Source: an uncultured virus (IMG/VR IMGVR_UViG_3300020048_000022)
Lineage: Duplodnaviria > Heunggongvirae > Uroviricota > Caudoviricetes
IMG/VR virus record: IMGVR_UViG_3300020048_000022
Length of the DNA: 64,000 bases
Direction: 5' to 3' (one strand)
Of the stretch, positions 1 to 64,000 are shown piece by piece. The notes beneath the pieces were generated by a model. The model made no database searches and had not been told where the DNA came from. It saw nothing but the letters and a program-made list of their open reading frames with translations. Made by a program: the position numbers and the translations under genes. How positions within the stretch are numbered: the stretch's first letter is position 1; each line of letters begins with the position of its first letter.

Positions 1-2
1 GT

Positions 3-347
3 AAGCCAACAAGCAGAGCGGGAGGAAACGAGGCACTTGCTAAAGATAGAATGAAAGCTGGTGTTGCCATGCTTAACCAATTAAAAAAAGGTGGTAAAGA
101 TGGTAAAGATGGTGTAGCTCAGCTTAAAGATGCTAATATAGTAGAAGGTAAAGCTGTAGTACAAAGTGCGGCAGCTACTGAAAGTGATCCTAAAATGCAA
201 CAGGTTTCTTTCGTAATATCAGGATCTATTAGAAAAATTGAAAATAAAGGAGAAGCTAAAGAAATAACTATACAAAGAGTAGATCTTAAAAAAGCAGATA
301 GAGTTTCATTCAAGAAGAGTATAATTTACTGTTCTTATAATGCTTAA
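3..347 (+). CDS. Hypothetical protein, 5' truncated by the window edge
   Basis: Frame is open from position 3 to the TAA at 347; followed by a terminator hairpin. Confidence 0.6.
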   Translation, partial: KPTSRAGGNEALAKDRMKAGVAMLNQLKKGGKDGKDGVAQLKDANIVEGKAVVQSAAATESDPKMQQVSFVISGSIRKIENKGEAKEITIQRVDLKKADRVSFKKSIIYCSYNA

Positions 348-367
348 TTATTAATTATAAAAACACT

Positions 368-401
368 AAAAAGCCTATCTAATATTAGATAGGCTTTTTT
401 T
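368..401. terminator. Bidirectional intrinsic terminator
   Basis: aaaaagcctatct-aatatt-agataggcttttttt inverted repeat with A/T tracts, between convergent genes. Confidence 0.85.
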
Positions 402-415
402 ATGATAATCTTTAT

Positions 416-880
416 TTATTCTCCTGCTACTTCTTTGCTTTCTGTTACAATGGATTCTCTTGTTATATTATTATCTATTATAAGTCCGTAGCGTACCATT
501 CCATTTTGTTTAGTAGCAGTTGCGCAGAATTCAGTAAATCTGCATCTTTTTATTGCTACTTCATCAAAATATAAAGTATTTTTAAGATATGATTTGTATG
601 CTGTAACCAATCTTACTGCTTCTTCCTTTTCATCGTTTGCAGTATTAACCATACCACCTTTTTTAGTCCCGTAGCATTCAGGATATCCTGCTTCTGCCTG
701 GCTTGTAGCTCTTGCTGCAAAATTTAAAGTGGTATCTAATGTCATACCTGGAAATTGAACTGACATTTCTTTAATAAGTTCTTTCTCAAATTTAGCTACA
801 TCGAAGTTGTTAGCTTTCTGAGCTTGCGCTCCTATAATCATCGAGAAGATTAATGCGAATGTTAAAATTAAATTTTTCAT
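416..880 (-). CDS. Secreted or periplasmic hypothetical protein with Sec signal peptide
   Basis: N-terminus MKNLILTFALIFSMIIGAQA with an AxA cleavage site. Confidence 0.7.
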   Translation of the reverse strand: MKNLILTFALIFSMIIGAQAQKANNFDVAKFEKELIKEMSVQFPGMTLDTTLNFAARATSQAEAGYPECYGTKKGGMVNTANDEKEEAVRLVTAYKSYLKNTLYFDEVAIKRCRFTEFCATATKQNGMVRYGLIIDNNITRESIVTESKEVAGE

Positions 881-917
881 GATTTTTGGTTTTATTTGTT
901 TATATTAATTTATAATG

Positions 918-954
918 TAAATGTAGAATAATCTCTTTAATAAAAAAAATGATT
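918..954 (-). promoter_or_regulatory. Early-type promoter (AATCATTTTT...TAnnTTT[G/A])
   Basis: Same two-part motif and 31-nt offset as seven other intergenic copies. Confidence 0.65.
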
Positions 955-1011
955 TCTGAAATTTCTTTTTGTTTTATTTCTTATCATTTTTTGTTTATTA
1001 GATTAACAAGA

Positions 1012-1048
1012 CAAATATAGAATGTTCTATTTAATAAAAAAAATGATT
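1012..1048 (-). promoter_or_regulatory. Early-type promoter with Bacteroidota -7 box TATATTTG
   Basis: Minus strand AATCATTTTTTTT...TATATTTG, 31-nt offset. Confidence 0.7.
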
Positions 1049-1052
1049 CCAC

Positions 1053-1077
1053 AAAAAAAGACCCCAAAGGGTCTTTT
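1053..1077 (-). terminator. Intrinsic terminator
   Basis: aaaagaccc-caaa-gggtctttt hairpin with a T-run on the minus strand, just after the gene ending at 1096. Confidence 0.75.
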
Positions 1078-1095
1078 CAGTTTGATCAGAATTGA

Positions 1096-1416
1096 TTAAG
1101 CGTTAGCCCAAACAAATCCTCCTGCAGTTTTCATAATTCCACGAACCACTTTAGAGATTGAACCAGTGTTAACCCCTGTAGCTCTTTCAGCATCCGACAT
1201 AGAATTGTATTTTCTAATTCTACGTCCTCTTGGAGTTAATTGAACTACCGCAATAGTATTTCTGTTAGAAGTTTTAGCTTTCTTAGAAACTGTTTTAGAT
1301 GGAGCTGCTTTAGCAACAACCTTTACAGTTTTAGTAGCTTTAGGTGCAGCTTTCATAGGTGCAGCCTTTACAGTCTTAGCAGTAGCCTTAACAGTTTTCT
1401 TTGTTTTTGTGCTCAT
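1096..1416 (-). CDS. Lys/Ala-rich histone H1-like protein with C-terminal NUMOD1-type HTH
   Basis: MSTKTKKTVKATAKTVKAAP... then VVQLTPRG...YNSMSDAERATGVNTGSISKVVRG...TAGGFVW; start moved to the ATG at 1416, downstream of a promoter. Confidence 0.7.
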   Translation of the reverse strand: MSTKTKKTVKATAKTVKAAPMKAAPKATKTVKVVAKAAPSKTVSKKAKTSNRNTIAVVQLTPRGRRIRKYNSMSDAERATGVNTGSISKVVRGIMKTAGGFVWANA

Positions 1417-1442
1417 AAAATATTTATTTTTGATTATATTAA

Positions 1443-1470
1443 TTATACTCGCATACGCGTGTAAAGTTTC
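1443..1470 (-). promoter_or_regulatory. Middle-type promoter GAAACTT-N16-TATAA
   Basis: Recurrent motif with a fixed 16-nt spacer. Confidence 0.55.
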
Positions 1471-1491
1471 ATTTAAACACATTTAACAAAG

Positions 1492-1499
1492 GATATATA
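1492..1499 (+). promoter_or_regulatory. Late-type promoter GATATATA
   Basis: Recurrent octamer 5 nt before the ATG. Confidence 0.55.
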
Positions 1500-1504
1500 G
1501 GTTA

Positions 1505-2335
1505 ATGAAGAAGAAAAAGAAAAGACGCATTGACAGCTTTAAAAACTGGTTACTTGCAAGAGATTCTGCTAGTCGAATAAACAATGCTGATGGCAATAGT
1601 GCATTTTTTGAAAGTGTTAATTCGAGAGAAGATGATAGAAGGAGAATGGAAATATTTGATCTGATAACAGGGTCTTTACCCTTTATAAAATTAAGGAGTA
1701 AGATATTTGATTTTGGAATGATGAAAGATGCAGGAGCAGGCAATATGACAATTGTAATAAGAAATCAGGATATACAAAGACAGTTTGGTGAATTTATAGA
1801 ATGTCTAGAACCTAAAGAATGGAACATGGTAAATAGAATATTTATAAAGATTGCGGATGAATTAGTAATAGGTGATGCTGAACAAGATTCTCCTGGTATA
1901 ATTAAAATGAATTGCGAGATACCTTTGTATCATAGCGGTTCTGATGTGGATAAAGCAGCTCGTTCTATTATAAGAAGTTGGATAGCTCAGTCATCATTCG
2001 GGGAAGATTCATATCAGACAAGATTTTTTAGATGGTGGATGAATGAATTTCTTTTTACTGGAAATACCTACACGCATACTCCAGATTCATTTGAAGCGGC
2101 TTTAGTTGGATGGATGAAAATAGCAGATCAGAAAGATATAGAACAAGCATACAGAGAGCTTATTATAAATTCAAAAGATACCAGGATAAAAAGATCATAT
2201 ACAAAGATAGCAACTAAAGAAATAATAGATCATGTTAATTCTAACATGAAAGAATTTAATGCTGATATTAAAGATCTATCTACCGCATATCGTGCTATTT
2301 CTAGGTTTGGCGGTTTTGATACTGACGACGATTGA
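1505..2335 (+). CDS. Hypothetical, putative virion-internal protein
   Basis: 276 aa; N-terminal RIDSFKNW; C-terminal AYRAISRFGGFDTDDD; late promoter upstream. Confidence 0.65.
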   Translation: MKKKKKRRIDSFKNWLLARDSASRINNADGNSAFFESVNSREDDRRRMEIFDLITGSLPFIKLRSKIFDFGMMKDAGAGNMTIVIRNQDIQRQFGEFIECLEPKEWNMVNRIFIKIADELVIGDAEQDSPGIIKMNCEIPLYHSGSDVDKAARSIIRSWIAQSSFGEDSYQTRFFRWWMNEFLFTGNTYTHTPDSFEAALVGWMKIADQKDIEQAYRELIINSKDTRIKRSYTKIATKEIIDHVNSNMKEFNADIKDLSTAYRAISRFGGFDTDDD

Positions 2336-3311
2336 TTTTTCTTTTATATGAAACCTTTCCTTGCCCCATTCTATCTAATGTGAATTGAGAGAGATCCTCA
2401 AATCTTATTATCTGAAAGGGAAATGCCTTATTCTTCTTCTCATATATTATCATAGAATCTAGTCCACACAGAATAAAATATTGCTCTAGCGGTATAGGTG
2501 AAAGATCTCCCATACCTAAAATGTGATTAACATATTCATGAACCTCCTTCTTCTGTATCCTTGTTGTTCTAGTTGGATCAATTATCTCTGCAAGCTTCAC
2601 ACTTAACATTCCTCTACCTAGCCAGTTCCTTAATGAGTTTCTCACTATCGAATAATTCACTATCTCTTTAGGAGTTTCTGGGCTGATCTTAAATATCATG
2701 GTTTCGTCATCCTTAGATTCAAGCTTCCATATCTTACTATTAAGTTCTATGTAACCTCTTGGACAAAGGAAAGATTCACAGAAATGTCTTAGTCCTTTTC
2801 TTAGATCATTGTTATTTGAATCTGTAAGGCTATTCATAAATCCTCCTTGAACTAGAGCTTGTATTATTGTGCCTAGGTCAGTAAAGAAGGATGTGGCTTC
2901 TGTGAGTCTAAAATTTTCAGCATAAGCTTTAATCTCTATCTTCTTTCCCGAGTCCTTGAAAAGCAAATCTGGATATCTTTTACCTCCAGATAATGCTTGG
3001 TCTGATATAAGAAGACATATAATTTCGCCAGCTCCTAAATATGAATGGCACCAATCTGAAACAAATACTATTGTTCTATTGTGTTTTTTGTTGTTTAATA
3101 ACTGATGATTAAGATTTTCTATTGATTCCTCAATGCTTAATTCTCTATTCTCTTTTATAAACTCCCAGAATTTTTTGAATGTGTTCTCATTTTCACTGAT
3201 ATGATTACGAAAAGAAGAAAGGAACTTTTTTGAAATAGCAGGACTAATTGACTTAGTCTTAAAATAGCTATCAAATTCATCTATATAAATGTCTATAATT
3301 CTTCTCCTCAT
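2301..3311 (-). CDS. Putative PD-(D/E)XK-like nuclease-domain protein
   Basis: GAGE...YPDLLF...KIEIK motif order. Confidence 0.4.
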   Translation of the reverse strand: MRRRIIDIYIDEFDSYFKTKSISPAISKKFLSSFRNHISENENTFKKFWEFIKENRELSIEESIENLNHQLLNNKKHNRTIVFVSDWCHSYLGAGEIICLLISDQALSGGKRYPDLLFKDSGKKIEIKAYAENFRLTEATSFFTDLGTIIQALVQGGFMNSLTDSNNNDLRKGLRHFCESFLCPRGYIELNSKIWKLESKDDETMIFKISPETPKEIVNYSIVRNSLRNWLGRGMLSVKLAEIIDPTRTTRIQKKEVHEYVNHILGMGDLSPIPLEQYFILCGLDSMIIYEKKNKAFPFQIIRFEDLSQFTLDRMGQGKVSYKRKINRRQYQNRQT

Positions 3312-3319
3312 TCATACTA

Positions 3320-3347
3320 TTATAGACAAAAGGAACAAAGAAGTTAC
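3320..3347 (-). promoter_or_regulatory. Middle-type promoter GTAACTT-N16-TATAA
   Basis: Variant of the recurrent motif with the same spacer. Confidence 0.45.
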
Positions 3348-4456
3348 ACTTCTCTATTCCAGAAAGGTTTTTGATATTTAGGACGGAGCATTTTCCATAT
3401 AATTGTATCATAATTCCTTCCATCCCATATAGAAAAGCATATTGCTTTTATAGATGGCTCAGTTTTACAGAATTCAAGATGCTCAGCGAATTGTTTTTTA
3501 GTGGGTTCGATCTCACGATCCCCATATTTTCCGTATCTAAAATACTCGTGGATCTTTCCTGCTCTCTCCTCTATTCGATACTTATGATAATTCAGATTAT
3601 CTATAGTTTTTCTTACCCAAGCATCAAATTCATCAGGAACTTTTTCAAGAAGTATATTGATATCCTTACCATCTTTAAGATATTCCCAGATATCAACATT
3701 AGAGAAGTTGGTTAGAAGTCTATGTAATCTCACATATTCTTCAAACTTTATTTTCATTCTAAATGTGTCAGGTTGGAATCTAAGAATAAATCCCTCTTTA
3801 TTCTTTATGTTTTTCTCTTTTAAAGACTTGTATAGATCTGGGCCGAAGGAGAAGTGTTGTTCACACTTAACTATATCTTTTTTCTTGATATAACTAGCAT
3901 TGAATAGAGTCAAAGAAGTTGTCCAGTGTTGTTCCTCTCCATCTATAGAAGTACTTAAAAACACTATTCTTTCCTTATCCTTGTAATCAACAACTATTCT
4001 ATTCTCCGGATAGATTATCTCTACAATGTAAGTGACATGGGTTAAAAAATTATGCAGACGATAATCTTTCTTCAGTATCTCCATCCCCTTTTTAGCCTGC
4101 TCTGAAGTGAATGATCCTTTTGTAGCAAGATGCCATTCATTTTCGTAATGAAAAAGAATACCCAAGGAACCATCAACTTTTTCTTGTACATAAACATAAT
4201 CTCCTTTTAACGGAACTTGATCTGCGACTTCCTCGTAGTTAAAGAATTTATTAAAAGCGGAAGCAACAACATAACCTTTGTCGTCTATTATTGTTCCTCT
4301 CATTGCCAGAGTTATCTCATCCCAATCATTTTTGTATTGAGTGTCTCTTGTGTAGTTATAAATAGAGATAGGTAGAGTGGGGTGAGAATTTTTTTCTAAC
4401 CTTCCCTCGTTAACATACTTATTAAGAGTTCTTATCGAGTAACTTTTTCTTTCCAT
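3344..4456 (-). CDS. T4 Rnl1 (RnlA)-like RNA ligase
   Basis: RG...FNKFFN, motif I EKVDGSLG, ATKGSF, EII, EGFIL, KIKFEEY. Confidence 0.9.
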   Translation of the reverse strand: MERKSYSIRTLNKYVNEGRLEKNSHPTLPISIYNYTRDTQYKNDWDEITLAMRGTIIDDKGYVVASAFNKFFNYEEVADQVPLKGDYVYVQEKVDGSLGILFHYENEWHLATKGSFTSEQAKKGMEILKKDYRLHNFLTHVTYIVEIIYPENRIVVDYKDKERIVFLSTSIDGEEQHWTTSLTLFNASYIKKKDIVKCEQHFSFGPDLYKSLKEKNIKNKEGFILRFQPDTFRMKIKFEEYVRLHRLLTNFSNVDIWEYLKDGKDINILLEKVPDEFDAWVRKTIDNLNYHKYRIEERAGKIHEYFRYGKYGDREIEPTKKQFAEHLEFCKTEPSIKAICFSIWDGRNYDTIIWKMLRPKYQKPFWNREV

Positions 4457-4974
4457 TTCCAGCTTTTTTCTAAATTATTAGGGTCAAATTCTTCAAGCAT
4501 ATTATCTGCTGCTCCAAGGTATATTAGTTTATCCCAATGCGGTCTTGTTTTAAATTCATTCTGCTTGGATTTTTTCATATCTCCAAACTGATGGAATCTC
4601 ATATGATCCTTACAAAGACTTGCGACCGTCTCTACGTCACCACCGTTAGAAGTGATCCATTCTTGAACTATTGTATTACTTCGTATAAAGCTCGCTACGC
4701 GTGTATCGTGACCAGGGCAAGTAACAAATCCAGTTTTAGGATTTATTTGCTGTGTATCATGCTTAAATAGATCGTGCAGGCATCCAGCAAATATCAAATC
4801 CATATCACCAAGAGGGATAAGTCTCTCTGTAACTATTCTGATGTGTTCATTAGTGCTAGACTCTGGGTGGTAGTCAGGTCTTTCTCTGAGTGCCTTTAGA
4901 GCTCCCAATCTAGATGTCACACTAGAAGGCGGATTTGTCTTATCCAAAAACCCTTTAAAATCTTTAAATTCCAT
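4432..4974 (-). CDS. HD-domain phosphohydrolase
   Basis: YHPE...EH...LHDLFK...GH...DHM...AAD; overlaps the ligase gene. Confidence 0.75.
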   Translation of the reverse strand: MEFKDFKGFLDKTNPPSSVTSRLGALKALRERPDYHPESSTNEHIRIVTERLIPLGDMDLIFAGCLHDLFKHDTQQINPKTGFVTCPGHDTRVASFIRSNTIVQEWITSNGGDVETVASLCKDHMRFHQFGDMKKSKQNEFKTRPHWDKLIYLGAADNMLEEFDPNNLEKSWKWKEKVTR

Positions 4975-4978
4975 TTTG

Positions 4979-5015
4979 TAAACTTATAGAAAAATCCCTT
5001 ATATAAAAAATGATT
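4979..5015 (-). promoter_or_regulatory. Early-type promoter
   Basis: AATCATTTTT...TAAGTTTA, 31-nt offset, 4 nt before the ATG. Confidence 0.65.
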
Positions 5016-5077
5016 CTAAGAATATAGATTCTAGGTAGATAAAAATTTCGAATTAATAGAAACCCCGAAGGTCTCGA

Positions 5078-5089
5078 GATATATAAATA
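5078..5089 (+). promoter_or_regulatory. Late-type promoter GATATATA, also containing T4-type TATAAATA
   Basis: gatatataaata upstream of the gene at 5109. Confidence 0.6.
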
Positions 5090-5108
5090 AGTAAATAAAA
5101 TCTAAAAG

Positions 5109-5834
5109 ATGAGTATTAAAAATTACGAAGGTTTTAAAAAGATTCAGGAGGTTAGGAAATCAAAGAAATGTCCAGTTCTAAACTTTAAACCTATTAGAGA
5201 ATCTGAAACTTACACAGATATGATTGGTATGGGTTGGATCGAGGTTCTTGCTGATAATCCAGCAGGTATTCTTGCAAAAGCTACAGAAGAAGAAAGAAAC
5301 TTTAAAGATAGATTAGGGAATATTGCTTTTTATCATCCAATTTTTCAAGGATCAAGATTAACATCAAGAGCTTCAAGAAGTGCTGGTGAAGGTTATCCGC
5401 ATTTTAACATTAAACATGATGGAGCTGTTAGAGTTGTAGAAGGACTAAATTTAACAGCAGAATTTCCTAGATTAAATACGGATCTTAGAAGAACATGTAT
5501 GACTATTGGAGATTATCTATATAAGATGAGTTTCCTTATAAAATATGTTATAAAGGAATCAGGATTTCCTGTATCAGATTCAGAATTATATAGTGAGGAA
5601 TCATATAAAGATTTAATGCAAAGAAAAATTGATGCTGATCCATCAGTAGTAAAACACTTCAAAGATATTAATGCTACAGAGGAGACTGGAGGAGTTTCTA
5701 CATCTAATTTCGGATCAGCTAATAAAACTACAAAGATTATATCTTTACCTCCTAGTTTAAAAACAACAGATTATGGTCGAGCAGTATCTGCATTGAAAAG
5801 ATTTGGAGCTTTTGATGATGAGGATGATGATTAA
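5109..5834 (+). CDS. Hypothetical, putative virion-internal protein; distant paralog of 19105..20139
   Basis: N-terminal IKNYEGFKKIQE; C-terminal AVSALKRFGAFDDEDDD. Confidence 0.65.
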   Translation: MSIKNYEGFKKIQEVRKSKKCPVLNFKPIRESETYTDMIGMGWIEVLADNPAGILAKATEEERNFKDRLGNIAFYHPIFQGSRLTSRASRSAGEGYPHFNIKHDGAVRVVEGLNLTAEFPRLNTDLRRTCMTIGDYLYKMSFLIKYVIKESGFPVSDSELYSEESYKDLMQRKIDADPSVVKHFKDINATEETGGVSTSNFGSANKTTKIISLPPSLKTTDYGRAVSALKRFGAFDDEDDD

Positions 5835-5855
5835 AAATATAAATTAATTAAAGTT

Positions 5856-6461
5856 TTGGAAATATTACAAATAATAATAACTGGGCTTTTTTCAGTAACA
5901 GTTGCATTCGGGACCGTTTGGTTAAAACACTTTTTAGACGCTAAAAAGAAAACCATCGATGAGGAGAATTACGAAAAGATATCACAACAAGATATTGATT
6001 CAATGTTAGAGGTTCAGGAATTTTTAGAATCTTTCAGAGTTAAATGGGATTTAGACAGAGTTGGTATTTTCCAATTTCATAACGGAGGTAAATTCTTTCA
6101 TGGCATACCAATGAAAAAATATTCACAAACATTCGAAGTGATATCCCACGGGGTATCTAAAACAAAGGAACACAATCAAAGTGTATTTGTAACTGAGCAT
6201 CCTTCTTTAATGAAACATTTAAGTGAGAAGGAGTTTTTTTATATAGATGCAGAAGATCCAGTTTTAGATTACATCAGAGGTAGAGTAACTGAGGATGGTA
6301 TTTTACAAATATTCTCGTCTCCAATAAGAAGTCTCTCTGGACAGTTAATAGGATTTGTTCAATTACATACAGTTAAGTATAGAATAAAGGTCACAGAGGA
6401 TCTTAAAGATGATATCCTTGATCTTGTTAGTAATCTTTCTGGTTATTTAATCAAGAGATAA
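5856..6461 (+). CDS. Putative holin-like protein (N-terminal TM helix plus GAF-like domain)
   Basis: One N-terminal hydrophobic helix; RVGIFQFHNG...PIRSLSGQLIGFV GAF-like strands; TTG start. Confidence 0.45.
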   Translation: MEILQIIITGLFSVTVAFGTVWLKHFLDAKKKTIDEENYEKISQQDIDSMLEVQEFLESFRVKWDLDRVGIFQFHNGGKFFHGIPMKKYSQTFEVISHGVSKTKEHNQSVFVTEHPSLMKHLSEKEFFYIDAEDPVLDYIRGRVTEDGILQIFSSPIRSLSGQLIGFVQLHTVKYRIKVTEDLKDDILDLVSNLSGYLIKR

Positions 6462-6464
6462 GTA

Positions 6465-6863
6465 ATGAAATACGAAGCAACTTTTATAGAGAGCAACGAA
6501 AAATCTTTAGTATTCACATTAGAAATAGAAGGTGATACTAGAACTGAAATCCTTAGCAATATATTATCAGAAAATTGGTACCAAAGTGGTGATTACGTTG
6601 TAGATAATGACGATTTAATTGAAGTAATTAACGGGCTTATTGGTATGTTATGTAAAGATGGATACGATCTTATGGATAACCCAGATTTTTTATATAAGGT
6701 TAAATCATATGCAGATTTGAATTTAAACCTAAGACCGATTTTAGAAGATGAAGATATATCAGCAAAAGAAATTATAGATATATTCTGTCATTCAATAAAA
6801 GAATATTTTGAATACGAATCAGCAGGAAGTACTGAATTCCCTTACGAGATAAAAGAAGTATAA
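6465..6863 (+). CDS. Acidic hypothetical protein
   Basis: 132-aa ORF tightly packed after the previous gene. Confidence 0.6.
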   Translation: MKYEATFIESNEKSLVFTLEIEGDTRTEILSNILSENWYQSGDYVVDNDDLIEVINGLIGMLCKDGYDLMDNPDFLYKVKSYADLNLNLRPILEDEDISAKEIIDIFCHSIKEYFEYESAGSTEFPYEIKEV

Positions 6864-7106
6864 TCAGAAAGGCAAATCCATAGCAACTCTTTCTAAATGC
6901 TCTTTTCTAGCATGATATTTTTTCATAACTTCAAACATATCTCCCTTACTTAACTTATCAAAAAAGTAAGATTTATCCTCAACTAACTTTTCGTAATCTT
7001 CTTCACCTAGAGAGTTATCCCATAATTCATAGAAGTAACCAAGTGCATGGTCAAATCCATAAACAAATTCTTTATTCTCTCCTAGTGGTACAATGTATCG
7101 GCTCAT
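6864..7106 (-). CDS. Hypothetical protein
   Basis: Probable start MSRYIV; FVYGFDHALGYFY. Confidence 0.55.
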   Translation of the reverse strand: MSRYIVPLGENKEFVYGFDHALGYFYELWDNSLGEEDYEKLVEDKSYFFDKLSKGDMFEVMKKYHARKEHLERVAMDLPF

Positions 7107-7126
7107 AATAATTTTATTTTGAAATT

Positions 7127-7603
7127 TTATTCTGTATCTTCTTCGGATCTTGTTTCTATTTTCCATGGAACATGAACTATCTTAGATTCCACATTTATAG
7201 AAACCATCTTCATTTTTCTGCCTTCAATTTCAATTTCTGTTTCTTTTCTTATTCCTCTCTCAATATCCAGAAAATGCTTAAGCTTCTGTGGAACTGGTAA
7301 AAGGTCTGATGGAGTACATGTCTCACAAAATCTTTTACTATACCATTCATCTGGGATTCTTTCATCTGCAATGATTGCAATACCTTCAGATAATTTAGAT
7401 ATTTTTAAGGGGAAAGAAACCACAGAATCTTCTATAAGCTTCTCTAAATTTTCGTAGTTGAAATTGATTATTCTATAATCTCTTTCATCATTAACAGATA
7501 CTGAAAAGCAATTACCTCTCTCCATTGGGAATTCTCCGAAGTACCCGACAAGAGTAACCGTTGTAATATCAGTTGCTAATTTTATGTTATCTCCGATTGC
7601 CAT
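7127..7603 (-). CDS. Hypothetical protein
   Basis: 158-aa ORF in the minus-strand array. Confidence 0.6.
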   Translation of the reverse strand: MAIGDNIKLATDITTVTLVGYFGEFPMERGNCFSVSVNDERDYRIINFNYENLEKLIEDSVVSFPLKISKLSEGIAIIADERIPDEWYSKRFCETCTPSDLLPVPQKLKHFLDIERGIRKETEIEIEGRKMKMVSINVESKIVHVPWKIETRSEEDTE

Positions 7604-7726
7604 TTTAGATATTAAATAATTGTTGTTTGTGTTGTGTCAAATTTAATTTTAACAATTTCAAATACTGGCATAGTACAATCAGTATTATTAGGTACAATTA
7701 CTTCTAATCTTATTTTTACTTTCATA

Positions 7727-8197
7727 TCAAATCTTTTTAAGTATTAAACATCCTTCTGAGTCTTTCTCATCAGGATTAAATGTTACATCAATTTCTGTTG
7801 GTTGTTGTAGTGATTGGATTATATCAAGTGCTATGTGATAATCATTATCTTTTCTAAATTGTTCTTTTTGAAAATCAGTCATTTCAATAGCATTTAACAT
7901 TGCAGTTCTCATATCCTCAACAGTAAACAACTTATCTTTATTCAACTCCATTGCTTTTTGGAAGCCTTTTTTAACACCATCTTTATAGGTAATCGGGCTT
8001 AACAATTTATGATGCTTTTCTGCTTTTAACAACTCTTCATTAGCCAACTTTTCAACATCAACTACTCCAAAGATTGAGTCACAATTTTGTTTGGATAGTT
8101 TTCCATCATATGATGTTGCAATTACAATACCTTCTTCATTATGAAGTCTATACTGAATATCTGATTTACTTAATTTTCCTTTCATCTTATTTTCCAA
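7727..8197 (-). CDS. Hypothetical phage protein
   Basis: 156-aa ORF in the minus-strand array. Confidence 0.6.
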   Translation of the reverse strand: MENKMKGKLSKSDIQYRLHNEEGIVIATSYDGKLSKQNCDSIFGVVDVEKLANEELLKAEKHHKLLSPITYKDGVKKGFQKAMELNKDKLFTVEDMRTAMLNAIEMTDFQKEQFRKDNDYHIALDIIQSLQQPTEIDVTFNPDEKDSEGCLILKKI

Positions 8198-8501
8198 TTT
8201 GTTTTTTTCTATTCTTTAACCAAGCTTTTTCAGCAAGATCTGATTTCTCTGCAAGGAGGTTATAATAAGCCATTCCGTGTGGAAGATCGTGATCCTTCAT
8301 AGCTTTCTGTAAGAATCTGCCAATAAAATCATTCTTTTCATTCTTTACCTGTGATTCAATAATAGTGATCAACTCATCCATTTTTTTATTAATCAGTACA
8401 AGGACTGCATGTTTAGAATTAGGAGGAAACTCGCTTTCCAACATAGATAGAACCTCATACTGAGCTTTAAGTCTAATTAATTCTATTTCCTGTTCTTTCA
8501 T
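8187..8501 (-). CDS. Hypothetical protein
   Basis: ATGA overlap with the upstream gene. Confidence 0.6.
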   Translation of the reverse strand: MKEQEIELIRLKAQYEVLSMLESEFPPNSKHAVLVLINKKMDELITIIESQVKNEKNDFIGRFLQKAMKDHDLPHGMAYYNLLAEKSDLAEKAWLKNRKKQIGK

Positions 8502-8902
8502 CTTATTATATTTGGTTTTATATCGCCTTGATAGATGCTTATTTTTTCTCCCTCTTGAGTTTCCACAATATATTCAGGCATAAATCTGCCTTTTGAACAT
8601 TCTATTATTTTTCCTTCGCCCCTTCTCTTTGTGAGATTAACTACATTACCCACTTCAAATGGTTTAAAAGTGATTGATGCAGGATTATTAATCAGCCAAT
8701 CTTTAAGATTCTCTCTCTTATCATCTTCCCACATTTCTTCTTCCTCGTCATAACCCCATGATTGTATAGTAAAGTCCTCATAGGGTTGGAATTTTTCTAG
8801 TCCATCATTACATGTTCTACACATAATGTTTTGTCTGTGTCTCCCAACTTCTTCTTCACCTTTGAAGATTGAGTATTCTATTACGTTTGCTGATGTCGTC
8901 AT
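8498..8902 (-). CDS. Hypothetical protein with possible C-terminal SH3/KOW-like fold
   Basis: FEVGNVV...GEGKII...YIVE pattern. Confidence 0.55.
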   Translation of the reverse strand: MTTSANVIEYSIFKGEEEVGRHRQNIMCRTCNDGLEKFQPYEDFTIQSWGYDEEEEMWEDDKRENLKDWLINNPASITFKPFEVGNVVNLTKRRGEGKIIECSKGRFMPEYIVETQEGEKISIYQGDIKPNIIR

Positions 8903-8919
8903 TGTAAATATATTTGATT

Positions 8920-9666
8920 TTAAATTTCTTGACTCCCGTAAAAAAGTCTTCTAGAAAGTTCTCTTGAAACTAGATTATACGCAGAACCCCATGCTGAAAA
9001 CCCTTCGCCTTCTAAAGGTTTGACATAGTTATCATAAAGTATTTTTGTCGCTCCTTCAAATCTTTCCCAAGGATATCCTTCAGAATTTCCCTCTTTTTGC
9101 CATTGTAAGAAATCTCCTACCGATTTCAATAATTCTTCATTTCCGAATTCTGACAAAGTTAATGAAATATGTGGGGTTTCTAATTTTTTATGTTCTAGAG
9201 TCTTACCTATATGAACCCTCCCACATTCAGGACATTCGTAAGCTTCAAACCCACCGTCCGGTTGTTTCATACGAAATGTAAATAGAGGTTTTCTCCATCC
9301 TGCTTTTCCGTGGTATGTCACTTTAGGCTTGCCTGTGTCTTCTCTGACACATTTGGTATTTAAGTTCTCATTCACTATTGGTGAGACATTAGCAGAATCT
9401 CTCCAGATTGACATTACTCTCATAGCTTCATCTTCGCTTACAACAGTGATATCCTCTGGTAGGATCTGATAACTTGAATTTACGAGCCATTTACTGAATC
9501 CTCCTTTCTTTCCTAACATTGCGCCTAAGCTCAGTACTTTAATAACAGGAACAGAATCCTCGTCTCTACCGAATGTTCCAAAGTTATTCTTCATGATGTA
9601 ATCACCAACACCCAAGGGAGATACAAATGTCAGACGATCTGTTGGAGTTGAATCCGTGTAAGCCAT
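8920..9666 (-). CDS. Hypothetical protein with a CxxCxxxH motif
   Basis: YECPECGRVHIG; start set to MAYTDS because the early promoter overlaps the longer start. Confidence 0.6.
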   Translation of the reverse strand: MAYTDSTPTDRLTFVSPLGVGDYIMKNNFGTFGRDEDSVPVIKVLSLGAMLGKKGGFSKWLVNSSYQILPEDITVVSEDEAMRVMSIWRDSANVSPIVNENLNTKCVREDTGKPKVTYHGKAGWRKPLFTFRMKQPDGGFEAYECPECGRVHIGKTLEHKKLETPHISLTLSEFGNEELLKSVGDFLQWQKEGNSEGYPWERFEGATKILYDNYVKPLEGEGFSAWGSAYNLVSRELSRRLFYGSQEI

Positions 9667-9684
9667 ATTATTTATTTTATATGG

Positions 9685-9721
9685 CAAAGATAGAAATATC
9701 TAATGGATAAAAAAAATGATT
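9685..9721 (-). promoter_or_regulatory. Early-type promoter
   Basis: AATCATTTTTTT...TATCTTTG, 31-nt offset. Confidence 0.7.
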
Positions 9722-9723
9722 CC

Positions 9724-10074
9724 TTAAAGAAGTTTATTTTGTACCGGAGTATTAAGAATCTTAGCTATCACTTGTCCATGACACACTAAGGTTTTCTCAG
9801 ATCCATCTGAAGGTGATTTACAACACCAGCATCCTAGTACCTTACCTCTTAATTCTTCAAGATCTTTTATTAGACCACTCTCATTAAGATAGTGTACGTA
9901 TCCATTTAGAGCTTCCTGTCTTGTAGAAACTTGATACTTAGCTTGAGTCTTATCCAGATCCTTGTGAGTATATGGATTAGACCACTTACTTGGCCTTCCT
10001 ATATACACATCGTGGATGTGTGTTTTAAAGTGTACAACGTACGTTTTACCCTCTTCCTTATCAAAGACCTCCAT
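9724..10074 (-). CDS. DUF4326-like protein
   Basis: VVH...DVYIGRPSKWSNPY...LRGKVLGCWC...CHG. Confidence 0.8.
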   Translation of the reverse strand: MEVFDKEEGKTYVVHFKTHIHDVYIGRPSKWSNPYTHKDLDKTQAKYQVSTRQEALNGYVHYLNESGLIKDLEELRGKVLGCWCCKSPSDGSEKTLVCHGQVIAKILNTPVQNKLL

Positions 10075-10342
10075 GTCCAGGAATATCTGATTTAAAGTCA
10101 AAAGAACCATCTCTATGTAATGCTTGACAATACTTGCGAATCATTACAATAGATGTAAATACCTCAGTATCATTCATTGCATTAGATTCAGTTACACCTC
10201 TAACAAAAAGATCATAAGCTAAATACTTACAGATCTCTGGGAGGCTTTTCATTTTCATCAATTCCTCGTAGGGTCTGTCTTCTCTAATATAGACAGCAAC
10301 TTTAATAATTGATTCTTTTAATTGCTTTTGTGTGATATCCAT
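10061..10342 (-). CDS. Hypothetical protein
   Basis: 93 aa, directly after an early promoter. Confidence 0.6.
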   Translation of the reverse strand: MDITQKQLKESIIKVAVYIREDRPYEELMKMKSLPEICKYLAYDLFVRGVTESNAMNDTEVFTSIVMIRKYCQALHRDGSFDFKSDIPGHGGL

Positions 10343-10346
10343 GATG

Positions 10347-10390
10347 TAAAAATAAGAATAAATCCCGAATCAAAAAAAATGATTCGGGAT
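10347..10390 (-). promoter_or_regulatory. Early-type promoter overlapping a hairpin 3' of tmRNA
   Basis: AATCATTTTTTT...TATTTTTA; inverted repeat atcccgaatca/tgattcgggat. Confidence 0.55.
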
Positions 10391-10398
10391 ATTGAGTG

Positions 10399-10889
10399 TG
10401 GACCCGGAGGGAGTCGAACCCTCGTCCAGATCGGATGCTCAAGAAACTCATTCACAGGCTTATTCCGTTATTCGACACGGACAAACTTTGTTGCATTTCT
10501 TTTTCTTTGCTGACTTAATGCTCGGTCAAGTTTACTCTTCGGTATGAGTCGAATTTCACAGAACAATTAACAGCGCTCCTTGGATTTCTCTGTGGACTGT
10601 CGCTTTCGCTCAGGGTTACTGATTTGCTCTCGATGGTACTATTAACCCTTTTTCCCGGTTTTGAATCTTTCTGTTCCTAGGCCGATCCGGCCCGACGGTT
10701 AAGCTGCTAATAGCATCTCAGCCTCTTCTGCTACCGCTACGCGAGTAATAGAAGTTGGGATACTCATCATATCCTCTGTGTTATAAACGTTTGCATTTAT
10801 TGCTTGATAGGTGATTAAGGATTTCCAATCTAACCCTGCCTGCATCATTTCAAAGAACTACCTCCGCCTGTCAAATCCAGAGCGGGCCC
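10399..10889 (-). ncRNA. ssrA: tmRNA
   Basis: 5' GGGCCCGCTCTGGATTTGAC; 3' GGTTCGACTCCCTCCGGGTCCA; G3:U70 alanine identity pair; tag frame 10794-10699 reads ANVYNTEDMMSIPTSITRVAVAEEAEMLLAA*. Confidence 0.93.
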
Positions 10890-10920
10890 ATTATTATTAT
10901 ATATATTAATTATAAACAAT

Positions 10921-11181
10921 TTAATCTACGTCGTGAATTTTTTCTTCAATAACATTATCACCAAATGATTTTCTATTTCTTTTGTGATTGTCAATTTGAA
11001 GTTGTGCTTCTTCAATGTATTTATATCCAATTCCTAATATTTTTTTATGTTGTTCAGAAATAGAAAACCAACCATCGTGGTTTATTCTTGCAAGTTTTTT
11101 GTACTCTTCGTTGTAATGTTCAGGAAAAAATTCACTTCTTCCATCATCAAACTTTTGTTCTTTAATTCTATAATTTTTCAT
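10921..11181 (-). CDS. Hypothetical protein
   Basis: 86 aa, downstream of attC-like site 1. Confidence 0.6.
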   Translation of the reverse strand: MKNYRIKEQKFDDGRSEFFPEHYNEEYKKLARINHDGWFSISEQHKKILGIGYKYIEEAQLQIDNHKRNRKSFGDNVIEEKIHDVD

Positions 11182-11214
11182 TTTATTTTTAAGTTAATAA
11201 TCCGATTAAACTGT

Positions 11215-11268
11215 TTATAACAAAGTATAAAAAACATTAAAACGATTTTTTACACTCAGCCGTTATAA
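11215..11268 (-). repeat. attC-like palindromic site 1 (54 bp)
   Basis: TTATAAC...GTTATAA ends with an internal imperfect inverted repeat. Confidence 0.7.
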
Positions 11269-11284
11269 GTAATAAAAACTAAAA

Positions 11285-11509
11285 TTAAACTAACTCAACT
11301 TTATACAGTGTTCTATCATTGAAGTTTTCTTTTGAAAAACCTTTTATCACATCATTATTTTTGTGTGAAATTGTTTCAATGTCATCTATATTGTTTTTGA
11401 TGTCATTTAGTGTTTTCCCCAACCTACTCCAGTAAATTTGTTCACACAAAAATATACCAGTCCATTGTAGGTTTTTCAAAATAAAATCTGTTAATTTAGT
11501 TCGTTTCAT
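11285..11509 (-). CDS. Hypothetical cassette-like protein
   Basis: Stop codon 16 nt before site 1. Confidence 0.55.
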   Translation of the reverse strand: MKRTKLTDFILKNLQWTGIFLCEQIYWSRLGKTLNDIKNNIDDIETISHKNNDVIKGFSKENFNDRTLYKVELV

Positions 11510-11526
11510 TTGTTTAATTTTTAAAA

Positions 11527-11742
11527 TTATTTACCATATCTACTATTAACAAAAACTCTATTAGCACCTATTGTAAGTGATAGTTGATTTTGTTCTTTCA
11601 TGAGTGTCTCAAATTGATTTTCTATTCTTAACCTATCTGAATTACTTTTTAACATATTAACCAATTTTTCCAACTCTATATCTCTTTTTGAAGTGAGAAA
11701 ATCAATTTGTTCCTTGTAATTTAATTCTAGTCTTTGTTCCAT
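11527..11742 (-). CDS. Hypothetical coiled-coil protein
   Basis: 71 aa, between sites 2 and 1. Confidence 0.55.
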   Translation of the reverse strand: MEQRLELNYKEQIDFLTSKRDIELEKLVNMLKSNSDRLRIENQFETLMKEQNQLSLTIGANRVFVNSRYGK

Positions 11743-11794
11743 TTGTATAATTTTTTATATTTATTTTTTATTAAAGTTTCAGAGTGATAACTAC

Positions 11795-11848
11795 ACATAA
11801 CAAATGATAAACAACATTAAAACGATTGTTTATCATCGGACGTTAGGT
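11795..11848 (-). repeat. attC-like palindromic site 2 (54 bp)
   Basis: Minus strand ACCTAAC-gtccg-ATGATAAACAA-loop-TTGTTTATCAT-tt-GTTATGT. Confidence 0.75.
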
Positions 11849-11857
11849 TCAATTAAA

Positions 11858-12052
11858 TTATTGTTTTGAGTTTTTTATTGGTATGGTAAATCTAACCGCA
11901 CCAGTTATTTCACTCAATTCTCTATCGTTTATTGACATCATACTATCATCACTACTCTTTCCATATTTACGTTCTTTGGTTTCGTGAAATAACTTCTGTT
12001 TTTCATCAGTCCACTCTTTTTTCCAATCTTCAATGTTTTTGTAAATTTTCAT
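11858..12052 (-). CDS. Hypothetical protein forming a single-gene cassette between sites 3 and 2
   Basis: Stop codon 9 nt before the RYYYAAC of site 2. Confidence 0.6.
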   Translation of the reverse strand: MKIYKNIEDWKKEWTDEKQKLFHETKERKYGKSSDDSMMSINDRELSEITGAVRFTIPIKNSKQ

Positions 12053-12092
12053 ATCTATATTTTTTTTATTTGTAAAACAATAATTTAACTAA

Positions 12093-12146
12093 ACCTAACA
12101 AATGATAAACAACATTAAAACGATTGTTTATCATTGGACGTTATGT
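12093..12146 (-). repeat. attC-like palindromic site 3 (54 bp)
   Basis: Minus strand ACATAAC...GTTAGGT; core differs from site 2 at one base. Confidence 0.75.
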
Positions 12147-12161
12147 GTAATAAAATAAAAA

Positions 12162-12374
12162 TCAAGTTGTGTATTCTTTATTGAGTGAATCCAACAACTC
12201 GTCATAACAACCATCGTAGTAATCCCCACGTTCCTTAATCTCATCTTCTATTGTCTGTATCAGTAGTATTCTAACAATACCTACCTTACTACAATCACCT
12301 TTATCCCAACACACCCAGTTTGAACGAGTTGTTAGATTTTCCATATTCAAAAGTTCTTCTATCCTATCAATCAT
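12162..12374 (-). CDS. Hypothetical protein
   Basis: Stop codon 15 nt before site 3. Confidence 0.55.
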   Translation of the reverse strand: MIDRIEELLNMENLTTRSNWVCWDKGDCSKVGIVRILLIQTIEDEIKERGDYYDGCYDELLDSLNKEYTT

Positions 12375-12387
12375 ATTCGTATTTTTT

Positions 12388-12603
12388 TTAAATTAAATAA
12401 TCTCCTTCAAGATAGTCGTTAAAAAATAGAAGAGCTTTATACGAAGAAAGCCCAGATTCCATACATCTTCTGAAGTAATCTAAATTAAATTCTATCTGTT
12501 CATTAGTATAAAGATAAGTACCATAATTGTATTTATAATCTTCAGTAGCATTACAATCCAATTGTTCTTTAGCTCCTTCTATGTATTTTTCGAAATCTTT
12601 CAT
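12388..12603 (-). CDS. Hypothetical protein
   Basis: 71 aa, ATGA overlap. Confidence 0.55.
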   Translation of the reverse strand: MKDFEKYIEGAKEQLDCNATEDYKYNYGTYLYTNEQIEFNLDYFRRCMESGLSSYKALLFFNDYLEGDYLI

Positions 12604-13004
12604 TTTTTTCTCGAGACTGCAAATTCAATTCTTCTTTGTACCTCATTATAATGATTTAAGAATTCTTCCGCTCCAATCTCATCCCATTTTTCTTCTTCTT
12701 CCCATTTTTCTGGGTAGAAATGATGGTAAGATTCGATCTCAAAGTATTCGTCCATATTAGGTACCCAGTAGCTAACAAGAATACACATAGGATTACAAGA
12801 TTCAGTATTCGTATTATGAACAAATACACATCTAATATATTCAGGGGTCCTTTCATTATTTTCTATGAAATATCTTCCCTCATATTTTTTAGCTTTAGCA
12901 AATCTATCTTCCTGATCTAAATCATCTAATTGCTTTCTTAGAGTTTTTTCTTGCTCTCTTATATCAATTAATTTGCTAACTAAATCGTCTCTTTCTGCAC
13001 TCAT
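12600..13004 (-). CDS. Hypothetical protein
   Basis: 134 aa in a packed array. Confidence 0.6.
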   Translation of the reverse strand: MSAERDDLVSKLIDIREQEKTLRKQLDDLDQEDRFAKAKKYEGRYFIENNERTPEYIRCVFVHNTNTESCNPMCILVSYWVPNMDEYFEIESYHHFYPEKWEEEEKWDEIGAEEFLNHYNEVQRRIEFAVSRKK

Positions 13005-13005
13005 A

Positions 13006-13452
13006 TTACGACTTTGTTTCTTTTCTAATTAAATCAACGGAAATTAGTTGATAATCATCACCTACAACTCCATTAGCATCCACACTTCCAATTCCTCTAG
13101 GGCTAGGTACTAAGTCATCAATGAATTGTTTTGCCAATTTACCATATTCAGTATTTAAGATTTTATATTTTACAAACACAGTATCATAATTATATGTTCC
13201 TTGTTTTTTCATTTTCTTTTTCTTCTTGCGAGGAACTTTAGGAAACTTAACATAAGTATCAGTAACAATATGAGAAGCCTTTGTTAGAGAAACAACTGTG
13301 CTAGAAGGGTGATCCAATTCACCAAAAGCTGAACCATTTTTTATCTGTTCTTTATATCGTTCTAATTCTCTCATAAAAATATGAGCAGGATATATTCGAC
13401 CATTTTTATTTACTACGTCTGTTTGTAGTAATATTCCTTTATTTGATTTCAT
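13006..13452 (-). CDS. T4 gp21-like prohead protease homolog (short copy)
   Basis: NKNGRIYP...AFGELDHP...SH...ILNTEYG...SPRGIGSV...DYQLISVDLI. Confidence 0.8.
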   Translation of the reverse strand: MKSNKGILLQTDVVNKNGRIYPAHIFMRELERYKEQIKNGSAFGELDHPSSTVVSLTKASHIVTDTYVKFPKVPRKKKKKMKKQGTYNYDTVFVKYKILNTEYGKLAKQFIDDLVPSPRGIGSVDANGVVGDDYQLISVDLIRKETKS

Positions 13453-13464
13453 CTTCTGATCGAA

Positions 13465-13686
13465 TTATTGTTTTGAGCTTAATATATTTTTCTTAACCCA
13501 TTCAGAAGAAAAATATGGTTGTCCTTCTTCATTTATAACACTATTCAAATCTTCAACAAGTTCCTCCCCTTGTGTTATTTGTTTTAATTTTTCTTCTTCA
13601 TTAAATTTTCTATATTCTCTGTCAAACCCAATACGTTCTTTCATATCGAGATTTTTATACATTTCTAATAATCCTTTCATTTTCAT
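13465..13686 (-). CDS. Small protein ending in a portal (gp20)-like segment
   Basis: EGQPYFSSEWVKKNIL resembles a C-terminal segment of T4-like portal proteins. Confidence 0.4.
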   Translation of the reverse strand: MKMKGLLEMYKNLDMKERIGFDREYRKFNEEEKLKQITQGEELVEDLNSVINEEGQPYFSSEWVKKNILSSKQ

Positions 13687-13688
13687 AT

Positions 13689-14534
13689 TTATTTTTCTAG
13701 ATTAGGCATTAACTCTTTAAGATAATATTTGTCCTTTGAAAAAATGGGAGTATCTGGATCAGCTTCCCAAACATTACGAGTATAGATTGCAGATTCAGGA
13801 ATTGCAATTGTTTTTTCTGATACTGTCCAATCTGTATCTCTTCGAACAAATTGTTGCTCGACTTTACGAATAAGAGTGCCTCTTTTTTCTCTTGGAGAGA
13901 AATCGTTCCAATTGATACCTTTCTCTAACATTAACATGTCTTGCATATCATTAGTTTTCTTTCCGTTTAATTCCTTAGAAGAAAAGTTAGCTTGTGCAAC
14001 AGAAGAGATAGAGTTTCTTGTGGCATCTTGTTGTCTCCAGATGAAGTAATTGAATACTTCCTCGTGGTAAGGAATTTGAAATACTCGAGCATCAAACATT
14101 GCAAGTTTGAAGTCTTCAATGTCATCCTTGTAGATTGGAGCATCTTCTTTAATAACATCATCAAAACAAGCTCTTGCCATTCTCAATTGGTTAAACTTTG
14201 CAGTTGCCAATGAAGCAGCAATACTTGACATCTTCTGTAGGTTACCATCGAACCAAGCGTGTGTTGAAATATCATCGTAATCAGTGATGAGAATTGATAT
14301 CTCATCTGATTGAACGTATCCAAATTTTGCTCCTTGAATATTCTGACATAAGTACTCAGTTGTCTTGTTCATGTCTTCCATAAGACCTAAATCAAATGGA
14401 CGTTCAAGACCTTTTGTATAAGTATGGAATGCTTTTCCGTCGATACGGATAATTGTGTTGGTGCGACGTGCCAACTTGTAACGTGTTCGGTCCTCGTAGA
14501 AGTCCTTCATTCTGTCGCCTAGTTCATCTTTCAT
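13689..14534 (-). CDS. thg1: tRNA(His) guanylyltransferase, Thg1 family
   Basis: LGDRMK.YE...IIRIDGKAFHTYT...GYVQSDEISI...FDARVF...YFIWRQQDATRNS. Confidence 0.95.
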   Translation of the reverse strand: MKDELGDRMKDFYEDRTRYKLARRTNTIIRIDGKAFHTYTKGLERPFDLGLMEDMNKTTEYLCQNIQGAKFGYVQSDEISILITDYDDISTHAWFDGNLQKMSSIAASLATAKFNQLRMARACFDDVIKEDAPIYKDDIEDFKLAMFDARVFQIPYHEEVFNYFIWRQQDATRNSISSVAQANFSSKELNGKKTNDMQDMLMLEKGINWNDFSPREKRGTLIRKVEQQFVRRDTDWTVSEKTIAIPESAIYTRNVWEADPDTPIFSKDKYYLKELMPNLEK

Positions 14535-14815
14535 TATTCTGGTTTTATTTCAAAAGTTTTCATTCTCTCCGGGTATAGACCTGCAAAAGCAAAGGGTGTA
14601 TAGATGTGTTCGGATAGTCCAAACTTAGGTCTTCCCATTCCGGCTACTCTCATTTCAATAAGAGCAATTACTCTAATCATTTCTGAATCTTTAATGTCCC
14701 ATTCAAATACAATATCCTGAGCCAATTCAATTCCTGCTTTTTCGTAATCCGACCAAACAGATGGAATCTTATCCTCAATATTTGAATACTTTTCTAAAAT
14801 TTCTTTTGTGATCAT
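14534..14815 (-). CDS. Hypothetical protein
   Basis: Probable start MITKEIL; packed array. Confidence 0.5.
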   Translation of the reverse strand: MITKEILEKYSNIEDKIPSVWSDYEKAGIELAQDIVFEWDIKDSEMIRVIALIEMRVAGMGRPKFGLSEHIYTPFAFAGLYPERMKTFEIKPE

Positions 14816-15042
14816 TATGGTAAGTTTACTATTTTTAAATTCTCGGAAAGCCATTCATACATATTGTCTCTGAAAACACTATCAGAAGTTCCCCACTGAG
14901 TTGCAATTCCTTTAATACGATCTGGTAATTCTTCCCATACTCTTTGAATCTCTTCGTTAGTTGGCTTACGTCCAATAACCCCCAATATCACATCGTGAAT
15001 CGGATATAAATCCTCTTGTTCTAATTGAATGTATACTTTCAT
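14815..15042 (-). CDS. Hypothetical protein
   Basis: 75 aa, ATGA overlap. Confidence 0.55.
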   Translation of the reverse strand: MKVYIQLEQEDLYPIHDVILGVIGRKPTNEEIQRVWEELPDRIKGIATQWGTSDSVFRDNMYEWLSENLKIVNLP

Positions 15043-15230
15043 ATTTCTTCGTAATATCCTTTTAATAAATGCGTCTTTCCTGATTTTGTGAATCTTCCAT
15101 AGAATATAACACCATCATCATTCTTACCCGCTTCTTCAACCTCTTTAAAATCCGATGTGTTGTATATGGTTGGTTCCCATCCAAAATCAGTTACCCAATA
15201 ATGAGTGAATACTATTTCTTTAGTTTTCAT
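15039..15230 (-). CDS. Hypothetical protein
   Basis: 63 aa in a packed array. Confidence 0.5.
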   Translation of the reverse strand: MKTKEIVFTHYWVTDFGWEPTIYNTSDFKEVEEAGKNDDGVIFYGRFTKSGKTHLLKGYYEEI

Positions 15231-15447
15231 TAGGAAGATCTATCTCAGCCCAAAAATCAATATCGATTGTTTTTCTGAGGGTGAAAATATCAGCAAACTC
15301 AAATCCTACATTTGCTTTATGAAAAATAGGTCCATTTTCATCTATCCTATCTAATCTAACAAGTTCTATCTCATTAGGTAATTTTACACCGAGTACTATT
15401 TTTTTAAACTCAGGAGTCTTTTCGCTTACTTTGTTCCAATTAATCAT
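15220..15447 (-). CDS. DUF551-like small phage protein
   Basis: INWNKVSEKTPE...VL...FWAEIDLP. Confidence 0.55.
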   Translation of the reverse strand: MINWNKVSEKTPEFKKIVLGVKLPNEIELVRLDRIDENGPIFHKANVGFEFADIFTLRKTIDIDFWAEIDLPNEN

Positions 15448-15453
15448 ATTGTT

Positions 15454-15966
15454 TTATTTTAGTTTTAATCCCATTTTTTTCATTTCCAATAATGCTTCTG
15501 CATTACCTTTAGCATCATCTACTGGATGATGTGTGTGTTTAGTTACTCTTAGTTGTTTCCAACTTGCTCTTAGATCATTCTTAAATCCACAATAGATATC
15601 TCCGATTCTTCTAGAAGACCATCCGAAAGGATTTCTTCCAAGATATCGATGAAAGTACCAATTGATCCAAGGAGCATCGTACCCGTTATTATCAGAGATT
15701 AATATTGGCTTACCTTTAATATTCTCTGAGATCCATTTATCAAAAGCTTCCATAACTTCTTTAGGATCATCAAATCCTTCATGCTCTTCACGACTAAATC
15801 CGCTTATAGCTAAAGCTTCTGGATTGTATTCGCTAGATACTGGTTTTAATTTACCATAGAAAGTTCTTTCTAAACCATCTTCAACAATGACAGCTCCAAA
15901 GCAAACCATTGAGTTTATTCCTTGAAGAGGCCCGTCAGATTCTACGTCTACTACAATATAGTTCAT
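15454..15966 (-). CDS. DEDDh 3'-5' exo(ribo)nuclease
   Basis: IVVDVESDG...DNNGYD...THHPVDDA; start at MNYIVV. Confidence 0.85.
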   Translation of the reverse strand: MNYIVVDVESDGPLQGINSMVCFGAVIVEDGLERTFYGKLKPVSSEYNPEALAISGFSREEHEGFDDPKEVMEAFDKWISENIKGKPILISDNNGYDAPWINWYFHRYLGRNPFGWSSRRIGDIYCGFKNDLRASWKQLRVTKHTHHPVDDAKGNAEALLEMKKMGLKLK

Positions 15967-15970
15967 ATTT

Positions 15971-16210
15971 TTATTTTTCTTTATTTCTTTCTTTATATTT
16001 CTCCTCGAAATACATTTGCCATTCCTGTTTATGCTTGTGGTGTATTTCCACTGCGTCAGTAATTGTAAATTCACCCTTAACTTTATCAAGTCTTTCTAAA
16101 ACACGAAGAATCAAATCAGTTTGTGTGTAACCTACTCCGAGTTCACACATATTTAAAGCCATTCTTAAATATTCTACTTCTTCTTTTCTATCTCTAATTT
16201 CTACTTCCAT
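15971..16210 (-). CDS. Hypothetical protein
   Basis: 79 aa in the array. Confidence 0.55.
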   Translation of the reverse strand: MEVEIRDRKEEVEYLRMALNMCELGVGYTQTDLILRVLERLDKVKGEFTITDAVEIHHKHKQEWQMYFEEKYKERNKEK

Positions 16211-16221
16211 ATTTTTATTTT

Positions 16222-16446
16222 TTATAAATCATCAGATGTGTGCCATCTCATTCCGTTAAAATTTATATCTGAATCAAAATCACTCTCATTACGATTTGAA
16301 TCGCCAGATCTTTGTGTCCTCTCATAGGTCACTTTAAAATCAGATTTTCTTTGCTCGTACTCTCTGAGATCAGATACGCTTCCACCCACTCTATTTGCAA
16401 AGTCCTTTGCATTTTTTTCTGAGGTGAATCTCTTAGTTAATTTCAT
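16222..16446 (-). CDS. Hypothetical protein
   Basis: 74 aa in the array. Confidence 0.55.
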   Translation of the reverse strand: MKLTKRFTSEKNAKDFANRVGGSVSDLREYEQRKSDFKVTYERTQRSGDSNRNESDFDSDINFNGMRWHTSDDL

Positions 16447-16618
16447 TCTTATCTAGTTCTCTTTCCCAAATTCTAATAATATCTTCTATGGTAAATTCGA
16501 AAGTGGATTTTACACCACTACAGCAATAGAACATTCTATTTTGTTGATCCTCTAATGGTAAAGAATTCCACCACTTAATAGCTTCGTGATCCTCCCACCA
16601 TTCTTTAGACTCTTCCAT
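16433..16618 (-). CDS. Hypothetical protein
   Basis: 61 aa; AIKWWNSL...IIRIW. Confidence 0.55.
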   Translation of the reverse strand: MEESKEWWEDHEAIKWWNSLPLEDQQNRMFYCCSGVKSTFEFTIEDIIRIWERELDKNEIN

Positions 16619-16847
16619 ACTTGTCTCTGAGTTGTTCGTCAGTTAAAGGATTATATCTTTTGTGCCATTTGATTAGGAATTTTTCTCCGTTAGGAACTAA
16701 ATCACTAATATGCCATTCTCTAATCACATCAGTTTTGTACATACTTTCCATAGCTATAATTACCGTGGATCTGTATTGTTCAGTCCAAAAGCCTAATGCT
16801 TCCATACTGTCTTTATGTAAATCTAAAAATGTTCTTTCTTCTTCCAT
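16605..16847 (-). CDS. Hypothetical protein
   Basis: 80 aa in the array. Confidence 0.55.
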   Translation of the reverse strand: MEEERTFLDLHKDSMEALGFWTEQYRSTVIIAMESMYKTDVIREWHISDLVPNGEKFLIKWHKRYNPLTDEQLRDKYGRV

Positions 16848-16850
16848 TCA

Positions 16851-17270
16851 TTATAATTTAATTTCGAATCGCTGTTTCATTTTTTCGATAATCTCTTCGG
16901 GTACATTATGAATGTTTTTACCTCCGTGTCTATTTTCGACAACTAATGTAAACACAGTGTATCCATATTTTTTTGCTAATTCCATATAGTGTTCCATTTC
17001 CCATTCTTGCGTGAATGTGTTTGAAACTGCAATCTCTCTGTAGAATTGATCATTAACTAAAGAATCCTTCATATAAGTTTCCACAAGATCCTGACAGAAT
17101 TTATGTGCTTCTTTAATCTTAGAGAAATCAAATTTATATTCTCCGGTCTCTTTATCAACAAAATATTTGTCTGCTTCGCAAACTAAAAAATCATGCCCTA
17201 CTAATTTCTCTGCTAAAGTGGATTTACCTGATCCTGGTATTCCTCTAACTATATAAAGTATTTTTTCCAT
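16851..17270 (-). CDS. P-loop kinase (polynucleotide kinase-like, AAA_33)
   Basis: IVRGIPGSGKST...EAD.YF...AH..CQ...VSNTFT...HNVP. Confidence 0.85.
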   Translation of the reverse strand: MEKILYIVRGIPGSGKSTLAEKLVGHDFLVCEADKYFVDKETGEYKFDFSKIKEAHKFCQDLVETYMKDSLVNDQFYREIAVSNTFTQEWEMEHYMELAKKYGYTVFTLVVENRHGGKNIHNVPEEIIEKMKQRFEIKL

Positions 17271-17518
17271 TATCTTTTTATATCTTTTAATGCTTCAACC
17301 TTTAGGACTGATTTATCCTTTAAAGCGATATTACCGCCATCACATTTTTTAATATCAACGAATCCTGAATTATACCAATTCAATCTCCTTGCTCTGATTT
17401 TTTCTCCCCTATCAGTTGTGACTAAACAACTGCACGGAGAATCTTTTCGGTACCAATAAATTATATTTACTATAGCAGATACCGAAAATACTATAATCCA
17501 TATTTTTAAAAATCTCAT
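17270..17518 (-). CDS. Small membrane-anchored protein
   Basis: N-terminal hydrophobic helix. Confidence 0.5.
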   Translation of the reverse strand: MRFLKIWIIVFSVSAIVNIIYWYRKDSPCSCLVTTDRGEKIRARRLNWYNSGFVDIKKCDGGNIALKDKSVLKVEALKDIKR

Positions 17519-18042
17519 CTTATGTTGGGTTTAAAATTGTAAACTCTTTCTGCATAATCATTAACACAAGGTCTTCCTGTATTATAACATCCAAATACTA
17601 TCTTCCAATTTTTGTACTTATCATAAAGCTTTCTTAGAAGCTTCATAGAGGTTTCGACATTTAGATCTATATCTGAAATTAATTCTGATTTAGGTATGTC
17701 CTTATCCCATATCGAATTTGCAGTGCTTGGCATTATTTGCATAGGTCCGAGTGCTCCTGCACATGATGTTTGTTGAGGATTGTATGTCCAGTGGAAAGGC
17801 CCAGAGTATCTAGTTTCTGCATAAGCTACACCAAGTGCATATTTAAGTGGTATTTCATACATAGTAGAATACTTCTCGAGAGCATTAAACATTTTAAGAG
17901 GTGTAGGAGCGTCGATATCGACGCTCCCCATGTTTACCTCTTGCTTTTCCTTTTTAGTCTCGCTAGGCTCAAAATAAAGCCTAAATGGCACAGCTAGAAT
18001 ACCTAGTATTCCTAACTTAATCATTAAGGCAGTGGTTTTCAT
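17515..18042 (-). CDS. Lytic transglycosylase (SLT domain) with N-terminal anchor
   Basis: AYAET...GALGPMQIMPSTA...N...CYNTG. Confidence 0.9.
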   Translation of the reverse strand: MKTTALMIKLGILGILAVPFRLYFEPSETKKEKQEVNMGSVDIDAPTPLKMFNALEKYSTMYEIPLKYALGVAYAETRYSGPFHWTYNPQQTSCAGALGPMQIMPSTANSIWDKDIPKSELISDIDLNVETSMKLLRKLYDKYKNWKIVFGCYNTGRPCVNDYAERVYNFKPNIR

Positions 18043-18359
18043 TGTCCTTCGTATTTAGACTGAATGCTATTGGCATAAAGATTAAATATGCAACGTCCAA
18101 TAGAATCCTGATAGATCTCATAACTTCCGTTAGTTCGATCTATAATCATTAATTCATTCCTTTCATTAATAGCAACGGAGACTTTCCCGATTGTTTTTGT
18201 TATCTTAGCTTCTGTCGGAGCAGCCTCTGGTTCTTTTTTAGCTCTATGATAAATATCGCAAGCAATATAACCAAGTGCAAAGATACAAAGGAACAATAAT
18301 ACCTTCCCAGCTTTTAAAACAATCTCTGAAATTTTCAATTTAACTTTCTGTGTTTCCAT
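18039..18359 (-). CDS. Membrane-anchored hypothetical protein
   Basis: TM segment VLLFLCIFALGYIA; ATGA overlap with the SLT gene. Confidence 0.6.
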   Translation of the reverse strand: METQKVKLKISEIVLKAGKVLLFLCIFALGYIACDIYHRAKKEPEAAPTEAKITKTIGKVSVAINERNELMIIDRTNGSYEIYQDSIGRCIFNLYANSIQSKYEGQ

Positions 18360-18381
18360 TTCTTTAGTTTTAGAATTTAAA

Positions 18382-18418
18382 CAAAGATAATAGAAAAGTC
18401 TAAATTAAAAAAATGATT
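18382..18418 (-). promoter_or_regulatory. Early-type promoter
   Basis: AATCATTTTTT...TATCTTTG, 31-nt offset. Confidence 0.7.
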
Positions 18419-18425
18419 TCTGAAA

Positions 18426-18683
18426 TTATTCTTTAATTTTAAGATGACATGTAGATTTTAGTTCCTCTGGAATTCCTTTGGCCATATCAAAAAAGAACCT
18501 AGGAACTTTTCCACATTTCTTACATGTGACAAGTTCTGCGGGAACAAGCTCTTCCTTTCCAGAAGGACTTAAAAGAGGAGATATTCTTTTAAATAACATA
18601 GATGTTTCCCACATCATATTTCCATCTTCACACTTGATCCAAGGTGTTTCGCTTAGATCTACTTTTTGTTGATTAGTATCCAT
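18426..18683 (-). CDS. Small putative zinc-binding protein
   Basis: KCEDG...KRISPLLSPSGKE...CKKCG. Confidence 0.6.
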   Translation of the reverse strand: MDTNQQKVDLSETPWIKCEDGNMMWETSMLFKRISPLLSPSGKEELVPAELVTCKKCGKVPRFFFDMAKGIPEELKSTCHLKIKE

Positions 18684-18684
18684 T

Positions 18685-19044
18685 TTATTTTTCTATTAGA
18701 TTTTGATATTGCAATGCTTTAGTATCCCACTTAGATACGAATAAAGACTTATAATTTTGTATTGCTTCGTCATGATTTTCCCCGTTCTTATTCTCGTGTA
18801 CAACTTTAATACATTTAATAAGATCTTTAAGAAAAGTTTCCTCCTCCACTTTTAAAGATTCATAAAGATTCTCCTTTAATTTATCGTTAGGCAAAGCAAA
18901 ATAAGCGCCAAAGAAATCAGATGATTCGTTATCTTGGAGAATGTGAGCATCTGGCTTATAAAGCCACATATCAAATTCGTTAAAATTGGAGCTAGTTTTT
19001 TGTTTTATTCTGTCCCAAGTATAAAATCTTTTGTGGAATGACAT
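18685..19044 (-). CDS. Hypothetical protein
   Basis: 119 aa, MSFHKRF. Confidence 0.6.
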   Translation of the reverse strand: MSFHKRFYTWDRIKQKTSSNFNEFDMWLYKPDAHILQDNESSDFFGAYFALPNDKLKENLYESLKVEEETFLKDLIKCIKVVHENKNGENHDEAIQNYKSLFVSKWDTKALQYQNLIEK

Positions 19045-19071
19045 AATAATATAAAGATTATTGATTTAACT

Positions 19072-19099
19072 TTATATTTAACAAGGGAAATTAAGTTTC
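19072..19099 (-). promoter_or_regulatory. Middle-type promoter GAAACTT-N16-TATAA
   Basis: Exact motif match. Confidence 0.55.
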
Positions 19100-19104
19100 A
19101 ATGT

Positions 19105-20139
19105 CTAATCCTCGTCATCGGCTTCAGTAAACCTGCTTAGTCCGTATGATGCTCTTTTTAAATCAGAATTAATGTCATTTTCAGGATCAGGCAAAATATG
19201 AGCTAACATTGGATTAGCATTTACTATTTCAATTTTATATTTTCTATAATTGACTGGATCATTAACATATGATTTAGTAACTAAGTTGATAGTTTTTTGT
19301 GGCAAGCCTGATTTTTTAAGAATGTCCTTCAGAATATAAATTACTAAATATGCTAATTTTAAATTCAAATCATCTTCAGTATAAACTGGGCCAGTTATTT
19401 TTATATTAGTAGTAAGAACTGGTGTTTTGTTCCCATGATCTATTCTAATATATCCATTAGGTTGTATAATAAGACCATAATTAAAATCTTTTAATGAAAA
19501 TCTTAAAATACCCTTTTTCTTTCTTGCTTCACTAGTATCAATATAAGCACCTAGACTATCTAGTGTCTTAATTAAAGGGTTATTATTTAGATCTATATCA
19601 GTAAAAGGATTTAAAAGAGGGGTTTCATCTTTTATGATCTCTCTAAGATCTGTAAATATTGGATAAAACAATCTACATAAAGTATCTTTTATATCTGAAT
19701 GGTTATAGAAAGTGTATTGTTTTCCTCTATATACAAATAAATCATATTTTGACATTCCCTTACCTCTGTCTGAAAGAATCTTACCGTAGATATTTGCATG
19801 ATTATACAATATTCCGTTATTAGAATGTATATCAATTCCTAAGCTATTATAAAAATTATCAACGACTGAATCATCCTTTAATGCTTCAATATTAGGAACA
19901 ACTTGATCATAAGTATAGTTAATAAAAGGAACTAGTATTCTGTTACCATTAATAACAAAATATATCTCGGATCCTTGGAGCTCAATAGAAAAGTTCTTAA
20001 GGCCTACTACTTTAGATAAGATATTTTTCCCAACTCCATCAACAAAAAAATTCTTCAATGGTTTAGGTAAAGATTCAAAAGAAGAATGCCCACCATCCGA
20101 GCTCTCATTTAAAAATTGCGAAAAATTCATTATCCTCAT
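19105..20139 (-). CDS. Hypothetical, putative virion-internal protein
   Basis: MRIMNFSQFLNES; C-terminal ASYGLSRFTEADDED. Confidence 0.65.
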   Translation of the reverse strand: MRIMNFSQFLNESSDGGHSSFESLPKPLKNFFVDGVGKNILSKVVGLKNFSIELQGSEIYFVINGNRILVPFINYTYDQVVPNIEALKDDSVVDNFYNSLGIDIHSNNGILYNHANIYGKILSDRGKGMSKYDLFVYRGKQYTFYNHSDIKDTLCRLFYPIFTDLREIIKDETPLLNPFTDIDLNNNPLIKTLDSLGAYIDTSEARKKKGILRFSLKDFNYGLIIQPNGYIRIDHGNKTPVLTTNIKITGPVYTEDDLNLKLAYLVIYILKDILKKSGLPQKTINLVTKSYVNDPVNYRKYKIEIVNANPMLAHILPDPENDINSDLKRASYGLSRFTEADDED

Positions 20140-20155
20140 ATTAAAAGTTACTTTA

Positions 20156-20192
20156 CAAATATATGGAAGATTCTACATTTAAAAAAATGATT
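20156..20192 (-). promoter_or_regulatory. Early-type promoter
   Basis: AATCATTTTTT...TATATTTG, 31-nt offset. Confidence 0.7.
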
Positions 20193-20628
20193 ACTTCAAA
20201 GTTAATAAATACATTAATTTAGAAACTCCTGCTATAAGTTCATCTATTAAATTCTGTAAATCTGATTCTTTAAAATTTTCCCTTAGTGTGGTTAGACATT
20301 CCAGCATGCTTTTTAACCATGAATTAGGTTCAACATCAGAGAAGCTTATGAATTCACAGTTATTACCGAAATCTATTCTTCCGTGATATCCCTGATATGA
20401 TTCAACTAGAGCATCCAATCCTTCATCTATAGAATCATATGCTTTCATATAAGCTTTATGCTGAGCATAAGATTCAGTTCCCCAGTGCATAATTTTAAGT
20501 TGTGCTTGAAAAAGCAATAAGTTTACAAAATGCTCATCTATCGAAGAACCTAATTGTTTAACTCCCTGAAGTTGAGTACCATCTTCAGTACTTGCCATTC
20601 CATTTTCTTTGTATTCGTCGAAAGTCAT
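20191..20628 (-). CDS. Ferritin/Dps-like protein (DUF5856-like)
   Basis: MHWGTESYAQHKA...YD...DALVESYQG...LQNLIDE...YLLTLK. Confidence 0.75.
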   Translation of the reverse strand: MTFDEYKENGMASTEDGTQLQGVKQLGSSIDEHFVNLLLFQAQLKIMHWGTESYAQHKAYMKAYDSIDEGLDALVESYQGYHGRIDFGNNCEFISFSDVEPNSWLKSMLECLTTLRENFKESDLQNLIDELIAGVSKLMYLLTLK

Positions 20629-20643
20629 ATTTTTTTATTTTTT

Positions 20644-21516
20644 TTAGAATCCTAGATCTCCAAGATCTGCCGCAGTATCAATATTAGGCAATAAGGATTT
20701 TATTCTATTGTATATATTCTCATTACCTCTTCTTATCTCATCCGCAACTTTAAATGAATCAGCAGATTTATTAAAATACTCAATCATTGTATCAACAACA
20801 ACATTCGGTAATTCAGCATCTCTTAGAGATTCAATTTCATTATCTCCAATTTCTTTTAATAGATTAAGGAATTTCTTACCCAATGAATTCCAATCCCTTT
20901 CCATTGATGAATATCTATTACACGTTTTTTCTAATTCCTTTTTTATTATGGCATCAATTCCTAAATTAGCTCTATAAACAGGAGAAAATAGATCAATATA
21001 TTTTAATTCTTTTATTTTTACCATATTACCTGGCCAAAATATATCCTCCAATATCGGGGTAACGCTATTTACTATAGCATTCCTAAATATATTACTTATA
21101 GGAAGATCGTTTGCTGTATTAACTGGAGGACATGTAGTTAGACCTGTTGATATATCTTTTATTAATTTATTAACACTTGGATAAATATTAGGATCTTTAA
21201 TTTCGTTAGCATAATCGAAATCGCCTTCATTATAACCATTTGGATATTTTATTAAAGATGCTATATCATTTTTATGTATATCCATTATAGTTGAGCTGGC
21301 CTTGTCAGATTTTTCCTCCTTATAAATTAAAATATTCTCATACGATTTATAGATTAACCAGTTTTTAAAATTTTTATTAAAATTAGATCTAGCCATTCCA
21401 GATTTAGCAGAAGCATACGAATTAATATAATCGCTATTAGTATAAACCCTGCTTATATTAAACATATCCCCCTCGTATGATTCAAATATCTTAAAACTCT
21501 TAATCCTTTTCATCAA
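20644..21516 (-). CDS. Hypothetical, putative virion-internal protein
   Basis: MKRIKSFKIFES; C-terminal DTAADLGDLGF. Confidence 0.6.
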   Translation of the reverse strand: MMKRIKSFKIFESYEGDMFNISRVYTNSDYINSYASAKSGMARSNFNKNFKNWLIYKSYENILIYKEEKSDKASSTIMDIHKNDIASLIKYPNGYNEGDFDYANEIKDPNIYPSVNKLIKDISTGLTTCPPVNTANDLPISNIFRNAIVNSVTPILEDIFWPGNMVKIKELKYIDLFSPVYRANLGIDAIIKKELEKTCNRYSSMERDWNSLGKKFLNLLKEIGDNEIESLRDAELPNVVVDTMIEYFNKSADSFKVADEIRRGNENIYNRIKSLLPNIDTAADLGDLGF

Positions 21517-21527
21517 TTATTTTTTTT

Positions 21528-22502
21528 TTATTTTCCTCCAGCTATAGATGCTAAAGGGACATAAAGTACCTTACCGAAGGGAGGATTATTGTATAGTTCA
21601 GGAGAACAAACAAACCATACTGTCTTCTTAGCATATTTTCTAATATTATACATACCTGGGTCTGGCATATCAGCATTTGTATCAGTAAAATAAACAAATA
21701 CCGAAGGCACGATTTTCTCTTTTTGTAACCAAGCAAAAGGAGGTATTAATCCTTTAGAATTTCCTCCTGTTGATTTTATTTTTGATAGATCAGGAACTTT
21801 ATTTTTCTTATCCAAGATATCAATAGCATCAATATCATCACTACAATATATTATTATTGTTCTTTCTGCATCACATTCTTTTGATATTTTAACTATCTCA
21901 GAAAGAAATACCTTTATTGTCTCTACTGGCATAGATCTCATTGAACAATTAGGATCTTTACATAAAGGACATTGACCGGATGTGTCTATAGCTACAACTA
22001 CAGTTCTAAGAGAATCTTCAAATCCACTTTTTCTACCATAAAGAATATTACCAGTTCCTAACATCCTTTTATTAGGAAGCACCCATTCATCAGTTTTTAG
22101 GTAATTATCAAAAAATTTAGTTAATTCTTTTTTCCAGTTAACTAAAGGCTCATTAGATGTTAATTCCTTAATAAGTCTTTTTAATTCCGGGCTCATTGAT
22201 CCTCTACTTGATGATTTAGCTACAATATTTCCCCAGTCTGGAAATTCTAATTTTTTTCTGTATATTCTACTTTTTTTATCAGATTTTATTTCGATAGCTT
22301 TAGTTTTAGATCCCACTGATCCTGATCCTAAATCTACACCCATATTATTACCCTTTTTATCCTTACCAATCTCTGATGTTTTATCGGTTTTTAAAGCTCT
22401 TTCTATATAAACAGGATTTCCGAATTCTACCTTTTTAGATCCGTTATCACTCACCTTATTTTCTTCAGGAAGTATTTTGTATTGTCCTTTTTTTATTAAC
22501 AT
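21528..22502 (-). CDS. vWA-domain protein (DUF2201 C-terminal-like) with interrupted MIDAS
   Basis: VNWKKEL...PNKR...VAIDTSG[QCPLCKDPNCSMR]S...GG...VYFTD. Confidence 0.8.
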   Translation of the reverse strand: MLIKKGQYKILPEENKVSDNGSKKVEFGNPVYIERALKTDKTSEIGKDKKGNNMGVDLGSGSVGSKTKAIEIKSDKKSRIYRKKLEFPDWGNIVAKSSSRGSMSPELKRLIKELTSNEPLVNWKKELTKFFDNYLKTDEWVLPNKRMLGTGNILYGRKSGFEDSLRTVVVAIDTSGQCPLCKDPNCSMRSMPVETIKVFLSEIVKISKECDAERTIIIYCSDDIDAIDILDKKNKVPDLSKIKSTGGNSKGLIPPFAWLQKEKIVPSVFVYFTDTNADMPDPGMYNIRKYAKKTVWFVCSPELYNNPPFGKVLYVPLASIAGGK

Positions 22503-22505
22503 AAT

Positions 22506-23648
22506 TTAAACTTCTATATCCCCATTAGGGTAGATCTTTTTAATTATAGCGACCTTGCCATTATCTAGTATAACCTTATTTCCGACTTTCATGTTAGAGC
22601 TTTGATCTCCTTCTTCTCCACCGCCTTCTCCTTGTTGTCCAGGTTCTCCAGGTTGGTCCCCAGATTCTCCAGATTCTCCTGGCTGGTCTCCTGGTTTATC
22701 TCCTGGTTTATCTCCTGGTTTATCTCCTGGTTTATCTCCTGGTTGGTCCCCAGATTCTCCAGATTCTCCTGGTTGGTCTCCTGGTTGGTCTCCTGGTTTA
22801 TCTCCAGGTTTATCTCCAGGTTGGTCTCCAGGTTGTTCGCCAGGCTGATCCCCTGGTTGGTCTCCTGGTTGTTCTCCAGGTTGTTCTCCAGGTTCATCAC
22901 CAGGTTCATCACCAGGTTGTTCTCCAGGTTCATCGCCAGGTTCATCACCAGGTTGTTCTCCTGGTTCTCCAGGTTCATCGCCAGATTCATCTTGATCCAC
23001 TGGGAAGTCTCCGTCCTGTATATTTAGATCGCTGTCCATTTCTGGAGTTTCGTCTTCGTCTATTATTTTTCCTATATCTGCTTGTTGCATAATCTTAGGA
23101 TCAGCAATCAATTTAGCCAATTCTCCAGATTTTTCTAAAATATCATATATGTCCTCAGCTCGCATTCCCTCAAATCTTGCTTCGTATAGACCAAATCTTT
23201 CTCCGCCTTCTTGTGGCCATTCAACTCCAGTCTCATCTTTTATTATTGGATTTATAGCATAATCACAAGCTATATTCCATCCATCAGGATTTCTTGTCCC
23301 TCTTCTTCCCATATGATCTCCAATACAATGAAGTATTTCATGTATTAGTACAAATCTTACTGCTTCGTCTTTTTGTTTAAGAACAAAATCTGGGTGAAAT
23401 ATTATATCCCTACCATTAGTACACATGGTTGGTGGATCAATCTCAGAAGATCCATAAATATTGAGGTGAGCTAGTAGCTCCCCGTAAAATCCTTTATTGA
23501 TAGCTATCCAAAGAATAGCTTTTCTTATTTTTTTAACAACTTCCGCATTTTGATCCTCACTTTCGTTGATAGCAGAAAAAGATTGAAAATCTAATATCCT
23601 TGATACAGAGCCTCTTCCCTCAAATATTTGGAATTTTTTTATTCTCAT
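22506..23648 (-). CDS. HExxH metallopeptidase-like protein (DUF2201_N-like) with PG(D/E) repeat
   Basis: TMCTNG...HEILH...H...WNIACDYAIN...AEDIYD. Confidence 0.85.
   Translation of the reverse strand: MRIKKFQIFEGRGSVSRILDFQSFSAINESEDQNAEVVKKIRKAILWIAINKGFYGELLAHLNIYGSSEIDPPTMCTNGRDIIFHPDFVLKQKDEAVRFVLIHEILHCIGDHMGRRGTRNPDGWNIACDYAINPIIKDETGVEWPQEGGERFGLYEARFEGMRAEDIYDILEKSGELAKLIADPKIMQQADIGKIIDEDETPEMDSDLNIQDGDFPVDQDESGDEPGEPGEQPGDEPGDEPGEQPGDEPGDEPGEQPGEQPGDQPGDQPGEQPGDQPGDKPGDKPGDQPGDQPGESGESGDQPGDKPGDKPGDKPGDKPGDQPGESGESGDQPGEPGQQGEGGGEEGDQSSNMKVGNKVILDNGKVAIIKKIYPNGDIEV
22635..22985 (-). repeat. Coding tandem repeat, roughly 12-nt unit encoding PG(D/E)(E/Q/K)
   Basis: Repeated cctggtttatct / ccaggttcatca / ccaggttgttct variants. 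Confidence 0.9.
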
Positions 23649-23653
23649 AATTA

Positions 23654-25213
23654 TTAAAGTCCTTTGTTTCTAGCTCCAGAAATTATCATCTTAGCAGCAT
23701 CTAATTTCATAGTATCCTCTTCATTACCAGTAGCTACGCTTGGTGGTCTAAATTGAGGATATTTTTCAAGAATCGATTTATAAAGCCAAGAAAGCATCTC
23801 CAATTGATCATATCTTGCAAAATACTTTACAACATTATAAAGCTCAACCGGAGAATATTCAGTAACAGAGGAAGCAACCATAGAGGAAAAACCATATAAT
23901 ATTGATTTTTCTCTAGCTGCTTCTATTATAGGAGAATTATCAGGATCTGTTTTAATCTTTTCTATATCTTGAATGCTTATTTTTTTAAGTATTTTTAGAT
24001 ACTCTGCTATTTTTCCTGCAGCAAAAGGCCCAACGTTATCAAAGAAAATATCGTGCATAACTTGATCTGGTAGATCTCTCCATGAGTTTACGTTCTCATC
24101 TTGAACCTCGTCATATACTTGAAGAGCAGAATCAGACCACGATCTTGGACTAGGGAAGTTTTTAACCTCTTTGTCTATATCTAACTCGTGAAAAAGATTC
24201 TGGTTGTTCATTAGGAAAGCAACTAACTCAGGGAATATTTTACCATTTGATCTTGCCCAATCTGCCCAGCTTTCTACATTAGGAACATAGTTATAAATTA
24301 CGAATCTATCAGCCAATGCAAAATCAAAATCTGTAACATCAGCTTCTTCTGGTCTATTTCCTGCTGCAACTATTACCCATTTATCAGGCAGTTGGTAATC
24401 ACCAATTCTACCTTCCTGGACGAATTGCATGATTGAGTTTTGAACAGGACCTTTAGATCTGTTCATCTCATCCATGAATATTATCCCTCCTCTATCATCT
24501 TTTCCATTGTCAGTTGGTAATATTCTAGGGGGATTTGCTCTTGTAAATCCTCTACCTGAATTTGTTACTTTACCGTTTTCTATTTCAACTGCCTCTATAT
24601 CATGCTTACTTGGTATTCCTAAAAAATCCTCAGGATTCATAAACTGAAGATCCAGCTTTAATACAGGAATTTTAAGAGCATCTGCTGCTTCGCCTATTGC
24701 TTTTATGCTAAGTTCTTTACCTTCTTTATCTAAATAAAGACTGTTTACTATTTGTGTTTTACCAATACCAGGAGCTCCATATATAAATATAGGTTTAGCT
24801 CTTCCTCCCCTTTGTTTACTTCTATATAATTTAATTAATCTTTTCTTTAATTCCTCAGCAGTTACGTTTCTTACACTTTGATCTGCTCCGGTGTATTCCA
24901 AAGGAACTATAGCTTCTTCTAATTCATAAGATACCGATTCTTTAAGAGGATTAACCCCTTGTTGATATTTCATCATCTGTTGATAAACAGGACCATTCTC
25001 CGGTAAGAATAGCATTGCTACTGGCATTCCTTTCATTGGACCAGAAGGGATGGGTTTAATTAATCCCTGCCCGATCGCTTTAATGAATTCTCCTGCCCAT
25101 CCGCCAACTCTTTTTATAAGATTTACTAATCCTGAAAAGAATCCTTCATTAACTCTTGGATTGTAAGATTCATTAACGAAATCGTTGAAGTTCTTTATTC
25201 GATTATTTTTCAT
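23654..25213 (-). CDS. MoxR-like AAA+ ATPase, copy 1
   Basis: GAPGIGKT, IIFMDEMNR, AAGNR, ALADRF, PSPRSW. Confidence 0.9.
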   Translation of the reverse strand: MKNNRIKNFNDFVNESYNPRVNEGFFSGLVNLIKRVGGWAGEFIKAIGQGLIKPIPSGPMKGMPVAMLFLPENGPVYQQMMKYQQGVNPLKESVSYELEEAIVPLEYTGADQSVRNVTAEELKKRLIKLYRSKQRGGRAKPIFIYGAPGIGKTQIVNSLYLDKEGKELSIKAIGEAADALKIPVLKLDLQFMNPEDFLGIPSKHDIEAVEIENGKVTNSGRGFTRANPPRILPTDNGKDDRGGIIFMDEMNRSKGPVQNSIMQFVQEGRIGDYQLPDKWVIVAAGNRPEEADVTDFDFALADRFVIYNYVPNVESWADWARSNGKIFPELVAFLMNNQNLFHELDIDKEVKNFPSPRSWSDSALQVYDEVQDENVNSWRDLPDQVMHDIFFDNVGPFAAGKIAEYLKILKKISIQDIEKIKTDPDNSPIIEAAREKSILYGFSSMVASSVTEYSPVELYNVVKYFARYDQLEMLSWLYKSILEKYPQFRPPSVATGNEEDTMKLDAAKMIISGARNKGL

Positions 25214-25233
25214 TTAATTTTTTTAGATCTTTT

Positions 25234-25241
25234 TATATATC
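25234..25241 (-). promoter_or_regulatory. Late-type promoter GATATATA
   Basis: At the head of AAA/vWA cluster 1. Confidence 0.6.
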
Positions 25242-25253
25242 CAAAAAAATAAA

Positions 25254-26429
25254 TTAAAATAAAGCTCTCACAAGAAGTAGATTGGGGGATAAAGGTGAAT
25301 AACCCATGGCTTCAATGAATCTATTGATCGGATCTAATATTACTCGATTGAATTGTTCATCAAAATCAACAGGAGGAGCTAGCTCATAAGGATATGCTCC
25401 GTTAAGATATCCAAATACGTTATTCTCTCTTTCGTTGTTTACCTTGACATAATAGTACTTAATCTTCTCTGATGATCTGATTAAACTATATTTAACTTTA
25501 TGTTTGGAATTGTTTAGGAGATAGTTGTGATATCCTGCTGCTCTTACGTGCATTGGACAGCCTTTAGCAACTTCGAATTTAGTTGTATCATTTACAATGA
25601 ACTTCTCTATATTATTAACTGAAGTTCCTACTGATATTTGATCCGGGCTTTGTACTTTGAATTCAGATTTTATATTCTTAAGAATCTTTACAAATTCTCT
25701 AATATCAAAAGTTTTACCTTTCTCAAAAATGTGTTGAAGCAAGAATGTAAGTTTCTCTCTAGCAAAGGGAGCAGTGCCTCCTTGTGCTAATTCTATACCT
25801 GTTGATTTAACTTTTGAAAGTCTAGGAAATAAATCCTTATTAGGATCTTGCCAAGCTATATGTAATACATATTTCTTTTTACCTAAGAATATACCAGCAT
25901 AAGATAAACTCTCTAGCTCAAAATCTTGATAGTTATCTGTGCCCCATTTTTCCGAATAGATGTCATAGCATTTCTTAATGTATTCTTTAAGCCTGAATTC
26001 ATTAAGTCTTTTTACAAATTCGAATGGTTCTAGATCCGAATCAAATTCACAAGAATCCATAACAGCTCCAAGATTGATATAATTTGAATCTGTATCTCCG
26101 TATATAATAAAGTCTAATGTTATCTTCCTGACATTGCGAACTCCCATTTTTTCATGAAGCTCAGTATCAAGATGCCACATGTCATTGAAATATCTGTTTA
26201 TTATCTTCTCAGCAAATTTCCAAATGTCCTGACCTTGCAAAGTAACGCTCTCCGCAACATCTGGATTGAATAAAGCAAAGTACTGATTTCCTGTCGCTCC
26301 GTATATACTGTTAAGTGTTAACTTAATACCTTGTTCAGTATTATAGAAATCCGAAGATTTCTTTTGATACTCCGTTAATTGTTGATTGAGCTCTTCTAAG
26401 CTCATTGACATGTAGTCTATTTCTTCCAT
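25254..26429 (-). CDS. Family B DNA polymerase, C-terminal half (gp43B-like)
   Basis: KLTLNSIYG, YGDTDS, KKKY; no exonuclease domain or motif A. Confidence 0.92.
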   Translation of the reverse strand: MEEIDYMSMSLEELNQQLTEYQKKSSDFYNTEQGIKLTLNSIYGATGNQYFALFNPDVAESVTLQGQDIWKFAEKIINRYFNDMWHLDTELHEKMGVRNVRKITLDFIIYGDTDSNYINLGAVMDSCEFDSDLEPFEFVKRLNEFRLKEYIKKCYDIYSEKWGTDNYQDFELESLSYAGIFLGKKKYVLHIAWQDPNKDLFPRLSKVKSTGIELAQGGTAPFAREKLTFLLQHIFEKGKTFDIREFVKILKNIKSEFKVQSPDQISVGTSVNNIEKFIVNDTTKFEVAKGCPMHVRAAGYHNYLLNNSKHKVKYSLIRSSEKIKYYYVKVNNERENNVFGYLNGAYPYELAPPVDFDEQFNRVILDPINRFIEAMGYSPLSPNLLLVRALF

Positions 26430-26430
26430 A

Positions 26431-27198
26431 TTATACCTCTACTAAACCTATTGCAATTATTGAATCTGACTCGATTGACTTTACTAATATTCTATTTTCG
26501 TGGAAATGAATCTCAGATGCCTCTTGGTCGATATAAGAGAATTGATTTTTGTAGATTGTATATACGCTAGGGTTCTCGAATCCGTTTGCAGTTTTTCCTT
26601 TAATTAGATTATATTGAAACGAATTTCCTCTAATTATAACTCCATTTTCTTCAATATCAAAATTAAGTAGCTCTTCTGAATTAGTTTCTATTCCTGTTAG
26701 AGATGCTACCTTCTGAAAATTCTCTCTGGAGATTTCAAAGTTAACCTCTGATCCTTCAGTTGAATGTATCTGCTTCTGTATATTATCATCGATATAAGCT
26801 AATAGGCTAATATCCGCACATTTAATAAAGATATTCAAAGATGGAGAAGAGAACTTAAGACTAGTTGCAATTAGACCTCCTTCGTATGGTTGTGAATCTA
26901 CTATAAGACTAAGCTCCTCTTCTGGTCCGAAGTATTTAAACACGTCCATTAGTTTACCAATTTCTAAGATCCCAATCTTTAATCTCTGAGAAGGAAAATC
27001 TCCCTCTAAAATATCATTGACATCAACGCTTACAAATTTAATTACTGATTTGTCTGGTGTTCTTACTTTTGCAAATAAATTACTTCCCTCAATTTCTAAA
27101 GGTACGCTTTTGTCTACTAGTTTTAGCTTCTTAAGGAAAGCAATAAAATTAGTAGAATTAGCTATTTTAAAATTCCAAATTTGATTTTTCTTACTCAT
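26431..27198 (-). CDS. Probable sliding clamp (gp45-like)
   Basis: 255 aa, clamp-like size and alternating alpha/beta pattern, next to the polymerase half; no diagnostic motif seen. Confidence 0.5.
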   Translation of the reverse strand: MSKKNQIWNFKIANSTNFIAFLKKLKLVDKSVPLEIEGSNLFAKVRTPDKSVIKFVSVDVNDILEGDFPSQRLKIGILEIGKLMDVFKYFGPEEELSLIVDSQPYEGGLIATSLKFSSPSLNIFIKCADISLLAYIDDNIQKQIHSTEGSEVNFEISRENFQKVASLTGIETNSEELLNFDIEENGVIIRGNSFQYNLIKGKTANGFENPSVYTIYKNQFSYIDQEASEIHFHENRILVKSIESDSIIAIGLVEV

Positions 27199-28597
27199 TT
27201 TCTATATTTAATTCTTGTTCTTCTTCTTGTTCTTCTTCGTCTTCAGGATTAAAGATTCTTATACCTTCGTGAAATTCTTCTTTAACTTCTCCTAATAATG
27301 AAGTGGCTTTTGAGCTCTTCTTAGATAGTGTTGAATGTAATTTCTCTGTCAATTTAAGCTTTGCCTTCTGTTCTTTGATCTCATGATTCTTATCTTTTAT
27401 ATCAGCCTTTATTGAATTAATTTCCACAGAAGTCTTAATAATTTCCTCTTTATTCAATTTAATCAATGATATTGATTCCAATCTTCTTGATATTTCTCTC
27501 CTGTACTTAGATACAAATCCTATAACTTCGTCAGAAGACCTTTTCTTATCCGACATGAATAATAGGAATTGTAATTTTGCTTCAAGATATTCCAATTCGT
27601 CATTAAGATAGACAAGGTCCTTCTCATACCTTTTAAGAATTGTTTTTTCCCTCTGTAAAATAAAGTCCTCTAAATAATCCTCTATAAAATCATATTCTAA
27701 AACGTTACCGTCTCTAACAAATACAATATTTTCCGTTACGATCTGTTTAGTTTCCTTTGCTATAAGAACTGACATGTCTTTAAACTCCTGATCTGTACAT
27801 CTGAATTTAATACTTATTTTAACATCGTCAGTGGAAAAGTTATCCATCTTATAATTTAAACCCTTTCTTTCTAATAGTGAATTAAGCCTTATAAAGAATG
27901 ATTCATATCTTTGTAAAGGTGATATTGAATTAATCTTAAAAGTTCTTGTAGCTAAGTCAATTTCAACGTCTCCTTCTATAAGCCATGCAGATCTAAGGCT
28001 ATCCATTTTAGATACCTTACCTTTGAATCCTTTAAAATAAGGCTTTAGCTTCTTTGTTCTATTGCCTTCTAGATATGCAACGACATCATCTGGCTTTCTT
28101 GGTAATATATTAGATTTATATCCTACTGCAATACCTACCACGTGAGTTGATAGGCCAATAGGATAATCAACATGTATCCAATCGTATCCTCCTTCTTCGT
28201 TAGGTATATTTAGATCCTTATACTTTTCAATGATTTCCTTGTACTTACTGGAAATTTTTACTTGTGTATATCTTGGGGCAGATGGTGCAGGATTAACAGG
28301 AGTACCGAAGAATCCGTCGCCTAATAGAATCTGTTCTGCACATGAAAAAGGTCTAGCTAATTTAGATATGGCCTGAGCCATTGAAGAATCCCCGTGATGA
28401 TAAAGACCAGTACTAAAAACTTCACCAATTACGCCAACAGTTTTCTTAAAAGTACTAGGTGAATTCTGTAAGATTAATCTCTGTACAGGTGTTAAAGCAT
28501 CATAAAAATTAGGTATACCTCTACTTTGTATAACATACAAAGCATACTTCCTATAGTCAACATTGATTTGATCCGAGATCGTTATTCTATTCTCCAC
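27191..28597 (-). CDS. Type II topoisomerase GyrA/ParC-like subunit (gp52-like)
   Basis: RGIP...DALTPVQR...YHHGDSS...GFFG...SAPRYT...GIAVG. Confidence 0.92.
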   Translation of the reverse strand: MENRITISDQINVDYRKYALYVIQSRGIPNFYDALTPVQRLILQNSPSTFKKTVGVIGEVFSTGLYHHGDSSMAQAISKLARPFSCAEQILLGDGFFGTPVNPAPSAPRYTQVKISSKYKEIIEKYKDLNIPNEEGGYDWIHVDYPIGLSTHVVGIAVGYKSNILPRKPDDVVAYLEGNRTKKLKPYFKGFKGKVSKMDSLRSAWLIEGDVEIDLATRTFKINSISPLQRYESFFIRLNSLLERKGLNYKMDNFSTDDVKISIKFRCTDQEFKDMSVLIAKETKQIVTENIVFVRDGNVLEYDFIEDYLEDFILQREKTILKRYEKDLVYLNDELEYLEAKLQFLLFMSDKKRSSDEVIGFVSKYRREISRRLESISLIKLNKEEIIKTSVEINSIKADIKDKNHEIKEQKAKLKLTEKLHSTLSKKSSKATSLLGEVKEEFHEGIRIFNPEDEEEQEEEQELNIENE

Positions 28598-28646
28598 TAA
28601 ATAAATTGTTTTATTATTTTATCCAGTGAATCGAATAAAGTTTCTA

Positions 28647-30149
28647 TTAAGAGATGTCGTCGAAGTTAGTAAGTACCTTAGGTTTTTTATTTGTTCCAGT
28701 ACTTCCAGTAGAACCAGTTCCTCCTTCTGTACTTGCTGAAGCAACTACTTCTGCTCCTTGATAAGCAAGACCTTTTAGTGCATTGTCCATAACTTCTTTA
28801 GGAATATCATCTAATTGTATTAAGGCATAATAGAATTTAGTGGCATTCATTTGCTCTTTCTCTGCTTTAGCTATGAAATCTTGCCATTCTTGGTAATCAG
28901 AAAATACTTGACATCCTGCTGACCAAGGTCCAACACAAATACCAACCCCTTTAGTTGATGATCTGTGTATTTGCATTCCACAGGATTCAGTGAAAACCTC
29001 AGCTGGTTTATAACTTTCAAATTTAGTTACTCCGATAGGGTATCTTCCAACTTTAATAGGTTCACCCTCTACCATCATCTTGTATTTTGTACCGGAACCT
29101 AAAGAACTCTCCTGTAAAATATAGAGGGTATCTCCAGGAAGTTTAATACCAACACCTTTAGGGTTCATTGGTTTTTTACCGTAATAAGCTAAACTGGGTA
29201 CTGTTGTTATTTGATATGGCGTTATTTTATCTCCAAGATCAGATGGAGGTATTGGTCCAGTTGGTCCAGTTGGCTGTGTAGGTTGTGATGCTTTATTATC
29301 ATCTCCTGTAGATTTTTTCTTATTATCCTTCTTAGGATCCTCATCAACTAATCCAACTTTTTGTCCAACCCATTTTGCTGCACCCTTTACTCCGCCCCAA
29401 ATCTTACCTAATATTCCTTCTTCGTATAGTTGGATAAATTCATTCTCTGTTATTTCGCCAGATTCTAAAAGATCCTTATTTTCAATAAGAAATACTCTCT
29501 CTTTATTGATATTATCGAAATCTTCAAAAGACCATAAACCAGATTCTGAAATATTTTCTAATTCTAATATTCTTTGGTTTATAAATTCAAGAATTCTTAA
29601 TGATTCATTTTTATTTTTCTTAGCTAGATTGGAAGCCCCAGTAGGTCCAGTTGCCCCAGTAGAGCCTGTACCATCCTTTGCGTTTCCTGGTATAAAATAT
29701 AATGCGTCACAGAATCTATCTTGGTTTGATGTTTCTTTTTTTACAGATAGATTATTTCTTATACCTACTATTACAGATCTTTTCTCGTTTAATTCATTTA
29801 TAATTCTAGAGTATTCACCAGCTTTTTTTTCCTGCAGATAATTAAGGAGTAATTTGATAGTCATTACTGAAAGTGGGGTTTTTTCTAATCTGTAAGGTTC
29901 ACTAGCCCCACACCCTCTATAAGGTAGAGATTCCTTAACCTCTTTAGTTTGATCTATTAAAGAATCTACACCGCCAGTAAGTCCAACATTCTCTCCAAAT
30001 AGACCTTTGATTATACCTGTTGCAATTCTAGATTTTGCTTCTCTTTCAGTCTCTGGTTTCCCTGGATCTGTTGCTCCCGTTGCTCCTGGTAATATTGAAT
30101 CGTCTTGTTCGTTTATAAATTGTTTAAACGTAAATAATTTTTTATCCAT
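28647..30149 (-). CDS. Putative L,D-transpeptidase-like virion protein
   Basis: FTFKQFINEQ N-terminus; GMQIHRS...WSAGCQV (H...SxGC). Confidence 0.5.
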   Translation of the reverse strand: MDKKLFTFKQFINEQDDSILPGATGATDPGKPETEREAKSRIATGIIKGLFGENVGLTGGVDSLIDQTKEVKESLPYRGCGASEPYRLEKTPLSVMTIKLLLNYLQEKKAGEYSRIINELNEKRSVIVGIRNNLSVKKETSNQDRFCDALYFIPGNAKDGTGSTGATGPTGASNLAKKNKNESLRILEFINQRILELENISESGLWSFEDFDNINKERVFLIENKDLLESGEITENEFIQLYEEGILGKIWGGVKGAAKWVGQKVGLVDEDPKKDNKKKSTGDDNKASQPTQPTGPTGPIPPSDLGDKITPYQITTVPSLAYYGKKPMNPKGVGIKLPGDTLYILQESSLGSGTKYKMMVEGEPIKVGRYPIGVTKFESYKPAEVFTESCGMQIHRSSTKGVGICVGPWSAGCQVFSDYQEWQDFIAKAEKEQMNATKFYYALIQLDDIPKEVMDNALKGLAYQGAEVVASASTEGGTGSTGSTGTNKKPKVLTNFDDIS

Positions 30150-30153
30150 GATC

Positions 30154-30161
30154 TATATATC
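30154..30161 (-). promoter_or_regulatory. Late-type promoter GATATATA
   Basis: 4 nt before the ATG. Confidence 0.6.
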
Positions 30162-30163
30162 GA

Positions 30164-30490
30164 TTATTTAGATCTTTTTATCAATAGAGATAATATCACT
30201 GCAATGAAAGAAACTAGTCCAGATCCTATAAAGGAATACAGTAAAAAATCGGGACTTATTATATGACCTTTTATCATAAAACTTACTGTATCTAATTTCA
30301 ATGGGACAAAAAGAAAATATAGAATCATTGAAGCCCAGAATGAAGTACATTGATAACAATTAAGCATATCTCCAAAAAATGGTAAATTTATTAATAACCA
30401 ATTTCTAAATCCTTCAAGAATTTTAGAAGCTACTAAAATGTGGGTTAACCCCCAAATACTAAGTATATAAAATATAAAAGTCATAATCAA
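30164..30490 (-). CDS. DUF1360-like membrane protein
   Basis: Hydrophobic helices; LNCYQCTSFW. Confidence 0.7.
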   Translation of the reverse strand: MIMTFIFYILSIWGLTHILVASKILEGFRNWLLINLPFFGDMLNCYQCTSFWASMILYFLFVPLKLDTVSFMIKGHIISPDFLLYSFIGSGLVSFIAVILSLLIKRSK

Positions 30491-31545
30491 TTAAATATTT
30501 CGTGGTCCTTTAATTCGTCTAAGAATTCTTTCTGTTCCTCAGTGAGATTATCTGGAATTTTTACGTTCAATTCGACTAAGAAATTACCAACACCTCCATA
30601 TCCTAATACAGGAATTCCTTTTTGTGCAAAGCTTAAAACCGTTCCTGGTATAGTTCCAGGAGAAACTATAGCTTTAACCCTTTCACCATCTGGCATTTCT
30701 ACATCTATATTAGTACCCAATACTGCTTCTATAAATGTTATCTGTTTGCTAGAGATAAGATCAACCCCTCTTCTTAAAAATTCAGGATGTGGAATTTCTT
30801 TAATCTTTACATATAGATCACCGCTTTTCCCGTTTGCTTTACCCTCGTTACCCTTACTTGAAACTACAAATTGCATACCATCAGAAGCTCCAGCAGGTAT
30901 ATGAACGTCTATAATATCTTCCTCATTTTTTAATCCATTACCTAAACAATATAGACAAACTTCAAGAACTACTCTACCTACACCTCCACATGAATCACAA
31001 GATCTAACTGAATTCATCTGAACAAATCCATTCATTCTATTTATTGTTAAGAATCCTGAGCCTTTACATGTTCCGCAAGTTTGAAAAGAAGTTCCATTGT
31101 CAGATCCAGTACCCGAGCAAGGCTTACATTTTTTATCCCTCTTGATTTTTATTCTCTTATCAACTCCATTAATAATATCGTGTAGATATAGTTTAAGAGT
31201 TATATTTAACGAAGTACCTTTAGGTGCTTCAGGAGTAAATCCTCTACCATGAGAATAATGGTCGGCAAATGGATCTGAATGATTCCAATTGTTATTAAAG
31301 CTACTAAAATCTCCAAATCCCCCAGAGAAAGAATTCTGAAAACTCCTTTTTCTGTCATATTCCTGTCTTTTAGTTGGATCCCCAATATTTTCGTAAGCCT
31401 CCGTTATCTTTTTGAATCTTTCCTCTGCGTCGGGATCTTTGTTTTTATCAGGGTGATATTTTTTAGCCATCTCACGATAAGCTTTCTTAATAGAATCCTG
31501 ATCCGCATTTTCTTGTACGCCTAGTGTATCGTAATAATTTTCCAT
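30487..31545 (-). CDS. dnaJ: DnaJ chaperone (J domain, zinc finger, C-terminal domain)
   Basis: YHPDKN; four CxxCxGxG repeats. Confidence 0.95.
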   Translation of the reverse strand: MENYYDTLGVQENADQDSIKKAYREMAKKYHPDKNKDPDAEERFKKITEAYENIGDPTKRQEYDRKRSFQNSFSGGFGDFSSFNNNWNHSDPFADHYSHGRGFTPEAPKGTSLNITLKLYLHDIINGVDKRIKIKRDKKCKPCSGTGSDNGTSFQTCGTCKGSGFLTINRMNGFVQMNSVRSCDSCGGVGRVVLEVCLYCLGNGLKNEEDIIDVHIPAGASDGMQFVVSSKGNEGKANGKSGDLYVKIKEIPHPEFLRRGVDLISSKQITFIEAVLGTNIDVEMPDGERVKAIVSPGTIPGTVLSFAQKGIPVLGYGGVGNFLVELNVKIPDNLTEEQKEFLDELKDHEIFN

Positions 31546-31549
31546 TTTT

Positions 31550-31690
31550 CTATTCTTTTGTTGGATTCAAAAAATCCTTAGCAATATTAAATAGATCAAG
31601 AAATGCGGTAGCACCAAAAATTAGTAATCCAATAAACAATAAACTCACAACAATAAAAGGTATTTTAAATACTTTAATTAAAATATTCAT
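31550..31690 (-). CDS. Small membrane protein (46 aa, not in the ORF track)
   Basis: MNILIKVFKIPFIVVSLLFIGLLIFGATAFLDLFNIAKDFLNPTKE; fills the gap between neighbouring genes. Confidence 0.5.
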   Translation of the reverse strand: MNILIKVFKIPFIVVSLLFIGLLIFGATAFLDLFNIAKDFLNPTKE

Positions 31691-31896
31691 TAATCTGGAT
31701 ATTTTTCGTGGAGTCTTGCCATGAAGATCATAATTTTTTTTGTTTCCAATAAATCTTCAATAGTGTATCCTAGCTCCTCTAGCTCTTTTTCAAGATCTAT
31801 ATTAGGATAATTTTCTCTTATCCCTTCAGATACACTTAATAAATAAATCTCACTCTGCGGAGTCCATTTTGAGTTACTTAAATCTAATTCTTCCAT
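31690..31896 (-). CDS. Hypothetical protein
   Basis: 68 aa in the operon. Confidence 0.55.
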   Translation of the reverse strand: MEELDLSNSKWTPQSEIYLLSVSEGIRENYPNIDLEKELEELGYTIEDLLETKKIMIFMARLHEKYPD

Positions 31897-32801
31897 TTCT
31901 CTAAATATTTCAGTAGAGCAAGATCTTTCATCTTGACCTCTAATTCTATATCGAAAACTTTATCATAAGTTTCTATTTTACTCCATATCCAATCGGAGTG
32001 TGCTACATCTTTAACACTAGAATCTTCAAAAAGCTTTCTAGAATCTGAAAAGTGAGTTAGAGCTGGTATATTTTCTGGCCAAGTTGATATACAAAGTTCC
32101 AAACCTTCTTTCTCAGATAATTCGTCCGGATTACATTTATGATGTAAATAATCATAAGTAATAGGTACGCCTATTCTTTTATATATCAAAGTGTAAAGAT
32201 CTGTTGGTGTGAATTGACTTTTTTTGTCATCATTCTCTAGTACCAATCTAGATTTAACCGTATCTGGCAATTTATTATATTCCTGTATGAATCTTTCAGC
32301 AGATTCTTCTTTAGATGGCTTAGTTGTATTAATATGAATGTTTATAGGGTATTTATAACTTCTTTCCAATCCCATTTTATCCATAATTTCTGCATGCTGT
32401 CTAAGTTCTTTTACTGATTTTGTAATCACATCAGGATTCAGTGAAGCGATCACACAAAAATGTGATGGATGGAAGCTAAGTCTTTGTCCAGATTCTTTTG
32501 CTATTCTGCCAGCTTCCTGTAAATTTTTCAATATAGCTTCTATATCAGGGAGTTCATCTATCTCATACTCAGACATCCAAGGAAACATATCAGAACTTAT
32601 TCTGTACATCTTTATTGAATTCTCTGAATTGAATTTGATTATGCGGATTAAATCGCTAGTATTTTTTAAAGCTAGCTCGGAAACATATTTTAGTCCTTCC
32701 CTAAGAAATGTTTTTTTAACCATTCCTCTATTTGTAGTAACACCTTCCTTATCTAATGAAAGACATATACAACAATATCCCATGTTATTTTTATAGCTCA
32801 T
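31884..32801 (-). CDS. uvsE: UV damage endonuclease UvsE/UVDE
   Basis: GYCCI...MYRISSDMFP...RLSFHP...LVLENDD...YDYLHH...H.S...AHSD...ELEVKMKD. Confidence 0.93.
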   Translation of the reverse strand: MSYKNNMGYCCICLSLDKEGVTTNRGMVKKTFLREGLKYVSELALKNTSDLIRIIKFNSENSIKMYRISSDMFPWMSEYEIDELPDIEAILKNLQEAGRIAKESGQRLSFHPSHFCVIASLNPDVITKSVKELRQHAEIMDKMGLERSYKYPINIHINTTKPSKEESAERFIQEYNKLPDTVKSRLVLENDDKKSQFTPTDLYTLIYKRIGVPITYDYLHHKCNPDELSEKEGLELCISTWPENIPALTHFSDSRKLFEDSSVKDVAHSDWIWSKIETYDKVFDIELEVKMKDLALLKYLEKWKN

Positions 32802-32805
32802 ACTA

Positions 32806-32843
32806 CAAATATATTTGAAAATTAAATAGAGGCTCAGATGATT
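32806..32843 (-). promoter_or_regulatory. Early-type promoter, variant
   Basis: AATCAT...TATATTTG, 32-nt offset, 4 nt before the ATG. Confidence 0.55.
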
Positions 32844-32864
32844 TCTGAGTTTTTTCTAAATCAA

Positions 32865-33617
32865 TTAGAAGTCTTTAAGAGATTGAATGATTTTAAATCT
32901 CTCTCTTGCATTAAGATCATCAAGAGTTTCTTTACCAGTTTCTCTTCTAAGAAGTTTTTTGAATTTAGCAGGATCTGTAGTAGCTCCAGACTTTTGAGCA
33001 AATTCTCTAACATCTCTTCTTGAAGGAACTAAATCTAATACTAAAGCTCTTAAAGGGATATTATATTGTAATGCTAGGTTAGCTATTCTGTTACCTGAAA
33101 AAAGATAATAGCTATATTCTGCAGATGTTCTCGTCTCTCCGAAATTTATAAATCTAATGACAATAGGAGCGGGTAATGATAAAGATCCTTTTCTTTTTAA
33201 ATCATCTGATATTTTTATAAGGACATCTCCATATGCTCTACCGTATGCTCCAGCAATGATATTATCAAATTCATAAGCCATTAAATTCTGGATACTATTA
33301 ACATCAAATCCATCTTCAGAAACAATAGGAATTGTTTCCATGTGTCCTTTTTTAAATGGCTCTATAATATATTTAAAAAATTTAGTGGATCTAGCAGCAA
33401 CTTTTCCTACGTCTTTATTACCAATAGTAATATTATGCTGATAGAATTCTAATTTAGCTCTCTCATCATAATGAGTTATCTCCTCAGCAAGATCTGGCAT
33501 TTCCCAGTTTATCTTTAGCTTACCCACATAGCTCTTAACAGGAGCTTGAGTTCCCTCGCTTCCGTCAGGACTATTTGAATCCTGCTCATTAACAAAATCA
33601 CTTAATCTTAAAATCAT
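32865..33617 (-). CDS. Putative virion-internal protein with possible ParB/Srx-like domain
   Basis: LRLSDFVNEQ; LPAPIVI...YLFSGNR. Confidence 0.5.
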   Translation of the reverse strand: MILRLSDFVNEQDSNSPDGSEGTQAPVKSYVGKLKINWEMPDLAEEITHYDERAKLEFYQHNITIGNKDVGKVAARSTKFFKYIIEPFKKGHMETIPIVSEDGFDVNSIQNLMAYEFDNIIAGAYGRAYGDVLIKISDDLKRKGSLSLPAPIVIRFINFGETRTSAEYSYYLFSGNRIANLALQYNIPLRALVLDLVPSRRDVREFAQKSGATTDPAKFKKLLRRETGKETLDDLNARERFKIIQSLKDF

Positions 33618-33622
33618 TAAAG

Positions 33623-33630
33623 TATATATC
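33623..33630 (-). promoter_or_regulatory. Late-type promoter GATATATA
   Basis: 5 nt before the ATG. Confidence 0.6.
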
Positions 33631-35417
33631 TATTTAATATTAGATAACCATTTTTTCCTAGCCTCTGACGAATCGCCAAATGCCATTTCTAGTTTTTCCT
33701 TACTATCTGAATTTTCGTCTATCCCAACAAAATCTTTCCTATTCATTACCCATTCCCAATCTTCCAAAGAAAGAGAACCTAATCCTTTTAAATATCTAAT
33801 ATTACCTGTGGGCTTAGCAGCTTTAAAATCTTCCATGTCCCAATAGTATTTTCTTTTCTTTCCGTCACCTACCGAAACAAGAGGAATTTTTAACGAGCTT
33901 AATCTTTTATTTCTAATAACAGTGGGAAACCATTTATAGAAAAGATTTATTAACAAGGAGGTGATATGTGATCCATCCGGATCTGGATCAGTAGCAATAA
34001 CTATCCTTTTGTATCCTATTATTTCATTATTTCTTGCAGTAGGATCTAATCCTAATATGTGCATCAATTCAAGAATCTCCTTATTGTCTGAAAGATCTCC
34101 AATATTTTTACAGTTCTTTATCTTACCTTTTAGAGCATAAACTCCATCTTCCTTGGGATTTCTTTTCTGTAATATAGATCCCATAGCTGAAAGTCCTTCA
34201 ACTATAAATAGATTTTCTGCAATAGCTTTTTGTGCAGGAAAGTACTTATGAGAATGCTTAAGATTTACTTTTCTTTTCTCTGCTCTAAGTTTTTTTACGT
34301 AACCATCATTCTTTCTCTCCTCAACTTTCTTTGCTATTCTTTCAAATAATTCAGTTTTAAAAAGACCTTGAAGCTTAGCTCCAAATTTATTCATTAAGAG
34401 ATTCTCAATCTCTTCCCTGGTAGTAACAAATCTAGTTTTATTCTGATCCCCAAATTTAACATACTTTGGTGGAAGATTTAATACAATCAGGCAATCATAA
34501 AAATGATGTCCTAATGTGTCTTCTAATTTTGTGTTTACAAAATCATTAAATATTTTCTGGTGTATACCCGAGCAAAGAGCGGAGTTAACAAAACTTAATG
34601 ATCCTGATCCTTCGTACTTTTCCCATATTGTTATCTGCCCTATTTCAGTATTGATCTTAAAAGAATCCTGTGGTAAAAATTCAGGAGATAGATCTATTGC
34701 CTCACCATCCCAAGATAATTCTATTTCAAGTTTACCTATAATTGGATCTCTTTTGATTAGATCGTATTTTAGAATAAGTATAGATGAAAGAACTTCTTTA
34801 TCCCATTTAGAATATCCAAATGTTTCAGAAAGCGGAGTGAAGGTAACAGATGTTCCAGTTTTCATATCCGACGATTTCTTAGAGACCTTAGGATCTTTAC
34901 CTTCGTAATTTTTCCACTCTTGAAAGTAATAGAATTTATCATTCACTGTTTCAATACTGAAATATTTAGAAAGTACATTAACTAAGCTCACTCCCATACC
35001 GTTAGTACCTACTAGTGACTCTTCAACGTCATCATTCTCAAAATTAGATCCTGCTCTTAATTGTGATACCGCGGTTTCAATATTAGATTTCTCGCTTATT
35101 TTATTAATCTCCGTGCCTTTATAGAATCCATTCCCTGAATCTTTAATCGAAACAGAATTGCTTTTAGTATCAATAGCTATAGTGATTTTTTTCATCTTGC
35201 CATTCATTCGTTTAGCTTCGTCTAACGAGTTAGAGAATACCTCATCAAATAACTTATACATTCCAACCGATATGGTCTTAGACTCAACGAAAACCCGGTT
35301 ATCACGGATGACTGGTACTTTCTCGTCAGTTGGTTTAACACTACCAACATAAACCGTTGGTCTTAATAGGATATGCTCCCTCTCAGATAATACTTTAATT
35401 TCTTTATTAGACGACAT
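33630..35417 (-). CDS. Type II topoisomerase GyrB/ParE-like subunit (gp39+60-like, uninterrupted)
   Basis: EHILLRP..YVGS, E.FSNSLDE, GTNGMG, IVEGLSA, LKGK, TDPDPDGSHI, YLKGLGS. Confidence 0.95.
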   Translation of the reverse strand: MSSNKEIKVLSEREHILLRPTVYVGSVKPTDEKVPVIRDNRVFVESKTISVGMYKLFDEVFSNSLDEAKRMNGKMKKITIAIDTKSNSVSIKDSGNGFYKGTEINKISEKSNIETAVSQLRAGSNFENDDVEESLVGTNGMGVSLVNVLSKYFSIETVNDKFYYFQEWKNYEGKDPKVSKKSSDMKTGTSVTFTPLSETFGYSKWDKEVLSSILILKYDLIKRDPIIGKLEIELSWDGEAIDLSPEFLPQDSFKINTEIGQITIWEKYEGSGSLSFVNSALCSGIHQKIFNDFVNTKLEDTLGHHFYDCLIVLNLPPKYVKFGDQNKTRFVTTREEIENLLMNKFGAKLQGLFKTELFERIAKKVEERKNDGYVKKLRAEKRKVNLKHSHKYFPAQKAIAENLFIVEGLSAMGSILQKRNPKEDGVYALKGKIKNCKNIGDLSDNKEILELMHILGLDPTARNNEIIGYKRIVIATDPDPDGSHITSLLINLFYKWFPTVIRNKRLSSLKIPLVSVGDGKKRKYYWDMEDFKAAKPTGNIRYLKGLGSLSLEDWEWVMNRKDFVGIDENSDSKEKLEMAFGDSSEARKKWLSNIK

Positions 35418-35491
35418 TCAAGATTTAATTTTTATAAAATACAATTTACCTTAGTAACTTATATTCTAACAGTAAAAAATGGAAAAGTTTC

Positions 35492-35851
35492 CTACATCAG
35501 TCTGTAGATTAGTCCTTCGTTAATATTATTGCTCTCACATGTGCCTCCTAGAAGTTCAACTACAGTATCTGATGAGTCGTGTTGAAATTTTTGGCAATCA
35601 TCTGTTTCACAAGGACTACAATTGTGATAAATTTTTTGGATTTTACCTTCCTTTATGAATAGTATGTCTAAAGGTAAACAACAGTCTTTCATATGAAAGC
35701 TCTTAGGTCCAGTTTCTTTAAAATTAAAAAGCATCCCCTCATTTTCGAGGAGATGCTCTCTTTGTGAAAGACCTTTTTTGAAATCTTTACATTCTTCTAA
35801 AACAAAAGTATGGTCTCCGATTTTTACTAAATGAAAATCTTCGTATTCCAT
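35492..35851 (-). CDS. DUF192-family protein
   Basis: KGLSQR...GMLF...FHMKDC.LPLDILFI...VVEL.GG; probable start MEYEDF. Confidence 0.8.
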   Translation of the reverse strand: MEYEDFHLVKIGDHTFVLEECKDFKKGLSQREHLLENEGMLFNFKETGPKSFHMKDCCLPLDILFIKEGKIQKIYHNCSPCETDDCQKFQHDSSDTVVELLGGTCESNNINEGLIYRLM

Positions 35852-35858
35852 ATCTGAT

Positions 35859-36344
35859 TTATTTAATGAATGCTTCGTCAACCATTTCTGGTGTGATTTC
35901 TACTAATACATTCTTTTTCTTTAATGAATAAGGAATTGCTATAATAACATTTCTAGCTTCATCTACGTCCTTAACTAAAAATTCAGAATCAACAAAGATA
36001 TTTGTTGATGGCTCATCACCAGTTCTATCTCTATTACCTAGATAAGTATCATTCTCCTCGTCATATTCATCTTCAGTATCTCTACCTGGATTATATCCCA
36101 TTTCAGAATAAATATCTTTCAAATATTGAGGAGCGTTCTTACCTTGAGAAGGAATCTCAGCAACTAAAGTAATCTCTGAAAGTGTTCCGTTCATTACTTG
36201 AGTTAAAAGACTTTTTAATTCAGAAATCAATTGATTTCTCTTAATAGTTCTCTCCGGTTCGAAACTTGTTCCTCTGTATAAAGGCACTCCTGTATTATAA
36301 ACTGACTGTTCATTAATGAAGTCTAAAAATTTTAAAATTCTCAT
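35859..36344 (-). CDS. Hypothetical, putative virion-internal protein
   Basis: MRILKFLDFINEQ; GATATATA at 36362-36369. Confidence 0.6.
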   Translation of the reverse strand: MRILKFLDFINEQSVYNTGVPLYRGTSFEPERTIKRNQLISELKSLLTQVMNGTLSEITLVAEIPSQGKNAPQYLKDIYSEMGYNPGRDTEDEYDEENDTYLGNRDRTGDEPSTNIFVDSEFLVKDVDEARNVIIAIPYSLKKKNVLVEITPEMVDEAFIK

Positions 36345-36360
36345 TATATAACTTTTTATG

Positions 36361-37650
36361 TTATATATCTTCAGTCCCAGCTAATTCTTCGTTTTTAACC
36401 TCTCCCGTAACTTCTTCTGTAACTTCTTCTGTAACTTCTTCTGTAACTTCTTCTGTAACTTCTTCAATAACTTCTGTTCCTTTTGTAATAGCTTTACTAT
36501 AGAATTCCATATTCTTTCTGATTCTCTCTTGTTCGTTAAGAGGAATCTTGTCAAATAGGGGTGAATTAATAATGATAGTAGTTATCTTATGAGCTTCTTC
36601 AGCATTTCCGTTATAATAAGCCAATACAGAATACTCATCTGGCATTCTCCATTTCCAGATCTCATCCTCAACGAAAAGAATATCAGAGCAAGATCCCGTT
36701 TTCATTCCTATAGCGGCTAAAGCAAAAGCCAAAGCATATCTTTTTTTACTTCCTAAGAATTTAATTAAATGATAAAGAGACTCAAGTCTATTAGGTCTAT
36801 ACTCCCAAGCTTTTAAATAAGCATCTATAATCTCCTCGTCTGATTTGTTTAGAGATTGTTTTTGTCTAGCAATCCAATATTTAGAAATATAAACTTCTTC
36901 TGCCCATCCGCCTAGATCTACTCTCCTTTGATAAGCTTCGATAGATCTTTCGTGCATTCCAGCATCTCTATAACTTTGAGCCATATAGAAAACATATCTT
37001 CTCTCTAAATCAATAGGAAGTTCTTCCTTAGGTGTAGTTATAATAGCTTTTTCAAATATCAAAGCATCGTTATAATACTTATCTTTACCTTTAATATCCC
37101 TATTATGGCCAGATACCGATGCGTGCATTTCCACTCCTTCAGGTAAAAAATCTTCAGTTAAATCCATTCCTTCTGGTCCAGAAAGATATTCATGGAGTAC
37201 ACCAATATATTTCCAATCTTGGTCTCCCCTAATTACTTGGGTTCTATAATATGCTAGACTTCCCAATCTTAATTTAATTTTGTAGAAGTCGTCCGTTAAG
37301 TTAATAAATGGATTTTCTCCGTTCTCCACAAATAATACATCATCAGCATCTATGATAAGTCTATAATCAGATTTATCTTTTGCAAGTTTAAGATTTTCAG
37401 TTCTGTTGTGTCCGAAATCTACCCAAGGTCTTTCGTGTAATTCACCAGGAATACCATACTCGGACATAATTTCTTTAATAAGATCCTGAGTTCCGTCTGT
37501 TGATCCCGTATCAACAATAACCCAATAACTAATATAATCCTTAACTGAATCTATACATCTTCTTATTACTTTAGATTCATTCTTAACGATCATGGTAAGA
37601 CATATAGTAGGATTTTCCTTAACTATTTCTTCTGATTTTGATTTTGACAT
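36361..37650 (-). CDS. Glycosyltransferase family 2 with TPR-like repeats
   Basis: CLTMIVKNE...DTGSTDGT...DFGHNR...IDADD...LHE; helical C-terminus with EEVT repeats. Confidence 0.88.
   Translation of the reverse strand: MSKSKSEEIVKENPTICLTMIVKNESKVIRRCIDSVKDYISYWVIVDTGSTDGTQDLIKEIMSEYGIPGELHERPWVDFGHNRTENLKLAKDKSDYRLIIDADDVLFVENGENPFINLTDDFYKIKLRLGSLAYYRTQVIRGDQDWKYIGVLHEYLSGPEGMDLTEDFLPEGVEMHASVSGHNRDIKGKDKYYNDALIFEKAIITTPKEELPIDLERRYVFYMAQSYRDAGMHERSIEAYQRRVDLGGWAEEVYISKYWIARQKQSLNKSDEEIIDAYLKAWEYRPNRLESLYHLIKFLGSKKRYALAFALAAIGMKTGSCSDILFVEDEIWKWRMPDEYSVLAYYNGNAEEAHKITTIIINSPLFDKIPLNEQERIRKNMEFYSKAITKGTEVIEEVTEEVTEEVTEEVTEEVTGEVKNEELAGTEDI
36408..36477 (-). repeat. Coding 12-nt tandem repeat (EEVT)n
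   Basis: taacttcttctg repeated about five times. Confidence 0.85.
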
Positions 37651-37667
37651 ATTTTAAGATTTAACTA

Positions 37668-37695
37668 TTATACAATAAAATTGGAATTAAATTTC
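37668..37695 (-). promoter_or_regulatory. Middle-type promoter GAAATTT-N16-TATAA
   Basis: Variant with the same spacer. Confidence 0.45.
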
Positions 37696-38334
37696 ATTAA
37701 GCTTGTTAAATATCAGCTTAGTAACCTCATCTAATTTCTTCTCTCCTGATATTTCTAAGAAGTTTCCACCATTTCTCATAGATTCTATCATAGGAAGAGT
37801 CTGTTCATTATATTCTTCCATTCTAATTTGAAATGCTTTCTCGTTTTTATCATCAGATCTACCTGAGGATTTTCCCCTTTCTTTTATTCTTTCTTTCAAT
37901 ATTTTCTCTGGAACATTTAGAAAGAATACAAATTCTAATGAGATATTATTAATCCTACATATCTCGTCGAATATAGTCTTCTGTTGTAAATTTCTAGGAT
38001 ATCCATCAAAAATATATCCCTTAGGATCACTATGCTTAGTTAATTTTTTAAGATAATCTAAAAGTTCTTTGCCAACAAGATCATCGGGAAGAAGATTTCC
38101 AGTTTTCATTAGTTTCTTAATCTCCTTATCATCGGAATCCCTTAATATATCTCCTGTTGAAATATGCTTCCATCTCATACCTTTAGCTATAATTCTAGCT
38201 TGTGTACCTTTACCGCATCCAGGGGGTCCTGCTAAAATTATACATGGGACTTTTTCTGAATCTTCATTTCCGTCTATGTCGCCATATTGCTTTACGAAAT
38301 CTTTAAAATTTCTAATTTTCTTAGGGTTATTCAT
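37687..38334 (-). CDS. adk: Adenylate kinase (short LID)
   Basis: GPPGCGKGTQA, HISTGDILR, GNLLPD, DGYPR, GRSDD. Confidence 0.92.
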   Translation of the reverse strand: MNNPKKIRNFKDFVKQYGDIDGNEDSEKVPCIILAGPPGCGKGTQARIIAKGMRWKHISTGDILRDSDDKEIKKLMKTGNLLPDDLVGKELLDYLKKLTKHSDPKGYIFDGYPRNLQQKTIFDEICRINNISLEFVFFLNVPEKILKERIKERGKSSGRSDDKNEKAFQIRMEEYNEQTLPMIESMRNGGNFLEISGEKKLDEVTKLIFNKLNEI

Positions 38335-38342
38335 TTTTTATA

Positions 38343-40712
38343 TTATGATCCACAAGCTTCGCAATCTTCAGGATTGTCAATACTACATGATAAATCACTG
38401 TAGTTATCTTCTTCTGATTTAGGAAGTTCTTGATTTTTACTAAGGTCTATACCTAGACCTTTTATAGCTGTCGTAGCAGCTTTAGTTCTTATGTAATAGC
38501 TTCCAGTTTTTAGTCCTTTATCCCATCCATAAAAATGAGCTGAAGAAAGCTTAGCAAAATTAGCATCTTGTACAAACAAATTCATACTTTGGCTTTGACA
38601 TATAAAAGGTGCTCTTGCTGCAGCATGGTCGATAATGATCTTCTGACTCATTTCCCAAGCGGTTTTATAAATGATCTTAATCTCGTCAGGTATTTCTGCA
38701 ATGTCCTGTACTGATCCGTTATTGATAATGATCTTATCTCTAAGATTATCATCCCACATATTAAGTTTAACCAAATCTTTAACAAGATGTTTATTAACTA
38801 CTGGAAATTCTCCGGATAATGTTTTTCTGATATAAATATTAGAAGTGAATGGTTCAAAACATTCATTGTTTCCTAAAATCTGACTTGTTGAAGCAGTAGG
38901 CATAGGTGCAAGCAATAAAGAGTTTCTAGCTCCATGAGTTAAAACTCTTTCTCTTAATTCTTCCCAATCCCATCTTGTACTTGGTGATTCGTTCCATAGA
39001 TCGAATTGGAATAGTCCTTTAGATAAAGGAGATCCTTTAAATGTTTGGTAAGCTCCTTCTTTTTCTGCAAGATCTACAGATGCACACATAGCTCCGTAAT
39101 AGATTGCTTCAAAAATATCTCTATCTAAATTCTTAGCTTCTTCTGATTCGAAAGGTATTTTAAGAATAGCAAAAGTATCAGCTAGACCTTGAACTCCAAT
39201 ACCAATTGGTCTGTGTTTCGTATTAGAAGTCTTAGTCTCTTTAGTTGGATAATAGTTAACATCAATTACTCTATTAAGATTGATTGTAGCTGTGTAAGCT
39301 ATATCCTTAAGAGCAATAAGATCATATTTAGGTTTCTTACCCGGTATAATAAATTTAGGTAATGCAATGGAAGCTAAATTACAAACTGCAGTTTCTTTGG
39401 AATCTGAATATTCCATAATCTCAGTACAAAGATTTGAGGATTTAATAGTTCCTAAATTCTTCTGATTCGATTTGATATTTGCTGCATCCTTATAAAGCAT
39501 GTAAGGAGTTCCTGTTTCAATCTGTGCTTCAATTATTTTATACCAAAGCTCTTGTGCTTTGATTGTTTTTCTTCCTCTTCCTTCTGCTTCATATTTTGTA
39601 TAAAGCTTAACAAAGTCTTCACCATAAACATCATCTAATCCAGGAGCTTCGTCAGGGGAGAATAAAGTCCATTCCCCATCTTCTTTAACTCTCTGCATAA
39701 ATAAATCTGGCGTCCATAAAGCTAAGAAAAGATCTCTAGCTCTCATTTCTTCTTTACCGTGATTCTTTCTAAGGTTTAAGAAGTCTTCTACGTCACAATG
39801 CCAAGGCTCTAAATAAATAGCAAAAGATCCTTTTCTTCTTCCACCCCCTTGATCGACATATCTTGCAGTTTCGTTAAATACTTTCAACATCGGGATAATC
39901 CCATTAGAAGTACCGTTTGTTCCTCTAATATAAGCTCCTGTTCCTCTTACATTATGTATATGTAAACCAATACCTCCTGCATTTTTAGAGATCTGAGCTA
40001 CATCTGCTAATGTTTTATAAATTCCTTGGATAGAATCGCCATCCATAGAAACTAAGAAACAAGAAGAAAGCTGGGGTCTTCTTGTACCTGCATTAAATAA
40101 TGTCGGAGTAGCATGTGTGAAATATCCTTGACTCATTAAGTCGTATGTTTTATAAGCAGATGCTAAATCTTCTTTATGGATACCAATAGCAACTCTCATT
40201 AACATCTGTTGTGGTCTTTCAGCAGGTAAGCCATCTATTTTTAGAAGATATGATTTTTCTAATGTTTTAAATCCAAAATAATCATAATCTAAATCTCTAT
40301 CAGCAATGATTTGAGAATCTATATCCTTCGAATTATTTACAATTATCTCATATACATCATCAGCAATCATAGGAGCTTTCAGGCCTGTCTTAGGATCAAC
40401 ATAATTATAAAGTTGATCAATCACGCTAGAAAAACTTTTAGGAGTTCTTTTATGTAATGATGTAACACATATTCTAGAAGCTAAAATAGAATAATCAGGA
40501 TGGGTTGGGGTTAAAGCAGCTGCTGTTTCTGCTGCTAAAGTATCAAGTTCTACAGAAGAGATACCATCATATAAACCATGTATAACTTTCTTTGCAATTT
40601 CCATTGGCTCAATATAATCCATATTTAAACCGTAGGATTGTTTCTTAACTCGGTTTAAAATTTTATCTAGCTTAACTCTTTCCTTAGCCCCGTCTCTTTT
40701 TGTTACTTCCAT
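38343..40712 (-). CDS. nrdA: Class Ia ribonucleotide reductase alpha subunit with ATP cone
   Basis: [51 protein letters not shown]. Confidence 0.98.
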
Positions 40713-40762
40713 TTTTTTATTTTTGTTTATTTTTTTATTTATTATTGATACATTCTGGTAAA

Positions 40763-41743
40763 TTAAAAATCTGCATCCATAGTAAAAGATTTACTTGAAT
40801 TACCATTTTCTTTTGTGCTATCCATAACGCCGGATTTTTGATATGAACCAACTCTTCCCTCAAAGAAATTACCTTTATTTTCTAAAGCAATATTTATCAT
40901 GAAATCAAATGGGCATTTAGTATTATATATTTTAGAACAGCCTAAAGATGTTAAAAGTCTATCTGCTACGAATTCGATATATTCGCACATAAGTTCAGAG
41001 TTCATACCAATTAATCTAACAGGTAAAGAAGAAGTAACAAACTCTTTTTCGATCTCTACAGCTTCACTAATAATAGCTTTCACTGTTTCTTCTGGTAGTT
41101 TATTTTCGATGTGCTGAGTGTAAAGTAAACAAGCAAAATCACAATGTAATCCCTCATCTCTTGAGATTAATTCGTTAGCAAAGCAAAGACCTGGCATTAG
41201 TCCTCTTTTCTTTAACCAGAATATAGAACAGAAAGATCCAGAGAAGAAAATACCCTCTACTGCAGCAAATGCAATTATAGTCTCTGTGAATGACCCGTTA
41301 TCAATCCATTTCATTGCCCAATCTGCTTTTCTTTTAACTGCAGGAACAGTATCAATAGCATTAAATAGATTCTCTTTTTCTTCCTCGTCAGATATGTAGG
41401 AATCTATAAGAAGTGAATAAACCTCTCCGTGTATATTCTCGATAGCTAATTGAAATCCATAAAAACATCTTGCTTCAGGATATTGAACCTGATTGAAAAA
41501 GTTTGCTGCAAGATTCTCATTAACTATGCCATCAGAGTTATTAAAGAAAGCAATTACGTTCTTAATAAAATATCTTTCGTTATCATTAAGCTTATCTCTC
41601 CAATGAGAAATATCTTGTGCTAAATCAATTTCTTCTGCCGTCCAGAAAGAAGCTTCTGCAGTTTTGTACATCATCCAAATATCTGGTTCTTGCACGGGAA
41701 ATAATGAGAATCTTCTAGGATTCGGTGTAAGTATCTTTTCCAT
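40763..41743 (-). CDS. nrdB: Class Ia ribonucleotide reductase beta subunit
   Basis: [44 protein letters not shown]. Confidence 0.98.
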
Positions 41744-41767
41744 TTATGTTTTTTTGTCCTTTATATA

Positions 41768-42232
41768 TTAATAACCTCTCTCTTGTCTGTCGTGATTCTC
41801 AGCATTTTTTGCCATATAAAGATTAATAATATCTTTACTTGTCATACCCATAGAAATTGCAAAATTCATAAAGAAATGTAAGCCATCAATCCACTCATAA
41901 AATAATTCCAATTTGTCAGATTCTGTTAAATCTGAAATTTTCATCTCCGCTGCTTTCTTATTGTCTCCCTTCCAGTATTTCCAAGCTGCAGATCCTATTC
42001 CGTCTTTAACACCCCCTAATGAGTCAAACATTTCATTTAGTTCATCACTCATTGCATGTTTATTTACCATCCAGAAATCTGCAATTTGTTTTAATGTCCA
42101 TTCACTAAAATCAAAACCGTATCTAGTTTGTAATTCTTTTTGTTTGTTGTAGATCAATCCGAATGTATCGGTTGCTCCTGTGTGAAAATCTTCTACCGGA
42201 AGATCTGCGCATGTGTTGTCTGAATTTGCCAT
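41768..42232 (-). CDS. Dimeric all-alpha dUTPase/dCTPase
   Basis: DELNE...WKYWK...EWIDGLHF...Y.AKNAENHDRQERGY. Confidence 0.85.
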   Translation of the reverse strand: MANSDNTCADLPVEDFHTGATDTFGLIYNKQKELQTRYGFDFSEWTLKQIADFWMVNKHAMSDELNEMFDSLGGVKDGIGSAAWKYWKGDNKKAAEMKISDLTESDKLELFYEWIDGLHFFMNFAISMGMTSKDIINLYMAKNAENHDRQERGY

Positions 42233-42241
42233 AATTTATTT

Positions 42242-43648
42242 TTATTGTTTTGTTTTTATTGCTTTTTTAATTTTCTCTATTTCTTTTTCACACTCAAAAT
42301 ATTTCTTCTTAGTTGCTTTTCTCTGTGCATATAATCCCTGCAATATTTCTCTAAGTATTGGCTCTCTGCCTTCTTTACTATAAAAGACTGCTCCTGATGA
42401 GGTCTTAATTGCTCCTTCTGGTATTTCCTTTAGATTCTTTCCTATATAAACTTCTGGTGAAATTCCCCATTGTATCATCGTGTTAGGATATAGTGAAGCA
42501 AAGTCAAAACAAGCAATCCATTCATAAATTCCTCTTTCTGGTTTCTTTACATAAGCTCCCTCGAATTTTACGTGATTCTCTTCTTTTCTTTCGCTTAGAA
42601 TAACTCTTTTTCTTTCCAAGAATTTTCTTAACATAAGTACTTCTGTAGTCCACACAGGAGAAAGTGCTCTATTGATCTCCACTTTACTAACTTCTGCAAT
42701 TTTAAAGAATGTAGAAAGAGTATCTAGTCTTCTATCAATATAATGTACAAGACCGCAGTCAATAGCATTATAGAATATGAATGTATCAAAATCAGATTCG
42801 TATAGATCCTTTAATGTTCCATTATAAGCAATTTTCTTAATGCCTATTGCTTGTGTTGCCACATAGTCTAATGAATTAGATTCTTTAATCTTAACTACCC
42901 TATCCCACTTTTTATAAATGTCCATGTAGTCAACCATTAGCACGTGCATAGGAATTTGATTTTTTCCTAGTAGAACTCCGCTTGGTGAAGCAATCTTAGG
43001 ATCTATTCCTAATCTTCTAGCTCTGCTTAACAAATAAGGCCAGTCATATCCGAACCAGTTCCATCCGGTTATTAAAGGCATTTTTGGAACTAACTTAGAA
43101 AGAAATGTGTACATCATATCAAATTCACTTTCGAACTTTCTATAATTAAATGTCCAATCTCCTTCTTGATCTTTAAAATGCTCCTTAATTCTTTTCTCAA
43201 TTTTAAGAATCCTTTCCGGGGTCATATCTTGTAGTCCGATAACTAGAACCTTACCGTGTGATGAAGCCATACCAATAGAAAGAACTCTATTCTTAGCATT
43301 CTCTGTATCTAGTGAATCTGCACGATTGTCAGTGATCTCTACCTCTATATCGACAAAGTATTTTTTAGGTGTTTGATAATCCCATAAAGGTTTAGTTATT
43401 TCCGGATCAATAGCTTCTAAAATTTCTACAACACGATACTTATCGAATTTAGTAGAAGAAACTTTCTTAACCGGTTTTCCGTCCCAAGAAAGCCATTCTT
43501 TATCTTTGGCTTTATCGTAATCCTGTGTCTTTTGCCAAACAAATTGTAATGCCTTTGGTACTGGGATTTTTAACATGTTAACTTCACCTTCTTCGGTGTA
43601 ATGTGAGACTGTTAAACCGCCTCCTGTATTTTCTATATCGATTATCAT
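42242..43648 (-). CDS. Family B DNA polymerase, N-terminal half (exonuclease plus motif A; gp43A-like)
   Basis: DIEVE, TGWNWFGYDWPY, YNAID, FEGAYV, FDFASLYP; ends in the fingers helix. Confidence 0.92.
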   Translation of the reverse strand: MIIDIENTGGGLTVSHYTEEGEVNMLKIPVPKALQFVWQKTQDYDKAKDKEWLSWDGKPVKKVSSTKFDKYRVVEILEAIDPEITKPLWDYQTPKKYFVDIEVEITDNRADSLDTENAKNRVLSIGMASSHGKVLVIGLQDMTPERILKIEKRIKEHFKDQEGDWTFNYRKFESEFDMMYTFLSKLVPKMPLITGWNWFGYDWPYLLSRARRLGIDPKIASPSGVLLGKNQIPMHVLMVDYMDIYKKWDRVVKIKESNSLDYVATQAIGIKKIAYNGTLKDLYESDFDTFIFYNAIDCGLVHYIDRRLDTLSTFFKIAEVSKVEINRALSPVWTTEVLMLRKFLERKRVILSERKEENHVKFEGAYVKKPERGIYEWIACFDFASLYPNTMIQWGISPEVYIGKNLKEIPEGAIKTSSGAVFYSKEGREPILREILQGLYAQRKATKKKYFECEKEIEKIKKAIKTKQ

Positions 43649-43702
43649 ACTCTTATCTTATAATAATAATTGAAAGAGGTTTCATTTTGGAATATATAAT
43701 AA

Positions 43703-44008
43703 GTGAAAAAAATTCTAACATTCAAATTATTCGAGCAGGTTTATCTAAATGATATTAAACCTTTCGACTCAGAACAAAGTTATCCTAAAGGATTAAGGTT
43801 TGCAAATAGAGACGAGGCATTAAAATCTATAAGAAGATTACAAGAAATGCTTGATAAGAAAGAGATAGAATTAAAAGATGCTATAATAGCATCTTATATA
43901 ATGGCACAAAGAGCAAAATTACACAAGAGTGCTAAGCCTGGAATAAAAGAAGGTGGATCAATCTGGGAAAATTATTTAGCTCAGCTAAAACAGAAAGAAA
44001 AATTATGA
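43703..44008 (+). CDS. Hypothetical, putative virion-internal protein
   Basis: KKILTFKLFEQ; AATATATA at 43691-43698; GTG start. Confidence 0.6.
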   Translation: MKKILTFKLFEQVYLNDIKPFDSEQSYPKGLRFANRDEALKSIRRLQEMLDKKEIELKDAIIASYIMAQRAKLHKSAKPGIKEGGSIWENYLAQLKQKEKL

Positions 44009-44584
44009 TTTTTTAAAGAAAGCAATAAATTCTTTAATCATTTCTTTAAAATCGTAATTATCCTCATTCTTATCTAATGAAACACTCTCAATAGATTTTT
44101 TTGCCCATTCTTTCATATAATTCAAATAGGTCTTGAATGATCCTGGAATTCTTTCCGTATCGCCTTTAAAGATGTCCTTTATTGTCTTAGAATATCCCAT
44201 CATGAATTTATCTCTGATTGATTTCTCAGACTTCTCTAAATCACAATAATCAAAAAACGTAGATGTTATATCCCAAACATTATCTGTAGTTATATCATCG
44301 AAATTTTTAGAGCTCCTAACTTTACCGTCATTAGCTATTATTTTACAAACACAAATACTTTTCTTATCTGGAGATTTTTCTTTATCAAAATAAAAATCTA
44401 ATCTAGACTCTTCCTCTTCTTTAGGCTTAATATAAACGATAGTCATTATTCCTGCCTGAGTAAAAAGCATATATCCATTTCCTTTTATCTTATCAAAAGA
44501 AGCTTCATTATCTACAATATACCAATTAGTTGTTACTGCACTTACTCCCTCAAAAAGTCTTCTAAATGATAGTATATGATTCAT
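44003..44584 (-). CDS. Hypothetical, putative virion-internal protein
   Basis: MNHILSFRRLFEG. Confidence 0.6.
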   Translation of the reverse strand: MNHILSFRRLFEGVSAVTTNWYIVDNEASFDKIKGNGYMLFTQAGIMTIVYIKPKEEEESRLDFYFDKEKSPDKKSICVCKIIANDGKVRSSKNFDDITTDNVWDITSTFFDYCDLEKSEKSIRDKFMMGYSKTIKDIFKGDTERIPGSFKTYLNYMKEWAKKSIESVSLDKNEDNYDFKEMIKEFIAFFKKS

Positions 44585-44585
44585 C

Positions 44586-45059
44586 TTATTGATTCTTCTT
44601 TGAATTGGAAAGAAAGCTTTTATAATCCATTACAGACGAATCTAATGGATTCTTATTAGAGTCTTTCTTTTTCTTTTTCTTTTCAGCTGCGGGAGTTCCA
44701 ACAGTTAACGAAGGAAATTGATCTCCAGATCCCGTTCTCCCTGGTCCAGGAGGAACTACTGGACCCATTCCTGGTGTGCCAGCTAAAGATGCCATTGCAC
44801 CTCCACTTTCTTCCATTGGTCCAACTATTTTATCCTTAAATACTCTATAGTTACCTCTGTCACCTTCGATTACATATCCTATTACTTCTCCTGTATTGTT
44901 TCTGATTGAATCATCAACTAATCCACTTCTACCGTCTCTTAGACTAACTCTCATTCCTACTAAAGGATCCTGAGAATATCTAGGTGTACTATTAGTATTA
45001 AAACTTCTGATGTTATCGGTTGTACCTCCACATCCGCAATCCTCGTTTACTTCTTCCAT
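44586..45059 (-). CDS. Hypothetical protein
   Basis: VNEDCGCG; C-terminal VMDYKSFL. Confidence 0.6.
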   Translation of the reverse strand: MEEVNEDCGCGGTTDNIRSFNTNSTPRYSQDPLVGMRVSLRDGRSGLVDDSIRNNTGEVIGYVIEGDRGNYRVFKDKIVGPMEESGGAMASLAGTPGMGPVVPPGPGRTGSGDQFPSLTVGTPAAEKKKKKKDSNKNPLDSSVMDYKSFLSNSKKNQ

Positions 45060-45062
45060 ATT

Positions 45063-45401
45063 TTATTTTTTGTTAGATATAAATTCTCTATAGTCTGCAA
45101 GATTTGCCATCTTGGCAGATTTAGATTTTTTGCTTGGTTTGTTAGATTCAGGTTTAAGGTAATTATAGATCGGTGGAATTTCTGCCTCCTCTACCTCTTC
45201 TGGTAATTTATTATGTTTGGTTGAAGCAAAATCCTTTAAAGATTTCTTCTTCATATTACTTGCTAGCTCAACAATAGTCTCTCTATATGCAGATTTTATA
45301 CTATCAGGATCAATACCATCTTTACCATTAGTATCCATAAATTTTCTGACTCCGTAAGCAAGTCCCATTAATCTTTGCTGTGTCTTAGAAACTGCTGGCA
45401 T
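45063..45401 (-). CDS. DUF3008-like phage protein
   Basis: MPAVSKTQQRLMG...MKKKSLKDFASTKHNKLP. Confidence 0.65.
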   Translation of the reverse strand: MPAVSKTQQRLMGLAYGVRKFMDTNGKDGIDPDSIKSAYRETIVELASNMKKKSLKDFASTKHNKLPEEVEEAEIPPIYNYLKPESNKPSKKSKSAKMANLADYREFISNKK

Positions 45402-45403
45402 AA

Positions 45404-45577
45404 TTAACTTTTTGTAATTTTAGGTTTATTGTCTATATATTCATTCCAAGTCCATATAAACCTATTATAGTTTTTCTTAACCATATTAAAACCAGTATCA
45501 CCTTTAGGTATCTTCACGGGAGAATCCGGAGGTAAATATGAGCTAGTTTCTGCTGATGTAGTTTTTTTATTCTTCAT
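45404..45577 (-). CDS. Small hypothetical protein (57 aa, not in the ORF track)
   Basis: MKNKKTTSAETSSYLPPDSPVKIPKGDTGF...RFIWTWNEYIDNKPKITKS. Confidence 0.45.
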   Translation of the reverse strand: MKNKKTTSAETSSYLPPDSPVKIPKGDTGFNMVKKNYNRFIWTWNEYIDNKPKITKS

Positions 45578-45601
45578 ATAATTATTGAAACCAGAGGATA
45601 C

Positions 45602-45639
45602 AAAAAACCCCTGATAGATTATATATCCGTCAGGGGTTT
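45602..45639 (-). terminator. Intrinsic terminator with a late promoter box in its loop region
   Basis: AAACCCCTGA...TCAGGGGTTT stem plus T-run; GATATATA at 45620-45627. Confidence 0.7.
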
Positions 45640-45649
45640 AAAGTATCTT

Positions 45650-45880
45650 TTAGCCTTTAAGATGTACTACTGATTCAATCTTAGATTGAGCAACAGAAGT
45701 AACTTCAAAGTCTAAATGAGCAGTGGAATTGTCCCCAGCTAAATGTTCATGAAGTCTAGTTTCAGCGTGTGTTACTGTTTCAGCTTCAACTAAAATTTCA
45801 GATCTAGAAGCTTTCGCTTTTCCTGTGCTTTTAGAAACCTCACCAGAAAAAAAGCTAACTTTACAAATGTAGTATCCCAT
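45650..45880 (-). CDS. DUF4494-like protein
   Basis: YYICKVSF...EILVEAETVTHAE...DFEVTSV.QSKI. Confidence 0.7.
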   Translation of the reverse strand: MGYYICKVSFFSGEVSKSTGKAKASRSEILVEAETVTHAETRLHEHLAGDNSTAHLDFEVTSVAQSKIESVVHLKG

Positions 45881-45885
45881 TTTAA

Positions 45886-46065
45886 TTAAGCTTTAGTGTT
45901 CTTAGTTTCTTGTACATTTACTCTTAGATCTTGAGCCAATTTTTTAAGGTCTTGACAAGCAGTACGAACTCGTGTTCCTGCTGATTTGTTACCCTTAACA
46001 TAGAAAGCTTCCATGTCTTTTTGCATGCTTTCAACTAGTTCTTTGATTTTTTCGTAATTTTCCAT
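45886..46065 (-). CDS. Histone H1-like protein, Hc1 family (59 aa, not in the ORF track)
   Basis: MENYEKIKELVESMQKDMEAFYVKGNKSAGTRVRTACQDLKKLAQDLRVNVQETKNTKA; GNKSAGTR.R signature. Confidence 0.85.
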   Translation of the reverse strand: MENYEKIKELVESMQKDMEAFYVKGNKSAGTRVRTACQDLKKLAQDLRVNVQETKNTKA

Positions 46066-46090
46066 AATTATTTATTTTAATAATTGTATC

Positions 46091-46417
46091 CTAATTACGT
46101 GGATTTGTTTCATTAATTCCAGAAGATTTTAAAATTCTTTTTCCTAAAGGGGTCAATTCAAAGTAATTAGCTTCTTCCTCTTGGATCTTATACTTTATGT
46201 ATTTCTTTTGATTCCTAACCCAAGACATACTAGGCTTTCTACCGGAAGCATCTTCTGGTATACTATCTAAGAATTCTAATAACTCTTTCTTAGTTACTTT
46301 TTCTTTCTCTTTTATGAAAGAGAGAACTTTAGTAGTTGTTACTGAGGGCTTAGCCCAAGCTATAGGTATTCTAGATTCTAAGATAAATTCATCATATGAA
46401 AGAATTTTATTAATCAT
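46091..46417 (-). CDS. Putative virion-internal winged-helix-like protein
   Basis: KILSYDEFILES; YFELTPLGKRIL. Confidence 0.5.
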   Translation of the reverse strand: MINKILSYDEFILESRIPIAWAKPSVTTTKVLSFIKEKEKVTKKELLEFLDSIPEDASGRKPSMSWVRNQKKYIKYKIQEEEANYFELTPLGKRILKSSGINETNPRN

Positions 46418-46943
46418 GATCCCTTCTAGAATAAATTAATGTTTTCTTTGCTGCTCCCTCTTGTGAGCTCCATTTACCGTAGCTCCATTCATCCATAAGG
46501 GATTTAACTTTATCTGAATATTCTTCAAAATCCATATCAAGATTTAAAGGAATCTCATCATAAATAATAGAAACCTTAGGATTAGATTGTAAGTAATCTT
46601 TTATACATTCACCAACTATTTTATAGAATCTCATATATTCGGATTTGGTTAACGAGAATTGTTCATCTTCTCTTGATTTAAAATCCGAATCTTTTACTAG
46701 GAAATCATCCATTACTGATTCTTTAATAGTCTCTACTGCAAGAACAGCATAACTATTTTCAGCAGATTCTATAGTGATATTTCTAGATAACTTACCAAGG
46801 GAAACTACAAATCCAAGATCTTCTTCTTCTCCTTCTATTTTAAAAAAATATTGGGAAAGCTTTCCGTCTTTCTTTTTAACAAAGAAGTCTCTTCCGTATC
46901 CATCTTCATTTAAGAAATTTTCAAATAATTTAATGTGTCTCAT
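46410..46943 (-). CDS. Hypothetical, putative virion-internal protein
   Basis: MRHIKLFENFLNED; GATATATA at 46948-46955. Confidence 0.6.
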   Translation of the reverse strand: MRHIKLFENFLNEDGYGRDFFVKKKDGKLSQYFFKIEGEEEDLGFVVSLGKLSRNITIESAENSYAVLAVETIKESVMDDFLVKDSDFKSREDEQFSLTKSEYMRFYKIVGECIKDYLQSNPKVSIIYDEIPLNLDMDFEEYSDKVKSLMDEWSYGKWSSQEGAAKKTLIYSRRDHD

Positions 46944-46959
46944 ATTCTATATATCTTAA

Positions 46960-47232
46960 TTAAAAACCTCTCTCCGGAATTTTAGCGGATGTATTAGGTA
47001 TGTATTGATCTTTCTTTCTTTTCTTAAATATTTCACCTCTAGTGATATTGCCATAATACCTATCTATAAGATTCCATCCTTCTTCTAACTCAGTCATATC
47101 AGCATCTTCAAGTTTAGAAAACTCCTCCCTAACCATGTTTATTTTTTCCATGGCTTCCTCTAATAGTCTTTTACTATTAGAAAGGTCATACCTTGAGGTA
47201 TGACCTTCCATTATTTCGCTGAATTTCTTCAT
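46960..47232 (-). CDS. Hypothetical protein
   Basis: MKKFSEIMEG. Confidence 0.55.
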   Translation of the reverse strand: MKKFSEIMEGHTSRYDLSNSKRLLEEAMEKINMVREEFSKLEDADMTELEEGWNLIDRYYGNITRGEIFKKRKKDQYIPNTSAKIPERGF

Positions 47233-47236
47233 TTAA

Positions 47237-48826
47237 TTAGTAATTGTCTCCCATTCCTTGTTTACCCATTGAATTACCTATACATAGCATACCTTCTCTA
47301 TAGGCATCACCTTTTTTGATGTATGGATGTAATTTAATAAGATTACCTAATGATGAGCTTACAAAATCATCAGTTCCAAGTCTGTCTAACCATACAGTAA
47401 ATGAACATATTTCCTCGTTTGTTAACACCTTTTCTTTACTTTTTTGTAGTACAGCGCTAATTAAAGCATGAGCATAATCTACATCGCCACCTCTATCAGA
47501 AGGGATCGGTGCTTTTTCTGGATTAGTGAAAGGTAAAAGTAAATCCTTAACTGGTATATCTTTACCTACTTTGTACCAATCTAAGAATGCTACAGCAGCA
47601 TCTCTACCTACATTTTTTTGGAATTCTCTTACTAGTACATCGTGAGGTACTTCAGTAATACCATTCTCTTCGTACTCATCCATAACTCTTCTTACTGCTC
47701 TAGAAGCATCTTCCCATGCTCTAGGTGTTGGGTATTTTAATTTCTTATTTGCAGGGTCATTAAAATGTAACCACTGAGATTGGAAATCTAAGAAATCTAA
47801 AAGTTCAGGTAAAAATATTTTATCCATTCCTGGTGTGCTCTCTACGTATTTTCTTAAAGATTTCACATTAGTAATAAGATTAACGATCTCAAATCTGTCT
47901 TGTAATGCAGATCCCATTTCGACGATACCACCTTTAGGGTCGTCTTCTTTTCTATTACCTGCTGCTACAATATACCATCTTTCTGGCATTTGATAGTTAA
48001 TACCTAATCTTCTCTGTTGAGCTAACATTAAGAAGATCTTTTGTACTTCAACCGGCATACGGTTAAATTCATCAACAAATATTATTCCACCTCTTTTATT
48101 TTTACCATTATCATAAGGTAATATGTCAGCACTAATATTAGATCTTGTAACTCCTTTTCCTAATGGGTTAGCTTCACTTGGAGCTTCTATATCTACAACT
48201 TTAGGTACACCAGCAAAGTCTACAGGTTCAGCACTTAAGCCGTCACAATTTAATAATTGAAGTCCTTGACCATAAAGTTCCTGTCCAAGTTCTTCACAAA
48301 CTTCAGCTACTATTTGTGTTTTACCAATACCAGGAGCTCCATAGATAAAATAAGGCTTAACTTTTCTTAATTCCTTTTGTAATCTTTCCTTTTCTGAAGG
48401 ATCTGTCGTAGCATCCATCTGGTCTGCAATTTTTATAACAGCTTTAAGACTTCTTTTTATATCTTTCTTAATAACATCTGGAAGTGAATTAGGTACATCC
48501 TCATCTCTTGGCCACTCTAAACCAACTGCAGCTTCGTTTGTAATACCCTCATTTTGTAAATTTATATTATTCATATTATAATAAGGAGTACCTTTATAAA
48601 AACTTTCAACCTGAGATACGATAGATCCATTTTCTCCACTAAATAAACTATAAGCAGGTAAACCTTTTTTCGGACCTGACGAAATCATTCTAATAATTCC
48701 GCTTTTTACAGCAGTAATAAGTTGATTTGCCCATTGAGAAATTTTATTACCTATATTGGATAATATACCTTCGTCAATATCATAAGATTCATTAACGAAT
48801 TCTTTAAAGTTGTAGATTTTTTTCAT
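47237..48826 (-). CDS. MoxR-like AAA+ ATPase, copy 2
   Basis: GAPGIGKT, IIFVDEFNR, AAGNR, ALQDRF, PTPRAW; GATATATA at 48855-48862. Confidence 0.9.
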   Translation of the reverse strand: MKKIYNFKEFVNESYDIDEGILSNIGNKISQWANQLITAVKSGIIRMISSGPKKGLPAYSLFSGENGSIVSQVESFYKGTPYYNMNNINLQNEGITNEAAVGLEWPRDEDVPNSLPDVIKKDIKRSLKAVIKIADQMDATTDPSEKERLQKELRKVKPYFIYGAPGIGKTQIVAEVCEELGQELYGQGLQLLNCDGLSAEPVDFAGVPKVVDIEAPSEANPLGKGVTRSNISADILPYDNGKNKRGGIIFVDEFNRMPVEVQKIFLMLAQQRRLGINYQMPERWYIVAAGNRKEDDPKGGIVEMGSALQDRFEIVNLITNVKSLRKYVESTPGMDKIFLPELLDFLDFQSQWLHFNDPANKKLKYPTPRAWEDASRAVRRVMDEYEENGITEVPHDVLVREFQKNVGRDAAVAFLDWYKVGKDIPVKDLLLPFTNPEKAPIPSDRGGDVDYAHALISAVLQKSKEKVLTNEEICSFTVWLDRLGTDDFVSSSLGNLIKLHPYIKKGDAYREGMLCIGNSMGKQGMGDNY

Positions 48827-48867
48827 CTTGTAAATTCTATTTTATTTATATTTCTATATATCTTATT

Positions 48868-49860
48868 TTATATAGCTTTTATATTCTTGTTTGATAAAGT
48901 TATATCTATCCTCTCTCCAAAAGGTTGATCTCTTCCGTATTTCTCCCCATTGAAAGTTAAGAAAGTCCATATACACTTATCAGCGTATGAATCTATATCG
49001 TAATCAGAAGAATTAGGAAAAGAAGCTTCCCCATCAGTAAAATAAATAAATACAGTAGGTACTTCGCCATTTTGTATCATATTTTCCTGAACCCATGCAA
49101 AAGGAGGTCCAAATTCAGTTCCGCCTCCGCCTTTTATTTTAGAAAAATCGGGAGAATCTCCAGGCTCTAAAATATCCGGAGCATATACTTTAGTATCACA
49201 ATAAAGTATAACTGTTTTTTCTGGATTATATTCTTCAGTTATTTTTTTAACCTCAGACAAAAACTGTTCAATCATAGGTTGTGTTATTGATCCAGATGTA
49301 TCTATAGCAACAACAACACTTTCGAAATCTTCTTTATATCTTTTATATCCATATTGAGCATCTCCACCACCTATAAATCTCCTAGCAGGTAATTTATATT
49401 TAGTCTTCGAAACCATATCATCAATATATCTGCTTAGTTCAGATTTCCAATCAATTACAGGCTCATTAAGTTTCTTTAAAGCTCTCGAAACACCGGAGGG
49501 TACTTTTCCAGCTCCTAGTGATCTTTTTACTGCTGCTTCCCATTCAGCTTCAAGATCCCCCTCTGATTTTCCGCCAGTAGAATCTCCTTCACCAAGCTCT
49601 CCTGGTCTTAATATCTCTCCTGGATTTATAGGATTAGATTCGTAGTCATCATCAGTGTCAGAGCCATCATTTGTGGATTCCTCAGGAATACCGTCTGAAT
49701 CTCTTTCTTTGCTTTCCTCGTCATCTCCCCATTCATCAACATTTTCAGGTTTTCCTGGTGGAGCGAAAGCTCCTGCACCGTCGTCTTCTCCCGATGGTCC
49801 CCCGCCTCTTCCTCCTTCTTTTAATTCCTGTATTCTTATATCAGATATGTTTGTTTTCAT
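48868..49860 (-). CDS. vWA-domain protein (DUF2201 C-terminal-like)
   Basis: IDWKSEL, AIDTSGSI, GGGGT, IYFTDG. Confidence 0.88.
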   Translation of the reverse strand: MKTNISDIRIQELKEGGRGGGPSGEDDGAGAFAPPGKPENVDEWGDDEESKERDSDGIPEESTNDGSDTDDDYESNPINPGEILRPGELGEGDSTGGKSEGDLEAEWEAAVKRSLGAGKVPSGVSRALKKLNEPVIDWKSELSRYIDDMVSKTKYKLPARRFIGGGDAQYGYKRYKEDFESVVVAIDTSGSITQPMIEQFLSEVKKITEEYNPEKTVILYCDTKVYAPDILEPGDSPDFSKIKGGGGTEFGPPFAWVQENMIQNGEVPTVFIYFTDGEASFPNSSDYDIDSYADKCIWTFLTFNGEKYGRDQPFGERIDITLSNKNIKAI

Positions 49861-49883
49861 ACAATTTGATTCATTATATTTTT
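49811..49883. repeat. About 73-bp direct repeat spanning the vWA gene starts (also 51635-51707; partial copy 51808-51862)
   Basis: Identical cctccttcttttaattcctgtattc...cattatattttt. Confidence 0.9.
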
Positions 49884-49887
49884 ACTT

Positions 49888-50691
49888 TTATGGATTTTTT
49901 TTAAGATATTGCGATACTCGATCCTTAGGAATTGGGTCATAATCTATTTCACCGCTATCTTCATCCACGCTATTTACAACACCATAGTTGTCATTAGCTT
50001 TGTCGTATATAACATCACCAACCTGTGGATTTTTAGGTGGTCCGGGTGCTGGTTTTGGAGGTGGTGTTCCTGGCTCTCTACCTTCATCCCCTTTATACCC
50101 TTTAGATATTAGTATATTATAAATTTTTTCAGATGGAAGACCGATAAACTCTTTATCATAATCAACATGACCGCATCCAGGATAAAGAGCTCCTTTCGGC
50201 ATAGTACCTACGCATTTTTTTCTGTCGCTAGTTGGTCCGCCATTTTCTACTGGTGTTAGCATCTGATTTATAGCATAATCAGTTGCAACATTCCATATAA
50301 CTAATTTTGTTAAATCTTTAGGGGCTCTTAAAAAATGCAAAAGCGCATTGTGCATAATTTCGTGTGCTATTACCCACATAATTTCTTCCTCTGTATGGTC
50401 TAAAACATATCCAGGATCATAATGTATACTGAATCCGTCAGTAGCCATAGTTTTATATCTAAGATTTTTATTCTCCCTAATGTATAATTTAGCTAAAAGT
50501 CCACTAAAAAATGGATGTTGTCCTGTTAACCAAAAAATTGCTGCTTTCATTCTTTTGTAAGCATCAGGATTATATGGTTTTTTTTCTAAGGGGTCTAAAA
50601 AATTTGCCTCGTTGATTTTATTATATAAAGAATTATCAAATTTTTGATATTCATATAGTCCAAAATCTTTAAAGCTTAATATTTTCCTCAT
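49888..50691 (-). CDS. HExxH metallopeptidase-like protein (DUF2201_N-like), copy 2
   Basis: TMATDG...HEIMH...H...WNVATDYAIN; GATATATA at 50706-50713. Confidence 0.85.
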   Translation of the reverse strand: MRKILSFKDFGLYEYQKFDNSLYNKINEANFLDPLEKKPYNPDAYKRMKAAIFWLTGQHPFFSGLLAKLYIRENKNLRYKTMATDGFSIHYDPGYVLDHTEEEIMWVIAHEIMHNALLHFLRAPKDLTKLVIWNVATDYAINQMLTPVENGGPTSDRKKCVGTMPKGALYPGCGHVDYDKEFIGLPSEKIYNILISKGYKGDEGREPGTPPPKPAPGPPKNPQVGDVIYDKANDNYGVVNSVDEDSGEIDYDPIPKDRVSQYLKKNP

Positions 50692-50718
50692 CTTCTTTTT
50701 TTATTTATATATCTGGTT

Positions 50719-51684
50719 TTATATAGTTTTGACCTTATTATTTGCCAGTGTGATATCTATTCTTGAACCAAAAGGTTGGCTGTTTCTATAAGGATCTCCA
50801 TTAAATGATAAGAATACCCAAATACATCTATCTTGATAAGATTCTATATCATAATCAGATGATTTAGGAAAAGAAGCCTCACCGTCAGTAAAGTATATGA
50901 ATACTGCTGGTGTTTCACCCTCTTCAAGTATATTTTCCTCTACCCATTTGAATGGAGGAGAAAATCCTAAGCGATTACCATTAGTAGTAGCTATTTTAGT
51001 AAGGTCTGGCTGTCCGCCTTTTTCGAATCTATCAACATTATCAATATCATCACTACAATAAATAATAACAGTTTCTTGAGGGGAGTATTCCTCTGTAATT
51101 TTCATTGTCTCTGAAAGAAATTGCGTTATCATAGACTTAGATATAGATCCTGATGTGTCTATAGCAATTACTAAATTATTAAAGTCTTCTCTATATCTTT
51201 TATATCCATATTGAGCATCACCACTGCCTATAAATCTTCTATTAGGCAATTTATATTTAGTTCTAGCTACCGCATCGTCAATGAATTCAGCAAGCTCAGA
51301 TTTCCAGTCAATTACCGCCTCCTTAAGCTTATTTAAACCTCTTGAAATACCAACTGGTATTTTTCCACCTGCTTGTGCTCTTTTTACTGCTGTTTCCCAT
51401 TCATTTTCGATATCAGTTTCAGATTTTCCTCGAATAGAATCTCCTTCACCAAGCTCTCCTGGTCTTAATATCTCCCCTGGATTTACGGGATTAGATTCAT
51501 AGACATCATCAGATTCTTCTTCTTCTTCAGGAATCCCGTCTGAATCTCTTTCTTTACTTTCCTCATCATTTCCCCATTCATCAACATTTTCGGGTTTTCC
51601 CGTCAAAGGCGAAGCTCCGCCTTCTCCTCCGCCTCCTCCTTCTTTTAATTCCTGTATTCTTATATCAGATATGTTTGTTTTCAT
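50719..51684 (-). CDS. vWA-domain protein, paralog of 48868..49860
   Basis: Same first 17 aa; AIDTSGSI; IYFTDG. Confidence 0.88.
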   Translation of the reverse strand: MKTNISDIRIQELKEGGGGGEGGASPLTGKPENVDEWGNDEESKERDSDGIPEEEEESDDVYESNPVNPGEILRPGELGEGDSIRGKSETDIENEWETAVKRAQAGGKIPVGISRGLNKLKEAVIDWKSELAEFIDDAVARTKYKLPNRRFIGSGDAQYGYKRYREDFNNLVIAIDTSGSISKSMITQFLSETMKITEEYSPQETVIIYCSDDIDNVDRFEKGGQPDLTKIATTNGNRLGFSPPFKWVEENILEEGETPAVFIYFTDGEASFPKSSDYDIESYQDRCIWVFLSFNGDPYRNSQPFGSRIDITLANNKVKTI

Positions 51685-51707
51685 ACAATTTGATTCATTA
51701 TATTTTT

Positions 51708-51807
51708 NNNNNNNNNNNNNNNNNNNNNNNNNNNNNNNNNNNNNNNNNNNNNNNNNNNNNNNNNNNNNNNNNNNNNNNNNNNNNNNNNNNNNNNNNNNNN
51801 NNNNNNN
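51708..51807. other. Assembly gap (100 N)
   Basis: Run of n flanked by duplicated sequence. Confidence 1.
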
Positions 51808-51865
51808 TGTATTCTTATATCAGATATGTTTGTTTTCATACAATTTGATTCATTATATTTTTCAT

Positions 51866-53902
51866 TTATACATTATCTTCTGTATTAGAAGATTCTTGCA
51901 TTTCTCTTACAAACTCATTAAAAAGTACAGCAATAGATTTAGGAACTTTATTTTTAAATTTTTGAAAATCTGTATTTTGTATATACGATCTTATCTCTTC
52001 GTTATTGGACCAATAAGGTGTTTTGAATATCTCTATATTATTACCATTAAGATCATATTTATTTCTAACCCAATCCCTTTGTAATACCATGTTTTCAAAA
52101 TCTTTCTCTCCTATACAAACTGATATAGGATTTACATTCTCTGCAACTGATTTAATAGCATCTTCTAAAAGATCCGTAGGAACTATTTTATAGCCAGCAA
52201 ATAATTTATCATTCTCAGCTGTTAAAGATCCTATTGTTTTTTTAATAACTTCTTCAGAAAATGGATATTTTTTTGAAGTAGTTTCACCTCCTGGGTGAAC
52301 CACACAAAGGAAAACTGGCAGATCATTTTCTTTTTTAAGTCTTGAACACATTTTAAGATGTCCATTATTAAAAGGTTGGAATTTACCAATTATTAAATTT
52401 ACTTTCTGATTTTCCTCGTTTAATATCTTAATTTTTCTTTTCTCTTTATGTGTAGATACTACTTTTTTAAAATCTTTAAATGAGAAGAACTCAGATGCGT
52501 CATCGTCAGATTTTTTTAATTCCTCCTCTGGTTCATTTTCACCCTCGTTTATATTATTCAATGATTCGGATAATAGTTCGGACTCATTAAATATTGTATT
52601 TTCTATAATAGAATCTAGATCTATTTCATCCTCTAAAGATTCATCATCAGATATTTTAAATCTACTTCCTGTTTTTTTGAACCAAACAAATGTGGGTAGT
52701 CCTAAAGATTCCTCTATTTTTTCTTTTCTCTTAGCATTTATATAATCTGCTATTTCCTCAACAAGTAGATTGAATTGTTCTATTAATCCCTCAGTGAAGA
52801 ATCCGTGTGGTTTTCTTTTGAATTTTCTAAATGAATTTAATACCATTTGTAGAATATCGCAATAAACTTCATCTTTATCTAAATACTCAACAACATCCTT
52901 ATCAACTATTAGTTCTTTATTAATCTCGAAATTTTCAGATTTAAGATATTCTGGTTTATCAAAGTCTGCACCAATATATCTTTCACCCTCTTCGTAAGAA
53001 AAAGATTTAAAGACGGAGAATACAAAATTAATGTACCTCTCTTCTGGCTCTGTTCCTTCTGCGCTAAAGCTCTCTACGCCTCTTTCTAATATGAAATTCA
53101 TAATATCTATTAGGCAAAGAGAATAAATGTCGCTAGGGAAGTAAGAAGATCTTGTAACTTTTCTATCTCTTGTTATTTCATAAAAAACCGGATCAACCAT
53201 TTTAGCTAAAATGATATCTTCCTTACCTTCTTCTTCAAATCTAAATACCAAAGAATCTATCTCTCCTTGTAAATCCTTACCTAGAGTTGTCTTAATTATT
53301 TCCGGATTTAATAAGGATATTAAATACTTAGAAAAACTTTCAGTTTTAAAACGATTTTTTAAATCCATCAATGGGGTTGATAAAAAATCCATAATAGACA
53401 TCTTCTGATCGTCATTTAATTTTCCCTGAAAAATAATAGGAGCTTTCTCTACTCCTAACTTTTCTGACCATTCATCCAATTCTATTTTATCCTGTATAGT
53501 TCTTGTTGTCTCTCCGAACTCATCTCTTACTATAATATGTGTTAGTATTAAATGATTTTTTGGAAGTCTCTCATATTCAATTCTTACTGGTTTTGTATTA
53601 GGAAAATAGAGCATTCCAAATCTCCAGCCTTTGGGTATTTCTACTTTTACTGACTCGGGGAGAGATTCTATATAATTTATAGGCTTCTCGTAGTATCTCA
53701 TTAATATCCTATCAACCTTAGTTATAGGATTTTCCTGATCTTTTTTATAAAAGGAAATATTATCTCCAGTAAAATCTCTTTCAAAGGAGAAAGATGATCC
53801 ATCAAGATTCTCAGTAACACTAAGTTCCTGGCTGAAAAGTTTTTCTATAAAATCTTTCCCTTTTTTTTCGTAGATATCAGCTAAATATTTTATTCCAGAC
53901 AT
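51866..53902 (-). CDS. Fusion of an RNA-ligase-like domain and an HxGH nucleotidyltransferase-like domain, both with altered motifs
   Basis: VTENLDGS (KxDG with K replaced by N), PIIFQGKL, LAKMVDP; C-terminal GKFQPFNNGH...YPFS. Confidence 0.6.
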   Translation of the reverse strand: MSGIKYLADIYEKKGKDFIEKLFSQELSVTENLDGSSFSFERDFTGDNISFYKKDQENPITKVDRILMRYYEKPINYIESLPESVKVEIPKGWRFGMLYFPNTKPVRIEYERLPKNHLILTHIIVRDEFGETTRTIQDKIELDEWSEKLGVEKAPIIFQGKLNDDQKMSIMDFLSTPLMDLKNRFKTESFSKYLISLLNPEIIKTTLGKDLQGEIDSLVFRFEEEGKEDIILAKMVDPVFYEITRDRKVTRSSYFPSDIYSLCLIDIMNFILERGVESFSAEGTEPEERYINFVFSVFKSFSYEEGERYIGADFDKPEYLKSENFEINKELIVDKDVVEYLDKDEVYCDILQMVLNSFRKFKRKPHGFFTEGLIEQFNLLVEEIADYINAKRKEKIEESLGLPTFVWFKKTGSRFKISDDESLEDEIDLDSIIENTIFNESELLSESLNNINEGENEPEEELKKSDDDASEFFSFKDFKKVVSTHKEKRKIKILNEENQKVNLIIGKFQPFNNGHLKMCSRLKKENDLPVFLCVVHPGGETTSKKYPFSEEVIKKTIGSLTAENDKLFAGYKIVPTDLLEDAIKSVAENVNPISVCIGEKDFENMVLQRDWVRNKYDLNGNNIEIFKTPYWSNNEEIRSYIQNTDFQKFKNKVPKSIAVLFNEFVREMQESSNTEDNV

Positions 53903-53905
53903 TTT

Positions 53906-54352
53906 TTAATTTAAGCAGTAAATAAACTTATTTCCCTTGTAATTAAAAATACTAAAGGGCCCAACTCTTAAATTCCTCTTTGGAAGAAAGTCAGAGTTTA
54001 GTATATATTCTTCTAGAAATAGGAGGATATTAGAAACCAATATCCTTGATCTATCACTTATTTTTTCATCAGAAAAAAGATCATTAAGAATACCTATGTA
54101 ATTCTCTAATGAACTTTTCTTACTCGGCTTTACAAGAACATCAAAAACATCCTTCTCTATTGTATAGACAACTTTATTTTCGATTATTATTTCCCAATCC
54201 CCGTTTAAATCCTCGCTAACAAAACCATTCTCTCCTAAGAAAGTATTAAAAATGAGGCTATGATCTCCAAGAACTGATATAGAAGTTATCTTTTCACCAG
54301 TATAGTGTTGTAATACTGGATACAGAGCTTGGCTTTGTAAATGGTTTATCAT
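53906..54352 (-). CDS. Hypothetical protein
   Basis: 148 aa in the operon. Confidence 0.55.
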   Translation of the reverse strand: MINHLQSQALYPVLQHYTGEKITSISVLGDHSLIFNTFLGENGFVSEDLNGDWEIIIENKVVYTIEKDVFDVLVKPSKKSSLENYIGILNDLFSDEKISDRSRILVSNILLFLEEYILNSDFLPKRNLRVGPFSIFNYKGNKFIYCLN

Positions 54353-54354
54353 TT

Positions 54355-55110
54355 TTATTCTTCCTCGTCTTCATCATAAACTACGTCATCAGAACCCTCA
54401 TCCTCATCACCATAAGTGTATTCCATGTTAGGATCTTCTTGTTCTTCGTCTTCGTCTTCGTCGTCCTCTATGCTATCTACATGCTCTTCGATATGCTCAT
54501 CCCAAACTGGTTGTAATTTACAAGATAAGAATTTAGAGAATACTTCTCCATTTTTTCTATCCTGTATAGTTACCATTCTTGGTCCATTGATCTCATCCAA
54601 TTCGATGCTTTCAGCAAACATTTTTGATTCTTCAAGATTCATGAAAGGACCGAATGTATAGATTCCAAAATCTGGCGTTGTTTTAATCTTCAAAGGAGCA
54701 GACATTGGATCTTTACTATACTTTTCCATTGCATCTTCTTTTTCGAACACGTAATCGTCGCACATAGTAACAAAATGATAGTTAGGATCTCCACCATCAC
54801 CAATCATTTGCTTAGCCATATCAGAAGATTTAGACTCATTCATTTTCTTTTTAAATGCGAAGTCTTTCTTATCAGATTTATTCTTAATACCTTTCTTTTC
54901 TTTGTACTCGTCCCAAGCCTTAGAAAGACCCTGCATGTATTTTTCCTGAGCTTTTTCATCACCTTTGAATTTTTTATCAAAAGGTCCAGAAACACCATGT
55001 TCTTTATTGTACTTCTTAGAGAAATCCAAATACTGGTTTCTTTCGGTTACAAGTTCTGTTTCTTTTAAGTCTTGTCTTTTCTTTTCTATTATTAAAGAGA
55101 ATTTTTTCAT
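54355..55110 (-). CDS. Hypothetical, putative head-associated protein with acidic tail
   Basis: MKKFSLIIEK; internal MNES; acidic C-terminus. Confidence 0.55.
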   Translation of the reverse strand: MKKFSLIIEKKRQDLKETELVTERNQYLDFSKKYNKEHGVSGPFDKKFKGDEKAQEKYMQGLSKAWDEYKEKKGIKNKSDKKDFAFKKKMNESKSSDMAKQMIGDGGDPNYHFVTMCDDYVFEKEDAMEKYSKDPMSAPLKIKTTPDFGIYTFGPFMNLEESKMFAESIELDEINGPRMVTIQDRKNGEVFSKFLSCKLQPVWDEHIEEHVDSIEDDEDEDEEQEDPNMEYTYGDEDEGSDDVVYDEDEEE

Positions 55111-55114
55111 TTTT

Positions 55115-55714
55115 TTATGCGTTATTTGGTTGGAATATAGGTTGATTAGGATTTTTTTGTTTCGTGTAGTATAGGTATGCTCTATTCATTCCTATGTCAT
55201 CTAGTACTGGAACTTGTCCTTTATTAACTTGAGCTTTTTGATAAAGCTCTGTAATATTATCTTCTAATTGCTGCTCTGTCTTAATATTAGGTAGTTCGTT
55301 TTTAGCAAAATCCTCGTTTGTGTGTCTCATGAACGCAACATCAACTTCCTCGTCCTTAACAGGAGCTTTCTTAGCAATCTCAAATTTAGTAGGCCCGAAT
55401 ACTCTTTTAAGTACACTAGGAACCACAGAAGGTAAACCGAATAACATTTCATATCCAGTATTCAAATTGCCTCCTCTAGCAGCTCTATTTTGTCTAGTTA
55501 TATCCTGACCAGCCTGAGCAATATTATTTAATTTATCCTCCATTTTTTGAAAGAAATTTTGGGATTTCTGTAATATAGTAGAATCAGCAGGAAGATTATA
55601 ATGATTTTTAGCCCTATCACTATAGGTCTTAGCATTATTTCCTAGATGCCTGCTGAAGAATAATTCTTCTGATTCATTAATACAAAAATCTCTATATTCT
55701 TTAATGTTTCTCAT
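55115..55714 (-). CDS. Hypothetical, putative virion-internal protein
   Basis: MRNIKEYRDFCINES; GATATATA at 55735-55742. Confidence 0.6.
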   Translation of the reverse strand: MRNIKEYRDFCINESEELFFSRHLGNNAKTYSDRAKNHYNLPADSTILQKSQNFFQKMEDKLNNIAQAGQDITRQNRAARGGNLNTGYEMLFGLPSVVPSVLKRVFGPTKFEIAKKAPVKDEEVDVAFMRHTNEDFAKNELPNIKTEQQLEDNITELYQKAQVNKGQVPVLDDIGMNRAYLYYTKQKNPNQPIFQPNNA

Positions 55715-55748
55715 CGAGATTTAATTATTTCTTTTATATATCCGAATT

Positions 55749-57290
55749 CTAAATTTTGATCTCATATATCTTGTATTCAAATTGTTCTTTTTTGTAAATT
55801 TCAATTCTTTCCTTCGAATGTTTAAGTAAATAGTTGTCTTTTCCACCAAAAGAGAAGTCATCAACAAAGTCTATAATATTAACCTTCTCCTTACCGTCGA
55901 ACAATCTCATCCCCCTACCTAAACTCTGTTTAATCAGTACTTCAGATTTATATGATTCAATAAGAAATATATTGTGTATATTTTTAACCGATATACCGGT
56001 AGACATAGTACCAAAGGAAGCAACCATTACTTTATTAATACCTTCTTCCATTCTTTTAGTGAAAATATCTCTTTTATCAGGAGAAGTATCACCATCTATA
56101 TAATAAACCTCACGATCATTAGATCTCTCCCTTATTCCATCGTATATTCTTTTACCGTATCCCTCACCAACAGATTGAAAAAGCAAAAGGGAATTCTTTG
56201 ATGTTTTAAGAACAAAATCTATAATATAATTAAGTCTCTTGTCTGAATTAACAACAAGCTTTCTTTCTAAATTAAAAAGCTCGTTACCTTCCATCTCATT
56301 TTTAGTTTCTTTTAATGTAGCAAGCTTCTCCTTAACTTCCTCATCCATCCAATCCATTTTAACTATCTTAATGGAAACAGGGGTAGCATATTTGTTATCA
56401 AATAAGAACTTTGGAGAAATCTCCATGATTAAAGGCCCAAGAAATTGTTGTATAGTTAAATACTCCGCTGTATTTTTATTAGCTAATGTTCCGGATAATC
56501 CAAATCTCCATTTAGAATCCTTACATAATGCAACTACTTTTTTAATAGATGCACTTTGAGCTTGGTGACATTCATCAACAAATACAGCTTCCACGTCATC
56601 AAAAAATTCAGGATCCATTTTAACCAATGATTGATAAGTACCTATCATTAGTCCTCCTGATATCTTCTTCTTATTAGATCCATGAATTTGTTGGATCTCG
56701 CAGTCTTCTAATTTCTCTAGACCATATTCTTCAAAATCCTCAGATCCTTGTATAACTAGGTTGGTATTAGGAACCACCATAAGAAATTTCTTAACCTTTA
56801 AAACCTCCTTAAGATAAGCCATTACCATAAAAGCAATCAAGGTCTTACCTGAACTAGTTGCTACCTCAGAAACGGAAAGTTTAAATTTTATAATCTTCCA
56901 TGCTGTTTCTATCTGATAATCTCTAGGCATTTTTTCAGGATCACCACCAACACCACCTTCAAAGAATTTATTACACCATTCAGTGTATTTCTCAAGGGTA
57001 AAAGAATTGTCAATAATTCTTTCCAGACCGTTTATTTCAACCTCGATTTTATATTTTTCACATATCTGATATACCTCAGACCAAAGTCCTGACGGTACTC
57101 TCCATATAGGTAATTTTTTATCAACAAAACATATTGCTCCATCCCAATGTTTTTTCTTAACCAATGGATGGAAAAAATGATTATGTATTTTTCTAGTTAA
57201 AGATATATCAATTTGCTTTCTCTCAAATTCCTCTTCGTAATCTATAAGACTTAACCAATTTCTATCCTCACTTACTACAAATTTTAGCAT
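55749..57290 (-). CDS. uvsW: UvsW-like SF2 DNA helicase
   Basis: PRDYQ, ATSSGKT, VVP, TYQSL, VDECH, GLSGT, STGIS, QSLGRGMR. Confidence 0.9.
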   Translation of the reverse strand: MLKFVVSEDRNWLSLIDYEEEFERKQIDISLTRKIHNHFFHPLVKKKHWDGAICFVDKKLPIWRVPSGLWSEVYQICEKYKIEVEINGLERIIDNSFTLEKYTEWCNKFFEGGVGGDPEKMPRDYQIETAWKIIKFKLSVSEVATSSGKTLIAFMVMAYLKEVLKVKKFLMVVPNTNLVIQGSEDFEEYGLEKLEDCEIQQIHGSNKKKISGGLMIGTYQSLVKMDPEFFDDVEAVFVDECHQAQSASIKKVVALCKDSKWRFGLSGTLANKNTAEYLTIQQFLGPLIMEISPKFLFDNKYATPVSIKIVKMDWMDEEVKEKLATLKETKNEMEGNELFNLERKLVVNSDKRLNYIIDFVLKTSKNSLLLFQSVGEGYGKRIYDGIRERSNDREVYYIDGDTSPDKRDIFTKRMEEGINKVMVASFGTMSTGISVKNIHNIFLIESYKSEVLIKQSLGRGMRLFDGKEKVNIIDFVDDFSFGGKDNYLLKHSKERIEIYKKEQFEYKIYEIKI

Positions 57291-57292
57291 TA

Positions 57293-57760
57293 TTAATAGT
57301 TATTTTTAACCGCTCCTGATCTTAAATACTCTTCTAAGGATATTCTTGATTTTACCCCGTAAAGCATATGATCGACAGTTTTCATTGTCTCATTAAGGAA
57401 AGATATTTGTCCATCAACAAGATCCATTCTTTCTTTTAATTCGGAAAGATCACCTTCGATTAAAGGAGTTTTTTCATTAGCTCCATATTTTACTTGAGAC
57501 ATTTCAGAATAGTATTTTAATCTATTCGACTTATCTTTTCTAAATTTAGCATTAAGCTTGCTCATTACCTGCCCTAACTTAGCAGAGTATTCTAATAGTA
57601 TCTGTCTATTATAATAAAGATCAACTTGCACATCAGCAAGCTCTCTAATATTTTTCATTCTAATAGAAAGCTCTCTAATCTTTTCTGTCCATTCCTCCCT
57701 CTCTGTTTGGAATCCTTTATCAAAATCTTTTTTTTCTACATTAGGTTGTTGCTCTGACAT
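57293..57760 (-). CDS. Possible UvsY-like recombination mediator
   Basis: 155-aa helical protein adjacent to uvsW, as in T4 gene order. Confidence 0.45.
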   Translation of the reverse strand: MSEQQPNVEKKDFDKGFQTEREEWTEKIRELSIRMKNIRELADVQVDLYYNRQILLEYSAKLGQVMSKLNAKFRKDKSNRLKYYSEMSQVKYGANEKTPLIEGDLSELKERMDLVDGQISFLNETMKTVDHMLYGVKSRISLEEYLRSGAVKNNY

Positions 57761-57939
57761 TTCTTTTTCTTATTTTTTGATATCTCTTTAACTTCTGAGT
57801 CTATCTTATTTTTTATTACTTCCGTTGAAAAATTATCAGATATATCGAAATCAGGCAATTCTAAATCCCCCTTTATATCTATGGGGAACTTAAATTTGTT
57901 ATTATTTTTTTTATATTTCATATATCTATAATATCCCAT
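57736..57939 (-). CDS. Hypothetical protein
   Basis: Small ORF between primase and the uvsY-like gene; start uncertain. Confidence 0.45.
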   Translation of the reverse strand: MGYYRYMKYKKNNNKFKFPIDIKGDLELPDFDISDNFSTEVIKNKIDSEVKEISKNKKKKCQSNNLM

Positions 57940-58991
57940 TTATCCGCAGAGAAGTAATTATCTAGTCTTTTAATCTTTTTTCCAGTCTCCCTCACATAAT
58001 TAACCACGTCGTTTAAATCCCATTTGGTTCTTTCTGGTAATTCACATTCTTTTAAGAATCTTCTCCAAAGGAAAACTTGTTCTCCGGCTTCTAAGAATTC
58101 TCTAGCTTTTTGTCTTCCTATCTCGTCTCCGTCTAATAACCATCTTTTATTTGTGACGTCAAAAGGGAATGGATTATTTATAGAACATAATGCAATAGCA
58201 TTAGGACAAAGCCAAGCATCTAAAGGACCTTCAAAAGTTGTTATCATTGAATCCAGGTCCACAGTAGAGAATCCGAAAACGCTAGATACGGGATCAACTT
58301 CTTCGGCTTTTAATATAATTTCTGGATTTGTTTCTTTTAGTAGATTCTTATAAATACCACTAAGTTTATAAGTGTAGTATTTGCTTCCACTATTCTTTTT
58401 TACTATAGGTCTAATCTGTAGACCGAGTATCTTGGTTTCATCTCCGGATAGATTTAGGAGATAAATGTTTCTTCTTTTAGGATCCCATAAGAATTTCTCA
58501 TCGGGTAAATGATTTCTTTCAAGTAACCATTTCTCCCCGTAGGTTCCTTTTACTTCAAGAAGATTTAATGCGTGCTTAAATTCTTCTCTATCAACAAGAA
58601 TGTCTTTGTAATTTTCAGAAAAAAAGTAATCTAATGAATTTCTTATTTTTTTTCTTATAGTCGAATTTCTAGATATCTCTGCTATCTCTGCAATTTCGTC
58701 AGATGAAAGCATACCATTGATTTCAAAATCTCTAGTAAATTGATTTAGATTTTTGAAGACCGCACATCCACCATTATAACATTTATACGTTAATGTATCA
58801 AGATAGAGATTTCCTCTTTTCTTCTTAGCGTCTTTGGAGTCTCCACAATAAGGGCAACAGAAGTTTAATCTGTTGCCCCCTTGGTAGATTTTTAATCTCT
58901 GAGGATCATTGCCAAAGAACTTAAGTAGTGCGGAACTAGCTATTCCTTTAACTCTATCTACAGATAGAGCACTCATAGTCTTTGATTCCAT
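57918..58991 (-). CDS. DNA primase (gp61-like)
   Basis: NFCCPYCGDS...KRG...CYNGGC; FEGPLD; LDGD; WDLND. Confidence 0.88.
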   Translation of the reverse strand: MESKTMSALSVDRVKGIASSALLKFFGNDPQRLKIYQGGNRLNFCCPYCGDSKDAKKKRGNLYLDTLTYKCYNGGCAVFKNLNQFTRDFEINGMLSSDEIAEIAEISRNSTIRKKIRNSLDYFFSENYKDILVDREEFKHALNLLEVKGTYGEKWLLERNHLPDEKFLWDPKRRNIYLLNLSGDETKILGLQIRPIVKKNSGSKYYTYKLSGIYKNLLKETNPEIILKAEEVDPVSSVFGFSTVDLDSMITTFEGPLDAWLCPNAIALCSINNPFPFDVTNKRWLLDGDEIGRQKAREFLEAGEQVFLWRRFLKECELPERTKWDLNDVVNYVRETGKKIKRLDNYFSADKWDIIDI

Positions 58992-59004
58992 AACAATCCA
59001 TTAT

Positions 59005-59970
59005 TTATAGATCGTTATAAAGATCGTCTAGAGACGGTGCAGATTTTTTAGCTGGTGCTTTAGATGCTTTAGCAGGAGCTTCATCCTCGGAATCGTTAGA
59101 CTCTTGAGTAGATGTTCTGTTATTTGCATCTTCGTAGAATGAATCTACGGAAGCAGGTGTACTTACTGGTTTAGAATCTGAGTTAGCTCCGATAATTTCA
59201 GAAACCATTCTTCCGTCTGGAATAGTGTTTCTAATAATTCTCATGATTTTTTCATTCTCATCATCACTCCAGTCAGAGTAATCATATTTTTCTAAATCTA
59301 AAGGACCGGTTTTAAGAAAGTTTGTTACAACGTCTCTTCCGTCTTCAGTTCTTTCTACTGGTGCTCCATCAATATATAAAGGCATTTTATCTCCTACAAA
59401 TTGGCAAAGGTCGTAATTGTTCCATTCTCCAACTTTTCTTACTTGAAGACCGAAGTTCTTACCTTCAAATAAATCGTAAGGATTTGAAGGATTTCCAAAT
59501 TCAGGTTTGATTTGTTGCTCGATCATATCGTTAACTTTTCTACCGAATTTCAAAATCATAATTTTTCCTTCCATATCAGGACGATTTGCATCTTTAACTA
59601 CTTGAATTAAAGAATAGAAATCCTCTTTCCTTGAGAAAGATTTAGATAGGTCTTGATCTTTAGCAGAAGCAGAATTTTTAAGCTTCCAATAAAGGTCTTT
59701 AAGAATTGATTTTTTTCCCACTGTAGATGGACAAATAGCTTTGTGATTTGCTCCGTCTACTGGATCTTTCAACCAAACATAATATTGGTGAATTTTAGAT
59801 TTTTTAGGATTTGTGATGTTAGGTAAGAATCTAATTAAAGATTTATACACTCCGTCTTTTCCTAATTCCGGATAAGGTTTATAAATAAACTCATCGTCGT
59901 CTTTTGTTTTAATTTCCTGCTTAACAAACGATTCGTTGTCAAGATTAAAGATGTCAAAATTTTCTTCCAT
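59005..59970 (-). CDS. Single-stranded DNA-binding protein (gp32-like)
   Basis: LIRFLP...CP...VVKD...EGKI...FGRKV...PYDLFEG.NF...NYD; acidic tail LDDLYNDL. Confidence 0.88.
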   Translation of the reverse strand: MEENFDIFNLDNESFVKQEIKTKDDDEFIYKPYPELGKDGVYKSLIRFLPNITNPKKSKIHQYYVWLKDPVDGANHKAICPSTVGKKSILKDLYWKLKNSASAKDQDLSKSFSRKEDFYSLIQVVKDANRPDMEGKIMILKFGRKVNDMIEQQIKPEFGNPSNPYDLFEGKNFGLQVRKVGEWNNYDLCQFVGDKMPLYIDGAPVERTEDGRDVVTNFLKTGPLDLEKYDYSDWSDDENEKIMRIIRNTIPDGRMVSEIIGANSDSKPVSTPASVDSFYEDANNRTSTQESNDSEDEAPAKASKAPAKKSAPSLDDLYNDL

Positions 59971-60008
59971 AATAATTCAAGTTTTTTTTAATTTATATTA
60001 TTTAGTAT

Positions 60009-60036
60009 TTATATCTTGCTACCAGATAAAAGTTTC
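60009..60036 (-). promoter_or_regulatory. Middle-type promoter GAAACTT-N16-TATAA
   Basis: Exact match upstream of the SSB gene, overlapping the end of the RuvC-like gene. Confidence 0.55.
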
Positions 60037-60710
60037 TCTAAATTCTCCTCAATAAACAAACAGATCCATGTTGCATCAATTATATCAGAGCAAGGATTTT
60101 CAACCTTACCTGCTCCTTTGATCCATAAATCCTTATATTCTTTCAAAATATTCAAAAGTGGTTTTAATCTGTCCTCAGATATTCTATCTTCTATAAGCTT
60201 ATTGTAAAGCTCATCTTTCTTAGCATTACCTTTTACTGCAAACTTCTTAAGTGTTGTTGGTGATATCACAAAGAAATTATCAGGATTTATTTTCTTAACT
60301 ACACCAGCTCTAATTAAAGCGGTCGTCATAGAAATATCTATAAGCGAATTTCCACTAGAGCCAAAAGATAGCCCTTCCATTCCCACTGAAGTGTTCTCGT
60401 CAAGATAAGGAGCTAAAAGATTCAATGCCACTTCAGAAAAATAAATAGCATTTAATATCTTCTGTCTTTCCTTCTCGTGATACTCACCGGTAAATTCTTT
60501 CTTTGTGATAATATTTATAGAGACATTATCATTATCATTCAGAACTTTAAAAGGAGATCCGTCTTTTTTAAGCATCTTATCTATGATGTTAGTTGTTCTA
60601 TGAAGACTTATCCATTCACAATGATCATCAGTTAAGATACAAAACCCCGGACTATTTAAAGAAAAATCTATACCAACTATTCTCTTATCCGATTTCGAGT
60701 TTAACATCAA
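60009..60710 (-). CDS. RuvC-like Holliday junction resolvase/endonuclease
   Basis: IVGIDFSL, MEGLSFGS, SPTTLKKFA.KGNAKK, DIIDA. Confidence 0.8.
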   Translation of the reverse strand: MMLNSKSDKRIVGIDFSLNSPGFCILTDDHCEWISLHRTTNIIDKMLKKDGSPFKVLNDNDNVSINIITKKEFTGEYHEKERQKILNAIYFSEVALNLLAPYLDENTSVGMEGLSFGSSGNSLIDISMTTALIRAGVVKKINPDNFFVISPTTLKKFAVKGNAKKDELYNKLIEDRISEDRLKPLLNILKEYKDLWIKGAGKVENPCSDIIDATWICLFIEENLEKLLSGSKI

Positions 60711-61236
60711 CGTAATTACATTTGAACCCTATAGAGAAAGTTGAGAATTGAGGTGTACTTGAAGCGTAGTTCAATTGTATCTCCGATAATGAAGTGAATA
60801 TAGGCTGTTGTAAAAGTACACTTGCCATAACAATACCTTCGTTATCAAGTAATAATAATCTAAAGTCCTGCAGATATTGATCTGGATTTTGAAAATCTAA
60901 GAACTTTATTATATTCTCATACAAAATCCAATAGTTTATAAATCCTTCACCCAACTTAAAAGTCACAGTAAAATCTCTTTGTATTAAATTTTGTAGAGTA
61001 GTAGAACTCTTATAAGTCTGTTTGAATCCTCCAGGTCTGATTTGTTCCACAGTATCTATAGTTCTAAGTGTGGGGAAGTTTACTTGCTGTATAGTTGAAT
61101 TTATGAAATCGTTTACTGTATCATAAGGAATAGGCATTCTCTTAACATACTTCTCATATTTACCAACTACGCTATCAACTATAAATCCCTTAGGAAAATT
61201 AAAGATAAAACCATTCTGTCTAGCATTTAAAATCAT
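60685..61236 (-). CDS. Tail tube (gp19-like fold) protein
   Basis: IQQVNFP...FTVTF...YW...LLLLD...LSEIQLNY...FSIGF pattern. Confidence 0.55.
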   Translation of the reverse strand: MILNARQNGFIFNFPKGFIVDSVVGKYEKYVKRMPIPYDTVNDFINSTIQQVNFPTLRTIDTVEQIRPGGFKQTYKSSTTLQNLIQRDFTVTFKLGEGFINYWILYENIIKFLDFQNPDQYLQDFRLLLLDNEGIVMASVLLQQPIFTSLSEIQLNYASSTPQFSTFSIGFKCNYVDVKLEIG

Positions 61237-61244
61237 CTATTAAA

Positions 61245-63572
61245 TTATTTCGTCTTACCTTTATTTGCAGCTGCATTTGGATCATTAGTCACTGGGAATG
61301 ATAAAGCATTACAATACTTAACATACACAGGATCAAAAGTACCATTTGGTAATTTAGAATGTATTTGTAAAGCAGCTGTTAAGAACTGACTAGGTTTTAT
61401 TCCTTTGAATAAATTTGCTCCTGGAGCTCCTGGTGTAAAATAATAGTTAACAACCTTTTGTACATTCAATCCCTGAGCTTCTCTACCTGCTATAGAATCA
61501 GCTAAAGCTGGTATGTTTATATTAACCGATTGAGAAGAACTTTGTGCAGCTAAACTCTTTGTACCAACTGCAACACCAGATCCCGTACCATTTAATGCTA
61601 TAGCAGGTTTAACACTTAATATTGAGCTGCTTCCTAATACATAATCTTCTATAGGTTTAATAACATTAGTAATAGGTACTCCAGAATTGATTTGATTCCC
61701 AGTAGTCGTTGAAGTTCCTGTTGTTCCTGTTGTTCCAGTTGAGGAAACAGTTGTAGTTGTAGTTGTAGTAGCTCCAGTAACTCCTGTTGTAGTTGTAGTA
61801 GCAGCTTGAACTGTATTAGAACTTGCTAAAAACTCGGTCTGATTTTGCCAAGATCCGGAGTATAATTTAGTTTCTATTCCATCTGGTGTTTTAGAAACTA
61901 TATAAAATTCCTTAGTTGTAAATCCGAGTATTTTTTTGGCATTTGAATCAACAACTTTAAAAGAAACCTGTCCTTGCGAAGGATTGGATATTGATGTTTT
62001 ATTTTTTATATTTTCCACTCTAACACTCTGTCCACTGACATCTAAAAATATCATATAATAAGTTAAGGAATTACCAAGATCTATTAACTCGGGGGTTGTT
62101 CCATCCTTTAAATTGTATACTGTGAATTTATAGAAGTTATCAAAAGGATCAATTAGTACTTTTGCTTTACCTTGTCCATATAATTTTGTTACATCAGGGG
62201 TTGATGTCTCAGATATTACGTTACCATCTTTATCTATAATTATATTTTCCTGTGTTACAGAGATGTTATTATCTTTATAGAATACAGGTATTTTCTTTTC
62301 TAACGGGGTAACATTAGGAGCAACTCCAACACCAGAAATAAGATTAGGTGCTTGTATTATTTTATTATAAACTTTCTGAGCATAAGCTCCAGTAGTAAGA
62401 TTTATAATGTTATTTTCCTTACCGTATTTACTCACATCAAATGAAGAAAATGTTGATCTTCTTATGATCTGATTTTGATTCCCCTTATTAACTAACCTCA
62501 TTGTATAATTAACAACAAATGATGTTGATAGTGGATTAACCAAAATTGGTCTGAATATAGCAGGAGAGTTAAAATCCTCTGTTTGTATACTTGTAAAATT
62601 ATAAGTCGTTATATAAGAAAGTCCCACTTGTTCTTTTACCTCTATATCATTAACAACATAATAAGTATTTCCCACCTTTCCTTCCGATGTTAAGAAGTCT
62701 TCCAAAAAGTTACCATCCCATGTGGGATAAAATTCTAAATAGTTATAAAATTGATTCTCCTGTATTACAGCAGATAAAGAACTAAAATTATCTTTAGGAA
62801 ATATACTGAGTTGCGATCTAGTTTGACCTATATAATTTTGATATCCATTTTTAAGTACAGTCTGTGTTACTTCAAAAACTGTAAACTCCACTGGAGCATC
62901 TCTTAAGAATCCATTTCCATCCGAAGATATTTTTGCAGCTAATGTGCTTGATTGTGTAGGGTTACCGTTTAGAATTTCAAATTCATAAACCATATTAGCA
63001 TAAGCAGGAATTTTAACCTCTACGTATTTGTCATATAAAGCTCCTCCTAAATAAATAGGATTAGGATTTAAGACTGGTAATGTCACGTCAGATTTTTGTA
63101 ACAAAATCTGCATTAAAGTGGCTTTTTTCCCTGTTCTCTCTTGGTACTTAGCTTGTAAAATTACTCCATCAAGATTATCAAAATTGTATCCCGATATAAT
63201 ATGAAATTTTACAGAATCATAATAGACACCAATATTAGAAGGAAACACTACAGGTAAATTACTTACTGGAGTTAATTTAGGATCTGTATCCAAATAAGGA
63301 ACTAAGAAATCCTTATCTAATGTAACGAATCTATTTTTATCAACTTGAACTACACTTAAATCTCTAACATTATTAGTTGTTGCCTCTGAAGAGGGGTTGT
63401 TTAAAATCTGTACTGTGTTACCGAAATACCCATTTACGATTTTTTCAAATCCCACCGCAGGAAATCCAGTATTAACGTAGTATACCTCAGGAGTTGGCGC
63501 AGTTGTGTAATTATACTCTAGTAATAAGTAATCAGTGATTTTAACAAACCTTTGTGTTGATGTATAAGCCAT
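61245..63572 (-). CDS. Large putative structural protein with Thr-rich linker
   Basis: 775 aa, beta-rich; AATATATA box 4 nt before the ATG. Confidence 0.55.
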   Translation of the reverse strand: MAYTSTQRFVKITDYLLLEYNYTTAPTPEVYYVNTGFPAVGFEKIVNGYFGNTVQILNNPSSEATTNNVRDLSVVQVDKNRFVTLDKDFLVPYLDTDPKLTPVSNLPVVFPSNIGVYYDSVKFHIISGYNFDNLDGVILQAKYQERTGKKATLMQILLQKSDVTLPVLNPNPIYLGGALYDKYVEVKIPAYANMVYEFEILNGNPTQSSTLAAKISSDGNGFLRDAPVEFTVFEVTQTVLKNGYQNYIGQTRSQLSIFPKDNFSSLSAVIQENQFYNYLEFYPTWDGNFLEDFLTSEGKVGNTYYVVNDIEVKEQVGLSYITTYNFTSIQTEDFNSPAIFRPILVNPLSTSFVVNYTMRLVNKGNQNQIIRRSTFSSFDVSKYGKENNIINLTTGAYAQKVYNKIIQAPNLISGVGVAPNVTPLEKKIPVFYKDNNISVTQENIIIDKDGNVISETSTPDVTKLYGQGKAKVLIDPFDNFYKFTVYNLKDGTTPELIDLGNSLTYYMIFLDVSGQSVRVENIKNKTSISNPSQGQVSFKVVDSNAKKILGFTTKEFYIVSKTPDGIETKLYSGSWQNQTEFLASSNTVQAATTTTTGVTGATTTTTTTVSSTGTTGTTGTSTTTGNQINSGVPITNVIKPIEDYVLGSSSILSVKPAIALNGTGSGVAVGTKSLAAQSSSQSVNINIPALADSIAGREAQGLNVQKVVNYYFTPGAPGANLFKGIKPSQFLTAALQIHSKLPNGTFDPVYVKYCNALSFPVTNDPNAAANKGKTK

Positions 63573-63586
63573 GTTCTATATATTCC

Positions 63587-64000
63587 TTAAAATTTAAACC
63601 AAGAATACTGTATACCTAATCCTATATTAAATACAGGACCTGCAATAGGTTTTCCGTTTAATCCGTAACCAGCTCCCATACCTATTCCTACATAAGGACC
63701 AACTGACCATTTTTTATTAGGAAACATTGTCTTAAGCACATCAGATTTATAAGGATCTATAACCGCACCTTCAATTTCTGTGATTTTCATTCCTGGATAT
63801 TTCGGTGTTACAAATATCTCCAGAGCATTATCTTTTTCTCTAAGACCAGTAATAAATGAGAATCCCATTTCATCTTGATCTATTCTAGTTTTTCCTGGAA
63901 TAACTCTATTATTAATTGTGTCTACTGTAAAGAAGCTCTTTCCTGAAAATTTTCTATAATTGTTTTCAGAAAATAAAGAATCATATTTCCAATCTAAACT
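63587..64000 (-). CDS. Partial protein with an outer-membrane-type beta-strand C-terminus (possibly spanin-like)
   Basis: Frame is open to the window edge; ends WSVGPYVGIG...IGLGIQYSWFKF. Confidence 0.45.
   Translation of the reverse strand, partial: SLDWKYDSLFSENNYRKFSGKSFFTVDTINNRVIPGKTRIDQDEMGFSFITGLREKDNALEIFVTPKYPGMKITEIEGAVIDPYKSDVLKTMFPNKKWSVGPYVGIGMGAGYGLNGKPIAGPVFNIGLGIQYSWFKF

Follow-up and report, generated by a model that had tools for sequence, protein, structure and literature searches.

A shared N-terminal peptide, probably a T4-type capsid-targeting propeptide, on 15 proteins of an uncultured phage

Introduction

Why should an adenylate kinase, MoxR-type AAA+ ATPases and putative metallopeptidases of one phage begin with the same short peptide? 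The question is raised by a stretch of 64,000 nucleotides (the window) from an uncultured member of the Caudoviricetes (IMG/VR IMGVR_UViG_3300020048_000022). An earlier note on this DNA had described about 20 unrelated proteins with such a tag and proposed that the phage packages enzymes and effectors into its head for delivery into the host. The lineage is a distant one: a DNA polymerase piece encoded in the window is less than 60% identical to every phage record (best, 41%).

The known system closest to this proposal is the capsid targeting sequence (CTS) of T4. The ipII and ipIII genes both start with MKTYQEFIAE, as we verified on NC_000866, and the leader is removed by gp21. The available part of a review (PMC9026906) assigns residues 4 and 7 to targeting and residues 8 and 10 to processing, describes T4 internal proteins as basic, as do other reviews, and mentions that the variable internal proteins of further T-even phages (T2 and T6 among them) bear leaders resembling the CTS.

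Results

Fifteen genes open with a common peptide

A greedy ORF call (at least 50 aa) gave 96 ORFs. One (51675-51848), which crosses a run of N at 51708-51807, was removed, and the working set comprised 95 genes (20,411 aa). Fifteen of them open with M-(K/R)-x-I-x-x-(F/Y)-x-x-F-(I/L/V)-N-E-(S/Q). The 15 examples listed in the earlier note proved to be genuine N-termini of long open frames, each coordinate being that of the start codon, although its total was somewhat high: there are 15 clear cases, one of which (22506-23648) has two tandem copies, and three degenerate ones. Its description of the proteins as unrelated mostly holds, since only two paralog pairs occur among the 15 and the protein bodies are otherwise unrelated. 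Replication genes lack the tag, also as claimed: other N-termini are present on both DNA polymerase pieces, the topoisomerase II subunits, RNR, helicase, primase, the gp32-like protein and the RuvC-like protein.

An A+T-rich composition that places K, I, N and F at N-termini could mimic such a motif. The GC content of the window is 32%, and the raw count of the upstream box described below is not above that of shuffles, both of which speak for chance. This reading was nevertheless refuted by the controls. A strict composite pattern, [ILVM]..[FY]..[FL].{0,3}E[SQDG], required to start within the first 12 residues, matches 13 of 95 N-termini and 1 of 19,271 other positions. When residues 2-25 were shuffled 1000 times, the comparison that the earlier note had suggested, the number of genes matched averaged 0.34 and never exceeded 4. 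In leave-one-out profiles, the omitted tag ranked top among non-training proteins in 14 of 15 cases (E 3.5e-5 to 0.65); only that of 44003-44584 fared worse (rank 6, E 4.5). Conservation in orthologs, described below, also argues against chance.

The tagged genes

The tagged genes lie on the minus strand, with one exception. No annotation backs the term effectors; the recognisable tagged proteins are two ATPases, two peptidases and a kinase. The MoxR-type AAA+ ATPases (both Pfam AAA_5) are paralogs with 34% identity (E 4.7e-61). That at 23654..25213 (519 aa; phrog_1297) carries tag MKNNRIKNFNDFVNE at 25169-25213 and an GATATATA box at 25234-25241, and that at 47237..48826 (529 aa) carries MKKIYNFKEFVNE at 48788-48826, with an GATATATA box at 48855-48862. 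Besides MoxR ATPases, the window encodes a full DnaJ. The DUF2201_N putative metallopeptidases are likewise paralogs. One, at 22506..23648 (380 aa; Pfam PF13203, 6.2e-20), has tandem tags, MRIKKFQIFE (23619-23648) and SRILDFQSFSAINE (23559-23600), both matched by the tag profile; the other, at 49888..50691 (267 aa; PF13203, 5.5e-20), has MRKILSFKDFGLYE at 50650-50691 and an GATATATA box at 50706-50713. The adenylate kinase (37687..38334, 215 aa; Pfam ADK, 5e-34) begins with MNNPKKIRNFKDFVKQ at 38287-38334.

Among the remaining genes, 19105..20139 (344 aa, without a family match; tag MRIMNFSQFLNE at 20104-20139) has tagged orthologs in both relatives discussed below, G003 and G004. The gene at 20644..21516 (290 aa) has a short-form tag, MKRIKSFKIFE, at 21481-21513, and the ATG at 21513 is its likely start. 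The protein of 28647..30149 (500 aa) has a C-terminal phrog_3000 domain, tag MDKKLFTFKQFINE at 30108-30149 and an GATATATA box at 30154-30161; seven IMG/VR relatives are 63-71% identical to it. Tag MILRLSDFVNE (33585-33617) opens 32865..33617 (250 aa; GATATATA box, 33623-33630), and MRILKFLDFINE (36309-36344) opens 35859..36344 (161 aa; GATATATA box, 36362-36369). The plus-strand gene, 43703..44008 (101 aa, GTG start), has the short-form tag (M)KKILTFKLFE at 43703-43732 and a AATATATA box at 43691-43698. The weakest of the 15 is 44003..44584 (193 aa; tag MNHILSFRRLFE at 44549-44584), which matches the tag profile at E 2.8e-5 with its own tag included in the model. Two further genes, 46091..46417 (108 aa) and 46410..46943 (177 aa), carry MINKILSYDEFILE at 46376-46417 and MRHIKLFENFLNE at 46905-46943, the latter with an GATATATA box at 46948-46955. 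The last, 55115..55714 (199 aa), has MRNIKEYRDFCINE at 55673-55714 and an GATATATA box at 55735-55742.

The degenerate tags comprise MKKKKKRRIDSFKNWLLARD, which lacks the Glu, on the plus-strand gene 1505..2335 (GATATATA box, 1492-1499; G003 and G004 retain this N-terminus); MSIKNYEGFKKIQEV on the plus-strand gene 5109..5834 (GATATATA box, 5078-5085; tag profile E 3.2); and that of a third gene, 4432-4974.

The tag is conserved in relatives and, in a model of the kinase, lies outside the enzyme fold

For each of the 15 proteins, an ortholog that also bears the tag occurs in the relative G003, which is colinear with the window, or in G004. Orthologs are 64% identical within the tag itself, 52% over the 20 residues that follow and 57% over the body, and the tag persists where body identity ranges from 28 to 82%. 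Some orthologs without the Glu still keep the aromatic pair. The tag profile had no match in three cultured distant relatives (PAU, MA9V-2 and pT24), and in the literature we found no report of such tags on huge-phage proteins.

The adenylate kinase indicates how the tag is attached. Its gene follows that of the RNR large subunit at a distance of 8 nt, in a nucleotide-metabolism operon, and its tag carries Q at the cleavage-Glu position. The Pfam ADK match begins at residue 34, matches in the phage collection all begin at residue 32, and the pT24 kinase has no N-terminal extension; F13 of the tag is invariant across 50 homologs. An AF2 model predicts a helix at residues 10-17, disorder at 18-28 and the kinase core from residue 29. 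Judged by these alignments and the model, the tag is an add-on to the enzyme, and in this one model made it appears as a short helix that is flexibly tethered to the enzyme fold and lies outside it.

Resemblance to the T4 signal

The four best-kept tag positions, aromatic-x-x-F-(I/L/V)-x-E, match residues 4, 7, 8 and 10 of T4 IPII/IPIII in identity and spacing, and the cleavage region of T4 gp23, AFGSFLTE-A, fits the same pattern. Nine of the 15 tags contain [FYL]..F[ILV].[EQ] exactly, five have (I/L/V)-x-E shifted by one or two residues, and one is of the short form. The likeness asserted in the earlier note therefore stands at four positions reported as functional in the part of PMC9026906 available, but only as a pattern: the window tag profile finds ipII and ipIII at E about 2, which is not significant, and reaches E 0.022 with gp61.1 and E 0.041 with an internal uvsW site.

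Like the T4 CTS, the tag is an N-terminal peptide of about 10-16 residues common to unrelated proteins, and an S77 protease homolog is encoded in both genomes. Unlike it, the window tag adds a conserved (K/R)-I three residues ahead of the first aromatic and has Asn at P2, and its aromatic pair begins at residue 5-10 rather than 4. It occurs on 15 of 95 genes, whereas a pattern scan of T4 gave three N-termini (ipII, ipIII and gp61.1). The cargo also consists of large, mostly acidic proteins, with AAA+ ATPases, peptidases and a kinase among them, in contrast to the basic T4 internal proteins; the median pI of the predicted mature cargo is 5.4, with no difference from untagged proteins (p = 0.52).

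The protease and scaffold of a relative

Encoded in the window is a paralog of the T4 gp21 prohead protease that is only 148 aa long (13006..13452, minus strand; Pfam S77, 1.3e-12; phrog_207, 3e-22; PDB 5jbl, 1.1e-5). It begins near T4 residue 43, and in the alignment the columns of T4 His85 and Ser140 are kept. Non-structural genes surround it. The head module considered here is that of the relative G003 and not of the phage itself, whose full-length protease, scaffold and capsid genes were unavailable. In G003, an S77 protease continues into a fused tail made up of 14-15 tandem ..ISYSEYLAENLDKN.. units (about 15 copies of a Y-x-x-Y-L-A-E pattern), and a PF07068 Gp23 capsid gene comes after the fusion. 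Within the 466 aa of this tail, [FY]..[FY][ILV].E occurs 15 times, versus 21 times in 46,578 aa elsewhere; for [ILV]NE[SGAQN] the counts are 7 and 27. ORFs located 3' of the capsid gene begin with MLFEN, ..KLKEFVFEQ, ..PLFES and ..FLGLLES, and the capsid proteins of G003 and LR756500 begin with MQLLNE-N and MIKLINE-A, respectively. At the profile level no link between tag and scaffold repeat was detected: the repeat profile misses all window tags, and the tag profile misses the repeats.

These observations bear on two other uses of a short peptide. The tag might be a docking helix for a partner or place other than the prohead, candidates being a phage chaperone hub, given the MoxR ATPases and the DnaJ encoded in the window, another late assembly, or the inner membrane via an amphipathic helix with basic flanks. 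The modelled tag is a short amphipathic helix on a tether, two tagged proteins are chaperone-type ATPases, the acidic cargo, with a kinase from a nucleotide-metabolism operon, is unlike T4 internal proteins, and the T4 profile similarity is not significant. Docking would, however, leave unexplained both the conservation of the Glu and of (I/L/V) two residues ahead of it, and the (I/L/V)-x-E motifs that fill the protease-scaffold tail and head-module N-termini of the relative; the tags also lack a hydrophobic stretch or lipobox typical of export. We consider docking unlikely, though worth keeping in mind.

The second use, to which we give a low probability, is inhibition or regulation by a propeptide that is later removed, or else degradation signalled from the N-terminus; a protease such as the short S77 paralog would then time activation or destruction of the proteins independently of a capsid. 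The tag ends in a protease-type site, that paralog has the catalytic columns and a separate place among non-structural genes, and two tagged peptidases might need a prosegment. Yet a flexibly tethered tag of 10-16 residues would hardly inhibit 13 unrelated folds. Moreover, the best conserved residues are the two aromatics, reported as targeting residues in T4; one is invariant in the 50 kinase homologs, and the pair survives in some orthologs that have lost the Glu.

An upstream box shared with head genes

The earlier note had also linked many tagged genes to the box GATATATA. Its placement bears this out, but its abundance does not: the window has 12 copies where 7.0 would be expected, and at least as many turn up in 6 of 100 shuffles. 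Eight of the copies lie just upstream of clearly tagged genes, two upstream of degenerate-tag genes, one ahead of a 57-aa ORF and one within the UvdE gene. Counted within 45 nt upstream of a gene, the form [AG]ATATATA precedes 9/15 tagged and 5/80 untagged genes in the window, 9/15 versus 22/152 in G003, and 14/23 versus 36/310 in G004. Head and tail genes of relatives carry it as well; in LR756500 it precedes 4/8 homologs of T4 morphogenesis-region genes versus 2/35 other T4 homologs, and also the capsid gene. It also occurs outside morphogenesis genes: the RNR small-subunit gene has a copy ahead of it. An untagged 775-aa gene (61245..63572, minus strand) has a AATATATA box at 63576-63583; this gene adjoins a tail-tube-like gene (60685-61236).

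Conservation could in principle act on DNA or mRNA, with the peptide as a by-product, either of a recombining promoter-plus-leader cassette or of a start region tuned for translation of short-leader late mRNAs. Box and tag do co-occur, the box ends 4-6 nt before the start codon in five genes, and the first codons are A/T-rich. Against this, only 92 of 175 identical-residue pairs within the tags share a codon, synonymous codons vary, and mean nucleotide identity of the tag block is 57%; the spacing between box and ATG can be as short as 4 nt or as long as about 29 nt, six of the tagged genes lack their own box, and the tag outlasts considerable divergence of ortholog bodies. We regard this explanation as very improbable.

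Discussion

The shared N-terminus is best explained as a T4-type capsid (prohead-core) targeting propeptide that is taken off by the prohead protease, a reading to which we give a probability of about 0.6. As the common peptide matches key positions of the T4 head-loading signal, the 15 tagged proteins are probably head cargo. For this phage and the relatives found, we infer packaging, cleavage and delivery into the host from sequence, and the proposal of the earlier note is partly supported: the CTS likeness, the S77 homolog, the relatives' protease-scaffold fusion and Gp23 gene, and the shared promoter-like box favor packaged enzymes, but not effectors.

The following mechanism may be proposed. 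In the late phase of infection, operons under the control of the [AG]ATATATA box would produce tagged proteins alongside head proteins. The amphipathic tag helix would bind the scaffolding core, which in this lineage would be formed by the coiled-coil-like tail of the protease-scaffold fusion, whose approximately 15 repeats follow the same aromatic-x-x-aromatic-L-x-E pattern as the tag, and the capsid shell would close over core plus cargo. The S77 prohead protease would then cleave after Glu, at (I/L/V)-x-E | S/Q/G, releasing the cargo, and would cut the scaffold to peptides of about 14 residues, which would exit the head. Proteins without a tag that associate with the cargo, for example the vWA proteins of both MoxR modules, could co-load as complexes.

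Short terminal peptides are known to load cargo elsewhere. In encapsulins, one suffices to bring unrelated enzymes into a shell of the HK97 fold; such peptides are mostly found at the C-terminus, attach to the shell protein itself and remain uncleaved, and they have no sequence likeness to the window tag. The T-even leaders are similar in that one conserved leader occurs on a changing set of otherwise unrelated proteins. They differ in belonging, in the available text of PMC9026906, to small basic proteins of close T4 relatives, whereas the window represents a distant lineage and its tags are located among replication and nucleotide-metabolism genes. In phiKZ-like giants (SPN3US, phiKZ and 201phi2-1), a gp21-related protease processes many internal head proteins after Glu, with sites such as A-L-E-111 and S-L-E-13 quoted in the accessible part of PMC5694885. 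A diverged protease paralog is a feature in common with the window. According to the same text, however, their propeptides are mostly 80-130 residues long rather than one common short tag, and their processing was shown by mass spectrometry, whereas the window tag is known from sequence.

For group 2.2 jumbo phages, Iyer et al. 2021 (PMC7824862, in the part available) proposed a role in virion assembly and processing for a MoxR AAA+, vWA and N-terminal metallopeptidase system. The same domain set (AAA_5, DUF2201_N and DUF2201 vWA-like) is found twice in the window. Unlike in those phages, peptidase and vWA are separate genes here, and ATPase and peptidase are tagged; the available part of PMC7824862 mentions no tag for this set.

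The place where the cargo acts is less certain: it might accompany the DNA into the next host, or it might work inside the prohead. By analogy with the virion-assembly chaperone proposed for jumbo phages in that part of PMC7824862, a role as factors of assembly or maturation would suit the MoxR-vWA-peptidase sets better, and the interior of the prohead, rather than the next host, may thus be where some tagged proteins act.

Gene content and relatives

The window (64 kb, 32% GC) carries nearly all of its genes on the minus strand. Its gene products include a split family-B DNA polymerase, topoisomerase II subunits, both RNR subunits, gp32-like, primase-like and helicase-like proteins, DnaJ, UvdE, Thg1, an RNA ligase and a short Peptidase_S77 homolog of 148 aa (13006-13452, -). 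The polymerase is encoded by two genes about 16 kb apart, 42242-43648 (-) and 25254-26429 (-), one for the exonuclease/N-terminal part and one for the C-terminal palm part; T4 gp43 likewise matches three separate ORFs in LR756500.1, a more distant uncultured huge phage. A full-length tmRNA gene (10396-10889, -; Rfam RF00023, 77.1 bits with a gathering score of 47; ARAGORN tag peptide EEAEMLLAA) is located among small phage genes.

The closest matches to the N-terminal polymerase piece are uncultured huge phages, with 41% identity to LR756500.1 (462 kb), followed by other records of 630-735 kb and by Lak phages (31% identity); identity is below 60% in all 2671 matching records. Nothing nearly identical to the window turned up, an exact 48-mer being absent from viral_contigs and metagenome_contigs and megablast giving no match in the phage collection. 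Nearer relatives occur in IMG/VR, with 63-71% identity over one tagged protein. Two of these, G003 (148 kb) and G004 (207 kb), were taken whole, and in both the tagged genes follow the order seen in the window.

A short N-terminal peptide on unrelated proteins

ORFs with a minimum length of 50 aa were chosen greedily; of the 96 obtained, one that crosses a run of N (51708-51807) was left out, giving a set of 95 genes. Fifteen of these open with the peptide M-(K/R)-x-I-x-x-(F/Y)-x-x-F-(I/L/V)-N-E-(S/Q), or a near variant of it, hereafter the tag. It occupies the extreme N-terminus, its Glu position falling at residue 10-16 in all 15 cases; the protein encoded at 22506-23648 has two tandem copies, the second ending at residue 30. 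Degenerate versions are present on three further genes (1505, 4432 and 5109), and the replication genes of the window lack the tag, just as the earlier note had stated. When the tags are removed, the 15 bodies yield only two matching pairs at E <= 0.01, i.e., two MoxR ATPases and two DUF2201_N proteins.

The composite pattern was found within the first 12 residues of 13 of the 95 genes and once in 19,271 other positions. In 1000 trials in which residues 2-25 were shuffled, the mean was 0.34 genes and the maximum 4; the motif is thus commoner than in shuffled N-termini. With leave-one-out profiles, the omitted gene came out above every other non-training protein in 14 of 15 cases. Chance can produce a few such openings, as the shuffled sets show, and the probability that it accounts for the tag is negligible.

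Orthologs of all 15 tagged proteins occur in G003 or G004, and each of these orthologs carries the tag. Over the 30 ortholog pairs combined, 283/444 positions are identical in the tag, 314/600 in the 20 residues after it and 4177/7392 in the body. A profile derived from the window tags (E <= 0.05) identified 15 of 167 ORFs as tagged in G003, 23 of 333 in G004 (plus one match that is not N-terminal) and 5 of 670 in LR756500. The LR756500 tag is a Y-rich variant, MKYIKxYxxF(L/I)NE, which this profile sees poorly and of which pattern searches give more. Matches at E <= 5 are unreliable, since internal ones are about as numerous as N-terminal ones (34 vs 41 in LR756500, for example). The cultured phages PAU, MA9V-2 and pT24 gave no match to the profile in a first-look search, in which an empty answer is weak.

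A dense run of small genes at approximately 119-145 kb in G004, beginning MKHIKLFE.., MRHLK.F.. or MKYIKLFESF..., is a hypervariable cluster of tagged genes, presumably comparable to the loci for variable internal proteins in T-even phages. Within this run, a gene begins MIQHYEEFIAE, almost the T4 sequence.

Likeness to the T4 capsid targeting sequence

It is established that T4 has a capsid targeting sequence (CTS), which gp21 cuts off, and that variable internal proteins of T-even phages bear it too (PMC3012670, PMC9026906 and PMC5694885). In the T4 genome (NC_000866), ipII and ipIII both begin MKTYQEFIAE. Within the 10-residue CTS of IPIII, according to a review, residues 4 and 7 serve mainly for targeting and residues 8 and 10 for processing, and an Asp at position 10 blocks processing with targeting kept (PMC9026906). 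These key residues (Y, F, I and E, spaced 0, +3, +4 and +6) correspond to the best-conserved positions of the window tag (F/Y, F, I/L/V and E). The aromatic pair takes the form F/Y..F in 13 of 15 tags, with L..F in 32865-33617 and F...L-F in 44003-44584. It is followed by (I/L/V)-x-Glu in 14 tags, at exactly the T4 spacing in eight and displaced by 1-2 residues or in a short form (I/L-F-E) in six; the remaining tag, that of an adenylate kinase, reads V-K-Q. T4 gp23 has AFGSFLTE-A just before its known cleavage point.

The tag and the T4 CTS thus have in common the N-terminal position, the aromatic/Phe pair, the (I/L/V)-x-Glu and otherwise unrelated carriers. The likeness is one of pattern: in T4 the tag profile had no significant relationship to ipII/ipIII (E ~2, 3.2 bits), and its best matches were gp61.1 (E 0.022) and an internal site in uvsW (0.041). 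The hypothetical protein gp61.1 (54 aa; NC_000866 18966-19130) begins MKTFKEFIKE, a close copy of the IPII/IPIII CTS. A propeptide or degron acting independently of the capsid would also be compatible with a terminal (I/L/V)-x-Glu; in view of the agreement with the T4 positions for targeting, we consider it improbable.

Protease, scaffold and head genes

The head genes discussed here come from the relatives G003 and LR756500 and not from the genome of this phage itself. The S77 homolog in the window (13006-13452, -) belongs to the gp21-type prohead protease family; its alignment to T4 gp21 begins at residue ~43 and retains the columns of His85 and Ser140, which we take to be the catalytic residues of gp21. 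It has a lysine-rich insert (KVPRKKKKKMKKQG), and its start lies near that of the T4 short form made from an internal start. This short form, gp21s, is described in a review (PMC9026906), and the 148-aa protein looks like a free-standing version of it. LR756500.1 has a similar short S77 paralog as well as a 632-aa protein with an N-terminal S77 domain. In G003, a 696-aa S77 protein is encoded at 405-2495 (PF03420, 3.2e-10; phrog_207, 5.3e-38), with a PF07068 Gp23-family capsid gene (5e-38) directly 3' of it. These two long proteins are full-length fusions of protease and scaffold.

The tail of the G003 protease contains, at residues ~283-489, 14-15 near-perfect tandem 14-residue units (ISYSEYLAENLDKN), each with aromatic-x-x-aromatic-L-x-E. 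Several copies are identical, suggesting recent expansion or strong homogenisation. The pattern [FY]..[FY][ILV].E occurs 15 times in this 466-aa tail vs 21 times in the other 46,578 residues, and [ILV]NE[SGAQN] occurs 7 times in the tail vs 27 elsewhere in G003; in LR756500 the trend in the tail is similar and weaker (2 in 402 aa vs 50 in 140,422). A profile of the G003 scaffold repeat matched no tags in the window, G004, LR756500 or T4, nor did the tag profile match the scaffold repeats. As neither profile recovers the other element, the proposed imitation of a scaffold unit by the tag is a likeness of pattern.

As reviewed, cleavage by gp21 follows an (I/L)-x-E rule. The N-termini of the proteases (..VLILE-K in G003, ..LLIIE-R in LR756500) and of the capsid proteins (MQLLNE-N in G003, MIKLINE-A in LR756500) fit this rule, as do those of the four ORFs 3' of the G003 capsid gene, which begin MLFE-N, ..KLKEFVFE-Q, ..NPLFE-S and ..FLGLLE-S. 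Aligned with T4 gp23, the capsid proteins have a homologous N-terminal segment, ..W-x-P-(I/L)-(I/L)-E-G/S.., and no conserved cleavage site under T4 Glu65, so the (I/L)-x-E sites are candidates.

The upstream box

The earlier note had also described a box before many tagged genes. The element GATATATA occurs 12 times in the window vs 7.0 expected, a count reached in 6 of 100 shuffles and hence not above chance, and 11 of these 12 copies are on the coding strand just 5' of a start codon. Counted as [AG]ATATATA within 45 nt upstream (Fisher p), the box precedes 9/15 tagged and 5/80 untagged genes in the window (p 6e-6), 9/15 and 22/152 in G003 (p 2e-4), and 14/23 and 36/310 in G004 (p 1.6e-7). 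Many of the boxed "untagged" genes of G003 and G004 carry weaker tags, MIQHYEEFIAE of G004 being an example, and tagged genes without a box are mostly close behind a boxed gene. This pairing of box and tag is also what a cassette conserved at the DNA level might give. Within the tags, synonymous codons vary (92 of 175 identical-residue pairs share a codon); the peptide is therefore what selection acts on, and a cassette is very improbable.

The box is present 5' of the protease-scaffold gene in G003 and LR756500, and in the latter also 5' of the capsid gene, a gp18 homolog and a tail-tube-like gene. Among T4 homologs in LR756500, it precedes 4 of 8 from the morphogenesis region vs 2 of 35 others. 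Its placement in the relatives points to a link with head and tail genes and to a candidate late promoter. In the window, a copy also lies 5' of the RNR small-subunit gene. The T4 late promoter has the consensus TATAAATA ~10 nt upstream of late transcript starts; identity of the box with it was rejected, the box being [AG]ATATATA at 4-29 nt before the ATG. A boxed, untagged gene of 775 aa (61245-63572, -) had no Pfam, PHROG or PDB match and no T4 homolog, and it is not the LR756500 gp18 homolog.

The tagged proteins as probable cargo

In the tagged adenylate kinase (37687-38334, -), the tag precedes a recognizable enzyme: the Pfam ADK match starts at residue 34, and for all 17 matching records of the phage collection the alignment begins at residue 32. 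In the cultured Tenacibaculum phage pT24, the kinase starts only three residues before the match and so lacks the extension. Among the best 120 metagenomic homologs (49-100% identity), five are fragments without an N-terminus, and the complete ones carry the extension with the aromatic pair; in a 50-sequence alignment the second Phe is invariant. In an AF2 model (pLDDT 84), residues 10-17 form a helix and 18-28 a linker of low confidence, and the kinase core begins at 29.

Many kinase tags have no Glu, with FVKQ in the window, FVKE or FVKD in relatives and FKEFGS in others, and the gene is located 8 nt 3' of the RNR genes. Such a context would suit a tag that docks on another, non-prohead target. 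The conserved (I/L/V)-x-Glu of the other tags, and the recurrence of this pattern in the protease-scaffold tail and the head-module N-termini of the relative, argue for the prohead, and we regard docking elsewhere as unlikely. The tagged cargo is acidic (median pI 5.4), with no difference in pI from untagged proteins.

Two modules of MoxR ATPase, DUF2201_N peptidase and vWA-like genes are present, at 47237-51684 and 20644-25213 (-). In the former the vWA gene is duplicated (48868-49860 and 50719-51684); the two copies are identical in their first 16 residues and have 71-96% DNA identity in blocks. With a 100-N assembly gap (51708-51807) bordering the second copy on its upstream side, an assembly error in this stretch is possible. 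For the MoxR-vWA-metallopeptidase set of T4-like jumbo phages, a role in virion assembly has been proposed independently (Iyer et al. 2021, PMC7824862), and head-targeting tags on two of the three components would fit this proposal.

In a 500-aa tagged protein (28647-30149, -), the C-terminal third (28647-29300, -) contains GMQIHRSSTKGVGICVGPWSAGCQVF, which by eye resembles an L,D-transpeptidase-type His...Cys motif. For this domain the nearest named Atlas cluster was Tlde1 (score 0.79, a weak lead only), searches of Pfam (E <= 1) and PDB sequences returned nothing relevant, and an AF2 model from a 6-sequence alignment was unusable (pLDDT 33.7).

Discussion

The most economical account of these observations is that the tag is a T4-type prohead-core targeting propeptide, which an S77 protease would remove after the Glu; judged from sequence comparison, we give it a probability of roughly 60%. 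The cargo would co-assemble with the scaffold tail, and untagged partners, such as three vWA proteins, could be carried along with it. Counted against this account are the weak profile evidence, the use of head genes from a relative, the acidic cargo and the genomic context of the kinase. Delivery of the cargo into the next host is possible and less supported.

A broader reading, which we offer tentatively and with more doubt than confidence, extends to uncultured large phages of the T4 type, as a widespread clade. Here the tag would mimic one unit of the ~14-residue repeat of the protease-scaffold fusion, and proteins acquiring it would co-assemble with the core and be freed by the cut that dissolves the scaffold. 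About one gene in seven to ten would then encode head cargo (AAA+ machines, peptidases, a nucleotide kinase), the set of ready-made enzymes in the virion, meant for the next cell or for its own maturation, would be sizeable, and the head interior could be read from sequence.

Among the papers listed in full-text searches of a library with few subscription journals, none linked the CTS to huge, jumbo or metagenomic phages. To our knowledge, neither a culture system nor virion proteomics exists for huge phages, and a way to predict head contents from sequence would be useful there. That a targeting peptide engages the scaffold by imitating one of its repeats is a testable idea, and a short natural tag able to bring folded enzymes into a capsid of very large size may find use in protein encapsulation. 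Should the tag work as it does in T4, one could predict from the first 15 residues of each gene which proteins an uncultured lineage of phages packages, and the small internal-protein system of T4 would here be enlarged to at least a tenth of the genes and would take in large enzymes as well.

What the first reader, a model, noticed from the sequence alone, without database searches (positions are those of the whole stretch)
11215..12146. Phage-borne integron-like cassette array with the footprint of a cassette insertion
Seen: three 54-bp palindromic sites (11215-11268, 11795-11848, 12093-12146) separate small same-strand ORFs. Each begins 9-16 nt after a stop codon and has ...TAAC/GTTA... ends around a hairpin. 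ACCTAAC fits the attC RYYYAAC box and GTTAGGT fits GTTRRRY. The outer arms of sites 2 and 3 are swapped: site 2 left tacacataac pairs with site 3 right gttatgtgta (10 bp), and site 3 left aacctaac pairs with site 2 right gttaggtt (8 bp). Established: this is the pattern left when a circular cassette recombines at G|TT into an existing attC site. Inference: the 298-bp unit carrying ORF 11858-12052 was integrated as a cassette, so this phage gains accessory genes by attC-type recombination. No integrase is visible in the window. The spacer is asymmetric (5 vs 2 nt), so the sites are not fully canonical.
Basis: partly seen in the sequence, partly recalled or inferred. Interest (0 to 1): 0.85.

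Follow-up and report, generated by a model that had tools for sequence, protein, structure and literature searches.

The report
Integron-like gene cassettes in a phage
A large freshwater phage carries a short row of small genes separated by conserved DNA hairpins that behave like the swappable gene cassettes of bacterial integrons, and related phages and bacteria carry the enzyme and docking site that would move them.

Summary
Three copies of a about 48-nt hairpin site (TAAC, covarying 12-bp stem, invariant loop, GTTA) lie between small minus-strand ORFs of a T4-like large phage. The integron-like reading is supported and extended.

- **Cassette 3:** the 298-bp unit with ORF64 recurs at 96.7% identity in another viral contig. 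Homology stops at GTTA on both sides, and there it abuts a 268-aa Xer-like tyrosine recombinase.
- **Platform:** in 52 of 56 loci a conserved attI-like box (TAAC|TAnnATATAT) lies 39-49 nt before the recombinase gene. The sequence on its other side is variable.
- **Polarity:** all 47 hairpin sites seen near recombinases lie upstream and in one orientation.
- **Cassette ends:** ends are mutually complementary beyond chance. ORF70 and the ORF74+ORF71 unit also recur elsewhere with breaks at TAAC/GTTA.
- **Window:** it holds four cassettes, three hairpins and an attI-like remnant next to a tmRNA gene, but no recombinase.
- **Spread:** the same sites and platform occur in Flavobacteriia genomes, there invaded by group II introns.

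It is not a canonical integron: the recombinase lacks the IntI insertion. One family member, a Polaribacter phage site, failed with IntI1 in print. Circles, empty sites and catalysis were not shown.

The parts
10890..10909 (-). attI-like remnant. In gene sense it reads ...AAATTGTTTATAAT|TAATATATATAATAATAAT. It lies between cassette 1 and the 5' end of the tmRNA gene. The crossover base is T, not C.
   Evidence: Compared by eye with the consensus aATTnnnnaTAAC|TAttATATATaaA of 47 distinct recombinase-proximal sites. The cassette-1 boundary at 10909/10910 is supported by a 17-nt, 94% complementary end pair (I10). The arrangement from tmRNA to site 1 is kept on one contig of run X4 (record 17).
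10910..11262 (-). Cassette 1: hairpin site 1 plus ORF86 (10921-11181)
   Evidence: Ends 10910-10926 and 11204-11220 are 94% complementary over 17 nt (I10). ORF. No Pfam or PHROGs family.
11218..11265 (-). Hairpin site 1 (TAAC, stem AAAGTATAAAAA-type, loop, GTTA)
   Evidence: The stem differs from sites 2 and 3 by compensatory changes.
11263..11842 (-). Cassette 2: hairpin site 2 plus ORF71 (11527-11742) and ORF74 (11285-11509)
   Evidence: 89.7% identical to a unit in a 464-kb viral contig (L177/L222). The match starts exactly at the GTTA boundary and is flanked there by long-type hairpin sites. Contigs of X3, X4 and X5 cover 11229-11757.
11798..11845 (-). Hairpin site 2
11843..12140 (-). Cassette 3 (298 nt): hairpin site 3 plus ORF64 (11858-12052)
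   Evidence: 96.7% identical unit in L129, ending at GTTA on both sides; there it lies next to the attI box and recombinase. Terminal inverted repeats, 41 nt at 78% (I1). Loose ends at 11841/11842 and 12142/12143 in runs X2 and X4.
12096..12143 (-). Hairpin site 3
12141..12388 (-). Cassette 4, truncated at its 5' end: ORF70 (12162-12374) without its own hairpin
   Evidence: Seven metagenome loci share this unit at 87-94% identity. All eight sequences end ...TTATTACACATAAC and then diverge into seven different continuations. Five of the seven loci have hairpin-T-GTTATGTGT upstream; the window and L396 do not.
10396..10889 (-). tmRNA gene, standing where relatives have the recombinase gene (a neighbour, not shown to be part of the system)
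   Evidence: Rfam RF00023, 77.1 bits; ARAGORN

Best explanation
The three sites are recombination sites of an integron-like gene-cassette system of Bacteroidota phages and bacteria. The window holds a recombinase-less array, the analogue of a CALIN.

**Layout.** In gene direction the array reads: backbone, cassette 4 (ORF70), cassette 3 (ORF64), cassette 2 (ORF71+ORF74), cassette 1 (ORF86), attI-like remnant, tmRNA. In gene sense each cassette is C, short spacer, hairpin, T, GTTAxxxxx, leader (often with its own promoter), ORF(s), x'x'x'x'x'TAA.

**Proposed mechanism.** A 268-aa Xer-like tyrosine recombinase, encoded next to a conserved attI-like box in relatives, cuts at TAA|C (G|TTA on the other strand). 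It thereby excises cassettes as circles and inserts them at attI or at another hairpin site. The strand carrying TCGTTTTAATG is the one that folds, as for the attC bottom strand.

**Shown here.** Site structure and covariation, fixed junctions, the same cassettes in different contexts, complementary cassette ends, and the polar association with the recombinase and attI.

**Inferred.** Catalysis by this recombinase, the exact cleavage position within TAAC/GTTA, single-strand folding, circular intermediates, and which enzyme serves the window's array. The role of the invariant loop is unknown. My guess is recognition by the recombinase or a helper protein.
For: **1. Structure.** 49 aligned sites (47 distinct) gave 95.8% paired cells. 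Eleven of 12 inner-stem pairs show changes on both sides. The covariation score is 0.480, against 0.130 in shuffles (0 of 500 as high) and at most 0.108 when the partner is slid. The loop TCGTTTTAATG and the AAC/GTT letters are invariant or nearly so.

**2. Strand asymmetry.** Wobble pairs fall on the gene-sense strand 21 times and 0 times on the other in 46 distinct sites. Counts are 18:0 in viral loci and 20:2 in genome loci.

**3. Recombinase.** Cassette 3 abuts a tyrosine recombinase in L129. It has Phage_integrase and SAM_4 domains and the conserved tyrosine-recombinase motifs, LRVSE, KDR, HTLRHS, GHS and the tyrosine in EIYTHV, aligned with XerA.

**4. Polarity.** 29 of 80 recombinase loci have hairpin sites within 4 kb. 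All 47 sites lie upstream and in one orientation; none lies downstream.

**5. attI.** The motif lies 39-49 nt before the start codon in 52 of 56 loci, and the other 4 have near variants. Sequence left of TAAC is unrelated between loci.

**6. Mobility with fixed junctions.** Cassette 3 matches L129 with 0-nt overhang on both sides. A 480-nt cassette of L045 matches L136 at 94.4%, also with 0/0 overhang. Cassette 2 matches L177 starting exactly at GTTA. Cassette 4 in eight sequences diverges right after TAAC into seven continuations.

**7. Cassette ends.** Own-cassette ends match at 4.12 of 8 positions, against 3.08 +/- 0.20 for shuffled pairing (0 of 2000 as high) and 2.96 within sites. In genome contigs, 14 of 41 sites have the exact 9-nt complement upstream, against 0 of 41 downstream.

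**8. Bacterial counterpart.** A Flavobacteriaceae genome has a 268-aa recombinase with the same attI box. Three group II intron copies there are each inserted in GT|TA just after a hairpin arm.

**9. Independent runs.** Contigs from other metagenome runs break at 11841/11842, 11846 and 12142/12143. One puts a TATATA box directly before 11842.
Against: No recombinase lies in the window, and its whole genome is not held. Activity in this phage is therefore not shown.

No circular form and no empty site was found. Only assembled contigs could be laid, not raw reads.

Arrays are short: 0-7 conserved-loop sites per 84-465 kb record in 16 records. Some clusters lie tens of kb from the recombinase.

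The same cassette can carry different hairpin tops, or different hairpins, in different genomes. Hairpin and cargo are thus not strictly one unit.

About 25-45 nt next to the sites are also conserved between cassettes with different ORFs. That gives homologous recombination something to act on.

DNA folding energies of the two strands hardly differ: -7.47 against -7.53 kcal/mol.

The shuffle controls ignore the relatedness of the sequences. Several loci are near-identical contigs, and these were not removed.
Confidence: 0.75

Rival explanations
1. PeSL-type regulatory cassettes. The hairpin plus leader is an expression signal (terminator and promoter) of a T4-like hyperplastic region. Shuffling is a by-product of the phage's homologous recombination between these repeats, and the nearby recombinase is unrelated.
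For: The window is T4-like (gp32, RNA ligase 1, prohead protease, topoisomerase II). The region is hypervariable: only the Thg1 gene matched (plus scattered short matches in 3 loci) in the 12 closest of 40 related loci compared. The ORFs have no family. Leaders of 25-50 nt, some with TAnnTTTG boxes (a consensus I recall), are conserved next to the hairpins. PeSLs flank ORFans and form mini-circles (PMC2839356, abstract and passages).
Against: Junctions are fixed at TAAC/GTTA rather than spread over the repeat. At attI there is no hairpin and no shared flank, yet cassettes abut it precisely in 52 of 56 loci. The hairpins are AT-rich, lack a T tail, and none was called terminator-like. Sigma-70-like hits were 15, against 16.0 +/- 3.3 expected. 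The site faces the opposite way relative to transcription in bacteria and in phages.
Confidence: 0.1
2. Ordinary integration module. The recombinase is a lysogeny or island integrase, the TATATA box is its attP, and the hairpins are attB- or attL/R-like targets of whole-element integration rather than cassette sites.
For: Three recombinase-bearing contigs are classed as proviruses. Solitary hairpins lie downstream of genes in Bacteroidota chromosomes. The closest cultured relatives of the recombinase are annotated as integrases of Cellulophaga and Polaribacter phages, at 36-40% identity.
Against: The units between sites are 245-600 nt single-ORF cassettes with complementary ends. The same cassette lies at attI in one genome and between two hairpins in another. 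Arrays sit in 100-465 kb phage genomes, one of them with terminal repeats.
Confidence: 0.05
3. Ends or targets of another mobile element: a small non-autonomous hairpin element (MITE- or REP-like, IS200/IS605-like), or merely preferred group II intron targets.
For: The site is a conserved palindrome with an invariant loop, found in many phages and bacteria. Group II introns sit in the sites of one bacterial genome.
Against: Copy number in five bacterial genomes is at background: 10-18 hits against 8-19 for the reversed control. No transposase lay beside the sites in the loci I listed ORFs for (ORF listing only, no family search of those ORFs). The variable cargo between sites and the attI junction are not explained.
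Confidence: 0.05
4. A purely RNA-level signal: a terminator, a processing site, or a binding site for a regulatory protein.
For: The fold is stronger on the transcribed-sense strand in the window. The position is between a stop codon and the next start codon. The loop is invariant.
Against: In six of six bacterial isolates examined the site lies the other way round relative to flanking genes, while the wobble asymmetry stays on the same element strand. No Rfam family matched at gathering score, or at E up to 10 on the sites. No T tail. This reading does not explain fixed junctions or complementary cassette ends.
Confidence: 0.03

Closest known systems
Integrons (IntI, attI, attC cassettes) and CALINs, clusters of attC sites without an integrase
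   Same: A tyrosine recombinase of the Xer/IntI clan sits next to a fixed docking site. A one-sided, one-orientation array of short cassettes follows. Each cassette is bounded by an imperfect palindrome with conserved AAC...GTT and a crossover at G|TT. Each cassette's two ends are complementary. One strand is favoured for folding. Recombinase-less arrays exist. Group II introns are inserted in the sites; group IIC-attC introns are known to me only from the abstract of PMC3001079 (search listing).
   Different: The recombinase has 268 aa and lacks the IntI-specific insertion: 32 aa where IntI4 has 80. It scores below the NCBIfam integron-integrase cutoff, 158 against 265 bits. The hairpin has a perfect stem with a 3-4 nt one-sided bulge and no extrahelical bases. 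Its apical loop is invariant in the short form. In phages the ORFs read towards the recombinase, with the hairpin 5' of the ORF, and many cassettes carry a promoter-like leader. Hosts are Bacteroidota, where canonical integrons are nearly absent (PMC9024848, passages).
Predicted attC sites in virulent phages (Qi et al. 2023, PMC9892861), especially Polaribacter phage P12002L attC1
   Same: P12002L_attC1 in their Table S3 is a member of this site family: TAAC, stem, TCGTTTTAATG, stem, GTTA. I found it at about 30026 of NC_028924, with a second, imperfect copy at about 30926. The two flank a methyltransferase gene, no recombinase is present in the 48,000 of 48,689 bases searched, and orientation relative to genes matches the window.
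   Different: That paper treats it as a canonical attC found by HattCI. It was the one site of six that gave no verified recombination with IntI1 (section 3.4 and the Figure 2 legend). No cognate recombinase, attI or family was described there. The other phage with a CALIN shown there (MW202573) is an unrelated 34.6-kb P22-like phage.
PeSLs (promoter-early stem-loops) of T4-type phages
   Same: Repeated stem-loop plus leader modules flank ORFans in hypervariable regions of T4-like phages. They are linked with insertion, deletion and mini-circles (PMC2839356, passages; PMC4122927, abstract).
   Different: PeSLs are GC-rich terminators with sigma-70 promoters, and exchange is by homology at varying points. 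Whether a dedicated recombinase exists was left open by the authors. Here the junctions are fixed and a recombinase with a docking site is associated.
Xer-dependent elements: folded single-strand attP of CTX phage (recalled) and pdif modules of Acinetobacter (PMC7399989, abstract in search listing only)
   Same: Xer-type recombinases move small modules, and in CTX phage they act on a folded single strand.
   Different: Those use the host XerC/D and dif-like 28-bp sites. Here the elements encode their own recombinase. A test for dif-like dyad symmetry of the attI box was inconclusive: at best about 5 of 11 positions.

Membership tests
Integron (sensu IntegronFinder: IntI + attI + attC array) | Integrase with the IntI-specific additional domain | tested here: not met
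   Aligned to IntI4 (2a3v), query residues 178-209 stand opposite chain residues 179-258. TIGR02249 scored 158.2 bits against a cutoff of 265, in two stretches. NF011946 scored 96 against 435. The window itself has no recombinase.
Integron (sensu IntegronFinder: IntI + attI + attC array) | attI next to the integrase gene, with cassettes joined at a fixed point | tested here: met
   Met in relatives: 52 of 56 loci have TAAC|TAnnATATAT 39-49 nt before the start, with a variable left side. In the window only a remnant lies next to the tmRNA gene (compared).
Integron (sensu IntegronFinder: IntI + attI + attC array) | attC: imperfect palindrome with R'' RYYYAAC and R' GTTRRRY, AAC/GTT conserved | tested here: met
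   AAC is invariant, and GTT is invariant or at least 90% conserved, in 49 sites. The RYYY/RRRY parts are only partly kept: of the six arms in the window, two fit fully.
Integron (sensu IntegronFinder: IntI + attI + attC array) | Unpaired central spacer and extrahelical bases that mark the bottom strand | tested here: inconclusive
   There is a one-sided 3-4 nt bulge between the outer 5-bp helix and the stem, and the stem has no extrahelical bases. Strand bias is seen only as wobble pairs, 21:0.
Integron (sensu IntegronFinder: IntI + attI + attC array) | Each cassette's attC R'' is complementary to the cassette's own first bases | tested here: met
   4.12 of 8 positions against 3.08 +/- 0.20 (0 of 2000 shuffles) over 32 cassettes. 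14 of 41 against 0 of 41 in genome contigs. Window cassettes 1 and 3 (I10 and I1).
Integron (sensu IntegronFinder: IntI + attI + attC array) | Sites score with the attC covariance model, or are recombined by an integron integrase | not testable with these tools
   IntegronFinder and HattCI are not on hand. In print, family member P12002L_attC1 was predicted by HattCI but gave no verified recombination with IntI1 (PMC9892861, section 3.4, Figure 2 legend, Table S3).
Integron (sensu IntegronFinder: IntI + attI + attC array) | Promoterless cassettes, with the ORF followed by its attC and read away from intI | tested here: not met
   In phages the ORFs are antisense to the core and read towards the recombinase. 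The hairpin lies 5' of the ORF. Several leaders carry TAnnTTTG boxes (the consensus is recalled).
PeSL (T4-type promoter-early stem-loop) | Stem-loop that is a GC-rich terminator, plus a sigma-70 early promoter | tested here: not met
   None of the three hairpins was called terminator-like. Promoter-like hits were 15 against 16.0 +/- 3.3 expected.
PeSL (T4-type promoter-early stem-loop) | Flanks ORFans in hyperplastic regions of T4-like phages | tested here: met
   T4-like core genes. No synteny around the array in the 12 closest of 40 related loci compared. ORFs without a family.
PeSL (T4-type promoter-early stem-loop) | Exchange by homologous recombination at varying points within the repeat | tested here: not met
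   Breaks lie at TAAC/GTTA with 0-nt overhang in three independent cassette pairs, and in 8 of 8 ORF70 copies.
Xer recombinases (XerC/XerD/XerA equivalogs) | Score above the curated equivalog cutoff | tested here: not met
   XerA_Arch 179 against 220; XerD 146.9 against 329.6; XerC 146.9 against 335. The best solved relative is XerA 4a8e at E 3.2e-35. It belongs to the clan but is not one of these proteins.
Intrinsic terminator | GC-rich stem followed by a T run | tested here: not met
   sequence.

The most novel reading that the evidence does not exclude
A second kind of integron, evolved or diverged apart from IntI integrons, is shared by Bacteroidota and their large virulent phages. A small Xer-like recombinase without the IntI domain, a TATATA-box docking site and folded TAAC/GTTA hairpins move self-expressed single-gene cassettes. 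Movement occurs within and between phage genomes and host chromosomes. It would be the dedicated recombinase that the PeSL authors asked about, and a route of gene flow between lytic phages and hosts.
Probability: 0.55. Interest if true: 0.92.

Novelty: new variant of a known kind. Interest (0 to 1): 0.85.

Why it matters
Integrons are the textbook device for capturing and reordering genes. By the IntegronFinder surveys they are nearly absent from Bacteroidota and rare in phages.

If the system works as inferred, large phages of Flavobacteriia have their own cassette platform, with a simpler recombinase. That would explain how hypervariable regions of T4-like phages gain and lose ORFans at precise points. 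It would also give the PeSL question (is there a targeted recombinase?) a testable candidate.

The same sites in host chromosomes point to cassette traffic between virulent phages and bacteria. The simple parts are a 268-aa enzyme, a box of about 20 bp and a hairpin of about 48 nt. There is also a cultured carrier of the sites, Polaribacter phage P12002L. Together these make bench tests straightforward.

Tried and rejected
- **Own genome:** not held, so the rest of this phage could not be searched for the recombinase.
- **Strain-level relatives:** ORF70 and ORF64 protein scans of viral contigs gave 0 and 1 relatives. The 12 closest of 40 Thg1-related loci that I compared shared essentially only that gene with the window. 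No strain-level comparison, and hence no empty-site test, was possible.
- **Read laying:** all four runs are assembled contigs. The joints at 11266>11791 and those skipping about 186-226 nt inside cassette 3 have short sides (20-34 nt), with 'between: not known'. I read them as other cassettes sharing the conserved termini or as repeat-induced chaining, not as excision products. Parts without cover say nothing.
- **dif-like dyad symmetry of attI:** best about 5 of 11 matches, with an AT-repeat periodicity. Not supported.
- **T4 late-promoter reading:** I considered it for the TATA(T)AA box beside class-B sites. I dropped it because the box is on the antisense strand of all 15 loci examined.
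- **Bacteroidetes -33/-7 promoter inside the hairpin:** not conserved, judged by eye.
- **tmRNA near relatives' recombinases:** none in 28 loci.
- **Generic TAAC...GTTA hairpin scan of the window:** it found two more candidates (46505-46651, 58949-59017) with weak stems. I took them as chance. The shuffle control of that script crashed on the window's N run and was not repeated.
- **Rfam:** nothing on the sites.
- **Earlier notes of this scan:** none.
Full report
**1. The observation**

The window holds three exact copies of AACATTAAAACGATT, at 11233, 11813 and 12111 on the + strand, and no others. They sit inside a 71-nt repeat family with 580 and 298 nt spacing. All genes around them are on the minus strand. 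The sites fill the gaps between ORF86, ORF74+ORF71, ORF64 and ORF70.

**2. Anatomy of a site**

On the gene-sense (minus) strand a site reads as follows:
- a 5-bp outer helix, UAACG with UGUUA;
- a 3-nt bulge;
- a 12-bp stem;
- an 11-nt loop, TCGTTTTAATG.

Folding z-scores are -2.95 to -3.93 on this strand and -0.83 to -3.01 on the other.

Many of these show the same architecture with different stems. Aligning the three window sites with 46 distinct sites from those loci (49 rows, 47 distinct) gave:
- 95.8% paired cells;
- changes on both sides in 11 of 12 inner-stem pairs;
- a covariation score of 0.480, against 0.130 in shuffles (0 of 500 as high) and at most 0.108 with slid partners;
- a loop and AAC/GTT letters that are invariant or nearly so.

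Wobble pairs fall only on the gene-sense strand: 21 against 0 in 46 distinct sites. None of the hairpins looks like an intrinsic terminator, and promoter-like hits are at chance. Rfam has nothing on them.

**3. The window**

Pfam marks the window as a T4-like large phage. It has gp32, RNA ligase 1, an S77 prohead protease fragment, a split family-B polymerase, topoisomerase II and ribonucleotide reductase. There is no recombinase. A tmRNA gene lies at 10396-10889.

Directly before the tmRNA, in gene sense, stands ...AAATTGTTTATAAT|TAATATATATAATAA. It resembles the docking box described in section 5, but has T where relatives have the crossover C. The ends of cassette 1 (10910-10926 and 11204-11220) are 94% complementary over 17 nt (I10). 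The ends of cassette 3 form a 41-nt, 78% inverted repeat (I1).

**4. The missing enzyme**

A protein scan with ORF64 found one relative, contig IMGVR_UViG_3300032050_015755. Its DNA matches window 12143-11842 at 96.7% and nothing beyond that unit. On one side the unit ends at the GTTA of its hairpin. On the other side GTTAGGTT follows ...ATATATATTA with no hairpin. About 40 nt further a 268-aa ORF starts.

That ORF is a tyrosine recombinase with Phage_integrase and SAM_4 domains. Its best NCBIfam models are all below their cutoffs: XerA_Arch, integron integrase, XerD and XerC. Its best solved relatives are XerA (4a8e, E 3.2e-35) and IntI4 (2a3v, E 1.3e-26). Against IntI4 it has 32 residues where IntI4 has 80, so the IntI-specific insertion is absent. 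The conserved catalytic motifs are present.

**5. A platform, not a coincidence**

Eighty-five viral stretches encode relatives of the recombinase, mostly on contigs of 100-465 kb.
- In 29 of the 80 kept loci I found 47 hairpin sites within 4 kb. All lie upstream of the recombinase gene and in the same orientation; none lies downstream. Near-identical contigs were not removed from this count.
- In 52 of 56 loci with the N-terminus and 200 nt upstream, the motif AAC[TA]A-N1-4-ATAT lies 39-49 nt before the start. The other four have close variants.
- The consensus of 47 distinct copies is aATTnnnnaTAAC|TAttATATATaaA.
- To the right of the bar the sequence is conserved down to 45% recombinase identity. 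To the left it is unrelated between loci except for the cassette-end consensus.

This is what an attI looks like.

Whole-record counts are low: 0-7 conserved-loop sites in each of 16 records. Some clusters lie far from the recombinase, like the window's array. gp32 relatives at 30-35% identity in two of five such records show that these are distant large phages.

**6. Cassettes move, with fixed junctions**

| Cassette | Match | Boundary result |
|---|---|---|
| Cassette 3 (ORF64) | L129, 96.7% | 0-nt overhang on both sides |
| 480-nt cassette of L045 | L136, 94.4% | 0/0 overhang; TATATA box in one genome, about 200-nt hairpin site in the other |
| Cassette 2 (ORF74+ORF71) | L177/L222 (464-kb contig), 89.7% | starts exactly at GTTA; flanked by long hairpin sites with another apex |
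| ORF70 unit | 7 full-unit loci of 9 relatives, 87-94% | all eight sequences end ...TTATTACACATAAC, then diverge into seven continuations |

For the ORF70 unit, five of the seven loci have a hairpin followed by T-GTTATGTGT upstream. That is the complement of the unit's own end. The stem base is conserved, while the hairpin's top ranges from the short invariant loop to inserts of tens of bases. The window and one other locus lack this 5' part.

Over 32 cassettes between neighbouring sites, a cassette's two ends match at 4.12 of 8 positions. Shuffled pairing gives 3.08 +/- 0.20 (0 of 2000 as high), and the two arms of one site give 2.96.

Contigs of four freshwater or lake runs pile up 10-80 fold on the hairpins. 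They leave the window sequence at 11841/11842, 11846 and 12142/12143. One contig carries a TATATA box right before 11842. One keeps tmRNA, box, cassette 1 and site 1 together. These are assemblies, so they show presence, not frequency, and they cannot show circles.

**7. Bacteria have it too**

Sixty of them have the full hairpin context, mostly in Bacteroidota. They include isolates of Hwangdonia, Aquimarina, Flavivirga, Algibacter and Paucihalobacter.
- Copy number per genome is at background.
- In six of six isolates examined the site lies just after a gene on the strand that carries CATTAAAACGA. That is the reverse of the phage arrangement.
- The wobble bias nevertheless stays on the same element strand, 20 against 2. 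This argues for a DNA-level role rather than an RNA-level one.
- In 14 of 41 cases the exact 9-nt complement of the left arm lies within 2.5 kb upstream, against 0 of 41 downstream. It sits next to another hairpin arm or a TATATA box.

Among 301 Flavobacteriaceae genomes, 130 matched the recombinase at E up to 1e-45. I examined the 20 best loci, and two of them have a recombinase ORF of about 270 aa with the same box at -40 and -48. In one of these two, a C5-methylase gene lies upstream, followed by three copies of a group II intron. The copies are 1.87 kb long and 99.7-99.9% identical. Each is inserted inside GT|TA directly after a hairpin arm.

**8. How it most likely works**

The parts fit integron logic. 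In this scheme:
- the recombinase docks at attI and at folded hairpins;
- it exchanges strands at TAA|C;
- it releases or inserts units that start with a hairpin and end in TAA.

The window's array is cassette 4 (truncated at its 5' end), cassettes 3, 2 and 1, and a mutated box where a tmRNA gene has taken the recombinase's place. I infer that it is now dependent on a recombinase encoded elsewhere in the genome, in a co-infecting phage or in the host. It may instead be frozen.

Catalysis, cleavage position, single-strand folding, circles and the role of the invariant loop are all inferred.

**9. Rivals**

- **Homologous recombination between regulatory repeats (PeSL model).** It fits the phage type and the conserved leaders. 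It does not fit the fixed junctions, the hairpin-less attI junction or the opposite orientation in bacteria.
- **Whole-element integrase.** It does not explain single-ORF units with complementary ends.
- **Other transposon.** It lacks a transposase and lacks copy number.
- **Pure RNA signal.** It fails on orientation.

**10. What is in print**

Six full-text searches found no description of this recombinase, box and hairpin system.

The closest paper is Qi et al. 2023 (PMC9892861). I read the abstract, section 3.4, passages and supplementary file 1. Its Table S3 lists P12002L_attC1, which is a member of this site family. It was predicted by HattCI and was the one site of six without verified IntI1 recombination. 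I confirmed two sites flanking a methyltransferase gene in that phage and found no recombinase there in the 48,000 of 48,689 bases searched. Their GenBank-format annotations on Dryad were not available to me.

IntegronFinder 2.0 reports canonical integrons as nearly absent from Bacteroidetes (PMC9024848, passages).

The PeSL papers describe the nearest phage analogue and leave open whether a dedicated recombinase exists (PMC2839356, passages; PMC4122927, abstract).

The Bacteroidetes promoter consensus TAnnTTTG, the folded attP of CTX phage and the orientation rules of attC bottom strands are recalled, not taken from a call.

**11. Caveats**

- Several loci are overlapping or near-identical fetches. 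They were removed by sequence, but not.
- Shuffle controls ignore shared ancestry.
- Host assignment rests on promoter-like boxes, on the relatives of the recombinase and on the bacterial carriers of the site.
- Long-type sites were seen but not counted.

Noticed in passing
window 10396-10889 (-): A phage-borne tmRNA gene (tag peptide EEAEMLLAA*). It starts about 1 nt after the attI-like TATATA box, where relatives have the recombinase gene. A terminator-like hairpin follows at 10390-10362. None of 28 recombinase or array loci scanned has a tmRNA.
   Followed up: partly
L177 1560-2260; L136 3760-3940; L390-L392 around the ORF70 unit: Long-type sites. The TAAC and GTTA arms and the stem base are the same, but the top of the hairpin is 40-150 nt of other sequence instead of the invariant 11-nt loop. 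They recall the variable terminal structures of attC sites. I did not count them.
   Followed up: partly
L136 about 3944; L141 about 284; L052 3001-3051; L088; many loci: A second site form ('class B'). GTTAnnnn and nnnnTAAC themselves form the stem around the same loop. This form often lies directly on the attI box or directly after a normal site, and it is flanked by TATA(T)AA boxes. 31 of 134 distinct site contexts were of this form. Its role is unexplained.
   Followed up: partly
L419 (Flavobacteriaceae genome G192, contig 1, 240000-259999): Three tandem group II intron copies (reverse transcriptase plus maturase, 426 aa) lie in consecutive hairpin sites upstream of a C5-methylase gene, the attI box and a 268-aa recombinase. 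An 847-aa SNF2 plus N6/N4-methylase gene follows.
   Followed up: partly
L150, L159, L162, L138, L152: the 60-120 nt left of the attI junction: A conserved non-coding element often lies right next to attI. It reads roughly ...AAACTTAATCG...GTAGCACTTG..CATAAC and is preceded by a TAnnTTTG box. It may be a small RNA or the promoter region of the recombinase gene.
   Followed up: no
window 13689-14534 (-): A Thg1-like tRNA-His guanylyltransferase gene. Forty viral loci encode relatives. In the 12 closest that I compared, essentially only this gene matched the window, so the gene itself seems to sit in a hypervariable region.
   Followed up: partly
window 51708-51807: A run of 100 N, which is a masked or unresolved stretch.
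   Followed up: no
window 20644-25213 and 47237-51684: Two sets of DUF2201 metallopeptidase/VWA-like genes sit beside AAA_5 (MoxR-like) ATPase genes. The family-B DNA polymerase is split into two distant ORFs (25254-26429 and 42242-43648). DnaJ, UvdE and adenylate kinase genes are also present.
   Followed up: no
NC_028924 (L421) about 29990-30960: The cultured Polaribacter phage P12002L carries two sites of this family around methyltransferase gene gp36. I found no recombinase in the 48,000 of 48,689 bases searched. It is a possible laboratory model.
   Followed up: partly
window 58949-59017: A weak TAAC...GTTA hairpin spans the gap between two ORFs (57918-58991 and 59005-59970). It has no conserved loop and is probably chance.
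   Followed up: no
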